In this document: positions 1 through 64,000 of the stretch, one piece after another
Layout: every line of letters begins with the position of its first letter
How positions within the stretch are numbered: the stretch's first letter is position 1
Virus record (IMG/VR): IMGVR_UViG_3300027833_003138
Coordinates: 76,315-140,314 of that record
Source: a virus
Strand: one strand, 5' to 3'
DNA: 64,000 bases
Notes under the pieces: generated by a model
What the model was told of the DNA's origin: nothing
Databases searched by the model: none
What the model saw: the letters and a program-made list of their open reading frames with translations, nothing else
Made by a program: the position numbers and the translations under genes

Positions 1-1655
1 TGCTTTGTTGTTAGATTTGAACCCAGTTTTAACATAAAGGATTTTTTGGTTATATTTGAAATTATATATGGAACTACATACTTTCCGCCTTCTATGTTGA
101 TTGAAATATTTGGAGGCTCATCATACTCAAGGGGGAAAAAGATTTCTTGGGTTGGTTCATCTTCTTTTGGTTGAAAATAAAATCTCTGCATTCCGTGTCT
201 GTTAGCTCCTGGATCCATAGGAGAAACGTAAGGGAAATCATCATAGCTTAATTCTATTTTTCCTTGCATTATTGAGGAACATATTGCTGTCGTATGAACT
301 GTGTATTCATCAGACGGAAGTATATTCGAGAATTGCATATAAAATTCGTGGCGATTTCCGTCTTGAAGTATAAATGGAACAATAATGTTTCCGTTACAAT
401 TTTCAACACTTACATTTAAGATGGGCTTCTCTTTAAAGGTTTTGGGTAAATTTATATGATACTTATCCTCCCCTCCTTGAATGACTGTTTTAAATGTGAC
501 TGTCTCGTCGTTACCTCCGAATACCTTGTTGAATCTTTTGCTGAATTCATCATAAACAAAAACGTTTTCCAGGAAGGAGTTCCCTGTCACAGACAACTCT
601 CCCATTGGTGTTTTATTATTAATTGCCAGTAGCCCTTCGTTGGTTAGCCTAGCATGCTCTTCTCCGGAGGTAAAAAGCGAAATATGATTTGATCCTGATT
701 CGTTTAATAATATTTTACAATATTCACCCGCCTCTAAGCGCGCTTCATTGTTTTTGAATTGAATAAAGGTGTCTCGATCTTCGTAATGGTATACATATTC
801 CCCTACGTAGATATCTCCTGCAGTTTTTTTATCTCCCAGTATGAAAGAGTTGCCTAGTTGTGTGAAGTCGCCAGTAATTGAGAAATCTCCTGACATCCTC
901 AAGTCACCATATCTCCAAGAGTCTCCGGAAATGCGGAATTCGCCCAATAAGTCCGAGTCGCCTATTCTGTAAAGGTCGCCATTTTGGCTTTCATTTCCTG
1001 TGTGCGCGATGTCTCCTAAAATTAACTCGTTTCCATATAGAGAACGGTCCCCCGTTTGAGAAAAATTTCCCGTTAGATAAAAATCACCATCCATTCGCAT
1101 GTCCCCGAATCTCCAAGAGTCTCCGGTTATTCGAAGGTCTCCAAGCAGGTTAGAATCTCCTATTCTGTAAAAGTTCCCTTCTTGCCTGTGGTAGCCTGTG
1201 TTTGTTATGTCCCCGAGAAAACAAGAATCCCCCGAGATATGGAAGCGGTAAGAGGGTTCGCCATGTCTTTCGTGAAATAATGTTGATACTCCAATATTTT
1301 GAAAAAGACCAGATGTTCCGACGAAAATGTTTCCAGAAATGTCTCCAGTGAGCGTATTATCTAAGACTTCGTTTACATTTGTTCTGCTCAAAAAAGTACA
1401 TGGATCCGCAAAAATTTTACCGCCACTTATTAATTGCTTACCTGTTGATAGAAAGCTCTTATCGAGGATTGAGGATTTTAAGTGATTATAAGAGATATTT
1501 TCGTTAGAAAGGTTTTCTCTTGCAATCATGAAGGATGCGTTATTGTCCCCGCTGCCAGCTGGCGTAATTTTGGCTTGATGCGGAAACGGATGCACCAAAT
1601 AGTCGGAGTGGAGAATAAGGGATTCTTTTAATTCTGAGATTTTACTATTTGGCAT
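1..1655 (-). CDS. Virion fibre-like protein with Gly-Asp-rich beta repeats and C-terminal lectin/gp53-like modules; runs off the left edge (absent from the ORF track)
   Basis: Hand translation from ATG 1655 (MPNSKISELKESLILHSDY...) stays open to the window edge. It has repeats RIGDSNLLGDLRITGDSWRFGDMRMDGDF / RIGDSDLLGEFRISGDSWRYGDLRMSGDF and two modules LPKTFKEKPILNVVVE / FPLEYDEPPNISINIE. A GTGTA motif lies upstream. Confidence 0.75.
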   Translation of the reverse strand, partial: MPNSKISELKESLILHSDYLVHPFPHQAKITPAGSGDNNASFMIARENLSNENISYNHLKSSILDKSFLSTGKQLISGGKIFADPCTFLSRTNVNEVLDNTLTGDISGNIFVGTSGLFQNIGVSTLFHERHGEPSYRFHISGDSCFLGDITNTGYHRQEGNFYRIGDSNLLGDLRITGDSWRFGDMRMDGDFYLTGNFSQTGDRSLYGNELILGDIAHTGNESQNGDLYRIGDSDLLGEFRISGDSWRYGDLRMSGDFSITGDFTQLGNSFILGDKKTAGDIYVGEYVYHYEDRDTFIQFKNNEARLEAGEYCKILLNESGSNHISLFTSGEEHARLTNEGLLAINNKTPMGELSVTGNSFLENVFVYDEFSKRFNKVFGGNDETVTFKTVIQGGEDKYHINLPKTFKEKPILNVSVENCNGNIIVPFILQDGNRHEFYMQFSNILPSDEYTVHTTAICSSIMQGKIELSYDDFPYVSPMDPGANRHGMQRFYFQPKEDEPTQEIFFPLEYDEPPNISINIEGGKYVVPYIISNITKKSFMLKLGSNLTTK

Positions 1656-1671
1656 GACGGTCTTTTGTAAA

Positions 1672-1695
1672 TACACTTAATTGATAAAAGGTGTA
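1672..1695. promoter_or_regulatory. Divergent pair of GTGTA putative late-promoter motifs
   Basis: TACAC at 1672-1676 (minus, upstream of ATG 1655) and GTGTA at 1691-1695 (plus, upstream of ATG 1705); the motif recurs before many structural genes. Confidence 0.6.
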
Positions 1696-1704
1696 CTCTA
1701 TTTA

Positions 1705-2823
1705 ATGGGTAAATCCAAAGTAGATCGAATAAGTTACGAAAGGTTTGGGGTTTTAATAACTGATTTTCCTGGATACAAGGACACAGCTTCAACCTCTGGG
1801 GATTTAACCAGAGTGCAGAGCCTGGAGTATAGCTTTTCTCACCCAGCTTTAGACGTAAAGGCGATCGGTTCCGATATACTGGTCTCTCAGGACGATGAAT
1901 CTCCAATTATTCGTCAACCAGAAATCGATTGCAGTATGTCGTATATATTTTCCAGCGGAGAAAACGAAGAAGTATTAGGTTTTTATCTTGGGTCTGACGG
2001 CAGCGTGTTAAAGAATTTTTATAATACCCAAGGAACTGATGATGTTAATTTATTCTTGGTTGCCGACGCAGGAGGTTGCGGCCATAGGGATTTAAATAAC
2101 GTAACAGATCAACAGGGGTTTTCTGGTTATAATGTAGTAGGTTTTGGTAATTCTTTTTTAAAAACTTACGAATACTCAGCCTCTGTCGGACAGCTTCCTG
2201 TTTGCTCTGTATCTTTTCTTTGTAGTAATATGAGGTTTGATGAATATAAAGAACATGATCCTCCTCATTTTCCGTCCATAAAACTTGGAATAGAAAACGA
2301 GCCTTCGGAGGAAAGACTGGTTTTAAACGAAGACTCTTTGAATCCTCATACAGATAATGATGTACCAGCAATAATGCCTGGGGGAATCATAATAAATATA
2401 ACCAAAAACGCAGGAGCCCACGGAGGAGCGGTTCTAGACGATGTGGAAGCTGCTATACAAAACATAAACATAAACCTTCCAATCCCTAGACAGGATATTT
2501 ATGGCTTTGGAAGTAATTATGTGTTCGACCGAAAACTTAAGTTTCCTGTGATTGGGTCCGTATCTATGGATATGACTCTTAGAGAATTTTATACAGGAGA
2601 GATAGACTCTTTTTTTACGCAAGGATCAAGATACGATATGATAATATCTCACACAGAAAGAGACGGATCTGGAGGAATAACCAATATAAATTCTTTTAAA
2701 ATTGAAAACGCTCAATTGAAACAACAAAGCTACTCTCAGGCAATTGGAACAGACGCTTCGGTAAGTTCTTCTTTTTCGTTTGGAGTTACTGCTAGCGGGG
2801 GCTTAAAGTTCTACAGAGCTTAA
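1705..2823 (+). CDS. Tail-tube-like protein (paralogue of 3014-4393)
   Basis: Shares RVQSLEYSFS, GFGNSFLKTYEYSASVGQLP, IPRQDIYGFG and FPVIGSVS with the 459-aa protein. ATG 1705 is preferred over TTG 1681 because GTGTA lies between them. Confidence 0.6.
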   Translation: MGKSKVDRISYERFGVLITDFPGYKDTASTSGDLTRVQSLEYSFSHPALDVKAIGSDILVSQDDESPIIRQPEIDCSMSYIFSSGENEEVLGFYLGSDGSVLKNFYNTQGTDDVNLFLVADAGGCGHRDLNNVTDQQGFSGYNVVGFGNSFLKTYEYSASVGQLPVCSVSFLCSNMRFDEYKEHDPPHFPSIKLGIENEPSEERLVLNEDSLNPHTDNDVPAIMPGGIIINITKNAGAHGGAVLDDVEAAIQNININLPIPRQDIYGFGSNYVFDRKLKFPVIGSVSMDMTLREFYTGEIDSFFTQGSRYDMIISHTERDGSGGITNINSFKIENAQLKQQSYSQAIGTDASVSSSFSFGVTASGGLKFYRA

Positions 2824-2831
2824 ATTAAAAA

Positions 2832-2857
2832 TGTTCGTTCGTTTTAACGAGCGAACA
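2832..2857. terminator. Hairpin downstream of the 1705-2823 gene; followed by a U-tract on the minus strand
   Basis: TGTTCGTTCGTT-TT-AACGAGCGAACA inverted repeat; the minus strand continues ATTTTT. Confidence 0.5.
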
Positions 2858-2961
2858 ACCTCGGAGTATACTATTATTTCCCTAAGCGTAGCCTACTCAT
2901 GCTCACTTTTCATCGGCTAGAGGAATCGATATATTATAATATGCTCTTTATGAGTAAATTC

Positions 2962-2994
2962 AAAAAAACCCGCCCCTTTTTTAAGGGGCAGGCT
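2962..2994 (-). terminator. Rho-independent terminator of the major tail tube gene
   Basis: Minus strand reads GCCTGCCCCTT-AAAA-AAGGGGCGGGT then a T-run, about 20 nt after the stop at 3014. Confidence 0.8.
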
Positions 2995-3013
2995 TTAAAG
3001 AATTAATTATTAA

Positions 3014-4393
3014 TTAGGCGAATTTACCAGTGATGGTGAGAGCATTCCTTGAGCCGAGTATCCTCAAACCTCTTGCGAGATCTTCGGGTCCGCCGACTTG
3101 AGCAGTAAATGTTAAATCTACTGATTTATTATCCCCAATTGAGGAACTGAAAGATTCTCCTTCTAGCAGTGCGCCTTTAACTATATACTGCATCGCAACA
3201 GAGCCTGTCCCGTATTGGTTTGGTTCTCTAAGAGTGAATACTAGATCATGCTCCTCTGTGTTCCATATGAGATCCGCTACGTTTCCAGCTTTAAGATCTG
3301 CCATAATAGCGTTTACGCTAACAGAAATATTTAAAGGGTAATCAACAACTCTTGAGTATCCATAAGGAGTTCCAAGTCTGTTAAGAACTGTTCTTGACAT
3401 CGGAACATCGATACTAAAGCTTTGGACGTGAGCTGAGCCATCAACGGTATAATCATGCATTGGATTATCGTTGACGCCCTGGTAGCCAGCACCTGTAGAG
3501 ATATCAAAACCACCCGCTGTTCTTCCATAACCAAGATCTCCTCGAGGATCGTTCCCTGGAAGAAGCTCGAACTCTGCAGCTCTTCCGTCTGTTCCTAGGG
3601 ACATTGTTATGTCTCCAGGACGCAAGCAGGACCAACCTTCTTCTTCGGTATCTAAACCTCCTGCAGCACTGTCGTTAAGAACACCGCTAACTGCCGGAGG
3701 AATATCAAAATGTATGTCTGAAATTGGAATCCCAAAATTAGAATTTACTGCCGGAATGTCTAAGCCTGTGCTTCCAACGTAACTCTTTAAATTTAATCCA
3801 TCAACAGTAACATTTGCGGTTGGCATACTTCCCACAGAGGCTTCTATGGAATAGTTCGAAACATAACCGTTTCCTAATGCAATAACGCTTTTGCCGTCAT
3901 CCATGTCTTGATTGCCTACTGCATCGTGACCTTCGCAGGTAGTTAATATAAAAAAGTTTTTTCCATCTGCATTAATGTTTTGTCCGCACTCAGTACCGCC
4001 GATAATATCATCCGCTAAGGCGCTTGAAGTTCCGTCAACATTCATTCCTAGAATTCTTTCGTTAATGCCATTTGTCAGGTAGTAAGAAAAATCAAGAGTT
4101 ACTGTCGGCGGTTCAATGGAAACAGAATCAATTCTAGCTAACTGTCCAAATTGATTAACATCTTGCCGATTAACGCTAAAACTATAATTTGCATTTTGTA
4201 CTCTGCGCAACTGCTCGATTCCTGTTCTGACTTCGTAGCCAGCTGGAACGTCTGCGAGTTTCGCCACTCCTGATTTTGTTGACCAAGCGTCATTAGAAAC
4301 GCTAAAATGGTGCCCTGTAGCATTTACCGTTCCAGCATATAATGCTTCACTCTGGTAAATTACTCTTGCTCGTCCTGGTAAATTTTGTGCCAT
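3014..4393 (-). CDS. Probable major tail tube protein
   Basis: 459 aa, acidic and beta-rich; lies after the neck/terminator genes and near the chaperones and TMP; has its own promoter motif and strong terminator. Confidence 0.6.
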   Translation of the reverse strand: MAQNLPGRARVIYQSEALYAGTVNATGHHFSVSNDAWSTKSGVAKLADVPAGYEVRTGIEQLRRVQNANYSFSVNRQDVNQFGQLARIDSVSIEPPTVTLDFSYYLTNGINERILGMNVDGTSSALADDIIGGTECGQNINADGKNFFILTTCEGHDAVGNQDMDDGKSVIALGNGYVSNYSIEASVGSMPTANVTVDGLNLKSYVGSTGLDIPAVNSNFGIPISDIHFDIPPAVSGVLNDSAAGGLDTEEEGWSCLRPGDITMSLGTDGRAAEFELLPGNDPRGDLGYGRTAGGFDISTGAGYQGVNDNPMHDYTVDGSAHVQSFSIDVPMSRTVLNRLGTPYGYSRVVDYPLNISVSVNAIMADLKAGNVADLIWNTEEHDLVFTLREPNQYGTGSVAMQYIVKGALLEGESFSSSIGDNKSVDLTFTAQVGGPEDLARGLRILGSRNALTITGKFA

Positions 4394-4455
4394 AATATTT
4401 ATTAATAAGATTAGATTCTGTTTCTATTACATTTTTTGTATAAAAAAGGGAAGTT

Positions 4456-5307
4456 TTAAGAAAAGCGAGGATACCTTAGGTTGGTTATTTCGAAATCTAT
4501 AAAGCCTACAAAAAGAGATGGGTCTATATTTTTGCTTATTCTGTCGCTTAATTTTGAAACTCTCGCCTCTTCTATATGAAAAAAAGTTTCTCGTTTTGAT
4601 GTTGCAAGCTCTTTATAATTAAAACCTGTAGTGTCTCCGTATTCTGTTAGCGGAAAATCTTCAAAACCTAATTTAGCAAAGACTTCGTTTTTTGAATCTG
4701 CGAATACAGATAAAGCTCCATCAAGCTGATATGTATTTTCTGCAAAAACAACGCAACGAATACTTGTGGTGGTTTTATCTTCTCCTCCGAATGCAAACGG
4801 TTCATTTTCTGCCATTTCCGAGTTTACAAAAATTGCAGGTATGACTTGTTTATAAGGCTCAATTCCTCCTAGCGACTGCTTGAATCTGCTATTTGAATCA
4901 AATTTACTTTCAACTATCAATTGCTCTTCTGTTTGATTTGTTATATAAAAGTTAAAATCTTTTACTGTATAATCTCCACTTAATGTAGTTTTATTTGCTC
5001 CAAAACTTGAATCGAATATCACTCGCCCATTGTCAAAATCAATTTTTAATCCGTCTTGCCCTCTTGGAACGAATGTTCCATTGTCGTAAACGCCGCTAGG
5101 TATGTTCGCCCCCTCTATGCTTTCGTCGCTAACCCATTGCTTGTAGGGGCTATTGTAAGACACCAACCCAGGGCCAAGCCTCGCGTCTCCGGTGTCTGCA
5201 TAAAAATCAGACGACTTGCTTGAGAATGCGTCCGCTTTTTTAGTTATAAAATTGTCAGCCCATAAGACAAAACTTGTAGTAACTTGATGTTGGAATTGTG
5301 GCTTCAT
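4456..5307 (-). CDS. Putative neck / tail terminator protein
   Basis: 283 aa; IDFDNGRVIF and C-terminal PAIFV..E.EPFAFGG; located between the tail completion and tube genes. Confidence 0.4.
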   Translation of the reverse strand: MKPQFQHQVTTSFVLWADNFITKKADAFSSKSSDFYADTGDARLGPGLVSYNSPYKQWVSDESIEGANIPSGVYDNGTFVPRGQDGLKIDFDNGRVIFDSSFGANKTTLSGDYTVKDFNFYITNQTEEQLIVESKFDSNSRFKQSLGGIEPYKQVIPAIFVNSEMAENEPFAFGGEDKTTTSIRCVVFAENTYQLDGALSVFADSKNEVFAKLGFEDFPLTEYGDTTGFNYKELATSKRETFFHIEEARVSKLSDRISKNIDPSLFVGFIDFEITNLRYPRFS

Positions 5308-5931
5308 TTAAAAATAAGATTTAGATAATCTTGTTGCAGATAGGGTGTTTAAGTTGGTTTCAAAATCTTTCAATAAAGGTTTTATATATTGTTTTTTTAA
5401 GCTGCCTCCCGACTCCCTGCCGGATTGGATTCCCGCTCCTGATCGTCCTGCTGGAGGGCTTTGTGCGTGCATGTATTGACCTAAATTAGCTATGCCTTGA
5501 CCTTCTAGCTGCTGTAGCCAGCTTGCTCCTTTTGCCCAAGGCAATGGGGTGGCTGCATAAAGATCTTTTAATGTTGGTATATTTACCGCAAAACTCCAAA
5601 CAAAACCAAAAGATCCAAACTTTCTTCTTTTTATTAATATATTTGTGCGCTGTAAAAGATTTTGTAATTCATATACTGGATCATCTCCAATTTCAAAACC
5701 TATAAATCCAAATAAGTTTCCTTCTGGTAAAGTTCCGCTTAAATTTTTAGAAGCGGGGCCTCTTTTTAGCTCTCTTGTTATTGCGTGGGATTCAAAATCT
5801 TGCATTAATTTTCCATGAGCCACTTTGAATTGAGATTCAATTATTAATCTTCCTTCATTTATCAATTGTTTGTTTTTTCGAATTTCAAGATCTAATGCCC
5901 TCTTGACTCCTTTGTCTATCATCTTGGCCAT
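5308..5931 (-). CDS. Putative tail completion / neck protein
   Basis: 207 aa, basic; position in the head-tail joining gene string. Confidence 0.35.
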   Translation of the reverse strand: MAKMIDKGVKRALDLEIRKNKQLINEGRLIIESQFKVAHGKLMQDFESHAITRELKRGPASKNLSGTLPEGNLFGFIGFEIGDDPVYELQNLLQRTNILIKRRKFGSFGFVWSFAVNIPTLKDLYAATPLPWAKGASWLQQLEGQGIANLGQYMHAQSPPAGRSGAGIQSGRESGGSLKKQYIKPLLKDFETNLNTLSATRLSKSYF

Positions 5932-6389
5932 TACTCTATGGGTCTTAATAGCAGTGAATAAAATTGTATAACATCAAAAAGTCCGTGAGCTCTTGGGTCA
6001 GAATCTACGTGAAACATTCTTCCGTCAAGCTCGATTCTTTTTGCCTCTTTAATGTACGCATAGTCTTCAGCTTTTAATTTGATCCTTACTAAACTACTTC
6101 CATCTGGTCGGCTTACTTTTATTTGAGCTCCAGCTTCTCCGAAATTTTCCAAACTTCTATCCGAATCGTATCTAATTCTCGCTTTAAATATTTTCTTTAC
6201 AGGGATATTCTCCACGCTTGTGGTGGAAGCTCCGCCTGTTCCGTAAAGATAATTAAAATTAGGGTCTGTGCTAACTATAACTTTTTGAGCTTCTTTATAT
6301 ACAACAATGTCTCTTCCGAATGTATCATGAAGATCTAACAAGTTCGCTGCCACGCTTGCTCTTTCTGCCGCTGTCAATAATTCTGCCAT
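5931..6389 (-). CDS. Putative head-closure / head-tail joining protein
   Basis: Start moved to ATG 6389 (MAELLTAAER), just downstream of GTGTAA; beta-rich C-terminus RIELDGRMFHV. Confidence 0.4.
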   Translation of the reverse strand: MAELLTAAERASVAANLLDLHDTFGRDIVVYKEAQKVIVSTDPNFNYLYGTGGASTTSVENIPVKKIFKARIRYDSDRSLENFGEAGAQIKVSRPDGSSLVRIKLKAEDYAYIKEAKRIELDGRMFHVDSDPRAHGLFDVIQFYSLLLRPIE

Positions 6390-6398
6390 GAATACTTT

Positions 6399-6423
6399 TA
6401 CACTAAAGATTTTTTTTTGTGTA
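6399..6423. promoter_or_regulatory. Divergent pair of GTGTA motifs
   Basis: TACAC 6399-6403 (minus) and GTGTA 6419-6423 (plus) separated by a T-tract. Confidence 0.6.
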
Positions 6424-6461
6424 TATCGATACAGGTACAAGGATCTACAACAATAATACAT

Positions 6462-6749
6462 ATGGAAGCAGAAGACATTTTTAAAAAATGTTGCCACAGG
6501 AATACGGTTTCCCTTTTTAAGGGTTTCCTCGTTATGCTTGAGGATTTACATAAGGAGCATCAAATTAATTTTAATAAATTAAGAAATAATTTGCCAGAGG
6601 GTTGCGTGCCAGTTGTGGATCAAGCTGACTACTTCAGTTTAGATAAGTTGCAGCACCTAAGAAAAAGAACTTTAGATATTGGCAATGAAACTATTAGAAA
6701 TATCGAAATGGATTTAGATAATTATACCATAGGCTTTACATTTAAATAA
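6462..6749 (+). CDS. Hypothetical protein
   Basis: ATG 6462 after an A-rich leader; abuts the next gene. Confidence 0.6.
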   Translation: MEAEDIFKKCCHRNTVSLFKGFLVMLEDLHKEHQINFNKLRNNLPEGCVPVVDQADYFSLDKLQHLRKRTLDIGNETIRNIEMDLDNYTIGFTFK

Positions 6750-6758
6750 AATAAAATT

Positions 6759-7568
6759 ATGTCAGACACAGCAACCCCAACAATAAACGATACCCGCAAA
6801 AAACTGCGTGAAATTTACAGCTTCACTTTTGAAAAAGAAGAGAAGGTCAAGAAAACAGAGACGAGCAAAGTCAAGAACGAAGAAACCGGCGAAGAGGAAG
6901 AAGTTTCTGTAACCAAGGAAGTGGTTGAGCCAATTCCTTATCGACTCATAATGAAGCAGCCAACTCGCAGACAAATAGAAGATGCCGAATTGGAATTTAG
7001 TGTCGAAATGAGTAATTGTATAAAGCGAGGAATTTTAACAAAAGCCATGCTCGCAAAAAAATACAGCGATACAGGTGGACTGCTTGCGGAAGAGGACGCA
7101 AAAGCTCTGACAAAAATGTACGTAAGGTATGGAGAATTCTCCCAGGAAAGCGAAAAGATTCAGATAAAAAATGTTAAAACAGAAAAGGATACAGCGCGAT
7201 TAAAGGAAATCGCTGGAGAGATAGCTCTTTTAAGGAAAGATATTATTAATGTCGAGACTTCATATTCTAACCTTTTCAACCACACCGCTGACGTAAGAGC
7301 CGAGAATAAAGTTATTCAATGGTATATTTTAAATCTCACTTTTGTTCAGAAGTCTGACGAAGAGGAAATATCTCCTTTATTTGAGGGTCGCGATTTTGAG
7401 CAAAAGCTTCAAACTTATTACGAGCTTGAGGAGGAGGGGAACGATCTTTATGATATAGTCGGAGGAAAGGTTGCCGCATTTTTTAGCTTTTGGTATTACA
7501 GTTCTGGCGCAGTTTCGAAACTAGATTTCGAAAAGCTAGACAAAGATATCGAGGACGGTAGTATTTAA
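6759..7568 (+). CDS. Putative tail assembly chaperone 1
   Basis: 269 aa, acidic and helical; two genes upstream of the TMP. Confidence 0.45.
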   Translation: MSDTATPTINDTRKKLREIYSFTFEKEEKVKKTETSKVKNEETGEEEEVSVTKEVVEPIPYRLIMKQPTRRQIEDAELEFSVEMSNCIKRGILTKAMLAKKYSDTGGLLAEEDAKALTKMYVRYGEFSQESEKIQIKNVKTEKDTARLKEIAGEIALLRKDIINVETSYSNLFNHTADVRAENKVIQWYILNLTFVQKSDEEEISPLFEGRDFEQKLQTYYELEEEGNDLYDIVGGKVAAFFSFWYYSSGAVSKLDFEKLDKDIEDGSI

Positions 7569-7573
7569 TATAT

Positions 7574-8560
7574 GTGGAAGCGGTCAAGCGCAGAAAGATA
7601 TTTAGGGATGTAGTTAGAGGTTACTCTTCCACAATTCTTGACGAGGACTTTGTTTACATCAAGCACTTGACTCCGCACGACCAAGTAGAGCTTGAAGAGA
7701 TAGAGGAAAAATATTTTAACGCAGCCCTTCGTCGGGGCGTGCCCACAGAAGAAGAGATGCTTGCTTTTTTAAAAGAAGAGGGAGACTGGGGAGACAAGGA
7801 CGAAAAATTCATAGAGGATAAGGAGTATTTTCTTGAAACTTTAAAGACCGCCAAAACAAAAATGGTTATCAAGAACCAGATTGACAAGCAAGAAAAAACA
7901 ATAGAAGAAGAAACCCTCGCACTGAATCAAAAACTCGCTCAGAGGATGTCTCTTGTTGGAAACACTTGCGAGAAATATGCAAAAGATAGATTAAATGATT
8001 TTTATATGATTAAAAGTTTTTATAAAGATAAAGATTTATTGATTCCTTTATTTGGTGAAGATGAATTTGATGAATTAGAGAATCAAGATTTAAAGAAAAT
8101 AGTTTCTCGTTATAACGATGTCTTTAAGAGCTTTAATGAAGAAAATATACAATATACTATATTAGAAGATTTTTATAATCCATATTTAAGTTTTGCTGAA
8201 GATAGTATGCAATTTTATGGAAAGCCGTTTTGTGATTTAACATACAATCAAATAAGATTAATTGTATATACTAGAGTATTTAAAAATATATTTGATAATA
8301 ATGAAAATATACCAGAGAATATAAGAAAAGATCCCGCGAAACTGTTAGACTTTGGAGGCTCCTCAAAAGAAGAGCGAGACAAAGCCAAAGACAAACTAAA
8401 TCAAGGTAGCGCTGGAACTCTAGTTGGGGCTAAGGATGAGGATTATGAGTATCTTGGGGTGGACAAGCCTAAGGGAGGAGTAAGTCTTCACGAAGAAGCC
8501 AAAAAGAAGGGCGGAACTTTAAATATGGAAGATTTAATGAAATTGCATGGAGTAGGATAG
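7574..8560 (+). CDS. Putative tail assembly chaperone 2
   Basis: 328 aa, charged and helical; immediately upstream of the TMP. Confidence 0.45.
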   Translation: MEAVKRRKIFRDVVRGYSSTILDEDFVYIKHLTPHDQVELEEIEEKYFNAALRRGVPTEEEMLAFLKEEGDWGDKDEKFIEDKEYFLETLKTAKTKMVIKNQIDKQEKTIEEETLALNQKLAQRMSLVGNTCEKYAKDRLNDFYMIKSFYKDKDLLIPLFGEDEFDELENQDLKKIVSRYNDVFKSFNEENIQYTILEDFYNPYLSFAEDSMQFYGKPFCDLTYNQIRLIVYTRVFKNIFDNNENIPENIRKDPAKLLDFGGSSKEERDKAKDKLNQGSAGTLVGAKDEDYEYLGVDKPKGGVSLHEEAKKKGGTLNMEDLMKLHGVG

Positions 8561-8565
8561 TTTTG

Positions 8566-8570
8566 GTGTA
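8566..8570 (+). promoter_or_regulatory. GTGTA putative late promoter of the TMP / tail tip operon
   Basis: GTGTA 28 nt before ATG 8599. Confidence 0.55.
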
Positions 8571-8598
8571 TTAATACCTTATAACGGAATAAGGTAAT

Positions 8599-11500
8599 AT
8601 GTCTATAAATCTCAATGTAACAGGTAATACGCAACCGCTTGAAGCGGCTGTTCAAGCGGCTGTAAACCGTATTCGCAAAACACCGATCAAAATAACGGTG
8701 GACGACAAGGGAGCTACTCAGCCGCTTGGAAATATGAAACGCGGAGCTGATGAGTTTAGCAAATCTATGGAAGCTGCTAACGCTCGTATCATTGCGTTTG
8801 GCGCAAGTATGGCGATAATAAATGGAGTAGCTGACGGCTTTAAGGCCTTAGTTAAAAATGTTGTTGAAGTCGAAAAAGCCCTTGCCGATATCAATGTAGT
8901 GATGAATTTATCTACAGCGAATTTAGAAAAATTCTCAAACGGCTTGTTTAAAACCGCCAAGGAAACTGGAGCAGCTTTTAACGTTGCCGCTGAAGCAGCT
9001 ACCGAATATGCTCGTCAAGGCTTGACAATGGAAGAGTCTTTAAAAAGAACTCGAGACGCTCTTATTTTGACCCGATTAACTGGAATGGATTCTGCAAATG
9101 CAGTAAAAGCTTTAACTGCAGCCATGAATACTTATGGAGATCAAATAAAAGACACTACTCAGTTGGTAAGTAAGTTTGCCGCTGTTGATGTTAAATTTGC
9201 GGTTAGCGCTGAGGACTTTGCGGATGCTATATCTCGTACTGGACAAGCAGCAAGAAGCGCTGGAGTAGATATTGATGAATTGGTTGGTCTTGTTACTGCG
9301 GCTCAGCAGAAAACCGCTCGAGGTGGTAAAGTAATCGGAAACTCATTTAAAACAATTTTCACAAGAATAGGAAGAACAGACACTTTAAATCAATTGGAAA
9401 ATCTGGGTATCGCTGTAAGAGATTTGGAAGGCAATACGATTGGCGCAAGAAGAATTTTAACCGATCTCGCTAACACTTTTGATCATCTTACGGAATCTCA
9501 AAAAGCACAAATAGCTCAGACGGTTGGTGGAGTTTTTCAAATCAATATATTAAAAGCTGTGTTGAGTGACGCTGCAAAGCAAAACGGTATACTTGCAAAC
9601 GCTACTCAAATCTCTGCAGGGGCCACCACAGAAGCTATAGACAAAAACGATCAATTAAGGCAGACCATGTCTGCAATGGCCACAGAAACCGGACTAGCTT
9701 TAAAGGAATTAAGTGCACAGATTGGAGAAATTATGCTTGCTCCGGGAATGGAAAAGGTTTTGAATGTTTTTAAGGGACTGGCTGAAGGAGCAAATGAAAT
9801 GCTTGGCGGTGGAGAATCCACTGGTAGCGATTTCGCTCAAGGTTTTTTAAAGGGCTTGGGTAATATCATAACTGGTCCAGGGTTGGTCGTTATTTCCGCA
9901 GTATTTATAAAGTTATTTGCTAAAGCTTTGGTTTATGCGAATCAAAGTCTGCAATCTTTAATTGGGGTAACAAGCGAAGCTCATAAACAAAAAGCAATAC
10001 AAACTTCTCTTGTTACTTTATTTGGGCAAAACGCAGCGATAAGCAAGGAAATGTTGCGAACCGATATTTCAAGAACGGAAAAGGAAAAAATAATCCTTGG
10101 ACTCTTGAAGGCTCAAGTTGTTGAAGCTAACATGTTGAACTCTGTATCAAAAAGCGTTGCTTCTAGTTTATACACGAAAGGTTACAATGCAAGCCTTGCC
10201 CCTCGAAAGGGAAGAGCGGGCGGACACATTCCAAATTTTGCAGATCCAGAACGCGAGCAAGCTGCGCGAGGTGGATATGCGGCTGGAACAATTCGTTCGA
10301 TGAATATGCCTGGCGAAGGCTCGGTGATATATAACAGCGCAGAAAAAGTAAAGAATTTTAAGGGGATGAGTCAACCTGCGATCATGCCTCCTCATTCAAG
10401 CAAAGCTGGAAAAAATTATCAACAAGCATTTGGTAGTATACATGGATTCGATCCATATGCAGCAGGAGGGTATATACCGAACTATGCGAGAGTAAAAGAT
10501 GTTCCAAATACTTATATGGATGTCCGAGCTTTTAAACAATTCGCAGGAATAAGAACTGGCGCTTCCTCGAGTAATACTAAGGCCACGGGAGCATATAACA
10601 CCCTTCGTCAATACGCAGAAACAAATAAACTTCAAAATTTATCTCCGGCAGCGCTTGTAAAGTCTTATAAAGGAAGCCAAACCCTAAAGAGCCCAAAAAA
10701 GTCTTTAGCCGCAATGCTTGTTCCCCCTGAAGGTTATAGTGGCAAGCCTTTTGCTAGCTACAGCGATCTTACGTGGCCAGTCTATTCCTTAAGGCCTGAC
10801 GCTCAAACCGACCCATCTTTAAGCAAAATGGTTGAGGGTGACTTCAAGTCGACGGGAAGTAAGTATGCTTCAAGAATCTCCAAAGTTCTAGAGAGGGGGC
10901 CAGTTAGTGAAAGTAAGATTTGGAAAACTATGCAGTCGGACACTGCTGGCGGAGCAAAAGGAGCATGGAAAGCTGCGGTAGGAGCTTTATTTGAAGCCGC
11001 AGTTAATTCCGCTTTAGATTATAGAAGTAAAGGGAGAGGTAAGGATGAGGGAGACTTCGATGTTCGAGGTGGGGATATAGGGATATTGTCAACAGCTTTT
11101 GATGGTTTTCCTGAGGGTATGACATTAGCCGATTACAAAAGCGATGACCGAAGTCCAGGAAATAAAGCTTCTTTTAGAAAAAAAGTACTTAAGCAACTTA
11201 AATTTAATAAATCCCAACAGCAAAACAAACTCAAACCAGGAAATTACGCCTCGGGGTTTATACCTAACTTCGCCGCAGCACGGCTAGCTCTCACGGGTGG
11301 ATTGGTTGGAAAAAACAAATTTGGCAATATAGATCGCAGGCAGATGACAAGACTGGTAAGATCTAATCCTTACTTCAACGGCTTGATGAATGAACATCTT
11401 ACATGGGACAGTTTTCCGAAAAAAGATAAGCGTAAATTAAGCGGGTGGCTACTCAAACAAGGGGTGTCTAACCGAGCCTTGCAAGCGTATGGTCTTGCAA

Positions 11501-14500
11501 GCATGCATTCAAAATCGATCGGAGAGGGAATCTCAAACTTAGCTATGGCGAAAGGCTTTATTCCCAACTTTGCTAACCCATTATCAGATGCAATAGGTCG
11601 AGAGAAAGCTGCAGGGGTTCCTGTTTCACAAATTCGTGTTGGCTCACACGGCGCGCTCATGGGTAAGAGTAACCCCCTCGGCCTCGGCGTAACCAATACG
11701 CAAGACGAACCAAATGGTCTGCGCGATGTAATTGGTGCAGCAGGCGGGTTTGTGCCGAATTATGCAGAGCCCGGCTTCCAAAGAACAGATGTAAACATTA
11801 AAGGCAGGAGAAAGCAAGATAAGCTTGTCGAAAAATTAAATCGAGAGCTAGAAAAGTATACAAACGCCTTTAAAAAAGGTCAACTCTCTCAGAAAAACTT
11901 AACCCAAGGAATAAAAAACCTTAATCAAAAATACGGCTTAAGCGAACAAACACAAAAGAGAGTCTTGAAAGAGACGAACAACTCTATAACTGCAACTCAA
12001 AAACTTAATGCAGCAAGACTAAGTACTACAAAAGCTTTAAGCGGCGGCGCCAAGGGAGCTATGGGGCTATGGGGAAAGGCGAACTCGAAAATAGAATCGT
12101 CCGCTTTAGGTAAAGGTTTAAGCTCCACAGGCGGCCAAATGGGCTTGATGATGGGAGCCCCTATGCTCGCTGGAATGCTTCAAGGCGACGGAATTGGAAC
12201 AGTAAGCGACACTAGTTATAAAGCGGGAGGGGTTGCTCAGGGGTTGGGCACTGGCGCCGCAATGGGTATGATGTTTGGACCGTTAGGTACTATTGTGGGG
12301 GGTACTATTGGTGCTTTTAAGGGTCTTGTGGACGCATCCAACGAACTCAAGGAAGCTCAAGAAAAAGCCATTAAAATTGCTAGAGAATCAAGCGTTCAGA
12401 CTGGCGCTGCTCTCGGCCAATCATTAGCTCCCGCTTTAGCTAAAACAGATTTTGGAAAAGGCGGTGCGGTCAATTTTTCTTTTGCAGGAAAGCAAAGAGA
12501 ATTAGATCTAGATAGCCCTAATCAGTTATCCACACGAAACGTCGAAGCGGGGCGATTTGGTATGAAAATGGGAGAAAATGTTAGGAGTCAAATGTTGGGT
12601 GGCTTAGATTTTGATTTAAAAAAATTGGTTGATGATTCGCGTGGGGGAAGATCTTTTGCTGAGCTTTCTAAAAATTTGTCTAAAGCTGGCTTAAGTGGAA
12701 CGGTGGTAGATAAAGAATTTTTAAAGGACGCTTTGTATGAAGAATATGATCCGGACTCAGAGTATGGAAAAACAAAAGCGAGAGGTGGGCCAGAAGCAAT
12801 TAAAAGAATTGAAGATCAGATCCTAGCTCAAATGGGGTCTGCTGCTAGGCCTGAAGCAATTAAGGCCGCATTAGATCAATTACCCGCTGATATGAAAATT
12901 CAAACTGCAGCGCTAGAAAAAGGCTCAACCGCAGGAGGGAGGTTCTTTGACAAAGGCGCTCTCGAATATTTTACTCCCGAAGAATTAAAAAGACAAATCG
13001 ACAAAGGTGACATTACGCAGGTCGCAAAAGCTTATGAAGATATTTTAAAACAAATCGACACCCAGAAAGAGGTAAACGCAGAAAATAATAAAGCCGTAAT
13101 CCTCCAACTCAATGCTCAACGAGCAATGGTAGCCGCTCAGCAAGAGACTCGGGATATACAATTCAATATAAAATCTTCATATGCAAAAATCGGCAGCTCA
13201 TTGTCTTTGCAAGCTAAAATCATGGGTAATTTTGCTACCGAGCAACAAAAAGCTCAATTAGATTATACAAAAGCAATCAACAAGGCTGCGCAATCATATG
13301 CTACCGGAGCTCAATCAGAGCAGGGTAAATACAGACAAGGTATGCTCGCTTTCTCTAAAAACGATAATATTGCTTCTGCTTTAAAAACAAGCTTAGCTCG
13401 GAAAAATTTAGTAGAACAGGCTGAACGTTCAGAAGATTTAGCTGGTCAATTTCCTAAGGACTCAGCAATCGAGGCAAAGGCTGAACAGATAGATTTAACA
13501 AATGAACTAATTAAACTATCAAATGAAGAATTATACGCAGAATTAAAAAAAGCAAATTTAAACACCGTGCAACTTCAAGCACTCGAAGACTACAAAAACA
13601 GCAAAGAAAAAAATATTGAATTATTAGTAAAAGAATTAGACCTATCCAACTCAATTGCAGAAAGTGAAAAGATAATAAATGATGCTATTGCAAGAAGAAA
13701 AGATTTAATTGCCGATGCGTCCACCGCAATTGGCATGTCTGATAAGCAACTCGCCCATAATCAAAAAATGCGAAGTTTTGCTGATAAGCTTGCCGCAGCG
13801 CAGAGATTAACCGCTTTTGGACCAGGATTTAAAACAGGAAAAGAGCAAGAAGATTTTAAAATGAAAGAAAAGCAATTTACTCTCGCAAGTTCCGCTATAA
13901 CTTTAAGAAAAAATGCTAAATCTGCGGTCAATAAAAAAATAAAAGAACGCACCGATCTCGAACTGCAACAACAGACAGCTCAAGAAAGAATCACGGCTCT
14001 GAAAGGGGGCGCCGAGTCAACTATCGAAAACGAGCAAAAAAAGTTAGAGGCGCTTCTTATTAAACAGCAACAGAATCTTGCTTTTATAGATCATGAAATA
14101 AAAAACATTAACGAATCAACAGAGGTTGAAATATCAAATGCCCAAAAACTCTTAGAAGAAGAGAAAAAAAGATTAAAACTTAAGAGGGAATACGAAACCG
14201 GACCTGGCGCAATGCGTAATGGAGCTCGCGATGCTCAAAAAAGAATTGTTGAGCAGGCTGAAACGATGGAGCTTAGGCTCGGAGGTGAATTAACAAATCA
14301 ATTTAGAGACGGCCTTGTTGACGGTATGCAAGCAGCAATAAATAAAGCCGATGACTTGAGCGATGTTATGAATAATATTGCAATGAATTTTCTTGGAGCA
14401 ATTCAACAAGCTTATCTTGGTAAAGCCGCCGATGCAATCGTTGGAGCTTTACCGTTTTCTAGCGGAGGAGGAGTAAGAAAATATTCTAAAGGAGGCGGAG

Positions 14501-15567
14501 TTCCTGCAATGGTTACTAATGGCGAATATGTAATGGGTCGCGACGCTGTGAAAAAATACGGTGGCGGATTTATGCATAGATTAAACGCAGGCGGAAAACT
14601 TCCAGGTTATTCAACTGGAGGTAAGCCAGACGAGCCTCAGCCAGGATCCGCTCTCGCTTCAAACTTTGGAGGAGGAGAAGGTTACAACACAGGAAGAAGA
14701 TATCAATCTCAAGCAATGTCTGGATTTTTCTACAGCGGACAAGCTGGGAACGTAGGACTTCAAGAAGATACTCAATATACAAAAGGTATCATTCAAGAAA
14801 GAATGAGAAAGGAAGCTGAGAAAAAAGCCAAAAAAAGAGCTTTAATGCAAATGATCGTAGGTACCGCTCTGAGTGTTGGAATTGGATCTCTCGCTAACGC
14901 CGGAATTGGGGCAATGGCAGAATCTGGAGCCTTAGGGGGAGGAGCTCAACAGCAAGCCTTATTGAAAGCTGCTCCAGAGGGAACTTTTGGCCCAATGGAC
15001 CCTAGTTCCGCTAGAAGATATGGAGGTTTCAGCGCACGCTTAAATCAAAACTTTGGGGGTAATGGATCATGGTCTTGGAACAAGAGTGAGCAGGATGGGT
15101 TCTCGAGCCAAGACCTAAGAAGCTTGCAGCCAGATTTTTTTCGTGGAGGAAGAGTGGGTAAATACGCCAACGGCGGCCACATAGCTGGCAAGTCTGGCAT
15201 CGATCAAATTCCCGCAATGCTCAGCGAAGGAGAGTATGTAATTCGCGCAAGTAGCGCTCGACAGCTCGGCAAACCAATGCTCGACCGAATAAATGCAGGA
15301 AAATTCAATGATGGTGGAGCAGTGACCCCCTTAACAGAAAACTCAGAAACTGGAACTTCTGGCGGAAATACAAATAATATTAATATAACGGTTAATATGG
15401 ACAAGGGAAGTGGGAAATCAGAAAAAAAGGATGATAAAGCAGGAGCCAATCCAAAAGACTCGTCAGAAGATCAAGAAAAAAGCACGCAGTTGGCGGAAAA
15501 AGTAAAACAACAAGTTATTTCTGTGATAATGGACGAGCAGCGACCAGGAGGCTTGTTGAGTGACTGA
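8599..15567 (+). CDS. Tail tape measure protein with internal cassettes
   Basis: 2322 aa. TP901-type N-terminal core (EYARQGL, SAEDFADAISRTG, GKVIGNSFKTIFTRI, LENLGI), long Ala/Gly-rich helices, C-terminal PAMLSEGEYV modules; canonical position. Confidence 0.95.
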   Translation: MSINLNVTGNTQPLEAAVQAAVNRIRKTPIKITVDDKGATQPLGNMKRGADEFSKSMEAANARIIAFGASMAIINGVADGFKALVKNVVEVEKALADINVVMNLSTANLEKFSNGLFKTAKETGAAFNVAAEAATEYARQGLTMEESLKRTRDALILTRLTGMDSANAVKALTAAMNTYGDQIKDTTQLVSKFAAVDVKFAVSAEDFADAISRTGQAARSAGVDIDELVGLVTAAQQKTARGGKVIGNSFKTIFTRIGRTDTLNQLENLGIAVRDLEGNTIGARRILTDLANTFDHLTESQKAQIAQTVGGVFQINILKAVLSDAAKQNGILANATQISAGATTEAIDKNDQLRQTMSAMATETGLALKELSAQIGEIMLAPGMEKVLNVFKGLAEGANEMLGGGESTGSDFAQGFLKGLGNIITGPGLVVISAVFIKLFAKALVYANQSLQSLIGVTSEAHKQKAIQTSLVTLFGQNAAISKEMLRTDISRTEKEKIILGLLKAQVVEANMLNSVSKSVASSLYTKGYNASLAPRKGRAGGHIPNFADPEREQAARGGYAAGTIRSMNMPGEGSVIYNSAEKVKNFKGMSQPAIMPPHSSKAGKNYQQAFGSIHGFDPYAAGGYIPNYARVKDVPNTYMDVRAFKQFAGIRTGASSSNTKATGAYNTLRQYAETNKLQNLSPAALVKSYKGSQTLKSPKKSLAAMLVPPEGYSGKPFASYSDLTWPVYSLRPDAQTDPSLSKMVEGDFKSTGSKYASRISKVLERGPVSESKIWKTMQSDTAGGAKGAWKAAVGALFEAAVNSALDYRSKGRGKDEGDFDVRGGDIGILSTAFDGFPEGMTLADYKSDDRSPGNKASFRKKVLKQLKFNKSQQQNKLKPGNYASGFIPNFAAARLALTGGLVGKNKFGNIDRRQMTRLVRSNPYFNGLMNEHLTWDSFPKKDKRKLSGWLLKQGVSNRALQAYGLASMHSKSIGEGISNLAMAKGFIPNFANPLSDAIGREKAAGVPVSQIRVGSHGALMGKSNPLGLGVTNTQDEPNGLRDVIGAAGGFVPNYAEPGFQRTDVNIKGRRKQDKLVEKLNRELEKYTNAFKKGQLSQKNLTQGIKNLNQKYGLSEQTQKRVLKETNNSITATQKLNAARLSTTKALSGGAKGAMGLWGKANSKIESSALGKGLSSTGGQMGLMMGAPMLAGMLQGDGIGTVSDTSYKAGGVAQGLGTGAAMGMMFGPLGTIVGGTIGAFKGLVDASNELKEAQEKAIKIARESSVQTGAALGQSLAPALAKTDFGKGGAVNFSFAGKQRELDLDSPNQLSTRNVEAGRFGMKMGENVRSQMLGGLDFDLKKLVDDSRGGRSFAELSKNLSKAGLSGTVVDKEFLKDALYEEYDPDSEYGKTKARGGPEAIKRIEDQILAQMGSAARPEAIKAALDQLPADMKIQTAALEKGSTAGGRFFDKGALEYFTPEELKRQIDKGDITQVAKAYEDILKQIDTQKEVNAENNKAVILQLNAQRAMVAAQQETRDIQFNIKSSYAKIGSSLSLQAKIMGNFATEQQKAQLDYTKAINKAAQSYATGAQSEQGKYRQGMLAFSKNDNIASALKTSLARKNLVEQAERSEDLAGQFPKDSAIEAKAEQIDLTNELIKLSNEELYAELKKANLNTVQLQALEDYKNSKEKNIELLVKELDLSNSIAESEKIINDAIARRKDLIADASTAIGMSDKQLAHNQKMRSFADKLAAAQRLTAFGPGFKTGKEQEDFKMKEKQFTLASSAITLRKNAKSAVNKKIKERTDLELQQQTAQERITALKGGAESTIENEQKKLEALLIKQQQNLAFIDHEIKNINESTEVEISNAQKLLEEEKKRLKLKREYETGPGAMRNGARDAQKRIVEQAETMELRLGGELTNQFRDGLVDGMQAAINKADDLSDVMNNIAMNFLGAIQQAYLGKAADAIVGALPFSSGGGVRKYSKGGGVPAMVTNGEYVMGRDAVKKYGGGFMHRLNAGGKLPGYSTGGKPDEPQPGSALASNFGGGEGYNTGRRYQSQAMSGFFYSGQAGNVGLQEDTQYTKGIIQERMRKEAEKKAKKRALMQMIVGTALSVGIGSLANAGIGAMAESGALGGGAQQQALLKAAPEGTFGPMDPSSARRYGGFSARLNQNFGGNGSWSWNKSEQDGFSSQDLRSLQPDFFRGGRVGKYANGGHIAGKSGIDQIPAMLSEGEYVIRASSARQLGKPMLDRINAGKFNDGGAVTPLTENSETGTSGGNTNNINITVNMDKGSGKSEKKDDKAGANPKDSSEDQEKSTQLAEKVKQQVISVIMDEQRPGGLLSD

Positions 15568-15569
15568 TC

Positions 15570-16451
15570 ATGACTTTCTCAAATTATGAACAAACTATAG
15601 TTGTAAACAATACCGCTCTTTCTGGAGTAGTAAATGTTAATGGAAGTTACGGAATAACAGAAAAGCCAATAAAGGTTGCTGGCGTAGGGTTTATAGACGC
15701 TTTTGTTAACGGTCCTCTTGAGGGTAATTTTTCGATTTCAAGAAAGATGGTAAGCAGGGATCCTATACTGGATCTGAATGTAGTCGGGCAGTACGCCTAC
15801 GACGAAAATGAAATAAGTGGATCAATTTTATACGACAATAACACAAAGGGTTTTGGGTTTACAAAAGGAAGAATTACTCGTTATTCAGTCAACTGTACAG
15901 TGGGCGATCTTCCTGATATTGAAACTGATATCACTGTATTTGGGGATCTAGGAAGCGGAATATTAATTCAAGAAGCTACCAAGCCTCATCCACCTATACA
16001 ATTTACTGACCAGGCCAGTATTTCAATAAACGTAAGCGATTTTTCAACAGACGCAGTAACAGATTTCAGCTTTAGTCGAGCTTTAAATTTGCAGCCAATG
16101 TATGCAATTCCAAAAGGCACCGAAGCCGAATGGCATGCCGACAGCAAAACCACTTACGAAAATCATGATCCAATACAAATCGATACAATTTATCCAATCG
16201 AAACGGATATTAATTTTACAATGATTGTAAATGAATACGAAGTAAGACAAACCAAAGATCGTCTCAGAGCGGCTCCAGAAAGCGATGTCGTTATTCAAAT
16301 AAAAGATTCTAAAACAAAAGAAGTTATTAATGCTTTTACTGGCGTTAAGGCTAGATTAATAAGCGAATCTATAACATCCTCGGTCGAAGGAGAAATGAGT
16401 ATATCTTTAACTTATAAATCATATGAGACCCTTCATAATCCAGTAATATGA
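15570..16451 (+). CDS. Tail-tube-fold tail tip protein
   Basis: FTKGRITRYSVNCTVGDLP resembles the tube motif GYVSNYSIEASVGSMP; directly follows the TMP. Confidence 0.45.
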   Translation: MTFSNYEQTIVVNNTALSGVVNVNGSYGITEKPIKVAGVGFIDAFVNGPLEGNFSISRKMVSRDPILDLNVVGQYAYDENEISGSILYDNNTKGFGFTKGRITRYSVNCTVGDLPDIETDITVFGDLGSGILIQEATKPHPPIQFTDQASISINVSDFSTDAVTDFSFSRALNLQPMYAIPKGTEAEWHADSKTTYENHDPIQIDTIYPIETDINFTMIVNEYEVRQTKDRLRAAPESDVVIQIKDSKTKEVINAFTGVKARLISESITSSVEGEMSISLTYKSYETLHNPVI

Positions 16452-17365
16452 GCAAGCCTTTTTTAAGATTTGAAGATGGTAAGATTTCTTTGGGAGGCAA
16501 GGATCTAATGGTTCAGTCTGCTAATTTATCAATAACCCCAACTCTAGAACCAGAAAGAGTATATGGAGACCTTGATCTCTCGATAGTCGGAGCGAAAACC
16601 GAGTTTGTTAATTTTGCAGCTACCGCAGGTCTTCGCGGCAAGCTTGATATTTCTTTTGTAATTACTGCTGAATTTTTTAAACAAAATAATATTATTAATT
16701 CTATTGATAGATTGTTTGAAATAAAAGACGGTATGAGTGAAAATCCTATTGATGGAAATATAGTTGGTCGTTATTTATTTGATAATATGTATTTAACTAA
16801 TTTTAGTTTTAGTATAGCTCCTTTTCAAGTTATACAAGCTAATGCAAGTTATGATATATATGGTACAATATTAAAAACAGTAGATAGAAGGTTTCAAGAA
16901 TTAAATATTGATCCTGCTCACGGACTTAAATCATTTGGAGAAATAAAAGCAAGCAATACAAATATGGACACCGCGAATAAAAAACAATTTGAGGTATCTA
17001 AATTAAATTATAATATAATAGTGGGAAGGAAGATACATAATCATATAAAAGACGGCGAACATACCTCTATTAATACAACCGCGAATGGAGTGGTTCCTAC
17101 TCGCGTGTCAATTGAGAATATTGAAGCAGAGATGAATATAGAATCAAACGACATGGTAAGAAATTTAAATCCAGACGGAAATTATCAATCAGGAACAACT
17201 CCCGAAGGTTTAAGCGACTCTACTATACAGGCTTTTTTGTACAGCTTGCAGGGAGAAAAGATCGCTAATTTCTCTTGTTCTGGAAGGATACACGGTCAGT
17301 CAATTTCAATATCAGAGGGCTCGCATGCGATGGGTTCAGTATCTGTAAAGCAGATAATTAAATAA
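16448..17365 (+). CDS. Tail-tube-fold tail tip protein
   Basis: FDNMYLTNFSFSIAP motif; overlapping start; tail tip context. Confidence 0.4.
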   Translation: MSKPFLRFEDGKISLGGKDLMVQSANLSITPTLEPERVYGDLDLSIVGAKTEFVNFAATAGLRGKLDISFVITAEFFKQNNIINSIDRLFEIKDGMSENPIDGNIVGRYLFDNMYLTNFSFSIAPFQVIQANASYDIYGTILKTVDRRFQELNIDPAHGLKSFGEIKASNTNMDTANKKQFEVSKLNYNIIVGRKIHNHIKDGEHTSINTTANGVVPTRVSIENIEAEMNIESNDMVRNLNPDGNYQSGTTPEGLSDSTIQAFLYSLQGEKIANFSCSGRIHGQSISISEGSHAMGSVSVKQIIK

Positions 17366-17367
17366 TC

Positions 17368-19656
17368 ATGACAATCTCCGCTCCAGCCTCGGACGTTTCT
17401 GAAGGAAGAATGGGAAACCTTGTTAATTATAGCGGGGTTTTTCAAACAGGACAAAATTACGAACAATTTGATTTTGTTTATGCTACGGGTGATGGGTTGT
17501 ATTATTACGCAAAGCAAAATATGGTTTTTGGCGGCGGAGTCTCTGTGTCGGACAATCAAAGATTTACATTGCTTCCTCACGAGGTAGCAGCTAATTCTCA
17601 TTATATTATTGATGAGTTTAATAGGCCCGACGATCTAAACGCAACATTTAGCCCTGGAAATATAATAAATATAGCTGGGTCTACTGGGTCTAGCGATGGA
17701 ACTTATTCTATATTAAATATAGAAAAAAATTATACAAGTACCACCGTTCAAGGTTTAACTGGTGCAGCAATAAAAATAAAAGGGACATCTGAAACTAGTT
17801 TTATAGAAAATTACGAACCTTCGTCTGCTAATGTTCTAACAATCTCAACAATCAATGCGTATCCTGAATCTAATCCAGATTTGTGGACAAGTAATAAGTT
17901 TTTTTACGACGCAGATTATGGATCAACAGTTAATTTTAAGGCAAATAATATAAAACATGAGTATGGTAATGGTTATTATATTCTGCAGCCAAAAGGCATA
18001 AATGCATTAACGTTTGAGGTTAATTTAAAATTCGACAACAGAACAAATAAAGAAGCTAATTCTATAATACATTTTGTAGAAAACCATTTGGGGCAATTAG
18101 AGGTTGACTCCTCCTCTCCTAACCTTAAATATAAACAAGGAATATCAGGGTTTCGATGGGACGGAAACGCGATGTTTAATCCTTATCGATCGACAGAAAA
18201 TGAAGCTAAGACTTTTTATTGCTCAGAATTTAATCATGCTTTAAGTTTTGAGAACAGTAACAATATAAGTTTAAAACTTAGAAATTTAGACACTTCTTCG
18301 TTGAGGAAATCTGAGCAGTTGTTTATAAGGAAAGCAGAAACGTTTGACCCGACAATGGTTTACGAGAAAAATGATGTAGCTTTTTATACTGGTAACCATT
18401 CATACTATTATTGGCACAGCGATTCAAGTACCAGTAATAAAGTTCCTTCTGAGATAACTACGGGTTTTAATGGCAGGCTTGATTACAAGAAAGATTTACA
18501 TACAGGTTACTGGACTCGCGATTTCTTTTGGAGGCCATCTTTAGGGCTAAGCGTTGATCAAAAGCCAAGAATGAACGAAATAGAACTGGGAGGATACCTT
18601 CAGATTTATAACGACGGCATAAATGAAAGCCTTTTAAATTTGGACTTGCAGTTCAATAATAGAGATGATGAGGAAGCTTACGCTATACTTCATTTCCTTG
18701 AGCAAAGACTAGGTTACAAACCTTTTAATTTTACGCCTCCCGCCCCATATAATAGAAAGCAAAACTTTGTGTGTCAGGAGTGGAGCCACACTTATAATTA
18801 CAAAAATAATCATAGCATATCTGCTCGATTCGAGCAGTTTCCATTTAATATAGATGAGCAGGATTTTACCAATTTAGACACTCCTCCAGAATTGGCAGAG
18901 GGAGAATTAATATTCACCTCTCCGTTGTCGTTTTCGATCAAGGACCAAGGAGAACAAATAATTCCCGGAGAAAAAGGAAAGGGTAGGGTTAAGTTAATGA
19001 ATATAGGAGATAAACCCTTGACGTTAATTAGTGCAGAAGCGATAGAGAGAGACATTGGGTCTTTTTCTATTATAGGGCAGGGCGGAGGCGCAAACGTTCC
19101 TTTTATTGGCGAAGGTCTTGATAAAGAAGATTACATATATAACCTTCCGTCTGCCGGTTTTCCTTTTGGTCTAAACGGCAAAACAATAAAACTAAGCAAG
19201 TCTTATACACCTGGCGTTAGTGATGGCGGGCAGATGTTTACGGTGGTCACAGGTTCCCCTGGTAACTACAGATCCGAAATAGTTAATTCAGTTCCAAACA
19301 CTTTTTTTCAAAACAACAGAGGGCAAATAAAATCCGGAGTAAGTGAGCCGTTTAATACTGCATACAGGGAGTGCGGTAAATTTGCGATTGAGAATTTCTT
19401 TATCAATAATCAAAAGACCACAATCGAGGCAGGAGAGGAAGGCTATATTGATATTGAGTTTTATGGAATCAATGACTCGGACGTAAATGTTTTTTTGGTC
19501 GATGAATTCACGGACAATATAATAGACAATAATTCAGACTTTATTCTTGTGGGCCTTACAAATAAATACTATTTTGGAGATTTGTATATAAGAAGCTCTG
19601 CTTCAAGCGACCTTCAACAAGGCGAGTTAAAAATATTCGTCGCAGCAGAAAAATAA
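17368..19656 (+). CDS. Minor tail protein with two lambda gpM-like domains and a C-terminal Ig-like domain
   Basis: Two copies of GIN...L.F.NR...EA..I.HF.E; FLEQRLGYKPFNFTPP...FVCQEWS...ISARFEQ is gpM-like; KLMNIGDKPLTL is Ig-like. Confidence 0.7.
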   Translation: MTISAPASDVSEGRMGNLVNYSGVFQTGQNYEQFDFVYATGDGLYYYAKQNMVFGGGVSVSDNQRFTLLPHEVAANSHYIIDEFNRPDDLNATFSPGNIINIAGSTGSSDGTYSILNIEKNYTSTTVQGLTGAAIKIKGTSETSFIENYEPSSANVLTISTINAYPESNPDLWTSNKFFYDADYGSTVNFKANNIKHEYGNGYYILQPKGINALTFEVNLKFDNRTNKEANSIIHFVENHLGQLEVDSSSPNLKYKQGISGFRWDGNAMFNPYRSTENEAKTFYCSEFNHALSFENSNNISLKLRNLDTSSLRKSEQLFIRKAETFDPTMVYEKNDVAFYTGNHSYYYWHSDSSTSNKVPSEITTGFNGRLDYKKDLHTGYWTRDFFWRPSLGLSVDQKPRMNEIELGGYLQIYNDGINESLLNLDLQFNNRDDEEAYAILHFLEQRLGYKPFNFTPPAPYNRKQNFVCQEWSHTYNYKNNHSISARFEQFPFNIDEQDFTNLDTPPELAEGELIFTSPLSFSIKDQGEQIIPGEKGKGRVKLMNIGDKPLTLISAEAIERDIGSFSIIGQGGGANVPFIGEGLDKEDYIYNLPSAGFPFGLNGKTIKLSKSYTPGVSDGGQMFTVVTGSPGNYRSEIVNSVPNTFFQNNRGQIKSGVSEPFNTAYRECGKFAIENFFINNQKTTIEAGEEGYIDIEFYGINDSDVNVFLVDEFTDNIIDNNSDFILVGLTNKYYFGDLYIRSSASSDLQQGELKIFVAAEK

Positions 19657-19658
19657 TT

Positions 19659-20738
19659 ATGGCAAAATCAGAATCAAATTTTAATAAGCAATTAATTTCA
19701 ATCACTCCCGATTCGGTCGTGGATATGTACGAAATCGATTTTAGCAACCTTCAGTCAAACTTTGAAATGCTTAAGGATTTACATGGAGTTAATCTGGGCG
19801 CAGATGCTATATATAGGTTTTGCCCCATGAAGAATTCAAGCAATCCTGTTTATTGGCAGGGGAATGCCTATCAACCTTTGCCTGTAAAAATGGAGGGTTT
19901 TGAGAGTCAGTCAGACGGAAGACTTCCAAGGCCAACAATTTCAATAGCTAACCCCGAGGGGCTTTTGTCTAAAATTATTAGATCTAATAAAGATTTCGCC
20001 AATTGCAAGGTTACCCGGAAGAGAACTTTTGTTAAATTTCTTGATGATGAAAACTTTCAAAATAGGAATTTAAACGAATCAGGAAAGAATCCTTTTGGCG
20101 AATCCGACCCAAACTCACACTTTCCTGATGATATATTTTTTATAAACAAGAAAACAATAGAAAATAAAAACGTAATTACTTTTGAGCTTGTGTCTTCATT
20201 AGAGCTTCAGGGATCAAGTGTTCCAGCAAGAATAGTCATGCCTTCTCATTGCTCTTGGATGTATAGATGTTCTATTGGTTGTGGGTACAAGGGTCTAGCC
20301 ATAGAGGATAACGAGGGTAGGGATCTAACTCAGAAATATGCCCATAATAATTACGGCAATGGATTGGAAGATATTCCCAAATGGAGCAAGCATGGGTTTT
20401 TAGATAACGAGCTAGTTCCTGGCGGATACGACTCTGGCTCATTGGTTAAAATAATTCCACAAAGCTCGGCTGACCCTTATAAATCTACGCCTGTTGTTTT
20501 TTTATGTATAAAAACCCACGCTATTGCATCCGATCATATACCGTTTTTTGATAATAATCACTGGGTAAAAGACGAATGTCAGAAAACAATAGACTCTTGC
20601 AAGAAAAGATTCTCTGAGTCTCATTTGGATTCTTTGGGCGGGTCTAGGAATATCACCGATTATAACAAAATAAACATAACTCATAAAGGATTAAGGTTTG
20701 GAGGTTTCCCGGGCACAGAAAGATATCCAGCTGCATAA
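19659..20738 (+). CDS. Minor tail protein L (lambda gpL-like, Fe-S cysteines)
   Basis: VYWQGNAYQPLPVKMEGFE, GRLPRPTISIAN, KVTRKRTFVKFLD, CSWMYR...C, C.K....CKKRF, FGGFPG. Confidence 0.9.
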   Translation: MAKSESNFNKQLISITPDSVVDMYEIDFSNLQSNFEMLKDLHGVNLGADAIYRFCPMKNSSNPVYWQGNAYQPLPVKMEGFESQSDGRLPRPTISIANPEGLLSKIIRSNKDFANCKVTRKRTFVKFLDDENFQNRNLNESGKNPFGESDPNSHFPDDIFFINKKTIENKNVITFELVSSLELQGSSVPARIVMPSHCSWMYRCSIGCGYKGLAIEDNEGRDLTQKYAHNNYGNGLEDIPKWSKHGFLDNELVPGGYDSGSLVKIIPQSSADPYKSTPVVFLCIKTHAIASDHIPFFDNNHWVKDECQKTIDSCKKRFSESHLDSLGGSRNITDYNKINITHKGLRFGGFPGTERYPAA

Positions 20739-21054
20739 AACTATACTCGAACAGGTTAAGACTTATTGCTTGCGGTCTTTAACTGAGGAGAGTTGCGGAT
20801 TGATCGTTGAGTCTACTTCAGGCCTAAAGGTTTTGCCTTGCAAAAACGAAAGCCCTTTTCCTGAGCATCATTTTATGATTAATTTAAATATTTTTATAGA
20901 AAATAAAGTTTTATATGTTTATCATTCTCATGTGAATTGCTCAGTAAATCCATCTATTACAGATAAGTTATATTCTGATGAATTATGTATCCCATTTTTG
21001 ATCTATAGCATTAGGGATGATGAATTTGGTATATATGGCAATATAAGTGTATAG
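20698..21054 (+). CDS. Tail assembly protein K-like, JAB/MPN domain only
   Basis: EESCGLI ... YHSH ... PSITD JAMM motif; no NlpC/P60 domain. Confidence 0.8.
   Translation: MEVSRAQKDIQLHKTILEQVKTYCLRSLTEESCGLIVESTSGLKVLPCKNESPFPEHHFMINLNIFIENKVLYVYHSHVNCSVNPSITDKLYSDELCIPFLIYSIRDDEFGIYGNISV
21047..21051 (+). promoter_or_regulatory. GTGTA motif upstream of the I-J gene
   Basis: GTGTA 24 nt before ATG 21076. Confidence 0.5.
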
Positions 21055-21075
21055 TTATTTAAGGTTTAAGGTTAA

Positions 21076-24000
21076 ATGAAAACAGTATATTTATATGGAA
21101 AGCTTGGAAAGCGCTTTGGTAGAAAGTGGACCTTGAACGCGGACTCAGCTGTGGAGGTTTTTGCCGCTATAGATGCTAATAAAGAGGGGTTTCTTGAGTA
21201 TCTTGCCAAAAGTCAATCGGACGGTATTGATTATGCTGTTTTAAATAAATCTCCGACCGATATTTCATCAAAAAAAGAATTAAAAAAACATATGATCTCC
21301 GAGTCTATGGTTGAGATAAAGGACAGGAAGCAAGAAATGCATATTGTTCCCGCGCCGCAAGGTAACGCGGTCGCCATAAGCTCCCTCTTTATAGTCGCTG
21401 CGACTGGCCAATTGACTCTTCTTGGTAAGATAGTTGTGGCCGTTGCTGTGTCTTTTGTTGTTGGGGCGATAATGAAAGCGTTATTTAAGCCGCCCGAAAG
21501 AAAAACCCCTACAACAACAAAATCTTATTTACTCAAGGGTGTAGCTAATAGGCAAAGCCAAGGAGTTGCAGTACCTTTGGGTTATGGAAGATTAAAAATA
21601 GGTTCAACAAATATATCTCAACACAAAGTATCAAAAAGAAAAAGCGTCCCAGGAAAGTCTCATGTTTTAGAGTCTTATACCGAGATAGAGTTTTTGGATT
21701 TATTGAGTGAAGGTCCGATAGCTGGACTTTGCGATCAAAATGGGAACTTAATAAACCTTAGTCGTTCTGGCATTATTGAGAGACTAGCGCAGAAGGTCTT
21801 GGGTTACGACCTTCGGGAGGGTATTTTTTTAAACAATGTGCCTGTTGTGAATACCCCAATAAGCGAAGCCGAGACTGGAACTGCAAATTATATACTCAAT
21901 GAAAATGGCGAGACTCCTGTAATCAAGACAGGAGAAGAAAAAGACACTTTGATTATTTCAGATTTTAATTGTTTTGTTGTTGATCATTCCGTGTTATTAT
22001 ATGGAGCCGGACCCTACACAAGAAACGAGGGGGGAGCCGAGCATAGGCCTGATGTAGAAAGCGCAAAGAAAAACGGAGCCAAAATAGCAGCTCATTTTGT
22101 GGCAAACAAAAATGTTAACAAAATTCGAATCGAAATGAACACAACTTTGTCGATACAGAACGATGATGGCAGTAATCAGGGGAATAATGTTCAATTTGCA
22201 ATATTAATGGAAAAAGACTATGTCGAGCACAATGTCTTGTCTCCAGGTTCTGGTTGTATCGTTAAGTTTGATGATTCATTGAACGGAGCCGTAACCACCG
22301 ACGAAAGCAATAGGTTTATTGTTACGGGCCTCTGCACTTCGCTGTATGCTTTTGATATTATTATTGAATTTGATCGACCAAAAATAAGCTCTAAGGGTAT
22401 AACTTTTAAATTAATAAAGTTAAGCAATGAATATGATCCCTCGGTAAAAGGAGCGTTAGGAGGAATAGGTAGAGACAGAAGTTTAAAGTTATCTTCCGTT
22501 GCTGAATACGTAGAAGAGCCTTTGCTTTATCCTTATAGCGCCATCGTCAAACTCAAATTTGACAGTAAGAATTTTTCAAATTTACCCGATAGATCTTATC
22601 ATGCGAAGTTAAAGAAAGTTTTAATTCCTTCGAATTATGATCCAATCTCAAAGCATTATGACGGACCTTGGGATGGATTGTTTAAGGGGCAGCCGGATTC
22701 TCTTTCGTCCATACATTCTGTAAGCGATGAAGACAAGTATTGGACGGATAATCCTGCTTGGGTTTTTTATGATTTATTATCTAATGCTAGATATGGGGTT
22801 GGGAAGTACGGTCTATATGAAGAATATATCGATCGATGGCAGCTGTATAGAATATCAAAATACTGCGACGAATTGGTTAGAACCGATTACGAAATAGAAA
22901 CCTCTTCTGGTTCTCCTGTAAATTTTAGCTCCGTGGTTGAGTCGAATAGCAAACTAGACTCTTTTAGCATAACTATAGACCAAGCATCATATAGTTCCGA
23001 TAATTTTATCAAAGATTTTGGAACAGGAAGTCAATTCAAGGGAAAAAAGATAGCTTTTTTTGTTCCATCAAGAAACCAGGATATCTCGGCTTTGACGGGA
23101 ACAAATAAAAGCGAAGCCATACAGCAATTGCGATCAAGAGCTACTCAGTTATCTGGCGAAATCAAAATAGAACAGAGAGACATTATATCAAGCAATCCAA
23201 ATAAAAGTGGGGGAGGCACTGTCATTGTCTCGGGTCCAGATTTAAGCGGTTTGAGTGCATCGTTTCAAGAGGGAGCTTCTATCAAGACGATTGGTGGTTG
23301 CGCGGTTCAAATCAATCATGCTATAGTCGAGCCAAGATTTACTTCTAACTTGTATATAACTGATGAAATGGAAGCCCTTCAGCTTATTAACAATATGGCG
23401 TCTGTATTTAGGGGGATTATTACTTTTTATAATGGAAAAATAATGGCGATTCAAGATTCATACAAGAATCCTATTCAGTTATTTAATAATTCAAACGTAA
23501 GTCAAGATAGTTTTTCGTACTCTGGGGTAAGTAAGGATCAAAAAATAACAAGCTCTATCGTTAGATATAACAATAAAGATGATAGCTTTAAGCCTGCAAC
23601 CGCTCAAGAAGAAGATAAGAACGCAGTTAGAACTTTTGGATTCAAGGAAAAGGAGACTCTTGGTTTTGGGATAACATCCTCCAGTCAAGCAAGAAGGCTC
23701 GCCAAGTGGGTTCTGTTTACCACCCAACTAGAAACAGAAACTGTTTCTTTTGAGACTTCTGCCGAGGCTTCATATTTATATCCCGGATCAATTTTCGAAG
23801 TTTCTGATGAAATGAGGGTGGGTAAGTCAAAAAGCGGAAGGGTTTTGGATATAAAATTTTATACAAAACAATATGAATTTGAACAGTCTGGTCAGGATAG
23901 AGTTTTGAAAAAATCTTTTGATGTATATAGCCCATATATTTTGTTAGATAAGCATATGGTTGATGAGCCGTTCGTATCTATGGTTGAATTGACAGTATGT

Positions 24001-25731
24001 ACTGGTCTAGCTAATTCTACGGAAGAGAAAATAAACTTAAGAGCTCCTTTTGAGCGCTCCTCTCTTGATCAGGATGCCGAAATAGAGTCTGTTTTAGTTC
24101 CTCAGGTAATTAAATTTGAATGCTCTATTGGTTACAACTCGGAGGTAACAAAAAAAGGGCCCCAGGGACAAAATGTAATAGCGAGCGGCTTTTCTTTAAA
24201 AATTCCTTTTGAGCTGTCCTTGTCAGACAATACGTTTTCAATATTTAATCACGGCTTTGCCGACGGAGATAGAGTTAGATTTACAACAGAGGGATCTCTT
24301 CCTTCTGGGATTAGCATGAGTAGAAGAGGTAGCACCGCTTATTATGTAAAAGATTCAACAAAACACACTTTCAAAATAAGCTATTCTGCGGGAGGGGATG
24401 AGGTAAATGTTTCAAGCCAAGGTTTAGATTCTCTTGGAAACGATGGAGGCTTGCATTATATATGCCCGGAGGATCAAGAAAAAACAAAAGAGGCTTTGAC
24501 TAAAATAATGATCGGCTCATCTTGGAGCGCAAAGGGCGTGATGGCTGCGAAAACAGACAAAGAGCTCGAACAGGCGGTTGTAGATAAGTTGGAGTTGACA
24601 TATGATGCAGCAACGAAGAGTGCAGGGTGGGCGCTCTCGGACTGGCTTGGTTGGGTTCGCGTTTTTAGCAATGATTGGGCATATATCTCGCAGTTCGGTT
24701 GGGTATATCTTGGAGAGTTAAGGAAGTCTTCAGGAAGTGATGGTTTTTGGTTTTATACCTCGTCATCAAGAGGAAGTTCTTCCAGCGGTTGGGTATGGAC
24801 CAACGATTCGCTTAAAGATACCTTTTGGTTTTTTTATTCATTATATTCTGAATCCAGTACCGCAAGTGGGTGGGTTATACCTTATTACGATGATAGAAAT
24901 AGCGTGTGCGAGCTTTTTGTTTACGACTCTGACGCTTCAAGGTCGGTGGGAGATAGCTATACTTTAAACAATGTTGAATACATTATTGTTCAAAAGTCTT
25001 TTGGCGTCTCAGGTTATTTTATTAGACATCCGAATATTATAAATCAAATAGTCGGCACTCCAAGATCCAACCTAACAAATTCTTCTCCTTCGGATCTGGG
25101 GGGCTTAACGCTTAACCAAAGAAGAGAAACTTTGACCGGGTCGGGCTATTACAAGGAAGTAGATATAAATTCTTTTGATTATTTAAGCGCAGCTTCTTCG
25201 CTGCAAGCAAAGGAATCCATAAGAATAAACCTTAGCGAAACTCACACAGAGGTCATACAGGATGGGCAAGAAGTATTTGTTGAAGATGTAATAGATTCTT
25301 CTGGGGATTTTGATGATTATGTAAATGTTGTTTATGTGTACGATAATGTAGATAAAAGGTGGACGACTTCCGTTAATCCTTGGCGGTTAATAAAAATAAA
25401 TGATTATCAATTTGAATTAGAAAATTCTTCCGCTATCGTTTCTAGGCTGAGCTCTGCAAACATAACATCCTTTGGGAAAATCAATTTCATCCCTCCCCCT
25501 GTTTCCGAGGTTGAAAGATCCTTGCAGGGGCAACTTTTTAGAACAATGAGTGTAAAAGAAAAATCTCATAACAAGTATGAAGTTGTTGGTCTTGAATACA
25601 ATCAATCTAAATTCGACGCAGTCGACAAGCAAACTGTCGTCAGGCAACCAGTTATGCCTATACCCCCTCAAGCGGACATGAGAATTCCAGAAGCTCCTGA
25701 CACTTTAATATTAACCGATTTAACGATATAA
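21076..25731 (+). CDS. Tail assembly protein I fused to tip attachment protein J (N-terminal part)
   Basis: gpI-like MKTVYLYGKLGKRFG...HIVP and VPLGYGRLKIGS; gpJ-like DLLSEGPIAGL, WTDNPAWVFYDLL..RYG, YCDELV, EPRF, QARRLAKW. Confidence 0.9.
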   Translation: MKTVYLYGKLGKRFGRKWTLNADSAVEVFAAIDANKEGFLEYLAKSQSDGIDYAVLNKSPTDISSKKELKKHMISESMVEIKDRKQEMHIVPAPQGNAVAISSLFIVAATGQLTLLGKIVVAVAVSFVVGAIMKALFKPPERKTPTTTKSYLLKGVANRQSQGVAVPLGYGRLKIGSTNISQHKVSKRKSVPGKSHVLESYTEIEFLDLLSEGPIAGLCDQNGNLINLSRSGIIERLAQKVLGYDLREGIFLNNVPVVNTPISEAETGTANYILNENGETPVIKTGEEKDTLIISDFNCFVVDHSVLLYGAGPYTRNEGGAEHRPDVESAKKNGAKIAAHFVANKNVNKIRIEMNTTLSIQNDDGSNQGNNVQFAILMEKDYVEHNVLSPGSGCIVKFDDSLNGAVTTDESNRFIVTGLCTSLYAFDIIIEFDRPKISSKGITFKLIKLSNEYDPSVKGALGGIGRDRSLKLSSVAEYVEEPLLYPYSAIVKLKFDSKNFSNLPDRSYHAKLKKVLIPSNYDPISKHYDGPWDGLFKGQPDSLSSIHSVSDEDKYWTDNPAWVFYDLLSNARYGVGKYGLYEEYIDRWQLYRISKYCDELVRTDYEIETSSGSPVNFSSVVESNSKLDSFSITIDQASYSSDNFIKDFGTGSQFKGKKIAFFVPSRNQDISALTGTNKSEAIQQLRSRATQLSGEIKIEQRDIISSNPNKSGGGTVIVSGPDLSGLSASFQEGASIKTIGGCAVQINHAIVEPRFTSNLYITDEMEALQLINNMASVFRGIITFYNGKIMAIQDSYKNPIQLFNNSNVSQDSFSYSGVSKDQKITSSIVRYNNKDDSFKPATAQEEDKNAVRTFGFKEKETLGFGITSSSQARRLAKWVLFTTQLETETVSFETSAEASYLYPGSIFEVSDEMRVGKSKSGRVLDIKFYTKQYEFEQSGQDRVLKKSFDVYSPYILLDKHMVDEPFVSMVELTVCTGLANSTEEKINLRAPFERSSLDQDAEIESVLVPQVIKFECSIGYNSEVTKKGPQGQNVIASGFSLKIPFELSLSDNTFSIFNHGFADGDRVRFTTEGSLPSGISMSRRGSTAYYVKDSTKHTFKISYSAGGDEVNVSSQGLDSLGNDGGLHYICPEDQEKTKEALTKIMIGSSWSAKGVMAAKTDKELEQAVVDKLELTYDAATKSAGWALSDWLGWVRVFSNDWAYISQFGWVYLGELRKSSGSDGFWFYTSSSRGSSSSGWVWTNDSLKDTFWFFYSLYSESSTASGWVIPYYDDRNSVCELFVYDSDASRSVGDSYTLNNVEYIIVQKSFGVSGYFIRHPNIINQIVGTPRSNLTNSSPSDLGGLTLNQRRETLTGSGYYKEVDINSFDYLSAASSLQAKESIRINLSETHTEVIQDGQEVFVEDVIDSSGDFDDYVNVVYVYDNVDKRWTTSVNPWRLIKINDYQFELENSSAIVSRLSSANITSFGKINFIPPPVSEVERSLQGQLFRTMSVKEKSHNKYEVVGLEYNQSKFDAVDKQTVVRQPVMPIPPQADMRIPEAPDTLILTDLTI

Positions 25732-25734
25732 GAA

Positions 25735-28700
25735 ATGCTATCTACCGCAATAGGAATTCAGTTTGATGTAAACGATCTCAAGGCTAATTACGAAGTGATT
25801 GGCTCGTCCGACAATTACTCATTTCAATACAACCTAGGAAAAGGGAGTAAGCTTGTAGATTTTGAAGGAGAAACCGCGCAGAAGACCATATCTCTGAATG
25901 GTAATTATGGCATTTTTTCAATTAGAATATTTGCGGTAAGCGACGTAGGTATTCGCTCTGAATTTCTTGAGGAAAAGATATCTATTAGCCCCCCATTGTT
26001 TGATGATACTTTTACATTTTCCGAAATCAAAGTTTCAAATCTTCCACAAGATTCAAACATAGGAAGCACTATCGAAATAGAACCTTCTGAGAGCGGTAAT
26101 TTATTAGCAGTTAATTCTGAGTATATTAATAGAAATGTCGAAATAGAATGGAGACTATCTCCCCCTCCAGGCCACGCGAAGGAAGGAAGGTCGTTGGGCA
26201 ACGAACTGCTCAGCGATAAATTTTTAAGAGACTTTTCTCTGCAAATAAGAAACACAGAAAATGGCAATATAATCTCTGACGCAGAATTAAATAACTCTGT
26301 AGCTCTTCAGTCTACCCTTAACACCCCCTCGGTGTCCGATATGATGGATGCTTATACAGGATTTTCTTTTACAATATCAAATGACACAATAACAGAGTTA
26401 AGTCTAGATAGAACTCTTGCTTTAGAGGTTGTCTCTAATGATGCGTTTGGTCGCCAAGCAACTGGAGTGTTAACTGGAATAAATTATTTACCTACGGTTG
26501 ACTCGTTAAGTTATAATTTGAGAGGGGCAAAAATGTCTTTTAGTTGGTCTTCTCAAGATACCGATTTTTATGAAGCTCAAATCTCGTCTCTCGGTATTCC
26601 TGGCGACGAAGAAATATACGATCCTTATAACCTTCAAAGAAGCATAGATTATTATGAAGCTCTGAGCTCGGCAACTATTTGGGAAAAGCACAATAATTAT
26701 AGGGTCGGAGATAAGGTCATTCACGATTTAATTGTGTTTGAATGTATACAAGATTACAGATATTCCAACTTTCCAGATGTAAATACAAGTGACACTAGCT
26801 ACTGGACAAATGTGGGGCCAGTAATAGATCATTCTTTTACTCAAGAAAATATAACAGAAAATAATAAAGAATTTAATCAAATATGGGGATATAATTATTA
26901 CTATTCTTTTATGCCTTCTGATGGTTACGGCACAGGGCAAAGATTGAATTTAACTGAAACAGGTTTACATCCAGGAGGTGAGCTGAATCCTTTTAAGTCT
27001 GATGTAAAAATAGATAATTTAAATTTTATAGAAAGAGATGATGATTTAATTTTTCGTTGGAATGTAACTGATCAGGATAATAATTTAGTAGATTTAAATC
27101 AATATAAATTTTTAGTTGGGTCTACTGATAAGCCTTCTATTCTTGGAATAAGTGGATCTTTATATGATAGTGATACAAATTTATTTCTAACTGGAATAAC
27201 TGAAGGTTTAAATTCTAGAACTTCTGTTACTGAAAATGGAGTTGAAAGTATATCCGAAAATCTTCCTGGCACAAAAGTTTTTGAGACTTATGAATATACA
27301 AGAGAAATAAATAATTCAATTTATAAAGTTGGAGGTTTTCCTGAGCATCAAGATTTTTCTTATTCTGGTCAATATAATAATGGTGACCATGTAGTATTTG
27401 AAAGCTCGTTATACAGAGCTACAAGCGAAACGGCTTTAAGCTCCGATAAGTTGATAACTCCTCTTGTCCCGCCTTGGAGTCCTGGCATAAATTATTTATT
27501 CAGAACCGGCCTTCATCACTCTGATAGTTTCTCTTATGCTAGCGGAGTTTACTCTGTGTTTGGAACAGTTAATAACGAAATTATTGGGCCTGACGCAAGC
27601 GATGTTGTCGGACTATATAATGAGCTTGAAAACTATTCTATTGGCGATTTGATTATATCTCCAAACGGTAATACGGAAATTTATAAGGGAGGAAGGTTTT
27701 TCGATGTTGGCGATAGCGTTTTATACGAGGGATCTTTGTATACATGTATTACTCAACAGGAAAGCTCTGATTATATATCTCCAGATACGGGAATGAATCA
27801 TTGGAAAACCGCTTCAGCTTTTTCAAGCGTTTCTGCAGATATTTATAAAGCTATAGCTGCAGTGCCACAATCTTCAGAGATACTTCCCTCGACGGGGTAT
27901 ACCCATTGGCAAGTTCAAAACCCTGAGACATCTAATAAATATTATTTACTCGCTGAAAATTATGATTTTCCGATTCGTAATTGGTCTCAGCTTGATGATT
28001 TTTCTAGCGCAGATTTTGTTGTATACGCTAATGATATATGGAGCGGGGTCGATTCAAGCGGCCCAAACACCCCTGCAGGATCAAAGATTCCAAACTTAAG
28101 TAATAATAGTTATTGGACTAATACCGATAACCAATCGAGCGACTTCTCTACGAGTCACCAAGTTGGAGATAAGGTATTCTCTAACGGAGCTATATATAAA
28201 TGTTTAGCTAACAATCCGACGGGAGCGCCTCTTGAAGCTGTAGTCGACAACTCTTCACAAATAAACTCTTCATATCAATCGTCTCAGTGGGCTCCTTATT
28301 GGGAATTGAATACAGGGTTTGATGGTGTAATTTTTAAACACGAAGGGATTCCAGAAAAAGGCAAAAGAAGCGTTGGTCTTGAATTGGCGATTTTAAGCCC
28401 TTTGGGTGAAGTTTTAAATTCAAGAAGGATAGTTGGAAATAATCCTGAGCCCAGTATATTGCCCCAAGGATTTCAGGTTGACTCTTTAAGTAATGTCACT
28501 CAAGTGCATTTCAATTTTAATTACGCATTTGGATCTAGAGAGCAAACAACCAAGGTTCAATTATATAGGTCCGAGTTTCCAAGCTTTTCCATACTGGACG
28601 GAAATGGGTTTCCTGGTTCTGGGGCAGGGTCTTTTGTTTCAGAAATATTGGGGCCTGGGGACTCCACTTTTGGGAAAAATATAACATCAATTACAGATTC

Positions 28701-31700
28701 GCCTCCGATACCAAATATTCCGGGTTTGGGACATCAAATAACCGGTTATTATTACAAACTTCTTCCTTTTGACTCTTTTGGTAGTGGCGACTTATTTAAC
28801 GTAACAGATAATCAAGGAAGTCTTGAGCGGGTTTTGGTTTATCCTCATGGGTACAATAACCAGAACGAAAATGGATACATGGGGCCAGTTTTCTCAACAA
28901 CAGAAGATGCGATCCCTGGCCCCGTTAAAGATTTTAAGGGAGATACGGCTTTTAGGAATTATTTCTTGAATTGGAAGATGCCTGATGCAGAATTTAATTC
29001 TGCAAATAACATAATAAACACTTCTCCAAACGATATAAGTCATTACGAAGTTTGGGAGTCGGAAGATAACTACCTTTATTTCGGAACTGAGGATACGACT
29101 CTCGACGAAACAAGAAATTTATCCGGATACAGAAGAATAACTGGAGACCTAACCAGTGTCGGTCCAATACCCTCAGAGATTAATGACCCAGCTTCGGGAA
29201 TAACCAACGCAACAAACGTTTTAAATATTTCAGCAATATCTCCAAGCGTGCAAGTAACGCATCAAGGAGAACCTAATGATAAAAGATATTTTTGGGTTAG
29301 ATCTGTGGATCACGCGGGTAATAAAGGTCCGTTTACTGGCGACGCTAACCTAGGATCCTCTAATGATATCATAGGTTTGGACTTGACCTTGGGGCAGGCT
29401 AGAACCACAGATGTTTCGGATTTTGAGCAAAACATAACCCAAACATTTCCAAACACTCTAGCTTTAGTTCCAAACAACCCTTTTGCAGCTAATCAGCCAT
29501 ACGGGGGGGAAGTTTCGTGGGACCGACATTTTGTATATAATGACGGAGTTGGTTATGTTATTGGGGGTAGCGACACTCACGATCTGAAAACTAGTCAGGG
29601 ATTAAGTACAGCTAAATATATTTATTGGAAGAGCGGTGATATGTCCGCCTTAACGGCAGAACAGTACTCGATGTTGGGGCTTGCTCCTCCTGGAGATAAG
29701 GTTGTCCGATTGATTGATGCGGAGATAGATGGGGCACAAAATATAACCAATAATCAATTTTCTATCAAGGAAACAGATTATGATTTAGGAACAAACAACC
29801 AATACAATAATCATTATATACGCTTTAAGAATGGGCTGCTAGACACTCAAGAAAGAAAAATATCTAATTATCAAAGATTTTCTAATTACGTAACAATAAC
29901 CCTAGATAGATCATTTTCTCAACCCCCTTTAAGTGGAGATGATATAGAAATTCTGGAAGAGGTTGCAGTAAGTTCTGCCATCACGAATCCTCTTCGCAGT
30001 ATTCAATTCTCTGGGCAGTATAGGGTTTCTGATTACCACCCAGCTGGAGAAGGAGAAACAAGCGACCCGTCTGCTTACGCAGGGCCAGACATGGATTCGG
30101 AAAAACCAAGTCTGCTTGATGATAATGATTTTATTATTGCAAGAAACGCGGGGGGCATACCAACCCCAATGTGGCACGCTTTTGCGAATGCAACAATAGG
30201 CACCGCTCATATAGAAGAAGCCGCAATAACTAATGCGAAAATACACAATTTAACAGCTGATAAAATAAGATCTTCTGTAATACAGTCTCAAGACATTCAG
30301 GTTGGTGGAGACGCCAATAGTGGGCAAATCCGAAGTGCTGGTTTTGGGCTGTTGAATGATGTAGGCGGTTACGGATATGATTGTGTGGACGCTCCAGGAG
30401 CAGGCTTTGCGATCAGCGGAAACGGTTCTTTTGTTTTTAAAACAGAAAGGGGTAAGTTGTTTTTTGAGGAGGACGAGTTAACTATTCACGGAAATATAAG
30501 ACAAAAGGACGGCTCCGAGTTGACCGTAATGTCAATGAATGCAGAGCCCTCGGTTTTTAATTACGAAGAGACTGCAGATGGCGTTTTTAAACCCGAGCTA
30601 AATCAAACTTCAAACATTACTGTAAGATTTAATAATAGCGATATTACCGAAAACGATGTTAGATTCAAAATGGAACTTCCTGATGGAACTAATGTTTTTA
30701 ATTATACTGACTATTCAAATGGTTATAATACTCATGGCTTTGAGTATCAGCCAAACAATACTTATTTTAATTCAGACACTCAAGTTGCAACTGCTACGTT
30801 TAAAGTTGGAAATAAAGAAACCAACACCGCAGGTTTTGATAAAATCATTCACGGAAATGATGATATTATTGACTTTCAATCTGTTATTATATACGCTTCT
30901 GGTATAGGCACAAGCACCGAACATTCAACAACAGTAAGTGTGCTTGCCAATGGAGCTCCTGGACCAACAGGAAAAACACCTGTTTATAGAGGCGTGTGGG
31001 ATTCCACAAAGAATTACATCGGCATGGAGGATGGAATTCAAGGGTCCGACACGGCAGAGGAATTGAGAGGAGATCTAGTCTATTACGATAATCCCTCATC
31101 TCCAGCAGGAGGAAATGGGCATCATTATATAGCTATGAAAAATAGCGGTCCGTCAAGTGCGGTTATTACCCCGGGACAACACGCCCAAACAGACGATTAT
31201 TGGAAGAAATTCGGAGCCGAATTTCAAAGCGTAGCAACTAACTTGCTGCTTGCGGACAATGCGGTCATAACTCATAGCTTGACTATGGGGAGTAGCGACG
31301 ATGATAATCCAGCAACCCATGGAGCGGGTGGAAAAATCGTATCTTCTAGTTTCTTGGGTGGATTTAGTGATGATTTAACAGCCAATCGAAGCATAGAAGA
31401 TTATTCGAATGCGGGTTTTAGGCTGCAAAAATCAGCCACTTCTCCTTATAATGTAGCTTTAGATGTTGGTGGGCCAAACTCATATTTTAGATATAGCAGT
31501 ATAGCTGACAGGGTAGAAATAAGAGGAAGTTTTATAAATAATAATATTATTGATGGTTCTGTAACTAGCAACTTAGCGGGTGCAGTAGGAGATCCAAAGT
31601 CTGTTTTTATAGGAGGTGGTTATAATAACCAAATTAATAATTCCAGTTTCACTAATCTTAATTGCCTGGCCTCTTCGATAGTTGGCGGTGGAGATAACCT

Positions 31701-32514
31701 TATACAAGGAAGGTTTTCTATAATAGGTAATGGGTATGGAAATGAATTAAAAGATAATTTTTCTGTTATATGCGGTGGGTTTGAAAATAAAATGCCACTC
31801 GGCAGCTCTGTTAATGAGGGCGCTAATATAATAGGCGCGGGTTATCAAAACCAAATAAACGGAGGCTCTATTCAGGGAATTCTTGGCGGTTCAAAAAACG
31901 TTATAGATAATTCCTCTGGCACTAAACATTATAATAGTGCAGGTGGATGGGCTAATGTTTTAAAAAGAGGCCTGGATCAAGCAATATATGGTGACGCAGG
32001 GGTAGGGTGGTTAACTAATACCTGGATTAATACACATCTAGATTATAATGTATTAGGTTATTGGCCGGAAGGTTTATTTTTTAGTTCAGATTTATCCAAT
32101 GCATCGGGCGGGTCGACCCCTAAGCTCGGTTGGACCTTCTCGTCCGCTTTTGGGTGGGCTTATTTTTCTTATGTAGGCACACCTAACGGTATGTATGATA
32201 CTGTTAATACAAGCGGCGGCGTTTGGATGTATGCGGAAATTTTCTCAAATACTCCGGAGTGGTGTTTTCTTTTTCATCCAGGTGCGATGGTTAATGCATC
32301 GTTTTATAAAGCAACTTCTGGGGTTGGTTTATGGTTTGACCCTGCGTATATAGCAAACTCCGCTTCGCTGGGAACTTTCGAACACGGTTCTGGGAAGCGA
32401 ATGCATAGATCTTCGAATAGTACATGGTATGATATAATTATTAATTCTGCCAACGAAGTCTGGTATAGCGCTGCAGCTAGTGGCGGCAGTGCTAAAACTT
32501 GGTATAAAAAATAA
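25735..32514 (+). CDS. Central tail fibre / J C-terminal part with FnIII, CBM5/12-like repeats and beta-helix repeats
   Basis: FnIII-like YFWVRSVDHAGNKGPF; Y..GD.V...G..Y.C repeats; IGTAHIEEAAITNAKIHNLTADKI as in gpJ C-termini; S.I.GG..N.I repeats. Confidence 0.75.
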   Translation: MLSTAIGIQFDVNDLKANYEVIGSSDNYSFQYNLGKGSKLVDFEGETAQKTISLNGNYGIFSIRIFAVSDVGIRSEFLEEKISISPPLFDDTFTFSEIKVSNLPQDSNIGSTIEIEPSESGNLLAVNSEYINRNVEIEWRLSPPPGHAKEGRSLGNELLSDKFLRDFSLQIRNTENGNIISDAELNNSVALQSTLNTPSVSDMMDAYTGFSFTISNDTITELSLDRTLALEVVSNDAFGRQATGVLTGINYLPTVDSLSYNLRGAKMSFSWSSQDTDFYEAQISSLGIPGDEEIYDPYNLQRSIDYYEALSSATIWEKHNNYRVGDKVIHDLIVFECIQDYRYSNFPDVNTSDTSYWTNVGPVIDHSFTQENITENNKEFNQIWGYNYYYSFMPSDGYGTGQRLNLTETGLHPGGELNPFKSDVKIDNLNFIERDDDLIFRWNVTDQDNNLVDLNQYKFLVGSTDKPSILGISGSLYDSDTNLFLTGITEGLNSRTSVTENGVESISENLPGTKVFETYEYTREINNSIYKVGGFPEHQDFSYSGQYNNGDHVVFESSLYRATSETALSSDKLITPLVPPWSPGINYLFRTGLHHSDSFSYASGVYSVFGTVNNEIIGPDASDVVGLYNELENYSIGDLIISPNGNTEIYKGGRFFDVGDSVLYEGSLYTCITQQESSDYISPDTGMNHWKTASAFSSVSADIYKAIAAVPQSSEILPSTGYTHWQVQNPETSNKYYLLAENYDFPIRNWSQLDDFSSADFVVYANDIWSGVDSSGPNTPAGSKIPNLSNNSYWTNTDNQSSDFSTSHQVGDKVFSNGAIYKCLANNPTGAPLEAVVDNSSQINSSYQSSQWAPYWELNTGFDGVIFKHEGIPEKGKRSVGLELAILSPLGEVLNSRRIVGNNPEPSILPQGFQVDSLSNVTQVHFNFNYAFGSREQTTKVQLYRSEFPSFSILDGNGFPGSGAGSFVSEILGPGDSTFGKNITSITDSPPIPNIPGLGHQITGYYYKLLPFDSFGSGDLFNVTDNQGSLERVLVYPHGYNNQNENGYMGPVFSTTEDAIPGPVKDFKGDTAFRNYFLNWKMPDAEFNSANNIINTSPNDISHYEVWESEDNYLYFGTEDTTLDETRNLSGYRRITGDLTSVGPIPSEINDPASGITNATNVLNISAISPSVQVTHQGEPNDKRYFWVRSVDHAGNKGPFTGDANLGSSNDIIGLDLTLGQARTTDVSDFEQNITQTFPNTLALVPNNPFAANQPYGGEVSWDRHFVYNDGVGYVIGGSDTHDLKTSQGLSTAKYIYWKSGDMSALTAEQYSMLGLAPPGDKVVRLIDAEIDGAQNITNNQFSIKETDYDLGTNNQYNNHYIRFKNGLLDTQERKISNYQRFSNYVTITLDRSFSQPPLSGDDIEILEEVAVSSAITNPLRSIQFSGQYRVSDYHPAGEGETSDPSAYAGPDMDSEKPSLLDDNDFIIARNAGGIPTPMWHAFANATIGTAHIEEAAITNAKIHNLTADKIRSSVIQSQDIQVGGDANSGQIRSAGFGLLNDVGGYGYDCVDAPGAGFAISGNGSFVFKTERGKLFFEEDELTIHGNIRQKDGSELTVMSMNAEPSVFNYEETADGVFKPELNQTSNITVRFNNSDITENDVRFKMELPDGTNVFNYTDYSNGYNTHGFEYQPNNTYFNSDTQVATATFKVGNKETNTAGFDKIIHGNDDIIDFQSVIIYASGIGTSTEHSTTVSVLANGAPGPTGKTPVYRGVWDSTKNYIGMEDGIQGSDTAEELRGDLVYYDNPSSPAGGNGHHYIAMKNSGPSSAVITPGQHAQTDDYWKKFGAEFQSVATNLLLADNAVITHSLTMGSSDDDNPATHGAGGKIVSSSFLGGFSDDLTANRSIEDYSNAGFRLQKSATSPYNVALDVGGPNSYFRYSSIADRVEIRGSFINNNIIDGSVTSNLAGAVGDPKSVFIGGGYNNQINNSSFTNLNCLASSIVGGGDNLIQGRFSIIGNGYGNELKDNFSVICGGFENKMPLGSSVNEGANIIGAGYQNQINGGSIQGILGGSKNVIDNSSGTKHYNSAGGWANVLKRGLDQAIYGDAGVGWLTNTWINTHLDYNVLGYWPEGLFFSSDLSNASGGSTPKLGWTFSSAFGWAYFSYVGTPNGMYDTVNTSGGVWMYAEIFSNTPEWCFLFHPGAMVNASFYKATSGVGLWFDPAYIANSASLGTFEHGSGKRMHRSSNSTWYDIIINSANEVWYSAAASGGSAKTWYKK

Positions 32515-32529
32515 ATAAATAAATAAATT

Positions 32530-33207
32530 ATGAGTTCTATCCCCCCACCTCCGCCAACTTTTACGCCTAGTATTCCTGCGCCAAATTTTAATCCAGGATC
32601 GCCTCCTTCTGTTTTCGTTCCCTCTTTTACTGCTGACGGATTTGATTCGGGCAACGCTATTATTGCGGGCTATAACAATGAGATATTGGGGTCTTGTAGG
32701 TCGACAATAATAAATGGGCAAGGTAATTACATAACAAATAAATACAACACTCATATCTTGGGGGACTTTGTTTCCCCTTTGGATCCTAGTGGGACAAGCA
32801 ATGGAAGTCAGTCGGATTTGGTCGACAACGCTTTTTATATTGGTTGTATAAATGGGGTTCACTCATACGGTGATGTAGTAGCTTATGCTGCGTCGGACAA
32901 GAGGTTAAAAGATAATATTAAATCAATCAAGGACCCTTTGTCAAAAATTTTATCTCTGGATTCTGTAAGCTTTGACTGGAACAAAAAACAGGAAACCTAC
33001 AAAGGTCGCGATATAGGATTAATAGCCCAGCAGGTAGAAAAGATTGCTCCGGAACTGGTGACAACTAGAGAAAATGGATATCTTGCGATAAAATACGACA
33101 AATTAACAACATTACTTGTTGGAGCTATAAAAGAGCAGCAAGAGCAGATTGATGTTTTAAGCGATAGGGTTGAGAGCTTGCTAAGAAAGCTAGACTCTAT
33201 GAGTTGA
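32530..33207 (+). CDS. Short fibre protein with peptidase S74 intramolecular chaperone domain
   Basis: ASDKRLKDNI...FDW...IGLIAQQVEKIAPELV...IKYDKL..LLVGAIKE. Confidence 0.85.
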   Translation: MSSIPPPPPTFTPSIPAPNFNPGSPPSVFVPSFTADGFDSGNAIIAGYNNEILGSCRSTIINGQGNYITNKYNTHILGDFVSPLDPSGTSNGSQSDLVDNAFYIGCINGVHSYGDVVAYAASDKRLKDNIKSIKDPLSKILSLDSVSFDWNKKQETYKGRDIGLIAQQVEKIAPELVTTRENGYLAIKYDKLTTLLVGAIKEQQEQIDVLSDRVESLLRKLDSMS

Positions 33208-34000
33208 TTACCTTCATTAATACTCTTGACTCTGTCGGGGGAATATCTGAGTAATCGTTCCAGTCTTTAACTGAATCGTTTTTATATTTTCCGGTCTTCC
33301 ACCAATCTCTAAGTATAACTTTAAACTCTTCAAAACTGGAACAATTCAATTTATCTCCAGCTAGAGACTCTATCATTGATGAAGGAGTAAGTGATCCTCC
33401 AGAGGAATTACTAGATACTGTCTGGCTGGATTTATCTATTTCATCGTCTCCCACGATATGAACATTTAAAAAATTTCTTACGCATCTAACAAAAGCTCTA
33501 TTGCATGCTATAGTCTCTAAAAACTTCGTAGCAAAGCTGCTAGTGTTGTCTAGAGTGGCGTTAGCCATGTCTTGAAAGATTACTGGTTCACCAAAGGTTT
33601 CATAGTTTGGTAAAAATTTCATTCTGCATACCACTGCAACATGGTTGAGTTCACACCTAACCGTTTCATATGCAACATCCGAAAAGCCTCTTAATTTTGC
33701 AAGCTCCTTGATCCCGCTAAGTTTTATTAATAATTGATAATCTTTTAGTCCAATTATAGATCTAGGCAAATCTTTTTTTCTTAAACTAAACCAGGATTTG
33801 TTTGGAAAAAGGTTTTCGTCTTTAATCATGGCTCTCCAATTTACAGAGCCATCCTCTGAAAATTCGTAATCTACGTTATCAAGCAATCCAAATTCATTTC
33901 TTAGAAATTTACCCGGACCGTCTTTGTAGTTTTTAATATAAACTAAATTGCTTTGTTCTTTGTTTTCTGAATTATTTTCTGATGTCTTTGTTTTTACCAT
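33197..34000 (-). CDS. Putative Rad52/Sak-like single-strand annealing protein
   Basis: GIKELA...AVV.C...MANAT..N...FLETIACNRAFVRCVRNFLNV resembles the AETRA.GRALR core. Confidence 0.4.
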   Translation of the reverse strand: MVKTKTSENNSENKEQSNLVYIKNYKDGPGKFLRNEFGLLDNVDYEFSEDGSVNWRAMIKDENLFPNKSWFSLRKKDLPRSIIGLKDYQLLIKLSGIKELAKLRGFSDVAYETVRCELNHVAVVCRMKFLPNYETFGEPVIFQDMANATLDNTSSFATKFLETIACNRAFVRCVRNFLNVHIVGDDEIDKSSQTVSSNSSGGSLTPSSMIESLAGDKLNCSSFEEFKVILRDWWKTGKYKNDSVKDWNDYSDIPPTESRVLMKVINS

Positions 34001-35159
34001 GATTTTTGTCGTTATAAATTTTTAGAGTATCAATTTCTTCCCAAAATTCAGGACAGTCTATAACTTGGTCGTGTTCTCCTTCGAGCTCATTTTTCCAAGC
34101 AGCTTTACTGTTGTATATTTGTCCTCCTGATATGATCTTCATTGAATTTTTATAACGAGTATTATCGCATAGTTTTTCAGAATTGTCAAGGTCTTTTTTA
34201 GTTTTTTCTTTTAACAAGGTAATCGGCCAGTCGAAGAATTTTAATCTTAGTTCATTTATTATACTTTCATCTTTGCATAATAGATTAAATCTAACGCCTC
34301 CTTTTTCTAGAGATTTAAAATAACTTTCTTTACTGTCGTGTGATACGAAATAATTTATTCTGTTTATATTTTTACGTATAACATTTAAGTATCTAATTTT
34401 CATTGGTTTGTCGAGAAATATATTACATTTTCTATCGTATGCCCATTTTGCTATATTTTGCTCGTCAAAACATTCATGACCCCATATGTTGACGGGTTGA
34501 CCCTTTGCAAAGCTTGCGGGCATTATATGGTTGGGAACTACGGAAATAGCTGGGATGTGGTATTGAGGCCCTAAATGTAGAGTTTCTATTTCTGAAATGG
34601 TATTTTTGATTTTTAACAATTTTAAAATAGACGAAGCTATTTCCTCAGGTTTAATTAAATTCACCATCTTCGGCTCTTCACTGTCAGAAAACGACGGCTT
34701 TAGCCCGTTCCTGTGGGACTCGATAAGTATCTGGTTTTCTTTGTCTCCCCAATATGGACCACAACACTCTTTAAATAGTACGCTATATAGGCACACTATT
34801 TTTTTATTAAAGCCAGAGGCTATATGGGTGCTAAATGAATCATTCCCAAAATGCAAAAGCGAATTCTGTATGATATATGCGGATTGTTTTATATTTGTTC
34901 TTCCGTGCAAATGCTCGCAACCCCTGATTGATTTATCTTCTTTTCCGCCTATTTGTATAACCTTAATTCCTTCGCTATTTAAATGAGGCAGAATCATTTC
35001 CATTACGTCATTATAGTAGTCGTAATTCTTTGCTTGCATTCCACTGCTCGCATGAAGGGTTATGTATTTGTTTTCGGCTATGGGGTAAAAGCAAGTCTCT
35101 ATGTGGGGCTTATCTATTTTAACTCCACACGATAAGGCGTATTGTTCGATTAAGTGCAT
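33972..35159 (-). CDS. GT9 (heptosyltransferase-like) C-terminal domain protein
   Basis: YITLHASSG..AKNY, VIQIGG, GRTNIKQSAYII, GNDSFSTHIA. Confidence 0.7.
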   Translation of the reverse strand: MHLIEQYALSCGVKIDKPHIETCFYPIAENKYITLHASSGMQAKNYDYYNDVMEMILPHLNSEGIKVIQIGGKEDKSIRGCEHLHGRTNIKQSAYIIQNSLLHFGNDSFSTHIASGFNKKIVCLYSVLFKECCGPYWGDKENQILIESHRNGLKPSFSDSEEPKMVNLIKPEEIASSILKLLKIKNTISEIETLHLGPQYHIPAISVVPNHIMPASFAKGQPVNIWGHECFDEQNIAKWAYDRKCNIFLDKPMKIRYLNVIRKNINRINYFVSHDSKESYFKSLEKGGVRFNLLCKDESIINELRLKFFDWPITLLKEKTKKDLDNSEKLCDNTRYKNSMKIISGGQIYNSKAAWKNELEGEHDQVIDCPEFWEEIDTLKIYNDKNHGKNKDIRK

Positions 35160-37057
35160 AAATTAAATTGTATTTTATCTTTACCGTTGTGCATGTAATT
35201 CAACATTCTTTGCGTCCCTATAAACGGAAGAAACGCTACTTCAAAAAAACCTTTATGATTTCCTTGCCCCTCCATTGATGGCAAACTGTCCAGTCCCTTG
35301 CTATATGGTATCACTTTATGTATATATGGGTTGCCGTCTAGTATGTCGAAATACTCTGGTTTTGTTGCGAAGTAAATGTTGTAATCAGGGTAAGTTTCTT
35401 TGATGTTTTTTAATAGCGATGTGCATAAGTAGATATCTCCAATGCTTTGGGGCATAGATATCAAGAGCCTGCCTCCTTCGTCGTCTTTATCTAGAAGCTC
35501 TATAAAGTCTATTTTTTGATTTTTTTGATTATCTTGAGTCGCTACCTGTTTGAAGTATTTTAAGACATCCTCTCTTGGCATATTTTCAGATAGTCTTTTC
35601 ATCCAATGCTTGTGTCCGTCGTCTGTGCTGTCTAGATCTATTTTTAGTATATTTTTGTATAAGTCTATAACCCATTCTGAGTTATCTTTAATATTTGGAG
35701 GTGTGTAGTCTGCATTTTTTTCTTCTACTTCAAAATTAAAATCCCAGTCAACCTCGGGCATTTCATCTATGATAGACTCCAGCTTCTTTCCGATGACCTC
35801 TATGCTATAATTATTTATTACAAATTCTCTCGATTTCTTGCCCACTTCTTTCACCTTGCTAGGCTTCATTTTGAGAACCTTCTTGAGTTGATTAGCTATG
35901 CTTTGGGGGTTAGTGCTTGCTTTTATAAATTGAGTGCCAGGCTCTCTGTATTCGGTCCAGCTAAGAGGCAAGCTTCCGCTTTCATCGGTACAACAATCTT
36001 CTCCACAGCTGTAATTCGTAACCAGGGTTATAAGCTCTGCTAGTTTAGCTTCCTGAATAGGTATTTCTTGCCCGCCGCTAGTAAAGGGGTGGCAATAAAC
36101 ATTCATTAAATTATATATCTCGTTTAACTGTTCTTCGGAGACCCCAGCTTTAGTGTTGGTTGTTACTTGAGATTTCTCTGCGCCGCAAAATCTACAATCC
36201 AGATCTTCTTCTTTATAAGCTTTTATTTCGTACTTTTTACAGTTCTTGCAAAAATAAGTCGTAACTACTTTTTCTGGGTCAATGCCTTTTTCTTTAATTA
36301 ATCTAGGAATGTCCCAACCCTCTTTCCAGTGAGTATGTAATAATAGTTTAGTTTTAGATTCTGGGTTCTGATTGCAGAATATTTTAAATCCTTCAATTAA
36401 ATTTGGAACGCTTTTTCTTAATTGGTTTCTAAAAACAAACCCCACTAAGAAGTCATCTTCTTTTATGTTTTGTTCTTTTCTTATTTTTAATCTATCTTCA
36501 TCTTTAAGTTTGAAAAATTTAGATGTATCCAGAGCGCCATGTAAAGTTTTCACATGTTCGTGGCCAAGCCTGTTTAGTTCTTTAGATGCGAATGACGCCC
36601 AGGAGTAATAGTTTTTTATTTTAGGGGCGAGCTTGACAGCTTCCGGTAGAATGGGTAAACTGTCTAGTGTTGTCCATATCATGCAGTTAATTTTGTTCCA
36701 CCACTTCTTTTCTGTATATCCAGAAAAAGCCCAAATATCTTCTATACCTATATATATATCAGGCTTCTCTTCTTCTAGAAATTTATCTATAGTTTGCCCT
36801 CCGTATCCAGCGCTTCTAGCTAAGCCGGGATCTTCATTTAGCTTGCGCAGCAGGGCTGGATTGTTTGGCAGTGAGCCTTGGCATTTCCATGGCAGGGTTG
36901 AAAGTATCGGGTCTCCCCATTTGATTCCGTTTGAGAATTCAACCAGTTCGTACTTTCCTGTTTTCTCTAAGTGGAGAAGTATATTTTTAGTATGCTTTCC
37001 GAAGCCAGTAAAAGCCTTGCAGTGATTGCTGTGTATTAATACCTTTTTCTTCTTCAT
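35150..37057 (-). CDS. GT4-like glycosyltransferase with Zn ribbon and a C-terminal GT9 N-domain
   Basis: TGFG, RNQLRKSVPNLIEGF, CKNC/CRFC, HPFTSGGQEIPIQEA; C-terminal SIGDIYLCTSLLKNIKETYPD...ILDGNPYI. Confidence 0.8.
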   Translation of the reverse strand: MKKKKVLIHSNHCKAFTGFGKHTKNILLHLEKTGKYELVEFSNGIKWGDPILSTLPWKCQGSLPNNPALLRKLNEDPGLARSAGYGGQTIDKFLEEEKPDIYIGIEDIWAFSGYTEKKWWNKINCMIWTTLDSLPILPEAVKLAPKIKNYYSWASFASKELNRLGHEHVKTLHGALDTSKFFKLKDEDRLKIRKEQNIKEDDFLVGFVFRNQLRKSVPNLIEGFKIFCNQNPESKTKLLLHTHWKEGWDIPRLIKEKGIDPEKVVTTYFCKNCKKYEIKAYKEEDLDCRFCGAEKSQVTTNTKAGVSEEQLNEIYNLMNVYCHPFTSGGQEIPIQEAKLAELITLVTNYSCGEDCCTDESGSLPLSWTEYREPGTQFIKASTNPQSIANQLKKVLKMKPSKVKEVGKKSREFVINNYSIEVIGKKLESIIDEMPEVDWDFNFEVEEKNADYTPPNIKDNSEWVIDLYKNILKIDLDSTDDGHKHWMKRLSENMPREDVLKYFKQVATQDNQKNQKIDFIELLDKDDEGGRLLISMPQSIGDIYLCTSLLKNIKETYPDYNIYFATKPEYFDILDGNPYIHKVIPYSKGLDSLPSMEGQGNHKGFFEVAFLPFIGTQRMLNYMHNGKDKIQFNLCT

Positions 37058-37618
37058 TTAAAAAGGAGCTTCGTCATTGCCCGTGGGCTTTTTAGTTTCC
37101 TCTTGTTGGTCTTTTTTATATTTTTGTATGTTTTTGATTTCTTCTCTTCTTCTGTGGGAATACAATTCTTTGAGGTAGAATTTCAAAAACTGATCAAGAT
37201 TTTCCACTTCTCCAGGCTCAATAGGTATTCTGAATGACTGATTTCCGTTTCTTGTGAAAGTTATGCCAAAGGCTGGTAGGGTAATAGAACCGTTCTGCGT
37301 TTTTTGCTGCTTATCCCACGGAACAAACTTGATGGACGTTTTGTTTTCTTCGTAGCTGTGGAACGCTGAATATTCGTAACGCTTGTTTAATGAGCTGATA
37401 ATTCCGCCAATCTCAAATTCACTAAACTTTAGGTTTATGTTTTTGTCTGGATTGTCTTTATTTCCAGAAAAGTTTCCAGATCTTTTCTTGTCGTCCCAGC
37501 TGTATTGTTGTATTGCACTAACATAAACAACAGGTTCTTTGTTTCTGTTGACTCCGATTTTAAAATTAAATGCGCAGCCTGCGTTTTTACTGTTTGGTTT
37601 GTATAGTGATATGCTCAT
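37058..37618 (-). CDS. Whirly-like ssDNA-binding protein (putative)
   Basis: SLYK, YSWD, FSEFEIGGII, AFH and IPIEPGE follow the Whirly motif order; SSB-like acidic tail DEAPF. Confidence 0.45.
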   Translation of the reverse strand: MSISLYKPNSKNAGCAFNFKIGVNRNKEPVVYVSAIQQYSWDDKKRSGNFSGNKDNPDKNINLKFSEFEIGGIISSLNKRYEYSAFHSYEENKTSIKFVPWDKQQKTQNGSITLPAFGITFTRNGNQSFRIPIEPGEVENLDQFLKFYLKELYSHRRREEIKNIQKYKKDQQEETKKPTGNDEAPF

Positions 37619-37666
37619 AATATATTATTGATTTTATAAGAGATACTATCCTGGAATCTTTTTTTC

Positions 37667-38551
37667 TCAACTATTAATTTTATCTATATGATGGCACCAA
37701 TCTTCTTCTGAGTATAGGTTGCTGTATTTTCTATAACTAGATGTCCATATGTGATTAGGTAAATGTTTTATTCTAATTATGTCAAAATGTTTTTTCATTA
37801 ATTCTGTGCAATTACTCTCTTTAATTTTGTCATACTTTTTATTGATAGGGTCCCAGTAGGTTTCTATTACGGCTTTACATAATAATTGTTCTGGGAATCT
37901 TGAGACATTTTTAAACGAGCATAAGGATACAGCTCTCTCGAAAGCCGAGATCATTCGATCTTTCTGTCCAGCTACAATATGATCTGAAGGGTGGAATTTA
38001 TTTTCCCTAGAGAATCTAAAATAAATGTTAGAGGTTATTATTTTAAACCAATTATAATTTTTTGTTTTTTCGTTTTTATTGTTGTGAGTATTGGATTTTA
38101 ACATATGAACTAGAAGGTCTAGGTTTGGGAAGCTCTCATCTGACCTGACCTTTATACAAAAGAAACCTTTTGCGGCTTTAAGCCCATTTAATGTAGTGAA
38201 GTGCTGGTATATCCATGGGGCTTGTGCGCCCGGTTTTTTTTGAAATTTTGGTAAGTCTGAGTATTTATTAATTACTATTTTTATTTTATCTTTATATTTG
38301 TCTAGTTTATTTACTTCGTCTTTATCCCAGCAGCTAACTATAACCTCTCCGTATTTTAAATAACTATCTATAGTATTGATTGATCTATCGTTTATCGGCC
38401 CTTGTATTATTATTGATACAGAGTTTTCTAACTTTTCGAATCTTTTTAGTATTTTTTTTTGTAGGGATAGCTCAAAATTAGCAAAGCTAGATACGTACTT
38501 TAGCTCTTTCCCTGATTTGTCTTTTAATTGGTGCGGGTTCCAGTGATTCAT
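37667..38551 (-). CDS. WavE-like LPS synthesis protein
   Basis: SIIIQGP, EVIVSCW, TTLNGL, IKVRSDE, FHPSDH, PEQ. Confidence 0.6.
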   Translation of the reverse strand: MNHWNPHQLKDKSGKELKYVSSFANFELSLQKKILKRFEKLENSVSIIIQGPINDRSINTIDSYLKYGEVIVSCWDKDEVNKLDKYKDKIKIVINKYSDLPKFQKKPGAQAPWIYQHFTTLNGLKAAKGFFCIKVRSDESFPNLDLLVHMLKSNTHNNKNEKTKNYNWFKIITSNIYFRFSRENKFHPSDHIVAGQKDRMISAFERAVSLCSFKNVSRFPEQLLCKAVIETYWDPINKKYDKIKESNCTELMKKHFDIIRIKHLPNHIWTSSYRKYSNLYSEEDWCHHIDKINS

Positions 38552-38970
38552 TTTAAATAATCAGAACACAGCCCAAAGCAGGGCGGCCCTCCATAGTTTC
38601 TTGCGTCATCCACAACAAGAACACTTTTATTGCTAACTCTCTTTCCTGGATAAGTCCATACAAAGTTCTTAGAAGTTAATGTGAAATCGTCTGATTCATG
38701 CCAAAAATAATTTAACACCTTAAATTCGCTTAATAAATCCATGGCTTCTAGGTTTTTACAATGAATCCATAAGTGTCTAAAATTCTGAATTAGGAATTTC
38801 ATTGGACACGGATTTTCAGGATTGTCGTGACCAAGCCATAGCTGTTCTTTCGCCCAGACATCGATTTCAACGTCAAACCCCGAGTCTAGAGCTTCTTGTA
38901 TGTAGCTTATTGAGTTTTCTCTTTTCTCGTTCGGACCTTCGGTATTGCCTCTATGGGAGATCAGTATCAT
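38548..38970 (-). CDS. PLC-like / glycerophosphodiester phosphodiesterase-fold protein
   Basis: ISHRGN, ENS, DVEIDVW, LGHD, WIHCKN; ATG 38970 chosen as start. Confidence 0.75.
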   Translation of the reverse strand: MILISHRGNTEGPNEKRENSISYIQEALDSGFDVEIDVWAKEQLWLGHDNPENPCPMKFLIQNFRHLWIHCKNLEAMDLLSEFKVLNYFWHESDDFTLTSKNFVWTYPGKRVSNKSVLVVDDARNYGGPPCFGLCSDYLK

Positions 38971-39328
38971 CCGTGAAATATTTATCCCCAATCACTGAGG
39001 GCGTTTTGATTACGCAGGTTATAGTATTATCTTCAAGCGGCATGAAATCTGTAGCCTCGTTTTTTTCTATTAAAATAATATCGTCTTTTTTGTAAATTTC
39101 TCCGTTCATTCTTGCTGAGCCCTGTATTATTATCGATAGCTCCTCAGCCTCTTTGTGGACATGCCTATCTTGGTACTCTCCTTTTTCGTAACTTTTTACG
39201 GAAACTTCAAACTCTTTGGTTTTAAATATAGTGGGCGCAAAATTTCCCGCAACCCAACCTCCTTTGAAGTTGTTTAGATTATATTTTTTCAAGATTTTTA
39301 TTCGTTCGGGTTTGGAGTGTTTGCCCAT
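38951..39328 (-). CDS. Cupin (RmlC-like) protein
   Basis: GGWVAGNF.P, HVHKEAEE, CVIKTPS; the true start may be TTG 39292. Confidence 0.75.
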   Translation of the reverse strand: MGKHSKPERIKILKKYNLNNFKGGWVAGNFAPTIFKTKEFEVSVKSYEKGEYQDRHVHKEAEELSIIIQGSARMNGEIYKKDDIILIEKNEATDFMPLEDNTITCVIKTPSVIGDKYFTDDTDLP

Positions 39329-40719
39329 AGGTCAGGATCCGAATCTTCTCTCCCTTGGTGTTCTAGAAAATACTTTAGGTCCTCTGGAGTTCCTAGTCCC
39401 CACATTTCCGGAATATCAAAGATTTTTATTTTTTTATTATCATTGATTGCTTCATTGTAGACCGGGCAAACGTAAAATTCATTGTTAACCCTTACGTCAT
39501 TTTTTATCATCCGCTCTGCATATTTTACGTAATCCGAGCCTTTAGTCCAATAATAAATTCCTACCGTGGCTTTATCGCTGATTGGTTTCTTCTCTTGAAC
39601 CTCCGAGACGAAACCGTTTTCATCTAGCTTTGCGTAACTCCATTTTGGGTGAGTTGAATAAAAGGTTAATATGCCCCCGTCAATATTATCCCCCACCATC
39701 GAGTACATGAATTCATTACTATCCCATTCTACAAACTGATCTGAGTTTGCAATCAGCAAAGGCTCGTCGTTATCGATAAGGCTTTTGGCTAGTAGGGTTG
39801 TGCAGGCCGCACCTTCTGTTACTCCGTTAACCGTTACTATCTCACAATCGGGAGAGATCATTTCCAGGGTTTCTTTTAAACTGTATTTGTGATAATGTTC
39901 TTCTTGAACTATAAATATATGTTTTGCCTCTATGTTCAAGTTTTCTGTAATTACTTGAATCATTGGTTTTCCCCTCACTTCAATCAAGGGCTTCGGGAAT
40001 GTGAATCCAGCCTTTTGGAAGCGCGAGCCTGCTCCAGCCATTGGTATTAGTACGTTCATTTTTCCCCCTTGCCATTTTTGGTTAATTTTTGAATTTGCAT
40101 TTGCTTTGTCTATAGTATATTGTATTTTTGATAATTCGAGATCTTTTGCGTTTGTGACTCCGCATAAATGCGCGCCAGATAGCATTGCCGCCTTTCTTCC
40201 TATGTGAGAATCCTCCACGATGACACACTCTTTTGGTGCTAAACCAAGATTGATCATAGCCTTTAAGTACATTTCTGGGTTAGGCTTGGAATTTTTCACA
40301 TCTTCGTTTGTTACATAAAATTCCACATACTCAATCAACCCTTTTCTAAGTAGTATCATTTTGGTTGTCTCTCTGATGGAGTTCGAGCAAACACACATCT
40401 TGAATCCCCTGCTTTTTAGGTTTTTAAATATTTTTATTTGTTCAGGGTCAGGTTTTAATTCTGCGTTTATAAAGTCTATGGTAAATTCTTGCTTCCCTTT
40501 CCATACTTCTTTATGCATATCTTCAGGCAGACCTTTAAGCTCCGATAGCTTGTTTAGTTTTTTGGCGGTAGGCAGGCCGTCGTATGTAGATAAATGCTCC
40601 TCTCTTTTTATGGCGAATTTTGGATCCAAAGAACTTAGGGATTTATTTAGGCAGTGGTAATGCATATCTCTAGAGTCAACTAAAACTCCGTCAAGATCAA
40701 ATAGTATCGCCTTAATCAT
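39298..40719 (-). CDS. HAD phosphatase fused to a sugar-phosphate nucleotidyltransferase
   Basis: FDLDGVLVD, KPNPEMY, VEDS; then LIPMAGAGSRF...PKPLI, NSDQ, EFYVCPVYN, LGTPEDL. Confidence 0.9.
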   Translation of the reverse strand: MIKAILFDLDGVLVDSRDMHYHCLNKSLSSLDPKFAIKREEHLSTYDGLPTAKKLNKLSELKGLPEDMHKEVWKGKQEFTIDFINAELKPDPEQIKIFKNLKSRGFKMCVCSNSIRETTKMILLRKGLIEYVEFYVTNEDVKNSKPNPEMYLKAMINLGLAPKECVIVEDSHIGRKAAMLSGAHLCGVTNAKDLELSKIQYTIDKANANSKINQKWQGGKMNVLIPMAGAGSRFQKAGFTFPKPLIEVRGKPMIQVITENLNIEAKHIFIVQEEHYHKYSLKETLEMISPDCEIVTVNGVTEGAACTTLLAKSLIDNDEPLLIANSDQFVEWDSNEFMYSMVGDNIDGGILTFYSTHPKWSYAKLDENGFVSEVQEKKPISDKATVGIYYWTKGSDYVKYAERMIKNDVRVNNEFYVCPVYNEAINDNKKIKIFDIPEMWGLGTPEDLKYFLEHQGREDSDPDLWANTPNPNE

Positions 40720-41532
40720 TTAAACAAGATAGTTCTTTCCCAAGAGCTCTTCTATATCTTTCTCGAAGTAGGGATATGTTATATAGCTTTTAGACAGTGT
40801 TTTGTTTCCGGCCCTGCTTATAGTCTCTGTTGTCCAGGGGTACGGATCGAACCCGTATTTATCAAGTATTAGTTTTAGTGATATAGAGTTATTTATAGTG
40901 TCCGAGTCGCTCCATTGTGTTCCGTCTATTTTTCTGACATCTGGGTCTACAAGGTACTTTCTGGAGCCTGTTTCGTCGTTTTTTAATATTGGGTTTAATA
41001 CCCTGTTGTGCCCAATGTCCTGTATCGATGATCCATCTTTGTTGTACATAACACACCTCCAGAAGAAATCCGCAGCCTGCCTGAATAACCCACAAAACCT
41101 TTCGTCCCATAGTCCGGTTTTAATTATAGATTCCGGTAGATAAGAGTGGAATTGGTCCCCGTGTCCGTTTTGTATGAATGAATATTTTTTATGCAACTCT
41201 ACGCATTTTGAGGCCCAATCTTTTTTGAATATAGAGTCGTCCTGACTGCAAACTACTATATCACAATCAGGATTTTTTAAAGACTTGAATCCACTAATGA
41301 TGGCCTGATTCCAATTTCTCGAAAGGTGTCCGGTGGACCAATCGGGCCTCAGGTCATTGTTCATTACTGAAATTTTATCTTTAAATTCTTCTGGTATTTT
41401 TAGAGTCGTGTGGTTGTTTATCAAAAAAACTTCGAAGTCAAAGTTATTTATATCGCTATTGAATAAAGATGGAAGGGTGGCCCGCAACCTCTTTTCCCCT
41501 AGGTAGGTAACTATAAATATCTTTATCTTCAC
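40720..41532 (-). CDS. GT2-like glycosyltransferase
   Basis: IFIVTY, LSRNWNQAI, SQDD, GLWDERF. Confidence 0.7.
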   Translation of the reverse strand: MKIKIFIVTYLGEKRLRATLPSLFNSDINNFDFEVFLINNHTTLKIPEEFKDKISVMNNDLRPDWSTGHLSRNWNQAIISGFKSLKNPDCDIVVCSQDDSIFKKDWASKCVELHKKYSFIQNGHGDQFHSYLPESIIKTGLWDERFCGLFRQAADFFWRCVMYNKDGSSIQDIGHNRVLNPILKNDETGSRKYLVDPDVRKIDGTQWSDSDTINNSISLKLILDKYGFDPYPWTTETISRAGNKTLSKSYITYPYFEKDIEELLGKNYLV

Positions 41533-41535
41533 AGG

Positions 41536-42201
41536 TTAGCCGTTTCTTAGTTCATGTATCTCAAAATCTTCTGGAAGTTCATGCGTCTTTATGTGCCACC
41601 AGTCAACGGGGAATCCAAAGTCGGAGTATTCTTCCGGAATACCTGGGTGTTCATCTAGGCATGAGTCAAAAAAGAACGAGTCAGGCTTCTTTCCTGTATG
41701 TCTCCATATATTAAACATGAATGTGTTCACTGCAGAAACCACTCCGATATGTTCGTAGTCATGCCCCGCTATGACTCCTCCTTTTTTGATTTTTGGGTAA
41801 ATAGCTTTAATTTCTTTCAGTAAATGATTAAATTCGTGGCTTGAGTCTAGGTAAACAAAGTCTAGCGGCTCATCTATCTCCTTGAGCTTATCGATAGAGT
41901 TTCCTTTCATAAACTCAACATTGTCTCTGTTTATTAGTGAGGTTCCAGGCTCTCTTGGGGGGTGGTTGACGTCAATTAGGTAAAGCTTACTTATATCTAG
42001 GTTTGTGTATATATTCTGAGAGTTCAGGCAACTTCCAATCCCCGACTCAACTCCAACCAGGTCTTTTTTTCCTTTTAGCGTCTCCATTGAGGGTCGCAAT
42101 TTGGTTAGGGTTTTATTTTCTTCCCATTTCCTGCTTGCTAGATATTTATTTACATCGTACCAGTTTCTTTGCAGATCTTCGCTTCCGTATGATTTGTTCA
42201 T
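41536..42201 (-). CDS. Class I SAM-dependent methyltransferase (Methyltransf_24-like)
   Basis: GVESGIG, YLID, DFVYLDSSHEF, KKGGVIAGHDY. Confidence 0.85.
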   Translation of the reverse strand: MNKSYGSEDLQRNWYDVNKYLASRKWEENKTLTKLRPSMETLKGKKDLVGVESGIGSCLNSQNIYTNLDISKLYLIDVNHPPREPGTSLINRDNVEFMKGNSIDKLKEIDEPLDFVYLDSSHEFNHLLKEIKAIYPKIKKGGVIAGHDYEHIGVVSAVNTFMFNIWRHTGKKPDSFFFDSCLDEHPGIPEEYSDFGFPVDWWHIKTHELPEDFEIHELRNG

Positions 42202-42224
42202 ACTGGATAGTATTTTTTAATTTA

Positions 42225-43115
42225 TTATTTTCTATTTAATATGAATTTTTCAAATAGTATTTTGTCACAATTTTCTATATTTACATATTGGTCCCAGAAG
42301 TTTATTGCGTTGTTCCTTATTTCCTTGTAGTTGTCATCGTCAATAGAGAGAAGCTCCACTGGGTCTACAGTTCTTCTAACACACATAGAGTCCCAGCTGA
42401 CCTCGTCCTGAAATGGGTAATCATTCATGCCTGAAACTATAGGAACTGTTCCCGACATCATTGATTGATAGAGCCTAAATGAACTACTTCCCGCCCCTCT
42501 AGGGGCAAACGAAAACTTAGAAGCAGATAATCTTTTGCAGAAATTTTTATTTAATTTTATTCTTTCTTCTTTATCTTTTATATGCCAGATAGGTTTTGTT
42601 TTCTCTTTGTCGAACTTTGGTAGGTTGTAGTTGAGTATTTTATCTCTGCTTGCATATCCTGTTTGACCTGCAAAGCAGAAATTGTTTACTTTTTTAGAAG
42701 CTCTGCATTCTTTTATAAAAAAGATATCTTTAATCATTTCATGTTCGAAATGCCTCATGGTTAAGGGTATTGGTATTATTTTTCTGGCGGAATTTTCTGC
42801 GGAGCCCATTAATGGTTGACATATGAATTTAGTAGAAATATTATCTTTATAGGCGAAGCTTGGGTTGTCGTGCATCGCTAGGCAAAAACATTTGTCTCCG
42901 TACTTTTTGTATAAATCTGTATTTGATAGTCTACCGAAGTCTCTGTCGCATTCTAGGTAGTCTAGATATAATAATATAGCATCTGCTTCGTTATGTTTTT
43001 CTGTATAATCTATCCGATGTAAATTGTGAGAGAATGGCCTTCCTAGTATTGGGTCCCGGAGGGTCTCTTCGTTTCCGTTGATTACCGATACTTTTATTCT
43101 AGAATTCATATCCAT
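42225..43115 (-). CDS. Exostosin-family (GT47) glycosyltransferase
   Basis: FCFAG, SKFSFAPRGAGSSSFRLYQSMMSGTVPIV, PF...SW. Confidence 0.85.
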   Translation of the reverse strand: MDMNSRIKVSVINGNEETLRDPILGRPFSHNLHRIDYTEKHNEADAILLYLDYLECDRDFGRLSNTDLYKKYGDKCFCLAMHDNPSFAYKDNISTKFICQPLMGSAENSARKIIPIPLTMRHFEHEMIKDIFFIKECRASKKVNNFCFAGQTGYASRDKILNYNLPKFDKEKTKPIWHIKDKEERIKLNKNFCKRLSASKFSFAPRGAGSSSFRLYQSMMSGTVPIVSGMNDYPFQDEVSWDSMCVRRTVDPVELLSIDDDNYKEIRNNAINFWDQYVNIENCDKILFEKFILNRK

Positions 43116-43641
43116 ATAGCTCTATATCTCTTGCGAAAGATTTCCTGACTATGTCTCTAGTCTCGTTGTCGTAATAATCTCTATAATTTTTTTTATCCCT
43201 ATCTCTTGATCTTGATTTTTTATTGGGGTCAACCTTGATGCCGCAAATATCCCGAAGGGAATTTAACCCTTTTTCTCTATTTTCGAATTTGATAATTAAG
43301 TCCATTTCTTCATCGGCATAATCAGAGCACTGAAACCCGTGCTCCCAGGGGGCGGGTCTATAATGTTTCAAGAAAAATAACAAACTTTTTCCAGTTCTTA
43401 TTCCGTAAGCTTCGTGGAAAACTTGGTGATAAAAAGATATAACTCTATCCCAGGGGTTCCTGACTATTGTAAACTTAAAATAATCATCCCATTCTTTATT
43501 TAGGTGCTGCTTTATTTGGCTTGCCCTTAGGTGTTTTTGGTGATCTGGCACTAATTGGTCTTTTAGTATTTCATTCTCGATCGATGTCCCGCTAGTTCTG
43601 GGGGCATGAATGAATATTATTTTTTGTTCACTTAAAATCAT
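43099..43641 (-). CDS. Sulfotransferase family 2 protein
   Basis: FIHAPRTSGTSI (5'-PSB loop), FTIVRNPWDRVISFY (3'-PB), DIELYGYEF. Confidence 0.9.
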   Translation of the reverse strand: MILSEQKIIFIHAPRTSGTSIENEILKDQLVPDHQKHLRASQIKQHLNKEWDDYFKFTIVRNPWDRVISFYHQVFHEAYGIRTGKSLLFFLKHYRPAPWEHGFQCSDYADEEMDLIIKFENREKGLNSLRDICGIKVDPNKKSRSRDRDKKNYRDYYDNETRDIVRKSFARDIELYGYEF

Positions 43642-44323
43642 TTTTAAGTCTCATCCTAAAATTGGCTTCATCGTTTGCGGCGAATGTGTCGTTTTTTTCG
43701 TCAAGGCAATCTCTTGAATTATTATTGTCTTTATGAGACCAGTGTTTGTGCCTTATTATGATCTTGTCTATGTATTGACATTTATTTAGTTTTTGTGAAA
43801 CTTTAGTAAATTCATTGTCGCAATAAAGGGTTATATAGGAAGGGTGATATATATATCCGAATCTGTCATAATATTTCTTTCCTAAGATACAGAGTGTGTT
43901 TAGGTTTTGCCCTTGGTAGCCATCATTATACCAAAGAACTCCATCTGTATTTGGAAAGAATTTTTTCATATCATCAACTATTGTAGAATCATAACCAATG
44001 AGCTCTGGATGCATGTCGTCGCTTGCGAGTAGGCATACGTCAAAATCTTGATCTTTGGCTCCTGAATTTATTGCGCATATTTTTGTTGTGAAATTGCTAA
44101 TTAGGTTATTTTTTACTATCCTATTTTCATTAAATATAATACTTACGTTTGGGAAGGAGTTTATTAAATCGATGGTTGTTTTTTGATTCATTGATCTATC
44201 ATCCTTATCACAGCTGATCACAAACCTAGTTTCTTTATGTGTCGATAGGTTTATATATGACTTTAATACCTCTATGCATTTATTTAATCTATTTCTAGTG
44301 GGTAATACTATTAATAATTTCAT
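43628..44323 (-). CDS. GT2-like glycosyltransferase
   Basis: VLPTRNR, CDKDD, AIN, LASDDM, YCDNE, HKHW. Confidence 0.75.
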   Translation of the reverse strand: MKLLIVLPTRNRLNKCIEVLKSYINLSTHKETRFVISCDKDDRSMNQKTTIDLINSFPNVSIIFNENRIVKNNLISNFTTKICAINSGAKDQDFDVCLLASDDMHPELIGYDSTIVDDMKKFFPNTDGVLWYNDGYQGQNLNTLCILGKKYYDRFGYIYHPSYITLYCDNEFTKVSQKLNKCQYIDKIIIRHKHWSHKDNNNSRDCLDEKNDTFAANDEANFRMRLKNDFK

Positions 44324-45279
44324 TATAATAAATTGTTTAAAAAATTATTTAATTTAAAATTTTGTTCTTCGTTGTTTATTATCTCTCTTATTTTTTTAGA
44401 GCAATTAAATTGAACTTCATTTCTGAACTCTTTATTTGATAGAAGGAAGTTTAACTGGGATATGTAATCTCCTAAGTCTCTAAATGTAAAGGCGGTTATT
44501 CCCAACTTGAGCCACTGTAGGTAACTCTTTCCTTCTGTCAGGGGCTCCCAGAAGAAAACGGGCCTACCTTTTGCCATGCTTTCTATAACTGCGAAGCCAT
44601 AACCCTCTAACCTCTTAATGTGTAGGGTTGCACAACTTTTATTCATTATGTCGGACGTTTCTGCTTTTGTCTTATCTTCACATAATATATAGTTTGCTAC
44701 AGTTGATTTTGTTATTTTGTTATAACATTCAAAATCTTCGGGGAAATTATTTTTATAATCGCATATATAAGTACCTATAATGTCTGAATCGCTAGACCCT
44801 TCGTATGAAAACATATCATAATCTATCCAGGGTCTATAATGAAAGTAATGTTTATTATTTTTTTCACAAAGCTTTGCGGCAAGTTGATCTGCGGGCATAT
44901 AGTTTTGTATTATATCCCAAGGGTATGCGGTGTCCCAATAATCGTTCCCGCTGTAGAACGCTAATTTAGCACCCCACTTTTTGGCCTCTGGCCATAATAC
45001 ATTTAAAACTTCAAATTGATTTTCGAATGCGGTCACGAAGATAACCTCTGGCTTTATGTCAAATATTTCCTCCTTACTTGCGTAGATTGTATTTTTTGCG
45101 AAGCCGTACTTTTGTGTGGACTCTTTAGTGTGGGATTCGTTCCATGCCCAGCGTTGAGGTGGAAATTCTGATATTCTGTAATCTTTTGATGGCACTACTA
45201 GCTGGTGTCCAAGACTCTCAACACTTAAGCTTAAATTTTTAGTTAAAGTTATATGTATGTCTGGAAAGAATATTTTCAT
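44323..45279 (-). CDS. GT-B (GT4-like) glycosyltransferase
   Basis: EGYGFAVIESMAKGRPV; start ATG 45279 is coupled to the upstream stop. Confidence 0.75.
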   Translation of the reverse strand: MKIFFPDIHITLTKNLSLSVESLGHQLVVPSKDYRISEFPPQRWAWNESHTKESTQKYGFAKNTIYASKEEIFDIKPEVIFVTAFENQFEVLNVLWPEAKKWGAKLAFYSGNDYWDTAYPWDIIQNYMPADQLAAKLCEKNNKHYFHYRPWIDYDMFSYEGSSDSDIIGTYICDYKNNFPEDFECYNKITKSTVANYILCEDKTKAETSDIMNKSCATLHIKRLEGYGFAVIESMAKGRPVFFWEPLTEGKSYLQWLKLGITAFTFRDLGDYISQLNFLLSNKEFRNEVQFNCSKKIREIINNEEQNFKLNNFLNNLL

Positions 45280-46067
45280 TAAGCTATTGTAGATATATGT
45301 CCCCTGTTTCTCCATTTTTTGCCATCTTTACATAGGATCGTTTTTATATTACCAAAGGAATTTGTACCTGTCAGTTGTTTATATTTACATTGTTGTATGT
45401 TCAGGCACGTTGTTATTACGGACTCGGGGACTTTAATCATGTATTCTGGGTACCCACTCTCCCACATAGTTTGTATAGATGTGGTCACGCTAGACAGGCA
45501 GTTGGCATATTTGCTCATTTGGTCTGGGCTTCCTACTGCTAATTGGTCATTAACTTGATTTGGTAGCGAAGCTTTTTCATGCACAAAACTAAAGCTAAAT
45601 TCATTTTTCATTTCTTTTTCATGATCATAAATATTGTCACTTTCGAATAACGGCAATCTAATGTGTTTGTTTTTTAAGCAATCTTTTATTTCGTGAGTTT
45701 TTATTTGCTCTAGTACTTGTATGTCCGGCCTTAGCCTTATAACTAAGTCATAATTAATTTTTTTCAACGAAGCGTAATTGTGAAACATCGTGTTTGAGGC
45801 CTTTACCCCTACCAGCATCGGAATTAGTCCGGGGCCTGGCTCGCAGGGTAAGTTCTTTGTTGGATCCAATAGCTTCATTGTTTTCTCAAAATTAAGTATT
45901 TCCCGTTTTACAGGGTTGTAATAATTAGCAAAGTCGTAAGACGGTTGGTCTTCCCAGGTTGTAAGGAAGATATCTGGCCTTAATGGCCAGATTATGTTTT
46001 TTGTAATTGACTCCACGCAATGCTTCCAGTCTCCGAGTTTGCCGCTAAATAATAATGCTGTTCTCAT
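45279..46067 (-). CDS. Putative glycosyltransferase-like protein
   Basis: ALLFSG, DIFLTTW, YDLVIRLRPD, NDQLAVG, PE; a pattern seen in polysaccharide loci. Confidence 0.5.
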   Translation of the reverse strand: MRTALLFSGKLGDWKHCVESITKNIIWPLRPDIFLTTWEDQPSYDFANYYNPVKREILNFEKTMKLLDPTKNLPCEPGPGLIPMLVGVKASNTMFHNYASLKKINYDLVIRLRPDIQVLEQIKTHEIKDCLKNKHIRLPLFESDNIYDHEKEMKNEFSFSFVHEKASLPNQVNDQLAVGSPDQMSKYANCLSSVTTSIQTMWESGYPEYMIKVPESVITTCLNIQQCKYKQLTGTNSFGNIKTILCKDGKKWRNRGHISTIA

Positions 46068-47014
46068 TCTGTGATATACTCTGTTATGTCTCTCTGCGCT
46101 ACAAGCTGCTCTATATTATCCAACAGGAAGGGGTAGAGCTTGTACGCCGGATTCCTTAATGTGTTTTTTATTATTCTAGACGCGCTTTTTATGTCATAAT
46201 GCAATGGGAATACAAACTTTTCGTTAAATAACCAACGTATAAGATAAGAATATTGTACGGTTCCGTATTGCTCGCAATATTTTGAAAAGGTGAACGTGGG
46301 CTTTCCTAGGTGGTAGGGTATATATCTAACCCCAGAATCAATACCAAAGAAAGCTATACATTTACTTGATGCGTAAAATATTTCCTCAAGAGATAGAGAG
46401 AGAAAAGATATGTTTTCTAAGTTTTCGTTCATCAGTTTTGAGTATTTGTGCTCCGACTTTTCGTCGTAAAGTATTACTAGGTGAAAGTCTTGTATTATGT
46501 TTTTTATTAATTTATTTATATACCAATCTTCCATGTTAGAGTCAGCACCGTCCCTGGCATATAGATGTGCAAGCACAAATTTGTCAGGGAGCTCTACTCC
46601 GGTTTTTGGTTGAACCTGTGGCGCGGGGAAAAAATTAAAATTCTTGAACCAGTCGTACTCATGATTTAGCCATTCCAGTGAGTCTATATGAAGATCGTAA
46701 AACTTGTCATAAGAGGATTCCATCCTTGCTCTAATCTCATCTGGGACATTATTTATATTTCCGGGATGAAGTTCTTCGGGAAAATTAGAACATTTGATTT
46801 TGAATTTATTGTATTTTTTGTCCTTAATAATAAATGTGTTTTCAAAATGAGACGGCCACATGGCGTTTAGTATATTTGATTGGGCTCTGTTTCCTTCTGT
46901 ATCTGAAAAAAGATCTATAGTACAATCTGGGTGAAGCTGTTTTATTGCAGGTATAAACCTGTTTGCTGCAAAATGGTCGCCCAAACCCCCTTCCATCCTT
47001 ACGGAAACTCTCAC
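46064..47014 (-). CDS. GT9-like glycosyltransferase
   Basis: GGLGD..A...IPAIKQLHPD, FVLAH, FFGIDSG..YI...LGKPT. Confidence 0.65.
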   Translation of the reverse strand: MRVSVRMEGGLGDHFAANRFIPAIKQLHPDCTIDLFSDTEGNRAQSNILNAMWPSHFENTFIIKDKKYNKFKIKCSNFPEELHPGNINNVPDEIRARMESSYDKFYDLHIDSLEWLNHEYDWFKNFNFFPAPQVQPKTGVELPDKFVLAHLYARDGADSNMEDWYINKLIKNIIQDFHLVILYDEKSEHKYSKLMNENLENISFLSLSLEEIFYASSKCIAFFGIDSGVRYIPYHLGKPTFTFSKYCEQYGTVQYSYLIRWLFNEKFVFPLHYDIKSASRIIKNTLRNPAYKLYPFLLDNIEQLVAQRDITEYITE

Positions 47015-47319
47015 GACACCCTCCCGTTTACTAGAACCTTGCCCTCTATCACAAATGTTTTTAGCTGGGTTAACATCTTGTTTGCAGTCTTTCTTCTTTT
47101 TATGTGGTTGTTTGTGGAAAGCCTCTTCATGCTTGCCGATATCTTGCCGTAGGACATGCCCCCTAGGTCTTCTGCTATTTTGTTATTGGAAAAGAATATA
47201 GGTTTGCCGTGCCCCCCTTTCGTCAATAAATAGCTGTATACTACTAAATCGTTTCCTATTAATCTTCCACTAATCACATCTTCTTGTATTACCATTGGTA
47301 TCTGTATAAATTTTCTCAT
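47011..47319 (-). CDS. Winged-helix DNA-binding protein (replication-initiator N-terminal / regulator-like)
   Basis: LVVYSYL, FFSNNKIAEDLGGMS..KISASMKRL...HI. Start reassigned to ATG 47319 because the ORF-track TTG is the -35 box. Confidence 0.65.
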   Translation of the reverse strand: MRKFIQIPMVIQEDVISGRLIGNDLVVYSYLLTKGGHGKPIFFSNNKIAEDLGGMSYGKISASMKRLSTNNHIKRRKTANKMLTQLKTFVIEGKVLVNGRVS

Positions 47320-47326
47320 GCCGACA

Positions 47327-47355
47327 ATAGTACCATACGATTTGTTTTTCGTCAA
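47327..47355 (-). promoter_or_regulatory. Sigma70-type promoter giving a leaderless mRNA
   Basis: TTGACG-N17-TACTAT, then 7 nt, then ATG 47319. Confidence 0.75.
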
Positions 47356-47457
47356 GTAGAATTCATAAAAATCAATTCTAGTAGTTCAAAAAATTGAACG
47401 ATGTTAATAGTATAGAGTTCCTTACTATATTTTTTATTAATATATAAATATAAGATA

Positions 47458-47486
47458 TTGACATTATTGAGTTTTGATGATATACT
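47458..47486 (+). promoter_or_regulatory. Sigma70-type promoter giving a leaderless mRNA
   Basis: TTGACA-N17-TATACT, then 6 nt, then ATG 47493. Confidence 0.85.
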
Positions 47487-47492
47487 GTTCTC

Positions 47493-47789
47493 ATGAAATT
47501 TATAGATTTAAGTGATGATAGATACTTTTTAATAAAGTGTTCTGACTGGTCGGTGATTCTATCCGCCGAAGATGAGGTCGAAGCCTGCACCGTAGCCTTA
47601 ACGGGAATGCTGGAAAAAAGGGGTAAGCAGTTAAAACTCTCATCAGTAATGATATCCAACGAACTAAAGCATGATGTCATGGATGAAGACTATGATGAGC
47701 TAGTAGCTTACCACTCTGTATCAAGAATGCTCGCCAATGCAGGAATGCACGAGCTTTCATCTAATATGAAAAGTATATTTGGAGCATAA
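47493..47789 (+). CDS. Hypothetical protein
   Basis: 98 aa; first gene after the promoter. Confidence 0.65.
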   Translation: MKFIDLSDDRYFLIKCSDWSVILSAEDEVEACTVALTGMLEKRGKQLKLSSVMISNELKHDVMDEDYDELVAYHSVSRMLANAGMHELSSNMKSIFGA

Positions 47790-47794
47790 AAAAT

Positions 47795-48343
47795 ATGAAG
47801 ATAATAGGAATATCGGGGCTGGCGAGGTCGGGAAAAGATTCATTTTATGAATTTTGTAAACCATTACTGGATCAGGAAGGAATAGGGCACAGGAGAATGG
47901 CATTCGCGGACGAACTGAAAGAAGAGGCAGATACTATCTTGAGTAAATACGTAGGCATATCAGCATTTACTGAAGATACCGAAGAAAAGAAGATTATACG
48001 CCCGCTTCTAGTTACCTACGGCACACACATAAGAAGAAAGATGAACCCAGATTGCTGGATAGAGAAAGTGAGAGGCAAAATGAGGCGCCTTGAAAAAAGC
48101 GAAGAAATTGTCTTCATAACGGACGTTAGATTCAAGAACGAAATAGAATGGGTGCACAAAGAAGGGGGGTCTTCGATACATGTATCTAGGTCCGGCATAG
48201 TCCCCCCAAACGAAGATGAAAAACAGAACGATCCCATCCTAAGAAAAGAATCTAATTTCAGAATAAAATGGAATAACTTTGACACAGAAGATATGATCAA
48301 GATAAACAACGAGGTAAATGAAATACTAAAATCTATACTATGA
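47795..48343 (+). CDS. Deoxynucleoside monophosphate kinase
   Basis: IIGISGLARSGKD, AFADELK, RPLL..YG, ITDVRFKNE. Confidence 0.85.
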   Translation: MKIIGISGLARSGKDSFYEFCKPLLDQEGIGHRRMAFADELKEEADTILSKYVGISAFTEDTEEKKIIRPLLVTYGTHIRRKMNPDCWIEKVRGKMRRLEKSEEIVFITDVRFKNEIEWVHKEGGSSIHVSRSGIVPPNEDEKQNDPILRKESNFRIKWNNFDTEDMIKINNEVNEILKSIL

Positions 48344-48942
48344 ATAATTTATCTGATTTAGAAATAATAAACGAAATCAAGGAAGATAAGAACGTTGAGG
48401 AGAATTTGCAAAATTTAGTCGAAAGACATAGCGGTATTTATCTAGACATGGTTAATGCCTACTCATCAAACGGCAACCCCTACATAGACAGGTCTGAGCT
48501 GGTAAAAGACAAGGAGTACAAGATATACCTAGCGGCGCTTAATTTTGACGAAAGTAGAGGTGCTAAATTCAGCACTTACCTAGGGAACGAAACTAAATGG
48601 TCTTGCCTAAACACTTACAATAAAAACAAAAGAAAGCCGGTATTCAACTCTGAATATATAGAAAATATGCCCGAAAACCCAAATTTTAACGAAGAGAATA
48701 TGGCTGAATCACTAAAGAGAGACATGTTTGATAAAGTTTTATCAATCATCAAGCATCACCCCGACAAAAGAGTTGAAAAAATATTTAAAATGAGATATAT
48801 TATAGGAACAAAAAACAAAGTTATGGCATGGAAAGACATAGGAAACAAAATGAAATTAAGTATACAAGGCTGCATAAACATTCACAACTCAGCGGTTGTT
48901 CACGTCCAAGAAGAATTGAAAGGGGAGTTAAGTTTTGAATAA
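48340..48942 (+). CDS. Phage sigma70-family sigma factor
   Basis: Region 2 AALNFDESRGAKFSTYL; region 4 IFKMRY...WKDIGNKMKLS. Confidence 0.8.
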   Translation: MNNLSDLEIINEIKEDKNVEENLQNLVERHSGIYLDMVNAYSSNGNPYIDRSELVKDKEYKIYLAALNFDESRGAKFSTYLGNETKWSCLNTYNKNKRKPVFNSEYIENMPENPNFNEENMAESLKRDMFDKVLSIIKHHPDKRVEKIFKMRYIIGTKNKVMAWKDIGNKMKLSIQGCINIHNSAVVHVQEELKGELSFE

Positions 48943-49315
48943 GTTCATAGGGCTAGGCAATCTAACGAAAGATCCAGAGCTTAAAGAGATTAAATCAGGA
49001 AAGTCGGTTTGTGTATTTAGCATAGCCATAAATAATAAAGTTAACGACTCTGTTACATTTGTTGATGTAGAGACATGGAATAAGTCTGCAGAAAATTGCG
49101 CAAGGTTCCTCAGTAAGGGAAGGAAGGTTCTAGTAGAAGGGAGGCTTCAATTAAACACCTGGAACTCCAAGAGTGGAGAGACTAGAAGTAAGTTGTTTTG
49201 TATAGCCGACCTAGTAACCTTCTTGGATAAATCTAGCGAGAATCAAGAATCAAGCAACAACCAACAGCAATCCGCACCAATCGAAGAAGATGAATTTGCG
49301 GACATTCCATTCTGA
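48935..49315 (+). CDS. ssb: Single-stranded DNA-binding protein
   Basis: GNLTKDPEL, FSIAIN, AENCARFLSKGRKVLVEGRL, C-terminal DIPF. Confidence 0.95.
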   Translation: MNKFIGLGNLTKDPELKEIKSGKSVCVFSIAINNKVNDSVTFVDVETWNKSAENCARFLSKGRKVLVEGRLQLNTWNSKSGETRSKLFCIADLVTFLDKSSENQESSNNQQQSAPIEEDEFADIPF

Positions 49316-50370
49316 TGAACAAATTAATATTCAAAGCCCCGCTAAACTCTTTGTCCTTCGGCAACGTTTCCTTTAACATACTTAAGGAAATTTTCAAAAA
49401 AGGTATAGACTTGGCTCTATTTCCTATTGGCAAGGTTGATATTAACTCGTTTGGGGAACAGAGCGAGGAATTCAAAAACTGGCTAGAAGACTCCATAAAC
49501 AACAGGTTTACAAAATTAAACAAAGACACAACAACATTGCAAATGTGGCATCTAAACGGCTCTGAAAACAGGATAAGTAGAAAACAAATACTTTACACCT
49601 TTTTTGAGCTCGATAAACCTACAGGCAGTGAGATTAATCTTGGATCTATGCAGGATAAGCTTGTGTTTAGTAGCTCTTATGCTTCGGATAAATTCCCGGG
49701 CAGCAGCTTTGCGCCGCTAGGTTTTGATGAAACGTTTTTCAAAACAGACAAGCCCTACATGGGAAACAAGATTCACTTTGGATTAATGGGAAAGTTTGAA
49801 AAAAGAAAACACACAGCCAAGTTAATAAAAGCCTGGATAAAGAAATACGGAAACAACTACAACTACCAACTAACATGTTGCGTAACCAACCCGTTTTTCA
49901 AAAAAGAGCAGATGGAATCTATCTTGAGAGAAACGCTGGGAGGAAAGGCCTATGGAAATATAAACTTCCTTCCGTTCCTACCGCAAAACGCACAGGTAAA
50001 TGACTTCTTGAACTCTATAGATATTGATATAGGAGGAATGAGCGGAGCGGAGGGCTGGAACCTTCCTTCTTTTAACGCATCCTGTTTGGGCAAGTGGAGT
50101 ATCGTACTTAACTCAACGAGCCATAAAGATTGGGCGACCAAAGAAAACTGCATATTAGTAGAGCCAGACGGAAAAGAAGAAATATACGACAACATGTTCT
50201 TCCATAAAGGGGCTGCGTTTAACCAGGGAAGCATGTATACCTTTGATGAAGAAGAGTTTGTATCCGCAATGGAAAAGGCTGAATCAATTTGCAGAAACGA
50301 GAACAATGAAGGTATCAAACTTAGGAACAAATTCACATACAAGAACACACTAGAAAGGATACTAGAATAA
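49315..50370 (+). CDS. GT4-like glycosyltransferase
   Basis: SFG, PLGFD, GKFEKRK, AEGWNLPSF. Confidence 0.75.
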   Translation: MNKLIFKAPLNSLSFGNVSFNILKEIFKKGIDLALFPIGKVDINSFGEQSEEFKNWLEDSINNRFTKLNKDTTTLQMWHLNGSENRISRKQILYTFFELDKPTGSEINLGSMQDKLVFSSSYASDKFPGSSFAPLGFDETFFKTDKPYMGNKIHFGLMGKFEKRKHTAKLIKAWIKKYGNNYNYQLTCCVTNPFFKKEQMESILRETLGGKAYGNINFLPFLPQNAQVNDFLNSIDIDIGGMSGAEGWNLPSFNASCLGKWSIVLNSTSHKDWATKENCILVEPDGKEEIYDNMFFHKGAAFNQGSMYTFDEEEFVSAMEKAESICRNENNEGIKLRNKFTYKNTLERILE

Positions 50371-50714
50371 TGCCTCTATATACATACGAGCACCCAGAAA
50401 ACGGAAAAACTGTCGACTTAATACAATCAATGAACGATAAGCATATTTATGTAGATGACTCTGGATTAAAATGGAACAGGGTCTTCCATTCCCCTCAAAC
50501 ATCAATAGATGCAGAGATTGACCCGTTCGACAAACAGGCATTTAAGGATAAGACCAATAACAAAAAAGGTACCTACGGAGATTTTCTAGATAAGAGTAAG
50601 GAATTAAGTCAAAAAAGAAAAGATAAGTGCGGTTACGACCCAATACAAAAAAAATTCTTTAAAGAATATAGCTCAAAAAGAAGGGGAGTCAAACATCCTC
50701 TAGATAGAGACTAA
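50370..50714 (+). CDS. FmdB-like small protein
   Basis: MPLYTYEHPENGK...QSM N-terminus, lacking the usual cysteines. Confidence 0.5.
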   Translation: MPLYTYEHPENGKTVDLIQSMNDKHIYVDDSGLKWNRVFHSPQTSIDAEIDPFDKQAFKDKTNNKKGTYGDFLDKSKELSQKRKDKCGYDPIQKKFFKEYSSKRRGVKHPLDRD

Positions 50715-50721
50715 AATTTCG

Positions 50722-50726
50722 GTGTA
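50722..50726 (+). promoter_or_regulatory. GTGTA motif
   Basis: GGTGTAATAA ending shortly before ATG 50739. Confidence 0.55.
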
Positions 50727-50738
50727 ATAACTTCTGGC

Positions 50739-52364
50739 ATGAAGAACCCAGAAGATTTTAAAAATAATCCGTTATATACTGATATAACGAAACTTGATCA
50801 TTTATCACCGTCCCCTTCTTTTAATTATAGCTGGAGCCATGACTCGGGGCGATGGGAGCCCCAATCAGATATATTCAGCGGCTACATCGACTTAAGTGAT
50901 ACCCATAAGATATTACTTGGGATATCAGGAACCATACAAGGTTTTACTGGCGCCTTAAGCGATATAAATATTGGAGTAAACCTAGACCAAGACACAGAAG
51001 CCCACAGGCTGCTATCAGGAATATCTGGATCATTAGGAAATAATAATGATGGAGAAACCCACAGGTTACTATCAGGAATATCTGGATCATTAGGAAATAA
51101 TAATGATGGAGAAACCCACAGGTTACTATCAGGAATATCTGGATCATTAGGAAATAATAACGACGGAGAAACCCACAGGCTACTATCGGGAATATCTGGC
51201 GCTATAGGCAATAATAACGACTTAGAGACTCACAGGCTCCTATCTGGACTATCGGGAGAGCTTTCTAATATACATATCGGAGTAGATCTAGATCACGACA
51301 CAGAAACCCATAGGCTCTTATCTGGGATCTCGGGAGAGCTCTCTAACATTCACATCGGAGTAGATCTAGACCACGATACAGAAACTCATAAATTGCTATC
51401 GGGAATATCTTCGCAGTTGATAGATATAAAAAAAGGCGTAGACCTAGACTCAGACTCGGAAACCCATACTCTATTAAGCGCTGTAATAGCTAAGCTAGAT
51501 AATGTCGGCGGAAGCCTCTCGCTCTGCGAGGGAACAAGAAGGCTCTACCAACCCTGGAAATTAAGAACGAAGACCGTTAAGCAGAAAATAGAAGAGGACT
51601 TTATATTAATGGAAAATATATCTAATGAAGATAGATACGGTTATTCCACAGGCGTTACCTACGGATCCGACAGGAGCTTATTTGATGACATATATGGGAC
51701 TTACTTTGATAATGGGAGAATGAACGCTAATACCCCCGAAGAAAAACACCCAAACCATTTTATACATGCAGAATACACGGACCCCAATAGAGGGATAGAT
51801 AAAAGCGAATCCTTTCACACAGATACTTTATTTTCAATAAGGCAGGAAAATGTCTCAGCCAGTCTTATAAATTCCTATGAATTAGAAGACTTTAATGAAA
51901 TATACAAAAGAGGACACGTAGATAATGTTACGATTTTCAATCACTCTGTCTACCCAATTCAGTTTCATACAGCGGAAAGAAGACTGGACGACAGAGAACC
52001 TGTTTCACCCAAAACGGAAGATTTAATATTCCTGGATACCGATATGGCTGTAAAAATAAGCAATGATGAAGCTGGTAGGATTTTCGTCAAGAGGCCTCAC
52101 ACTATATCTGGATTCTCTGTTACTTATTCGATAACTTATAAGGAAACAGGAAGGTATGATGTCATACCCTCTAATAACTTCAACTCGTGGAAGATAGAAT
52201 CAGATAAAATCTCAGCCCTACCTTCTGGAGAACTACCGGAAGATCCAAACTCAGAGTTCAGTGCCTGGGAGCTAAAAGGAGAATATATTATACCTAAAAC
52301 CCCTTTAGATAACACAAAATATAGCCTTTGGCATGTAGACGGTGATCACATAGTAGCTAAATAA
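50739..52364 (+). CDS. Repeat-containing putative virion protein
   Basis: ETHRLLSGISG repeats; preceded by GTGTA. Confidence 0.55.
   Translation: MKNPEDFKNNPLYTDITKLDHLSPSPSFNYSWSHDSGRWEPQSDIFSGYIDLSDTHKILLGISGTIQGFTGALSDINIGVNLDQDTEAHRLLSGISGSLGNNNDGETHRLLSGISGSLGNNNDGETHRLLSGISGSLGNNNDGETHRLLSGISGAIGNNNDLETHRLLSGLSGELSNIHIGVDLDHDTETHRLLSGISGELSNIHIGVDLDHDTETHKLLSGISSQLIDIKKGVDLDSDSETHTLLSAVIAKLDNVGGSLSLCEGTRRLYQPWKLRTKTVKQKIEEDFILMENISNEDRYGYSTGVTYGSDRSLFDDIYGTYFDNGRMNANTPEEKHPNHFIHAEYTDPNRGIDKSESFHTDTLFSIRQENVSASLINSYELEDFNEIYKRGHVDNVTIFNHSVYPIQFHTAERRLDDREPVSPKTEDLIFLDTDMAVKISNDEAGRIFVKRPHTISGFSVTYSITYKETGRYDVIPSNNFNSWKIESDKISALPSGELPEDPNSEFSAWELKGEYIIPKTPLDNTKYSLWHVDGDHIVAK
50990..51480 (+). 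repeat. Coding tandem repeats: 57-bp (19 aa) units, then 78-bp (26 aa) units
   Basis: GAAACCCACAGGTTACTATCAGGAATATCTGGATCATTAGGAAATAATAATGATGGA repeated, followed by ETHRLLSG.SGELSNIHIGVDLDHDT units. Confidence 0.9.
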
Positions 52365-53554
52365 TGGACTTCTTCGAGATAAGTCAGTCTATCCGAAAGG
52401 TCGGTAAAGATAAATATGTTATAGGGAAACAATCATCAAACCCCTTAGTGTTAGTAGATGGAAAATCCTTAGAAACTGATATTGGTATATTTAAAAATAT
52501 TTTTGCAGATAAGTCAGAAGTAAAAGATGAACATGTAGAGCTTTCCAATATAGATAACCTAATCTTAAAAACAGGAATCTTTAACAATCTATCTGGAGCA
52601 GAATTAACTTCGATAAAATCTAACCTAGGCGAAAGCTATATAAATAATCTATACCTAAAGACAGGGTCTTTTGATAGTTTATCAGGAGAAGTATTTAGAT
52701 CTTCCTCAGGCTTTACCAAAAACTCCTTTATAGACAATCTGGCATTACAGACCGGAACCTTTCAAGATATATCGGGAGAAGTATTTAGATCTTCCACAGG
52801 CTTTACCAAAAACTCCTTTATAGACAATCTGGCATTACAGACCGGAACCTTTCAAGATATATCAGGAGAAGTATTTTACTCTGAAAAAGGTTCTAGTAAA
52901 GCGTTTTACGTAAGCGGAATTAATATCGCCGAGTCAATAATTAAGGTTAGCGGGGATTCAATATCTGCAGATCTACAGCTCCACGAACATATAAATTCCT
53001 TAAGCGGTGACCTAGAGGCAACAGGATCACACCTTCACGAACACATAGATTTCTTGAGTGGCAACCTAGAGGCAACAGGATCACGCCTTCACGAACATAT
53101 AAATTCCTTAAGCGGTGACCTAGAGGCAACAGGATCACACCTTCACGAACACATAGATTTCTTGAGTGGCAGCCTAGAGGCAACAGGGTTACATCTCCAC
53201 GAACATATAGATTCCTTGCGCGGTGACCTAGAGGCAACAGGATCACACCTTCACGAACATATAAATTCCTTAAGCGGTGACCTAAAAGCTACAGGCGCCT
53301 ACTTAAGCTCTATATTAGATAATCTAGATCAAAGCTCCGGACAGCAAATCATATCCGGAAATTATGCAGAAAACAGGTTTAAGCTAGAAGAAGCTTTCGA
53401 AGAAGACGAAATGGGAGATATAGTCCCAACGAACCATCCCTTCATCTCGGACCCCATGTGGATATTAAAAGAAGATGGCGACCTTGAGTTAAGAGCTAAT
53501 GTGTGGAGATATGACACAGGCCCAAAAGCGTTCACTAAAGATATATCTTTTTAA
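52364..53554 (+). CDS. Repeat-containing putative fibre / coiled-coil virion protein
   Basis: 30-aa and 18-aa tandem repeats. Confidence 0.55.
   Translation: MDFFEISQSIRKVGKDKYVIGKQSSNPLVLVDGKSLETDIGIFKNIFADKSEVKDEHVELSNIDNLILKTGIFNNLSGAELTSIKSNLGESYINNLYLKTGSFDSLSGEVFRSSSGFTKNSFIDNLALQTGTFQDISGEVFRSSTGFTKNSFIDNLALQTGTFQDISGEVFYSEKGSSKAFYVSGINIAESIIKVSGDSISADLQLHEHINSLSGDLEATGSHLHEHIDFLSGNLEATGSRLHEHINSLSGDLEATGSHLHEHIDFLSGSLEATGLHLHEHIDSLRGDLEATGSHLHEHINSLSGDLKATGAYLSSILDNLDQSSGQQIISGNYAENRFKLEEAFEEDEMGDIVPTNHPFISDPMWILKEDGDLELRANVWRYDTGPKAFTKDISF
52681..52876 (+). repeat. 90-bp coding tandem repeat
   Basis: SGEVFRSS.GFTKNSFIDNLALQTGTFQDI twice, nearly identical at DNA level. Confidence 0.9.
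52979..53302 (+). repeat. 54-bp coding tandem repeat, 6 copies
   Basis: LHEHINSLSGDLEATGSH and variants. Confidence 0.9.
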
Positions 53555-53562
53555 CAATAATT

Positions 53563-53567
53563 GTGTA
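53563..53567 (+). promoter_or_regulatory. GTGTA motif
   Basis: TGTGTAATATAAATA-ATG (53577). Confidence 0.55.
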
Positions 53568-53576
53568 ATATAAATA

Positions 53577-56162
53577 ATGGCCACAAGGAATTTAGTACCA
53601 AGAAATAGCGGCGAAGGCGGAGTAGGCAGGTTAGATAAGGCCTGGGCAACCGGCGTGTTTGACAATCTATACTTTGGAGGTCTACTAGTATCAATGGACC
53701 AAAACGTAAGAACCTCAGATGATGTAGAATTCAATAGTGGCAATTTTTTAAGCGGTTTAACACTTGATGGGGTTGACGTTTCAAAACTTGGAACCTCACT
53801 ACAGCAGACAATATCGGGGTCGGCAGAATTTCTATTTATTTCGGACGTCTCTGATAACGACGGAGTTACAGATAAAATTTTCTACGAAGGCGTTAACCCA
53901 AATTTACAATTATCAGGAATTACAGTGGCTTCGGCTAAAAATTTAAAAGTAGAATTGAGGTGGGACGGGCCAAACGATGAATACATGGGCGACGCCCATA
54001 TAAACGGTCAGCAAATACCTCTATCCAATATTGAAGAATTAGGAGAGCACACGAGAAGGTTTAAGGGCTACCTAGACAACCTTAATGCAGAAGGTTTGAA
54101 TTTCATAACTGGTGAAGCTAATGACAGGAAAACCCTAATATCATTAAATGAACTAGGTGCAGGGCCAGAGGCAATCAATCTTTCTATCGACTCAATTCAG
54201 AATGCAACCCCCAAAGCGGGAGAACTTCTGGGATCCACGCATTTAAAACAGGGAGACGAAATTAATATTTACGCTGATTTCAACACAAGCGACGTATCTT
54301 CAATAAAAATTTTAAATTCCGGTTTATCTCAAGGCTCTAACTTCTCTAATTACAACCTTGTGAACCACGGCGGCTTCTACAGGGCAACTATACCAACAAT
54401 CGTTTCAAGCAGAGTTGGCGCCCACGGAGTTGCGGTTCAAGCTGTTAATAGCTTTGGATCAACAGGGGACGCGATTAGATCTGATTCTTTTTCTAACAAT
54501 AGCGGAACAAGAGACTTAGATCAGACTTATCCGAATATCTCCTCATCTGACCCAACCTCCTATAATGGAAGATCAGATGGATTAAGAGAGAGCGAAAGCG
54601 TATCATTTTATAATAATATAAGCAACTGGAACAGCTCGATAGATTTTATGGAATACGAAACTCTTTCTAATGATATTTCTATTTCCAACTTAAACACCTT
54701 CGAGCAAAATAAAACAGTCTCCTACTTAAACGGTATATATAATAATTCAGATAATGTAAAAATTTACGCATATAGAACAGGAAACGGCGCAACAGATGAA
54801 GATTTTGTGAAAGTAAAAATTGCCAATGGTCCAGTGATAACCGGCTCAGAACTAAGCGAACAAGCCTCTTCTGCAACCTCCCCAAATCAAATAGGAACGT
54901 CAGAAGTTAAAGCTGGAGACGTAGTTGATTCAAAAATATTTATCGACGGAAACGGGGTTTCAATAAATGATATATCAATATCTGTACTAAGCCAAGGTCT
55001 ATCGAATGGATCTCAAACATCGTACTCATCCTCATACTCAAAAAGTACCCTAGCTGATGGCAGTTTTCAATTTTTAGTGCCAATTGATGTTTATGGGGCG
55101 CTAGGGAATTCATCTAGAGATGGAGAACAATCTGTAACATTTAAGGCCAGGAATAACTTTGGTACAATTAGCGATACAGCAACAACAACGGGTGCTGCCG
55201 AAATTAATAATGGAACGATACCGGTTATATCAATAAACTCTATAACGTATCCAGCCTCACAGCAAGCCATTAAATCAAGTGAGTCTACCTCGATAAGCAA
55301 TAATGTAACAAATTTTGACTCCATAACTTACTCTTCCCCTAATAGCCAATTAAGTATATCAAACACATCCACATACGAACAAAATAAAAATGCGGATTAT
55401 TTAGCTGGGGGTTATAATGTAGAAGGGGACGGCGGAGTTAATAATTTAAAAATCAGCGCAACAAAATCATCCAACGGAGCCACGACAGAATCTTTCAAAA
55501 TAGTAAATATTGCAAATTCACCCCTTACCTTATCTATAAACAATTTAGCAGCATCTTTATCTAGCTCACCTAATGGAGTATCTGACCAGTTTTATATGTC
55601 AAGCTCTCAATTAATGCTATCAAACCCAACATTATCCACGGACCCTAACCAAATAAACCCCTCGAGCCTAAATCAAAATTCATCAGGTACAGGCAAAAAT
55701 AGTAATTCCTATACGATAACAGTATCTGATTTAGATACAAAAGGCACCTTCAATTGGCAAGTTTCTGCAACAAACCTTGCTAATATAACAACAACATCAA
55801 TATCATCAAACCCAACTTATAAATTAGCCGGCTTTTCTTCTAGAACTATCTCCGCTTCGCCAAACAGTCTTGGGGCTGGGCTAGCAGATATAGGAACAAC
55901 AGTCTCAAACCCAAATAACCTTATATTTGAAAATATATCCGAAGGCGGGTCCGCACCAAACGGAGGCACCGCCTATACATACCAGTCCTACTCGGACGGG
56001 GTACAATTAAACAATACCTACGATTTAAATAATAAATTCGCAGTGTGCAATTCAAGCGGGGTAACTGACTCGGACGGAAATTATGTTTTTAATTTGGATA
56101 AATTAAATAGATCCGCTAACACATCCACATTAAATCCCGCTAGTTTCGTAATTTCTGAATAA
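53577..56162 (+). CDS. Ser/Asn-rich putative virion structural protein
   Basis: N-terminal MATRNLVPRNSGEGGVG; internal duplication (..YE.NK.V.YL.G.YN, twice); Ig-like beta composition. Confidence 0.55.
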   Translation: MATRNLVPRNSGEGGVGRLDKAWATGVFDNLYFGGLLVSMDQNVRTSDDVEFNSGNFLSGLTLDGVDVSKLGTSLQQTISGSAEFLFISDVSDNDGVTDKIFYEGVNPNLQLSGITVASAKNLKVELRWDGPNDEYMGDAHINGQQIPLSNIEELGEHTRRFKGYLDNLNAEGLNFITGEANDRKTLISLNELGAGPEAINLSIDSIQNATPKAGELLGSTHLKQGDEINIYADFNTSDVSSIKILNSGLSQGSNFSNYNLVNHGGFYRATIPTIVSSRVGAHGVAVQAVNSFGSTGDAIRSDSFSNNSGTRDLDQTYPNISSSDPTSYNGRSDGLRESESVSFYNNISNWNSSIDFMEYETLSNDISISNLNTFEQNKTVSYLNGIYNNSDNVKIYAYRTGNGATDEDFVKVKIANGPVITGSELSEQASSATSPNQIGTSEVKAGDVVDSKIFIDGNGVSINDISISVLSQGLSNGSQTSYSSSYSKSTLADGSFQFLVPIDVYGALGNSSRDGEQSVTFKARNNFGTISDTATTTGAAEINNGTIPVISINSITYPASQQAIKSSESTSISNNVTNFDSITYSSPNSQLSISNTSTYEQNKNADYLAGGYNVEGDGGVNNLKISATKSSNGATTESFKIVNIANSPLTLSINNLAASLSSSPNGVSDQFYMSSSQLMLSNPTLSTDPNQINPSSLNQNSSGTGKNSNSYTITVSDLDTKGTFNWQVSATNLANITTTSISSNPTYKLAGFSSRTISASPNSLGAGLADIGTTVSNPNNLIFENISEGGSAPNGGTAYTYQSYSDGVQLNNTYDLNNKFAVCNSSGVTDSDGNYVFNLDKLNRSANTSTLNPASFVISE

Positions 56163-56177
56163 ATATTGAAAATTGCT

Positions 56178-56182
56178 GTGTA
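56178..56182 (+). promoter_or_regulatory. GTGTA motif upstream of the second glycosyltransferase cluster
   Basis: TGTGTAATAAAATGCA-ATG (56193). Confidence 0.55.
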
Positions 56183-56192
56183 ATAAAATGCA

Positions 56193-57272
56193 ATGAATAT
56201 ATTGCTTACTGCTAATTATAAAAACGGGTTATTCAGCAACGGACTACAACAAAATATAGTTTTTCTTGCTGAACTATTTAAAGGCATTGGCTTTACTCCA
56301 ATTATTGCCATAAATCACAAAATAGAAGAATGCATTGATCCCCCAGCTGATATATTAATCATAGAAGAAAATGAATTATTAGAAAATTGTGAAGATATAT
56401 CTTTTATATTAAACTCCTCCTGGTTAATAAAGAATGACGCAATAAAATTAATAAAAGAAAAAAATAAAAATTTCAAAAACATACATATTGTTTATGGAAA
56501 TGGTCTTCTGGCAGACATAGAAAGATGCAGCTGGCAAGATCATTTAGCCATAAGTCCAGAAATGGTCGACGAAGTATGGATATCCCCTCATTACAAATTT
56601 TCATATAACTACTACAAAACATATTACAACACAGAAAGAGTATTTGAACTGCCTTATATCTGGAGCTCGAAATACATAGACATGCATGAAAAAATATGGA
56701 ACAAAATAAACAAGACCTGCTACTACCGTCCAGGCGAAGATAAAAATATCGGAATACTCGAGCCTAATTTAAACATAACAAAACACTGCCTACCATCGAT
56801 AATGATAGCTGAGGAATTTTACACAAAGGTCAGCAAGGAAGATTTTAACAAAATAACAGTTTATTGCTCGGCAAAATTTACTGATAAAAAATACTTCAAA
56901 TCCCTAATGTGGAACCTAGATGTAACAAAAGAAAATAAAATAGAATTTAAAGGAAGAATAAAAGTTTCTAAAATACTTACAGATATGTCTAATGTCATAA
57001 TCTCAAATCAACTATTGAACGCCTTAAATTATACTTATTTCGAAGCATTGCATTTTAATTTCCCCCTTGTTCACAACTCTGAGCTGATTAAAGAATCTGG
57101 ATACTACTACCCTAATTACGACACCAAGTTAGGGGCAGAGGCTCTAAACCTAGCCTTAAATTATCACGATCAAAATCTAGATAAATACAAAGAGCAAGCG
57201 CAAAAAACAATTTACAAATACTCACCAAATAATCCAATTGTTATAGAAAAATATAAAAAATTATTATCATGA
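56193..57272 (+). CDS. DUF2827-like (putative GT-B) protein
   Basis: FSNGLQQNIVFL, VWISPH, PYIWS, EPNLNITK, NALNYTYFEAL...PLVHNS, GYYYP. Confidence 0.7.
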   Translation: MNILLTANYKNGLFSNGLQQNIVFLAELFKGIGFTPIIAINHKIEECIDPPADILIIEENELLENCEDISFILNSSWLIKNDAIKLIKEKNKNFKNIHIVYGNGLLADIERCSWQDHLAISPEMVDEVWISPHYKFSYNYYKTYYNTERVFELPYIWSSKYIDMHEKIWNKINKTCYYRPGEDKNIGILEPNLNITKHCLPSIMIAEEFYTKVSKEDFNKITVYCSAKFTDKKYFKSLMWNLDVTKENKIEFKGRIKVSKILTDMSNVIISNQLLNALNYTYFEALHFNFPLVHNSELIKESGYYYPNYDTKLGAEALNLALNYHDQNLDKYKEQAQKTIYKYSPNNPIVIEKYKKLLS

Positions 57273-58054
57273 AAAAAATAGGAATTTGCCAACTATCCGA
57301 TTCAAAATATTATGAAAAACGCAAGAATTGCGTAAATTCAGTTATAGATTATTGCAACAGAAAAGGCTACGACTACCTGGGAAGCGCAGGAACTCTTGAT
57401 AAATCAACCCACCTTTGCTACCAAAAACCGCTAAAATTATTACATCATTTTAATGAATATGAATATTTAGGGTGGCTAGATATGGACACTACAATAGCTA
57501 ATAGAAATTTCGATTTATATAATTATCTAAAAAACTCAGAACAAGATATTTTACATGCAAAAGACTTAGGAGGACAAGCACTAAATAGTGGGGTTTTGTT
57601 TTTTAGAACAAATGATTTTTCACTACAAGTGTTAAATGAGTGGTGGGAATCTCGATACATAGGTGTAGACAAACCCTGGAGGCAAGGAGGTAACAATGAA
57701 GACCAAGGTAGGCTAGTAGATATTCTAAAAAAACATAGCAAACTCAACCCCGTAAACCCACATCACTTTAATATATACCCAACTCTATACAATCGTGGAG
57801 ACTTTTTAATACACTTTATGGGTCACCACCCTTTAGATTATGATCGTTTTGTTAGATTCGCGAATGAAGAAATCTCGTGCGACACAGAACTAGAGTATTA
57901 TTGGCTAGTGTTTTCGTGTCAAGTTTGGGGAGCATATCAAAGAAGCTACGAAGGTTATGACAAAGTAAACCATAGGCCTATTGAAATATATAAACAGGCA
58001 ATATCACTGATCGCAAATAATATAGACTTCTTACCATTGCGAAAACAAAAATAA
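57269..58054 (+). CDS. GT34 (GMA12/MNN10-like) glycosyltransferase
   Basis: YCNRKGY, WLDMDT, LNSGVLF, EDQG, FLIHFMG. Confidence 0.8.
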   Translation: MKKIGICQLSDSKYYEKRKNCVNSVIDYCNRKGYDYLGSAGTLDKSTHLCYQKPLKLLHHFNEYEYLGWLDMDTTIANRNFDLYNYLKNSEQDILHAKDLGGQALNSGVLFFRTNDFSLQVLNEWWESRYIGVDKPWRQGGNNEDQGRLVDILKKHSKLNPVNPHHFNIYPTLYNRGDFLIHFMGHHPLDYDRFVRFANEEISCDTELEYYWLVFSCQVWGAYQRSYEGYDKVNHRPIEIYKQAISLIANNIDFLPLRKQK

Positions 58055-58058
58055 AATT

Positions 58059-59165
58059 ATGAAAATAGGAATAACCCTAGATATGTCCGTTGCTTTTTGG
58101 GCTAACGGAATGCAACAAAACATCGTATTTCTTTATGAAATGATAAATAGATGCGGTCACGAATGCTTTTATATCACCCATAAAAAGCCGACCCACACAC
58201 TAAAGAAGAATCACAAAGGTATGCTTTTAGAAGATTTACTTGCCGACGATAATGAAAATTTAGACCTAATAATAGTCGCCGGATTCGATTTGCTTCCAGA
58301 AATGTACGACAAATTAAAAGCCAGGAACAATAATTTCAAAACGATACTAATACATTTTGGCAATAAATTGATGGATGATATTCACCACTCGCTATCAAAC
58401 AAAAGCACAAAACTGCCACTAGAAAAACCGAAATACCTAGATCAAATCTGGATATCTCCCCAACACGAGTTTTCCAAAAGCTATATAAAAACTTATTATA
58501 ATTTTAAAGATGTTATAGTTATTCCATTCATATGGGACTCTTTTTTTGTAGAAGACAAAATCAAAGAACTTCAAACAAAAGGGTTAGACCCAAGCTTCAA
58601 AAAAGAAAAAATCAACAAAATATGCGTCTTTGAACCAAATATATCTTTTATTAAAAATTGCGTAATACCAATCAATATATCAGAAAATCTTCATAACAAA
58701 GATCGGGAAATATTAAAATCCATAAATATATTCTGCTGCCAAAGAGTCAAGTTTAACCCATTCTTTGAAAAGTTAATGAATAGATTAGAGGTTGTAAAAA
58801 AGAAAGACTTCTGCTACTTCAATAAAAGATGGAGCACACTTGATGCTTTAAGTAAGTTCGGTAGCACTATAGTTAGCCATCAAATTAAAAATGAATTAAA
58901 CTATAGTTATCTTGAGGCTCTGTTCCTAAACCTGCCCTTGATACATAATTCTTCAACTTTAGAAGATGTAGGTTATTATTATCCGGACTGTGATGTGGAC
59001 TTCGGGGCAAACCAATTAAAGAACGCTATACTAAATCACAGTAAAACATTAGATCAAACCAAGGACGATAACAGAAACTTTTTAAAACAGTATAGCCCAT
59101 ACAACCAAGACAACATTAATATATATAATAATATAATAAATGATATTAAAAACAGACAGTCTTAA
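58059..59165 (+). CDS. DUF2827-like (putative GT-B) protein
   Basis: MKIGITL...FWANGMQQNIVFL, IWISPQH, FEPNISFIKN, SHQIKNELNYSYLEAL; paralogue of 56193. Confidence 0.75.
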   Translation: MKIGITLDMSVAFWANGMQQNIVFLYEMINRCGHECFYITHKKPTHTLKKNHKGMLLEDLLADDNENLDLIIVAGFDLLPEMYDKLKARNNNFKTILIHFGNKLMDDIHHSLSNKSTKLPLEKPKYLDQIWISPQHEFSKSYIKTYYNFKDVIVIPFIWDSFFVEDKIKELQTKGLDPSFKKEKINKICVFEPNISFIKNCVIPINISENLHNKDREILKSINIFCCQRVKFNPFFEKLMNRLEVVKKKDFCYFNKRWSTLDALSKFGSTIVSHQIKNELNYSYLEALFLNLPLIHNSSTLEDVGYYYPDCDVDFGANQLKNAILNHSKTLDQTKDDNRNFLKQYSPYNQDNINIYNNIINDIKNRQS

Positions 59166-60645
59166 ATTTTACTACCTCACAAAAACAGAAGATAGTGAAA
59201 ATTGTAAACACATAGAATATATATTAAAAGATTATAAATTTAAAAAAATACTACCTTATGAAATAGGTATATCAAAAGAAAAATCTGGAAGCATAGGGCA
59301 CGCGAGAATGGTTGAGTCCGGCTTAAGAGAGCAAGATAACTCAAGGCCATTTCAGCCATTCGTAATACTAGAGGATGACGTATCTTTTTATCGAGAAATG
59401 CCAAAGGAAATTGATATTCCTAATGATGCAGATTTATTTTATCTAGGCCTATCTCAACTAGCCATGAATGATGGTAAAGCTATTGATAATATTTCCGCCC
59501 AACAAATTGATGAAAACGTATATCAAATTTTCAACATGCTCAGTGGTCACGCAATCATGATTTGCTCTCCGCTTGGCGCTTCAGCCTATCAAAAAGCTAT
59601 GATCGACGGCTTTTATCAAGAAAAGATCTGGGATGTATTTGCCGCTGAAATGCAAGAAAATTATAATGTTTACGCGCTTAAAAAACCTATCTTCTTGCAA
59701 GACTTAAAGCTTGGAGGAAGAGAAGCTGCAACCAATTTTGAACTAGACAATGAAAGATACAGCAAAGAAGTTTTCTCGGACCCTATAAATTTGTCAGATA
59801 AAAAATCCAATTTCTTCAAAAACTCCTCTATCATGAGAATAAGTTCGCAGAAAGCAAACTTAGATGACCTACTCGAACCCTTATCTTCAATACCTAAGAA
59901 AATTCATATCTCATGGAAAGATAAATCTATACTAGAAAGCTCAAACCAATTAGCTGTAAATGGAATACAAAATCTAGCAAAAACAAACCCAGACTGGAAA
60001 CTTGAAATTTCAGATGATAATGAAGTCGAGAGGTATTTAAAACAAAATTTATCAATTATAGATTACGCTTCAATTAAAGACGCGCCAATCGTATCAAAAG
60101 TTGACACTTGGCGCCTGCTGAAGATAGTTAATGAAGGGGGACTATACACAGACATAGACAGACATGCAAATAAAAATTTAAATTCAATTATAGATAAAAA
60201 CTCAAAATGCGTACTTCCCCTCCACTCAAACCACGGGAAGGTTATAGATTTTTCTCAAGACATCATGATTAGCGCTCCAGGCAACCCGCTTCATAAAGCT
60301 GCGCTCGACTTAATGCTAAGAAGGAGAAGGTCGGGGTGGACAGATATACTAACCTTAGCCCCAATCACCTACTTTCACGGCATAACTAAATTAATGTTCG
60401 GCCATTTTTTAGAAAGACGACCAGACAAAGATGTACTGGAAAAAATAATCAACAAAATAAACAATTCAAAATACATTCAAACTTTCATAGAAAAACCCCC
60501 TGAAGAAACTTTTACCTTTCAATACGACAAAGAAAGCTTTAATTTGGGCAACGGACTTGGGAAAGAAGCTATGTACGACGAAAGCAGTGTTGAGCACTGG
60601 GGGGTGAAAAATCCTATAGATAGAAACAAAATTAAATTTAAATGA
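59140..60645 (+). CDS. GT25-like plus GT32-like glycosyltransferase fusion
   Basis: N-half GH...ILEDDV...LFYLG; C-half IPKKIHISW, DTWRL...EGGLYTDID. Confidence 0.75.
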   Translation: MILKTDSLKFYYLTKTEDSENCKHIEYILKDYKFKKILPYEIGISKEKSGSIGHARMVESGLREQDNSRPFQPFVILEDDVSFYREMPKEIDIPNDADLFYLGLSQLAMNDGKAIDNISAQQIDENVYQIFNMLSGHAIMICSPLGASAYQKAMIDGFYQEKIWDVFAAEMQENYNVYALKKPIFLQDLKLGGREAATNFELDNERYSKEVFSDPINLSDKKSNFFKNSSIMRISSQKANLDDLLEPLSSIPKKIHISWKDKSILESSNQLAVNGIQNLAKTNPDWKLEISDDNEVERYLKQNLSIIDYASIKDAPIVSKVDTWRLLKIVNEGGLYTDIDRHANKNLNSIIDKNSKCVLPLHSNHGKVIDFSQDIMISAPGNPLHKAALDLMLRRRRSGWTDILTLAPITYFHGITKLMFGHFLERRPDKDVLEKIINKINNSKYIQTFIEKPPEETFTFQYDKESFNLGNGLGKEAMYDESSVEHWGVKNPIDRNKIKFK

Positions 60646-61418
60646 ATAAAAAACAACAAGAATTCATAGAGCTAAAAAACCAATGGTTAAATTTTTTTGA
60701 TAACGATCGGTTTGGAAAGCATAGAAAGCTTTTTGATTGGGTGAATTACACAAGCTCTCAAATACCTACACCCGAAGCAACCAAAGATACATTCAACTGC
60801 TTTAACCCATTCAAGAAGATTGCAGTAATAAGTTTGTACACAAAAGAAATTTCTGAATTTGCTGTTTTTTCAGAAAAAAGCATTAAAGATTACTGTAAAA
60901 AACAAGGCTATAGTTTTTACGTATACAGAGAAAGTTTAGACAAAAACGGAAGCCCAAACTGGTCAAAATCGCAAGCCTTATTGAACCATATTGACGATCA
61001 CGATTACATAGTTTGGATGGACTCAGATACATTAATCTTTAATCCAGAAAAAAAACTCGAGTCAATTATAGAAAAAGCTCCTAAAAAATTTATACTTGCT
61101 ACAAAAGATATCGGCGATCATTGTATGCTAAATAGCGGAGTTTTATTTTTCAAAAGCCACCAATACACAAAAAATCTAATCAAAAGATGGCGAGACTTTA
61201 ACGGAGATAAATCTTCATTATATGCTAGCGGCGGAGATCAAGAAGTTCTTTGCGAGATTTTGAGAAAATCGGACGAGCTTGGGTTCAATAGAAAGATATT
61301 TGAAATGAACGAATTTAACACAGATCCAAGATTAGTGAACGAAGATACATTTATATTACATTTTATGGCCTACCCACATGAATTAAAAAAAATATTCATG
61401 AGCTATTGGTGTAGCTAA
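60642..61418 (+). CDS. GT34 (GMA12/MNN10-like) glycosyltransferase
   Basis: YCKKQGY, WSK, VWMDSD, LNSGVLF, GDQ, FILHFM. Confidence 0.85.
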   Translation: MNKKQQEFIELKNQWLNFFDNDRFGKHRKLFDWVNYTSSQIPTPEATKDTFNCFNPFKKIAVISLYTKEISEFAVFSEKSIKDYCKKQGYSFYVYRESLDKNGSPNWSKSQALLNHIDDHDYIVWMDSDTLIFNPEKKLESIIEKAPKKFILATKDIGDHCMLNSGVLFFKSHQYTKNLIKRWRDFNGDKSSLYASGGDQEVLCEILRKSDELGFNRKIFEMNEFNTDPRLVNEDTFILHFMAYPHELKKIFMSYWCS

Positions 61419-61500
61419 AAAACCTTAAAGCCCTTTGTCTATCAGGGTTGAAGGAAAAATAAAAGTTCCCAAAAGCTTTTTTTAAACGTAATTAATAGTA

Positions 61501-62397
61501 ATGGCAAAGGTATTCCGTACCGAAACATTAAGCCTATCGGACAATATCCGATTGGCCTCGAGTGGAGCTGGCGCGTTCGAAATTCAGAGCGCAGGCGGAT
61601 CCACACTAATGAGTAAAGCTACAATCGAAAGTGATATCTCATCCCTTCAAGCTCAGCGCAACGCAGACGAAGGAACTACAGATAGTGACGTTTCCAGTCT
61701 TGCTGGTGACATCTCCACTAACAAGAGTGACCTCGAAAGCGACGTTTCTAGCTTACAAGCTCAGCGCGACGCAGACGAAGGTACTACAGATAGTGACGTT
61801 TCCAGTCTTGCTGGTGACATCTCCACTAACAAGAGTGACCTCGAAAGCGACGTTTCTAGCTTACAAGCTCAGCGCGACGCAGACGAAGGTACTACAGATA
61901 GTGACGTTTCCAGTCTTGCTGGTGACATCTCCACTAACAAGAGTGACCTCGAAAGCGACGTTTCTAGCTTGCAAGCATTAGCTTCAGGAAACACGGCCAA
62001 CCTCGAAAGCGACGTTTCTAGCTTACAAGCTCAGCGTGGCGTAGACGAAGGCACTACAGATAGTGACGTTTCCAGTCTTGCTGGTGACATCTCCACTAAC
62101 AAAGGTGACCTCGAAAGCGACGTTTCCAGTCTTGCTATGAATATAGCTACAAACGATGTCGTAGCCAAAAGCTCTGCAGTAACTAATGGATCAGATAATT
62201 CTGGCTCAATAGCCTTTGGTAGAACATTCGTTTCACCACCAGTTGTTGTAGCCTTACTCAAAAGTTCTGACGCAAGCGATCCAATCATCGCATGCATGGT
62301 TTCTGCAGTAAGTCAAACCGCTGCTACTGTAACATTCGCAGACTCAGTTCCTTCCGCTAACTACACAGTGGAATTGATTGCGTCAATCGCAGGTTAA
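61501..62397 (+). CDS. Fibre-like virion protein: coiled-coil repeats plus C-terminal H-type-lectin/gp53-like domain
   Basis: SDVSSL repeats; IAFGRTFVSPPVVVA; followed by a strong terminator. Confidence 0.6.
   Translation: MAKVFRTETLSLSDNIRLASSGAGAFEIQSAGGSTLMSKATIESDISSLQAQRNADEGTTDSDVSSLAGDISTNKSDLESDVSSLQAQRDADEGTTDSDVSSLAGDISTNKSDLESDVSSLQAQRDADEGTTDSDVSSLAGDISTNKSDLESDVSSLQALASGNTANLESDVSSLQAQRGVDEGTTDSDVSSLAGDISTNKGDLESDVSSLAMNIATNDVVAKSSAVTNGSDNSGSIAFGRTFVSPPVVVALLKSSDASDPIIACMVSAVSQTAATVTFADSVPSANYTVELIASIAG
61630..62136 (+). repeat. 108-bp (36 aa, 2 x 18) near-identical coding tandem repeat
   Basis: SDVSSLQAQRDADEGTTDSDVSSLAGDISTNKSDLE, about 4 copies plus one half unit. Confidence 0.95.
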
Positions 62398-62426
62398 TCA
62401 GTAATACGAGCAAGATTTAATTCTTG

Positions 62427-62453
62427 GGCGGCCCTTCGGGGCCGCCTTTTTTT
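62427..62453 (+). terminator. Rho-independent terminator
   Basis: GGCGGCCC-TTCG-GGGCCGCC followed by T7. Confidence 0.92.
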
Positions 62454-62458
62454 GTGTA
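62454..62458 (+). promoter_or_regulatory. GTGTA motif directly after the terminator
   Basis: GTGTAAAATAATAT-ATG (62468). Confidence 0.55.
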
Positions 62459-62467
62459 AAATAATAT

Positions 62468-63151
62468 ATGAATAGAAAAGATTTGTTTGACGATCTCTTT
62501 GGAGAAAAAGAAAAATATGAGTTGGGAGTATATCAACCAGAAAACAAAAAATACGCAAAAGAAAATCTTCCTGTAAAATACTCTGCTCCACAAGCCCAAA
62601 AACAATTAAGAAAACAATTTAAAAAATTACGGCATAAAGCTTTATATCTTAGTATGGAATATGAAGAACTAGTTGAAGAATTTGAAGAAGTTCGTCATAG
62701 GTTCATAAGCAAGATGCTAGAGTATTGTAAAGACAAAAAAATAGAAGATCCATTTGAATCAGTTGCTCCAGAAAAAAAACAAAAAGAATCAATATCAGAT
62801 AATGATATGAATGAGTTGTTTCGCGAGATAGTCAAGAAAACACACCCTGATTTAAATAAAAACCTACCAGAGGAGGAAATGGAAGAACGAGTGGATCTAT
62901 ACAACGAAGCTGTAAAAGGGAAACAAGGAGGAAACTTCAGAAAAATACTTCAAGTAGCTTTAGAATTAAATGTTCAAATTAAAACTATAACCCCAGAATT
63001 CATTCATCAACTAAGATCCGAAATACAAAAAATGAACAAAAACATGAAGCACATACGCGAAGACATTATGTACAAATGGCATAAAGCTTCAAAAGAAGAG
63101 AAAGAAAAGTTTTTTAAAATTATAACAAGAAACCAGAAACCATTAAACTGA
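62468..63151 (+). CDS. J-domain (DnaJ-like) protein
   Basis: LFREIVKKTHPDLN (HPD motif) flanked by coiled coils. Confidence 0.7.
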   Translation: MNRKDLFDDLFGEKEKYELGVYQPENKKYAKENLPVKYSAPQAQKQLRKQFKKLRHKALYLSMEYEELVEEFEEVRHRFISKMLEYCKDKKIEDPFESVAPEKKQKESISDNDMNELFREIVKKTHPDLNKNLPEEEMEERVDLYNEAVKGKQGGNFRKILQVALELNVQIKTITPEFIHQLRSEIQKMNKNMKHIREDIMYKWHKASKEEKEKFFKIITRNQKPLN

Positions 63152-64000
63152 CTATTGGCCTTGTTCCAGAACTCTTACTCTTGCAGATAATTCTTTTACA
63201 GCTTCGATTAATACAGCGCTGAGTTTTTCGTAATCTACAGTTTTGTATGCGGTTTCGTCGCCCTCAAAATCGCCAATTTTAATCTTGTGCTCTCTAACTA
63301 TTTCGGGAATTACTTTTTCGACCTCTTGAGCTATAACTCCGATATCTTTTTGCCCTTTTCTGGAGCCTTTATTCCAAACATAGTCAACGCCTCTCATTGA
63401 TTCGATTTTATTGAGAGCTCCTTTTATTTCGGTTGCGTTATCTTTGAGTCTTTCGTCGGAGATTGTGGAAGAGAAAGCTAAAACGTCACCATCTACATGA
63501 AGATCACCTCCCCTTGTAAGCCTCATCGTTTCAGTGTTACCTACCACTCCATCCCACGTAAAAAATCTTATTCCGTTTGTACTTCCCACGTGTATTTTCG
63601 ACAGTATGGTACCAATGGTAGGTGTAGTGGCAAATATCAAATCAGCACTAACGTTGAAAGTTGTTCCGCTTAAGCCTAACGCTGTTCCCGCAGTATAAGT
63701 TGTGTTTGTATTTGTAACCGTTTCTGTGGCGGTGCTAAGCGACGTAACATGACCGTAGCCATCTAGCCCAATATCTTGAATATAAGTCCTGCCGCTGTTA
63801 TTTGATGAGCTAGCTGTAGAAGTATCTTGGTGGTTTAGGGTTATTGTTCCGCCTGTTCCGTCTAGGGTAAAGCTTCCTCCTCCGGTAATCGCTCCTCCCG
63901 CTACAAGGGTTACTGTTGCGTTGGAAGCGGTTGCGCTGGCAAGAGACGTGACATGTCCGTAGCCATCTAATCCGATATCTTGAATGTAAGTTCTACCGCT
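63152..64000 (-). CDS. Tail fibre protein C-terminal part with S74 chaperone domain; starts beyond the right edge
   Basis: Frame is open from 64000: SGRTYIQDIGLDGYGHVTSL twice, then ISDERLKDN...IGVIAQEVEKVIPEIV...VDYEKLSAVLIEAVKEL. Confidence 0.85.
   Translation of the reverse strand, partial: SGRTYIQDIGLDGYGHVTSLASATASNATVTLVAGGAITGGGSFTLDGTGGTITLNHQDTSTASSSNNSGRTYIQDIGLDGYGHVTSLSTATETVTNTNTTYTAGTALGLSGTTFNVSADLIFATTPTIGTILSKIHVGSTNGIRFFTWDGVVGNTETMRLTRGGDLHVDGDVLAFSSTISDERLKDNATEIKGALNKIESMRGVDYVWNKGSRKGQKDIGVIAQEVEKVIPEIVREHKIKIGDFEGDETAYKTVDYEKLSAVLIEAVKELSARVRVLEQGQ

Follow-up and report, generated by a model that had tools for sequence, protein, structure and literature searches.

Exchangeable, motif-fenced cassettes within a marine siphovirus tape measure protein: a possible injected effector polyprotein

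Long non-contractile tails are thought to inject little besides DNA and a channel. In the 64,000-nucleotide stretch of viral DNA analysed here (the window), the tape measure protein (TMP) of the tail is interrupted by an array of globular segments fenced by one recurring peptide, which raises the question whether this TMP might also deliver proteins of its own. All features described below lie on the + strand. The ORF at 8599-15567 encodes a siphovirus TMP of 2,322 aa, as established by family matches and gene position. It is of the TP901 type (PF10145, E 1e-28; TIGR01760, E 9e-32; PHROG TMP families also match), and its gene follows chaperone genes and precedes gpM-, gpL- and gpJ-like genes in a lambda-like long non-contractile tail module. 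PF10145, which covers the conserved N-terminal domain (aa 119-311, 8953-9531), was the sole Pfam family matched; MPTase (HEXXH) and LPD marker domains were absent. The array is flanked on both sides by hydrophobic segments, namely a likely transmembrane segment upstream (aa 429-447, 9883-9939, Kyte-Doolittle 2.1) and a Gly-rich hydrophobic pair downstream (aa 1181-1240, 12139-12318) that is a possible membrane hairpin. The phage is uncultured and marine, with a genome of 140 kb that is 79% complete.

The five motifs listed in the initial annotation were confirmed. They follow the pattern A-x-G-[FYH]-[IV]-P-N-[FY]-A and read GGHIPNFA (motif 1, 10219-10242), GGYIPNYA (motif 2, 10465-10488), SGFIPNFA (motif 3, 11251-11274), KGFIPNFA (motif 4, 11551-11574) and GGFVPNYA (motif 5, 11743-11766). 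The pattern was not found outside the TMP in six frames of the 140-kb genome, and none of 2,000 shuffles of the TMP produced it. The number of motifs ranged from 3 to 7 among 69 viral loci and was 9 in L073. Across 562 junctions, P-N-[FY] is invariant and one position strongly prefers Ala. Every synonymous codon is in use for the motif; thus, it is kept as a peptide and not as DNA, which rules it out as a DNA recombination site. No cultured phage was found to carry the motif-fenced array.

The segments between the motifs comprise 74, 254, 92 and 56 aa with net charges of +2, +17, +10 and 0. They had been described as globular-looking, and their models are indeed globular, unlike the TMP helix. 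The two outer modules are constant in the 69 viral relatives (median identity 85%). Fixed module 1 (74 aa, 10243-10464) was modelled as helix, beta-hairpin and helix, has near-invariant E, G, N and E and shows an identity of 75-100% in comparisons of 43 close loci. Fixed module 4 (56 aa, 11575-11742) has near-invariant R-E, G, N-P and V-x-N-x-x-D-E-P and reaches 74-100% identity among close loci. The suggestion that these two resemble each other holds for a common residue pattern (E-x-x-A-x-x-G ... G-x-x-[VI]-x-N-x(2,3)-E) but not for the profile-profile comparison, which gave a probability of just 3% when the motifs were left out. A paralogous origin is plausible. Kinship of modules 1 and 4 with the C-terminal modules of the TMP was rejected as they did not align.

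The inner segments had been regarded as unrelated basic cargo. Basic they are, in 201 of 202 segments, with a median charge of +6 per 100 aa, the scaffold having +0.8. Unrelated cargo, however, is taken up only by the slot following the second, which itself always holds one nuclease-like family. In the window this following slot contains the optional module 3 (92 aa, 11275-11550), a basic, small helical domain of no known family, which occurs only within TMPs. It was rejected as an immunity domain because it moves independently of the allele in slot 2. The arrays of distant relatives are filled with ART-, kinase-, GNAT- and P-loop-like modules, as judged by eye from their motifs; Pfam named no family for these.

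Cassette 2 (254 aa, 10489-11250, model pLDDT 79) is hypervariable, with a median identity of 24% and 23 alleles in 43 loci. Nevertheless, five charged or Gly residues are invariant and stand in catalytic order in 162 sequences of ~20% identity. In these sequences, E169 and D191 (cassette numbering) are conserved to 100%, position 215 is D or E in 100%, K217 is present in 99% and K232 in 100%. In TMP numbering, the putative active site consists of E799, D821, D845 and K847, plus K862 (10993-11184). In the model, the E sits in a helix and the D-x-K in a strand. This is the order expected of PD-(D/E)XK enzymes, whose canonical layout places an E in a helix, followed by a D and by a strand with D/E-x-K (Steczkiewicz et al. 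2012, PMC3424549). Judged by residues and secondary structure, the family is probably a nuclease of the PD-(D/E)XK type that depends on metal, with differences in target between its alleles. The superfamily typically shows extreme divergence, insertions and circular permutations (PMC3424549). Cassette 2 departs from its layout by a helix inserted between the D and the D/E-x-K, and its catalytic half seems to come after the two further strands; permutation tests suggest that the fold is possibly circularly permuted. P0146 (aa 48-219) is a relative without the permutation.

The cassette matches no named PD-(D/E)XK family, and sequence searches in Pfam, PADLOC and PDB gave no match; likewise, none of the cassettes was named by searches in Pfam, PHROG, PADLOC and PDB sequences. 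For the cassette 2 model, Foldseek found nothing at E 0.001 in PDB and BFVD, VIA gave a best Z of 4.7, on helical pieces, and TM was below 0.3 against Atlas. Helical parts dominated the structure searches, and the catalytic half was barely probed. The structure search with a model of the whole array returned no clear match either. The nuclease-like domain is flanked by two motifs in 107 of 121 long homologues. Stand-alone homologues were not found, and short matches were fragments.

Comparison of homologous TMPs bore out the expectation that inner segments vary in number and identity on a background of conserved motifs and outer modules. Of 68 locus pairs whose N-terminal scaffolds are at least 90% identical, 57 have a cassette 2 of less than 35% identity; conversely, 16 pairs share a cassette 2 of at least 70% identity on scaffolds less than 85% identical. 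At motif 2, a recombination breakpoint, DNA identity switches from ~90% on the left to ~30% on the right in L001, L004, L010 and L021. Motif 3 is the breakpoint for gain or loss of module 3, as seen from the identity switch and from contigs of two other studies that lack module 3 and skip 11275-11576, exactly 300 bases. L015 has cassette 2 in common as far as motif 3, after which it continues with module 4. L021 shares module 3 at 97-100% DNA identity, only from motif 3 to motif 4. DNA comparison and contig ends mark motif 5 as the breakpoint into the variable distal TMP, and loose contig ends cluster at motifs in general. As far as these DNA comparisons go, relatives are shown to exchange whole cassettes, with recombination resolving in motif codons and conserved flanks, so that the reading frame is kept. 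The earlier proposal of a recombination junction therefore holds for where breakpoints fall, but not in the sense of a DNA recombination site, as selection on the motif acts at the peptide level. The distal helical TMP is nearly as mosaic as cassette 2 (median identity 32%); variability alone is thus no mark of an effector.

A second role proposed for the motif was that of a cleavage site. Two copies of a common TMP C-terminal module lie at 14455-14628 and 15136-15321 and are homologous to lambda gpH, with profile matches to residues 733-785 (E 3e-8) and 730-785 (E 8e-9), respectively. Copy 1 opens with [FY]-x-x-G-G and closes with G-x-[IL]-P-x-[FY]-x-x-G-G, and the junction motif is akin to this closing peptide. 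From lambda gpH, a C-terminal piece of ~14 kDa is cleaved off at an unmapped site (PMC10038345; PMC12617516). For both lambda gpH and T5 pb2, cleavage is reported in the vicinity of an A-x-G-G peptide (Linares et al. 2023, PMC10038345; PMC12617516), and T5 pb2 releases a proposed enzymatic C-terminal piece. They differ from the present TMP in their single C-terminal cut and in having neither an internal array nor exchangeable cargo. With a matrix from the 562 junctions, the reported T5 pb2 cut site ranked first of ~1,210 windows; it scored -10 bits in the unbiased matrix and +17 only with a gap that was added after seeing the site. Doubt has been cast on this site, R1127, since trypsin also cuts there and an earlier report had given V1148 (PMC11937520). 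A candidate for the TMP-processing protease is the JAB/JAMM metalloprotease encoded in gpK position at 20698-21054 (PF14464, E 1.6e-4), whose translation has an intact E...H-S-H-x7-S-x2-D site. The known processed neighbour in lambda-like tails is the gpI-type plug.

Taking these results together, we lean slightly towards a TMP that doubles as an injected effector polyprotein. Its array would present, between two membrane segments, fixed module 1, the nuclease cassette, an optional cassette and fixed module 4, each fenced by one peptide. TMP biology makes it likely that the cassettes lie unfolded inside the tail lumen, exit with the TMP ahead of the DNA, pass between the membrane segments to the cytoplasmic side and fold again. 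The chances are close to even that the motif is a processing site as in TMP maturation, where cleavage before Ala would free each cassette; five cuts in mid-TMP could break its ruler and channel roles unless made after assembly. Within the first minutes, the nuclease would act on host DNA or RNA, the nucleic acid of a defence system or a co-infecting phage, and the turnover of cassette 2 alleles would reflect an arms race over its targets. The full picture is tentative and rather doubtful as a whole: in large aquatic siphoviruses of a widespread clade, the tail lumen would serve as a magazine and the TMP polyprotein would be cut at a repeated maturation peptide into separate, ready-made enzymes that enter the host before the genome does. 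Among these would be a novel family of PD-(D/E)XK nucleases, circularly permuted and with dozens of alleles open to exchange.

An effector that stays tethered is unlikely, yet it would account for the position of the array between hydrophobic segments and for motifs that model as low-confidence linkers. The motif would then be a structural joint (a chaperone, lumen-packing or folding-boundary signal), and the uncleaved nuclease would do its work at the inner membrane, fixed to the TMP channel, where it might for example guard or process the end of the entering DNA or cut host nucleoid nearby. Transfer without cleavage occurs for N4 vRNAP and for some polyvalent proteins (PMC5512222), a cytoplasm-facing probe labels the lambda TMP during injection (bioRxiv 2025.11.03.685801), and the dispute over the T5 cut site points the same way. 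A mere hinge, however, needs neither the invariant P-N-[FY] nor the strong Ala preference of the 562 junctions, and a related motif marks the region of lambda and T5 TMP cutting.

Decidedly less probable is an action in the producer cell, with cassettes excised during tail assembly and the nuclease serving as a late competition or homing-type element that damages co-infecting relatives with another allele and spreads in frame within an essential gene. A folded 254-aa globular domain cannot fit the tail lumen, which counts for this possibility, as do the very high allele diversity, the frequent swaps among near-identical phages and the co-occurrence of many alleles in single seawater samples, where flank depth is several times that of cassette 2. 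The in-frame insert between two conserved modules also recalls intein architecture, but the module borders have neither the C/S start nor the H-N then C/S/T end, and an intein with a homing endonuclease was rejected on this ground. Moreover, the same slots accept non-nuclease cargo, and stand-alone copies were not found, unlike for homing nucleases. Host-interaction or decoy surfaces that escape TMP-sensing defences or match an inner-membrane partner are the least probable explanation of the variable segments. Defences such as SNIPE do bind siphovirus TMPs, escape maps to the TMP, and the distal TMP is mosaic too; the invariant, catalytically ordered residues of cassette 2 and the enzyme motifs of several other cassettes argue against purely non-enzymatic segments.

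Self-protection is a point against the effector polyprotein. No immunity gene lies beside the TMP gene, whose distance to its conserved neighbours is ~43 bases on the upstream side and 0-3 on the downstream side; where a gap looked larger, the next gene carried an insertion. Neither a PF01555 nor a PF00145 methylase that would explain it turned up in the 79% complete genome. Polymorphic toxins such as MuF, Rhs and CDI combine a conserved carrier with a variable enzyme and recombine at a conserved boundary peptide. The likeness to them that had been proposed extends to the variable domain exchanged at a conserved boundary; their layout is not matched, as no immunity gene follows and the cargo is internal instead of C-terminal.

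In polyvalent proteins (Iyer et al. 2017, PMC5512222), domains of unrelated enzymes (ART, kinase, GNAT, NTase) are combined within a single large protein of the virion, for which delivery at invasion and, in some cases, proteolysis are predicted. The present TMP has one enzyme-like domain, and the similar range of motifs in its relatives was assigned by eye. Polyvalent proteins differ in being capsid-packaged or T4SS-delivered, often with the MPTase that this TMP lacks together with LPD, and the text of PMC5512222 mentions neither tape measure proteins (0 matches) nor a fixed junction peptide. For our TMP, virion packaging and delivery with the DNA are what TMP biology would predict. According to PMC13277306, the TMP of mycobacteriophage TM4 carries an enzyme motif (Piuri and Hatfull 2006, as cited there), and TMPs of this type resemble ours in an internal enzymatic domain that aids infection; they are fixed cell-wall hydrolases that act outside the cytoplasm and are not motif-fenced, whereas the cargo here looks nucleic-acid directed. 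The Sle1/Tme effectors of actinobacterial contractile injection systems (PMC13277306) share a TMP-like carrier in the tube lumen and an exchangeable functional domain, one a toxin. They belong to bacterial contractile machines and have a single C-terminal domain, a DUF4157 partner and an antitoxin, but neither an internal array delimited by motifs nor any reported cleavage.

No account of this TMP cassette system turned up in literature searches. If the reading as an effector polyprotein is true, exchangeable cytoplasm-directed enzymes in a TMP would be a new route of counter-defence or host takeover before phage gene expression, and a marine hotspot where phage and host coevolve. With its nine residues, the joint would lend itself as a natural plug-in site and could guide engineered protein delivery into bacteria by a non-contractile tail. 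One peptide that recurs five times in a single protein also gives a testable handle on how and where TMPs are cleaved. MAG matches (Flavobacteriaceae, Marinimicrobia) are probably viral contigs that were binned along and were not used as host evidence.

The tape measure protein (TMP), whose gene lies at 8599-15567 (+) and which is of the TP901 type according to its family matches, contains a real cassette array. Its five motifs enclose segments of 74, 254, 92 and 56 aa (modules 1 to 4), exactly as given in the initial annotation. The motif pattern was found at only five places in the genome, all in the TMP, and did not occur in 2,000 shuffles. Across 562 junctions, the consensus reads A-x-G-[YFH]-[IV]-P-N-[FY]-A. 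A strong hydrophobic segment (aa 429-447) precedes the array, and two paired Gly-rich hydrophobic stretches (aa 1181-1240) follow it. The source virus record (140 kb, ~79% complete) occurs in marine metagenomes.

Relatives were collected by a search with the TMP region up to and including module 1, which yielded 69 viral loci with four (50 loci), five (15), seven (3) or three (1) motifs. A nine-motif array in L073 (928-7965), on a contig that binning placed in a Marinimicrobia MAG, includes an ART-like cassette (R...S-T-S...E) and has the nuclease cassette in the second-last place. Among 43 distinct close loci, the median identity was 76% for the upstream scaffold and 85% for both modules 1 and 4, but only 24% for module 2, which fell into 23 clusters at 50%. 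The prediction that segment number and identity vary while motifs and flanks are conserved was borne out for the inner segments, against conserved motifs and outer modules. Although pairs are not independent, module 2 was <35% identical in 57 of 68 locus pairs with scaffolds ≥90% identical, and ≥70% identical in 16 pairs with scaffolds <85%. DNA identity between relatives and the window changes within the 27 motif bases. The relative L015 matches the window over module 2 as far as motif 3, from where it continues into module 4, while L021 shows 97-100% DNA identity over module 3, only from motif 3 to motif 4. In contigs of two further studies 11275-11576 is missing, a gap of exactly 100 codons, and loose contig ends gather at motifs 2-5. 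Cassette exchange is practically certain. The proposed role of the motif as a recombination junction holds in that identity switches in its codons; however, as every synonymous codon occurs, the motif is selected as a peptide and recombination homology is secondary.

The TMP region after motif 5 (11767-14450, +) is nearly as mosaic as cassette 2, with a median identity of 32%. It is 96% identical to L005 and 40% to L001-L004, whose TMP N-termini are 99% identical. Some of it seems globular and could be additional cargo without motif borders. L015 (6651-12600) has its TMP in two pieces, a 1,504-aa ORF and another downstream, through either an assembly error or a real split. L060 (3928-5682) and L061 (8304-10298) carry module 1, ~500-600 aa of low-complexity G-S-K-N-Q-unit repeats and a second module 1 copy.

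The inner segments had been described as unrelated basic cargo. Basic they are (the net charge is positive in 201 of 202 cargo segments), but module 2 is in every case a member of a single family. Its profile, built from 49 alleles, retrieved 244 proteins at the 50%-cluster level, nearly all of them TMPs; in 107 of 121 long homologues the domain has a motif on either side. G165, E169, D191, D/E215, K217 and K232 (cassette 2 numbering) are 99-100% conserved in 162 sequences. In the predicted model (pLDDT 79), E169 lies within a helix and D-x-K within a strand, the layout of PD-(D/E)XK nucleases (PMC3424549). On conserved residues and model, module 2 is probably a nuclease-type enzyme. Structure searches with the model left the PD-(D/E)XK fold unconfirmed, which a circular permutation could explain. 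All catalytic residues of module 2 recur in a sister family of cassettes (P0146 with 16 relatives; HHalign 88-89%, E 2e-6). That family has two more strands behind these residues, but in module 2 similar strands lie ahead of them. With a permuted profile, the P0146 relatives scored a mean of 26.8 bits, compared with 19.4 for the native order and 22.7 ± 1.4 for column-shuffled controls (n = 30), which suggests but does not prove circular permutation.

Module 3 is modelled as a small, basic, helical domain and was found only in TMPs. Modules 1 and 4 are fixed, with near-invariant Glu, Gly and Asn; the resemblance noted between them is weaker than described, and without the motifs their homology to each other is not significant. 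By eye, P-loop, protein-kinase, ADP-ribosyltransferase and GNAT motifs can be made out in further slots of distant relatives. In L067 (9915-11744), three paralogous cassettes of ~200 aa stand in tandem; they have a GNAT-like G-x-G acetyl-CoA motif, and the junction peptide borders each one.

Array-bearing TMPs finish with the common C-terminal module in two copies. Its profile hits lambda gpH 730-785 (E 1e-8), and 59 of 155 proteins close the module with G-x-[ILV]-P-x-[FY]-[ASN]-x-G-G. Lambda gpH is shortened by ~14 kDa at its C-terminal end, where the cut site is unmapped; cleavage at the first closing motif would take off 120 residues. T5 pb2 is reportedly cut after R1127 (F-V-P-R/A-E-G-G), and with the junction matrix this stretch comes top in pb2. 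Since its score is negative and the site is contested (PMC11937520), the likeness is a lead and not proof for cleavage before the motif Ala. Cleavage at the junction motif has slightly less than even odds.

TMPs exit the tail first and form a trans-envelope channel, and during injection the lambda TMP is accessible to probes that face the cytoplasm (bioRxiv 2025.11.03.685801). The cassettes would travel unfolded with the TMP, come out on the cytoplasmic side and fold again there, either cut free or still tethered. We consider such delivery likely. The supposed likeness to a polymorphic toxin holds for the exchange at a conserved boundary but not for the toxin-immunity layout, which is absent: no immunity gene lies beside the TMP gene. 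Nor was a common DNA methylase found in the ~79% complete genome; self-protection from the nuclease may therefore lie in timing, target choice or an undetected modification. Long runs of glycosyltransferase-like genes by the tail module (33972-47014 and 56193-61418; PF00534, PF05637) possibly decorate virion or DNA, which would bear on this.

The array works similarly to polyvalent effector proteins (PMC5512222), which as described include neither TMPs nor a junction peptide, and to TMP-related CIS effectors (PMC13277306), yet it is not one of them. A literature search for a TMP cassette array found no paper describing one. This locus adds the array in minimal form, breakpoints at base and population level, the finding that one slot takes only one hypervariable, nuclease-like family, and a hint that this family is circularly permuted.

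Lambda-type gpM-, gpL- and gpJ-like genes follow the TMP gene. Between the latter two, in the gpK position, lies a small JAB/JAMM protease gene (20698-21054, +) with intact metal site and without the NlpC/P60 half of lambda gpK; it is a candidate for cutting the TMP, but the tip plug may be its usual substrate. No separate gpI-like gene is evident. Two unusually long ORFs (269 and 328 aa; 6759-8560, +) without family matches occupy the tail-chaperone position ahead of the TMP. A 2,259-aa gene after gpJ (25735-32514, +), with CBM5/12 carbohydrate-binding matches, is probably a tail fibre or adhesin. The gene directly 3' of the TMP (15570-16451), with homologues in L005, L025, L032 and L050, carries variable insertions of ~80-490 codons in several relatives.

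What the first reader, a model, noticed from the sequence alone, without database searches (positions are those of the whole stretch)
33972..61418. About 20-gene phage glycosylation system in two differently regulated clusters
Seen: cluster 1 (33972-47014, downstream of a sigma70-type promoter) has GT9-like, GT4-like, GT2-like, GT47, sulfotransferase, methyltransferase, WavE-like and nucleotide-sugar genes. A lone GT4 lies at 49315. Cluster 2 (56193-61418, GTGTA motif) sits among virion genes. No flippase, polymerase or exporter gene and no obvious membrane anchors were seen. Established: some mycobacteriophages glycosylate virions with their own GTs, and T-even phages glycosylate DNA. Inference: cytoplasmic assembly of a complex, possibly sulfated and methylated glycan on virion proteins and/or DNA, more elaborate than the phage systems I know.
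Basis: partly seen in the sequence, partly recalled or inferred. Interest (0 to 1): 0.8.

Follow-up and report, generated by a model that had tools for sequence, protein, structure and literature searches.

The report
Phage sugar-coating genes beside fibre genes
An uncultured marine tailed phage carries about 17 recognisable soluble sugar-adding and sugar-modifying enzymes in this stretch, one set built into a late operon of serine/threonine-rich fibre genes, so it most likely sugar-coats its own particle on a scale not reported for phages, though this is unproven.

Summary
Family searches confirm the named enzymes. Of 21 ORFs, 16 have family- or structure-level glycan support and one more has a weak motif. 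None has a membrane segment.

The two control classes are real and conserved in relatives.
- Cluster 1 follows a leaderless sigma70-type promoter (47355-47327).
- Cluster 2 follows a GTGTA motif 10 nt before its ATG. The same motif precedes the tail and fibre genes.

Cluster 2 is not among head genes. It lies in one terminator-bounded late unit with four repeat-rich or Ig-like proteins. Its two flanking proteins are the most Ser/Thr-rich large proteins in the record.

The tandem DUF2827 pair recurs with the GTGTA motif in all 11 of 31 marine viral contigs checked, in three structural contexts.

The base-hydroxylation enzymes sought for DNA glycosylation were not found (the dioxygenase search had no positive control). 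No polytopic membrane protein was found in the 140-kb record, which is 79% complete.

Virion-fibre glycosylation is the best reading for cluster 2. For cluster 1, host-envelope remodelling remains a live rival.

The scan already flagged a 19-kb sulfation island in this same genome. I re-checked its content, and the three blocks look like one toolkit.

The parts
47327..47355 (-). Sigma70-type promoter (TTGACG-17-TACTAT with TG) ending 7 nt before the ATG at 47319, which implies a leaderless transcript. It drives cluster 1.
   Evidence: An equivalent promoter is kept in 9 of 10 relatives.
47011..47319 (-). First gene of the leftward operon: a 102-aa winged-helix/DnaD-like small protein, probably a regulator.
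   Evidence: Weak PHROG 186/22534 hits. Conserved at 52-98% identity in 11 relatives.
46064..47014 (-). 316-aa protein of unknown family with a GT9-type N-lobe motif (GGLGD) at its start.
   Evidence: Sequence. Weak match to the tail of 35150. No Pfam or PDB hit.
45279..46067 (-). 262-aa unknown protein, kept in most relatives.
   Evidence: 144 unnamed homologues, several from Tara Oceans samples.
44323..45315 (-). GT-B (GT4-like) glycosyltransferase.
   Evidence: Atlas feature score 0.97-0.98. Structural TM 0.73-0.86 to Glycos_transf_1 clusters.
43628..44323 (-). Glycosyltransferase (PHROG 14945).
   Evidence: E 1.9e-19.
43099..43641 (-). Sulfotransferase (Sulfotransfer_2), a paralogue of six copies in the upstream island.
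42225..43115 (-). Exostosin-type GT47 glycosyltransferase.
   Evidence: 41.8 bits against a cut-off of 33.4.
41536..42201 (-). SAM methyltransferase (Methyltransf_24; CmcI/rhamnosyl O-methyltransferase-like).
40720..41532 (-). GT2 glycosyltransferase. No counterpart in the 12 related loci compared.
39298..40719 (-). Fusion of a HAD beta-phosphoglucomutase-like domain with a sugar-1-phosphate nucleotidyltransferase. It would supply an NDP-hexose.
38548..39328 (-). Two small unknown ORFs (147 and 125 aa; PHROG 34507 and 24762). The second has a faint cupin hit.
37667..38551 (-). WavE-family (LPS-core type) putative transferase.
37058..37618 (-). 186-aa unknown protein, conserved in relatives, with no glycan assignment.
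35150..37057 (-). 635-aa protein: GT4 domain, DUF4214, and a C-terminal segment with a GT9 N-lobe-like motif.
33972..35159 (-). 395-aa protein starting with a GT9 C-lobe. It overlaps the previous gene by 10 nt.
   Evidence: The same two-gene arrangement occurs in relative L009.
47458..47486 (+). Divergent sigma70-type promoter (TTGACA-17-TATACT with TG), leaderless. It drives dNMP kinase, a sigma-like factor, SSB and the lone GT.
   Evidence: Kept in 10 of 10 relatives.
48340..48942 (+). 200-aa candidate phage sigma/late activator.
   Evidence: PHROG 248/351. Faint Sigma70_r2 hit.
49315..50370 (+). Core GT-B glycosyltransferase, 68-99% identical in every relative whose locus covers this position (11 of 12).
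50722..56182 (+). Three GTGTA late motifs (50722, 53563, 56178). Three fibrous genes: 50739-52364 (HRLLSGISG repeats), 52364-53554 (18- and 30-residue repeats), and 53577-56162 (861 aa, a string of Ig-like domains, 23% Ser+Thr).
56193..57272 (+). DUF2827 putative glycosyltransferase, copy a.
   Evidence: E 1.3e-64.
57269..58054 (+). GT34-type transferase.
58059..59165 (+). DUF2827 putative glycosyltransferase, copy b (31% identical to copy a).
59140..60645 (+). 501-aa protein with a DXD sugar-binding (GT32-like) domain in its C-terminal half.
60642..61418 (+). Second GT34-type/nucleotide-diphospho-sugar transferase.
61501..62397 (+). 298-aa SDVSSL-repeat fibre with 28% Ser+Thr, the highest in the record. 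Best candidate substrate.
62426..62447 (+). The only strong plus-strand terminator between 50300 and 64000. It closes the late unit.

Best explanation
The window holds two of three blocks of a phage-encoded, fully soluble glycan-building toolkit that most likely decorates the phage's own surface appendages in the host cytoplasm before lysis.

CLUSTER 2. It is transcribed late, from a GTGTA-type promoter, in one unit with four fibrous or Ig-like Ser/Thr-rich proteins. The tandem DUF2827 enzymes probably attach the first sugars to Ser/Thr of those proteins. The GT34 and DXD enzymes probably extend the chain.

CLUSTER 1. It is transcribed earlier, from a host-sigma70-type leaderless promoter, together with a small regulator. 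It supplies an activated hexose (HAD-nucleotidyltransferase fusion) and further transfer, sulfation and methylation steps. I infer that these enzymes are made ahead of the late substrates and work on the same glycan.

SHOWN: gene families, solubility, motifs and their conservation, operon layout, recurrence in relatives.
INFERRED: the acceptor, the order of steps, and the shared target of the two clusters.
For: 1. Every enzyme is soluble. No ORF in the 140-kb record has four or more hydrophobic segments, so no flippase, polymerase, priming transferase or Gtr-type protein is encoded.
2. GTGTA lies 9-12 nt before the starts of 50739, 53577, 56193 and 62468, and 24-28 nt before the tape-measure and J-like tail genes. 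It is depleted overall, 40 sites against 65 expected. It is kept 9 nt before the 861-aa gene in 11 of 12 relatives.
3. The only strong plus-strand terminator from 50300 to 64000 follows the SDVSSL fibre gene, so fibres and transferases share one unit.
4. The two genes flanking cluster 2 have the highest Ser+Thr content of all sizeable ORFs in the record: 27.9% and 23.2%, against a median of 11.6% over 133 ORFs.
5. The DUF2827 pair is tandem in 31 viral contigs. A GTGTA motif precedes it in all 11 contigs checked.
6. The pair occurs in three contexts, each next to a large Ser/Thr-rich late protein: after the 861-aa homologue, after a J-type tail fibre plus a 21-23% Ser/Thr protein, and before a 19-21% Ser/Thr protein.
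7. A fibre like 61501 directly follows the cassette in 17 of 26 contigs.
8. A more distant relative has a non-homologous glycan cassette at the same position after the 861-aa homologue: two sulfotransferases, a NodZ-like enzyme, an RmlD-like enzyme, a methyltransferase and an NDP-sugar transferase.
9. In bacteria, DUF2827 proteins are cytoplasmic putative transferases found in 2-3 copies next to fibrous trimeric autotransporter adhesins (bioRxiv 10.64898/2026.01.22.700529).
10. Precedents exist: glycans on mycobacteriophage capsid and tail-tube proteins (as cited in PMC12619734), and giant-virus fibril glycosylation clusters (PMC10117803, PMC9614988).
Against: - No chemistry, proteomics or expression data exist. 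The phage is uncultured.
- Phage fibre proteins are often Ser/Thr-rich without being glycosylated.
- Ends of late operons near fibre genes are common insertion points for accessory genes, so position may reflect tolerance rather than function.
- Five relatives, one of them 90% complete, keep the 861-aa protein but have no DUF2827 gene. The cassette is therefore dispensable for that protein.
- Cluster 1 belongs to a different temporal class from the proposed substrates. It contains LPS-core-type families (GT9, WavE) whose bacterial members are soluble or peripheral and need no phage-encoded exporter.
- The membrane scan was a simple hydropathy scan, and 21% of the genome is missing.
Confidence: 0.5

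Rival explanations
1. Host-envelope remodelling. The enzymes, cluster 1 in particular, alter the host's LPS core or capsule during infection, using host MsbA/Lpt or Wzx for export. This would block superinfection or stop progeny from sticking to debris. It is the usual reading of GT clusters in marine cyanophages.
For: - The GT9, WavE and GT2 hits, and the GT25 and Caps_synth families in the upstream island, are typical LPS or capsule families.
- Cluster 1 is under an early-type sigma70 promoter.
- Cyanophage papers interpret similar clusters this way (PMC12801897).
- LPS-core transferases need no membrane anchor (established knowledge).
- The mosaic content among relatives resembles O-antigen loci.
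Against: - Two of the three blocks, cluster 2 and the upstream island, carry the late motif shared with tail genes. That timing leaves little time before lysis to renew the host surface.
- No priming, flipping or polymerising membrane protein was found.
- The GT9 and WavE hits are remote, far below the NCBIfam equivalog cut-offs.
- Many families here (GT47, GT34, Fringe, GT92, Sulfotransfer_2) are better known from protein and proteoglycan glycosylation.
- Cluster 2 shares an operon with fibre genes.
Confidence: 0.25
2. DNA hypermodification. The transferases glycosylate hydroxylated bases in phage DNA, as in T-even phages and other recently described phages.
For: - The conserved lone GT sits in the same early operon as a T4-type dNMP kinase and SSB.
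- Cluster 1 is co-regulated with these replication genes.
- Phages can attach multi-sugar chains to DNA (bioRxiv 10.1101/2023.12.21.572611, title and abstract opening only; PMC13326640, abstract).
Against: - The known routes cited in PMC13326640 and 10.1101/2023.12.21.572611 start from a hydroxylated base. That base is made by a thymidylate-synthase homologue or by a C5 methyltransferase plus a dioxygenase. None was found in the 140-kb record. The Tet/JBP search had no positive control.
- The lone GT's best fold matches are a chlorovirus GT4 enzyme and glycogen/trehalose synthases. No T4 alpha- or beta-glucosyltransferase appears among the listed matches.
- About 17 enzymes including sulfation would be far beyond any described DNA glycan.
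- Cluster 2 is tied to fibre genes.
Confidence: 0.05
3. Unrelated accessory genes gathered at permissive insertion sites. They would make a free or secreted oligosaccharide, or modify host cytoplasmic proteins, with no link to the neighbouring fibre genes.
For: - Cluster 2 has a lower GC content (32-33%) than its flanks (38-39%).
- It is present in some relatives and absent in others.
- Cluster 1 is a mosaic of modules.
Against: - The DUF2827 module keeps the late motif in all 11 contigs checked and keeps structural-gene neighbours in three different genome contexts.
- A non-homologous glycan cassette occupies the same position in a distant relative.
Confidence: 0.12

Closest known systems
Mycobacteriophage virion glycosylation (Freeman et al. 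2023, Cell Host Microbe; cited in PMC12619734 and PMC12801897)
   Same: Phage-encoded soluble transferases near structural genes. Glycans are attached to virion proteins in the cytoplasm.
   Different: From my own recollection (the paper is not held), those phages use about two transferases on short C-terminal tails of capsid and tail-tube proteins. Here there are about 13 GT-type genes in the window and more in the genome, plus sulfotransferases, methyltransferases and nucleotide-sugar supply. The candidate substrates are repeat fibres and an Ig-domain array. The host and phage lineage are unrelated. I did not compare enzyme families.
Giant-virus autonomous glycosylation (Megavirinae fibril clusters, chlorovirus capsid glycans; PMC10117803, PMC9614988)
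   Same: Large, clade-specific, variable clusters of soluble transferases, sugar-nucleotide enzymes and methyltransferases that act in the cytoplasm on surface fibrils. The best fold match of the core GT is a chlorovirus NY2A transferase (3oy2).
   Different: This is a tailed bacteriophage of about 140-180 kb, not a nucleocytoplasmic virus. Sulfation is prominent here, whereas the 2022 review of giant-virus glycans does not mention sulfated glycans or sulfotransferases at all. No homology of the clusters as a whole was shown.
Cyanomyovirus cell-wall synthesis and modification gene sets (S-SCSM2R, S-SCSM1, P-SSM2; PMC12801897)
   Same: Marine phages with many transferases and sugar-nucleotide enzymes of unknown target.
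   Different: Those sets are interpreted as modifying the host surface or DNA. They include an export-type gene (pgaA) and Kdo genes. No link to fibre operons, a late motif, DUF2827 or sulfotransferases is reported in the passages I read.
Bacterial DUF2827 genes next to trimeric autotransporter adhesins (bioRxiv 10.64898/2026.01.22.700529)
   Same: [quoted passage not shown] A role in glycosylating those proteins is proposed.
   Different: The bacterial adhesins are exported by type V secretion, whereas the phage fibres are assembled in the cytoplasm. Neither system has biochemical proof. I did not re-check the bacterial neighbourhoods.

Membership tests
Pfam DUF2827 (PF10933) | Full-length match above the curated cut-off of 25 bits. 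| tested here: met
   218.8 and 240.3 bits, covering profile positions 10-362 and 2-361. Two matches in the genome.
Phage virion-protein glycosylation (mycobacteriophage type) | Phage-encoded soluble transferases linked to structural genes. | tested here: met
   Cluster 2 shares a late, terminator-bounded unit with fibre genes. All enzymes are soluble.
Phage virion-protein glycosylation (mycobacteriophage type) | Glycan demonstrated on virion proteins. | not testable with these tools
   Needs virions or co-expression plus mass spectrometry.
Giant-virus-type autonomous glycosylation machinery | Virus-encoded nucleotide-sugar synthesis plus multiple soluble transferases in variable, clade-specific clusters. 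| tested here: met
   HAD-nucleotidyltransferase fusion. About 13 GT-type genes. Mosaic content among relatives.
Wzx/Wzy- or ABC-dependent O-antigen/capsule locus | Priming phosphoglycosyl transferase, flippase or ABC permease, and polymerase (polytopic membrane proteins). | tested here: not met
   No ORF with four or more hydrophobic segments in the 140-kb record. The method was crude and the record is 79% complete.
Seroconverting Gtr (GtrA/B/C) system | Membrane-bound bactoprenol transferase, flippase and serotype-specific transferase. | tested here: not met
   No membrane proteins in or near the clusters.
Phage DNA glycosylation pathway | An enzyme making a hydroxylated base: a thymidylate-synthase homologue, or a C5 methyltransferase plus a Tet/JBP dioxygenase. 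| tested here: not met
   No PF00303, PF12851 or PF00145 match in the record. The PF12851 search had no positive control.
Phage DNA glycosylation pathway | Transferase related to known DNA glucosyltransferases. | tested here: inconclusive
   The listed matches of the core GT model are a chlorovirus GT4-like enzyme and glycogen/trehalose synthases, with no T4 enzyme among them. Model pLDDT is only 68, and I made no direct comparison with the T4 enzymes.
LPS-core heptosyltransferase (GT9: WaaC/F/Q) | Full-length two-lobe GT9 match at equivalog level. | tested here: not met
   Only the C-lobe of 33972 matches, at 16-20 bits against cut-offs of 135-569. The N-lobe-like motif lies in the preceding gene.

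The most novel reading that the evidence does not exclude
This abundant lineage of marine tailed phages builds a sulfated, methylated, mucin- or proteoglycan-like coat on Ig-like and repeat-fibre appendages of the virion. It does so entirely in the host cytoplasm. Tandem DUF2827 enzymes act as the protein-priming O-glycosyltransferases, and swappable enzyme cassettes diversify the glycan between relatives. This would be the first sulfated glycan made by any virus-encoded pathway, and it would assign a function to DUF2827.
Probability: 0.3. Interest if true: 0.85.

Novelty: new variant of a known kind. Interest (0 to 1): 0.7.

Why it matters
Virus-encoded glycosylation of the particle is established for giant viruses and, on a small scale, for mycobacteriophages.

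A tailed marine phage that spends roughly a quarter of its known genome on soluble glycan enzymes, including seven sulfotransferases and its own sulfate-donor supply, would extend that idea. It would apply it to ordinary phages, at a much larger scale and with new chemistry.

It would bear on four questions:
- how marine virions interact with particles, mucus, grazers and non-host cells;
- how glycan diversity evolves in phages;
- what phage sulfotransferases do, which one paper explicitly calls unclear (PMC10580990);
- what the DUF2827 family does, including in bacteria, where it accompanies adhesins.

The fibre-plus-cassette operon is small enough to test by co-expression.

Tried and rejected
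- Nucleotide and protein searches of cultured-phage records with cluster 1 and the 541-aa protein found nothing. The closest cultured relatives by the tail protein L are only about 29% identical (Xanthomonas and Stenotrophomonas phages). No host could be named.
- PDB sequence searches gave nothing useful for the 861-aa and 541-aa proteins, DUF2827, 46064, 33972 and 35150.
- PHROGs did not recognise most neighbouring structural genes.
- The PHROG label 'tail sheath' for the C-terminal half of the 861-aa protein was rejected as a function. The phage has a lambda-type M/L/J tail tip, and the model is a chain of Ig-like sandwiches.
- The homologue search for 45279 returned only unnamed metagenome proteins.
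- A relaxed Pfam scan of the unassigned ORFs gave only faint hits.
- I sent no enzyme-substrate complex prediction, because the tool's own guidance says such pairs rarely give a verdict.
- I could not read Freeman et al. 2023 (not held).

Full report
WHAT THE DNA IS

The window is bases 76315-140314 of a 140,314-bp IMG/VR phage record that CheckV rates 79% complete. The left half encodes a siphovirus-type tail:
- a 2322-aa tape measure;
- lambda-type minor tail proteins M and L;
- a J-like protein;
- fibres with endosialidase-chaperone domains.

No cultured phage matches at the DNA level. The nearest cultured relatives by protein L are about 29% identical. Homologues of one cluster gene come from ENA, JGI and Logan metagenome assemblies, several of them Tara Oceans samples.

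GENE CONTENT

Cluster 1 is a tight minus-strand operon from 47319 down to about 33197. It holds:
- a GT9 C-lobe gene (33972);
- a GT4 plus DUF4214 protein whose tail carries a GT9 N-lobe-like motif (35150);
- WavE (37667);
- a HAD/beta-phosphoglucomutase-like domain fused to a sugar-1-phosphate nucleotidyltransferase (39298);
- GT2 (40720);
- a CmcI-like methyltransferase (41536);
- GT47 (42225);
- a sulfotransferase (43099);
- two further GTs (43628, 44323).

Four or five ORFs remain unassigned: 37058, 38548, 38951, 45279 and 46064.

Cluster 2 (56193-61418) is five transferase genes in a row: DUF2827, GT34, DUF2827, a DXD/GT32-like protein, and GT34.

The lone gene at 49315 folds as a GT-B enzyme (pLDDT 68). 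Its best fold matches are a chlorovirus NY2A transferase and glycogen/trehalose synthases.

In total, 16 of 21 ORFs have family- or structure-level support for a glycan role, and 46064 adds a weak motif.

SOLUBILITY AND EXPORT

No enzyme has a hydrophobic 19-residue window typical of a membrane helix. No ORF anywhere in the 140-kb record has four or more such segments. The record therefore encodes no flippase, polymerase, ABC permease, priming transferase or Gtr-type protein. Two caveats apply: the method is crude, and a fifth of the genome is missing.

REGULATION

Two divergent sigma70-type promoters sit back to back at 47327-47486. Each ends 6-7 nt before an ATG, which implies leaderless transcripts.
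- The leftward promoter drives a small winged-helix gene and then cluster 1.
- The rightward promoter drives a dNMP kinase, a sigma-like factor, SSB and the lone GT.

Both promoters are retained, with diverged spacers, in 9-10 of 10 relatives.

A second signal is GTGTA followed by an AT-rich stretch. It lies 9-12 nt before the starts of 50739, 53577, 56193 (cluster 2) and 62468. It lies 24-28 nt before the tape-measure and J-like genes. It also precedes genes of the upstream glycan island.

Four observations suggest the motif is functional:
- It is depleted overall, 40 sites against 65 expected.
- It is absent from the coding strand of cluster 1.
- It is fixed 9 nt before the 861-aa gene in 11 of 12 relatives.
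- It precedes the first DUF2827 gene in all 11 more distant contigs examined.

That GTGTA is a late promoter read by the phage's sigma-like factor is my inference. The two-class pattern itself is an observation.

WHAT SURROUNDS CLUSTER 2

The neighbours are not head genes.
- 50739, 52364 and 61501 are built of short tandem peptide repeats.
- The 861-aa protein models as a chain of six or seven Ig-like sandwiches, with a highly conserved N-terminus (76% of the first 32 residues are invariant in 11 sequences, against about 41% overall). It matches titin-like arrays and viral Ig/FN3 proteins.

The only strong plus-strand terminator between 50300 and 64000 lies just after 61501. The three upstream fibrous genes, the five transferases and the SDVSSL fibre therefore form one late unit.

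The two genes flanking the transferases are the most Ser/Thr-rich sizeable ORFs of the record, at 27.9% and 23.2%, against a median of 11.6%.

COMPARATIVE EVIDENCE

Twelve related contigs share the core from the regulator to the 861-aa gene. The lone GT is present in the 11 whose locus covers that position, at 68-99% identity.

Cluster 1 is a mosaic. Different relatives carry different subsets of its modules.

Cluster 2 is present in the closest relatives and absent from others. Five relatives, one of them 90% complete, have no DUF2827 gene at all. One distant relative carries an unrelated glycan cassette in exactly the same place after the 861-aa homologue. That cassette has two sulfotransferases, a NodZ-like enzyme, an RmlD-like enzyme, a methyltransferase and an NDP-sugar transferase.

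A search with DUF2827 found 31 viral contigs, all with the two paralogues in tandem. They fall into three genome contexts:
- after the 861-aa homologue;
- after a J-type tail fibre and a 21-23% Ser/Thr protein;
- before a large 19-21% Ser/Thr protein.

A fibre like 61501 directly follows the cassette in 17 of 26 contigs.

A 2026 preprint reports that bacterial DUF2827 proteins are cytoplasmic putative transferases. They are found in two or three copies beside trimeric autotransporter adhesin genes. That parallels the phage arrangement.

THE WIDER SYSTEM

An earlier follow-up in this scan described a 19-kb island upstream of the window. I re-checked it.
- The record has seven Sulfotransfer_2 genes, six of them in that island.
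- The island's 24 ORFs also include an APS-kinase fusion, Caps_synth/DXD, GT2, Fringe-like, GT25, GT92 and TcdA/B-like transferase domains, a pyruvyl transferase and methyltransferases.
- Three of four related records searched carry one to five sulfotransferases.

The finding is therefore two of three blocks of one toolkit. The cluster 1 sulfotransferase is a paralogue of the island copies.

TARGET

DNA is unlikely. The known routes cited in PMC13326640 and 10.1101/2023.12.21.572611 start from a hydroxylated base, made by a thymidylate-synthase homologue or by a methyltransferase plus a dioxygenase. None was found.

Host-envelope remodelling remains possible, mainly for cluster 1. LPS-core transferases are soluble and the host would export their product. 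Against this rival, two of the three blocks are late, and cluster 2 is wired into a fibre operon.

I put virion-fibre glycosylation at about 0.5 overall, higher for cluster 2 and lower for cluster 1. Host-envelope remodelling is at about 0.25.

NOVELTY

A 2025 paper states that 13 transferases may be the highest number in a marine phage (PMC12801897). Another says the function of phage sulfotransferases is unclear (PMC10580990). The 2022 review of giant-virus glycans never mentions sulfation. If the reading holds, this is a new and much larger variant of virus-encoded particle glycosylation. As it stands, it is a well-supported prediction, not a demonstration.

Noticed in passing
window 47319-47495: Back-to-back sigma70-type promoters, each ending 6-7 nt before an ATG, which implies leaderless transcripts. 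The arrangement is kept in 9-10 of 10 relatives despite diverged spacers.
   Followed up: partly
window, genome-wide (e.g. 8566, 21047, 50722, 53563, 56178, 62454): GTGTA plus an AT-rich stretch, 9-28 nt before the starts of structural genes. It is depleted overall (40 sites against 65 expected). It is probably a late promoter giving very short leaders. The 200-aa protein at 48340-48942 is a weak candidate for the factor that reads it.
   Followed up: partly
window 33972-37057 (-): A GT9-type enzyme appears split. An N-lobe-like motif ends the 635-aa GT4 protein, and the C-lobe starts the next gene, with a 10-nt overlap. The same two-gene layout is seen in relative L009, so a sequencing error is unlikely.
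   Followed up: partly
window 47378-47680 (-): This 100-aa ORF is probably spurious. It lies antisense to a conserved 98-aa plus-strand gene (47493-47789) that sits directly behind the rightward promoter.
   Followed up: yes
window 53577-56162: PHROG 15433, labelled 'tail sheath', matches the C-terminal half at E 2e-47. However, the phage has a lambda-type non-contractile tail tip and the model is an Ig-domain chain, so the PHROG label looks wrong for this family.
   Followed up: partly
window 61501-62397 and genome 72888-75998 (just upstream of the window): The last 80 residues of the SDVSSL fibre resemble the C-terminus of a 1036-aa protein that is also behind a GTGTA motif. This may be a shared anchoring or binding domain.
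   Followed up: no
window 56000-60000: Cluster 2 has a GC content of 32-33% against 38-39% in its flanks, which suggests a mobile or recently acquired cassette.
   Followed up: no
L030, L038, L040 (about 8.1-11.8 kb): In other phage lineages the enzymes after the DUF2827 pair are fused into giant multi-domain proteins of 900-1150 aa. Fused forms of 731 and 999 aa occur in L002 and L004.
   Followed up: no
window 37058-37618 (-): A conserved 186-aa protein inside cluster 1 with no glycan-related hit. I did not test this.
   Followed up: no
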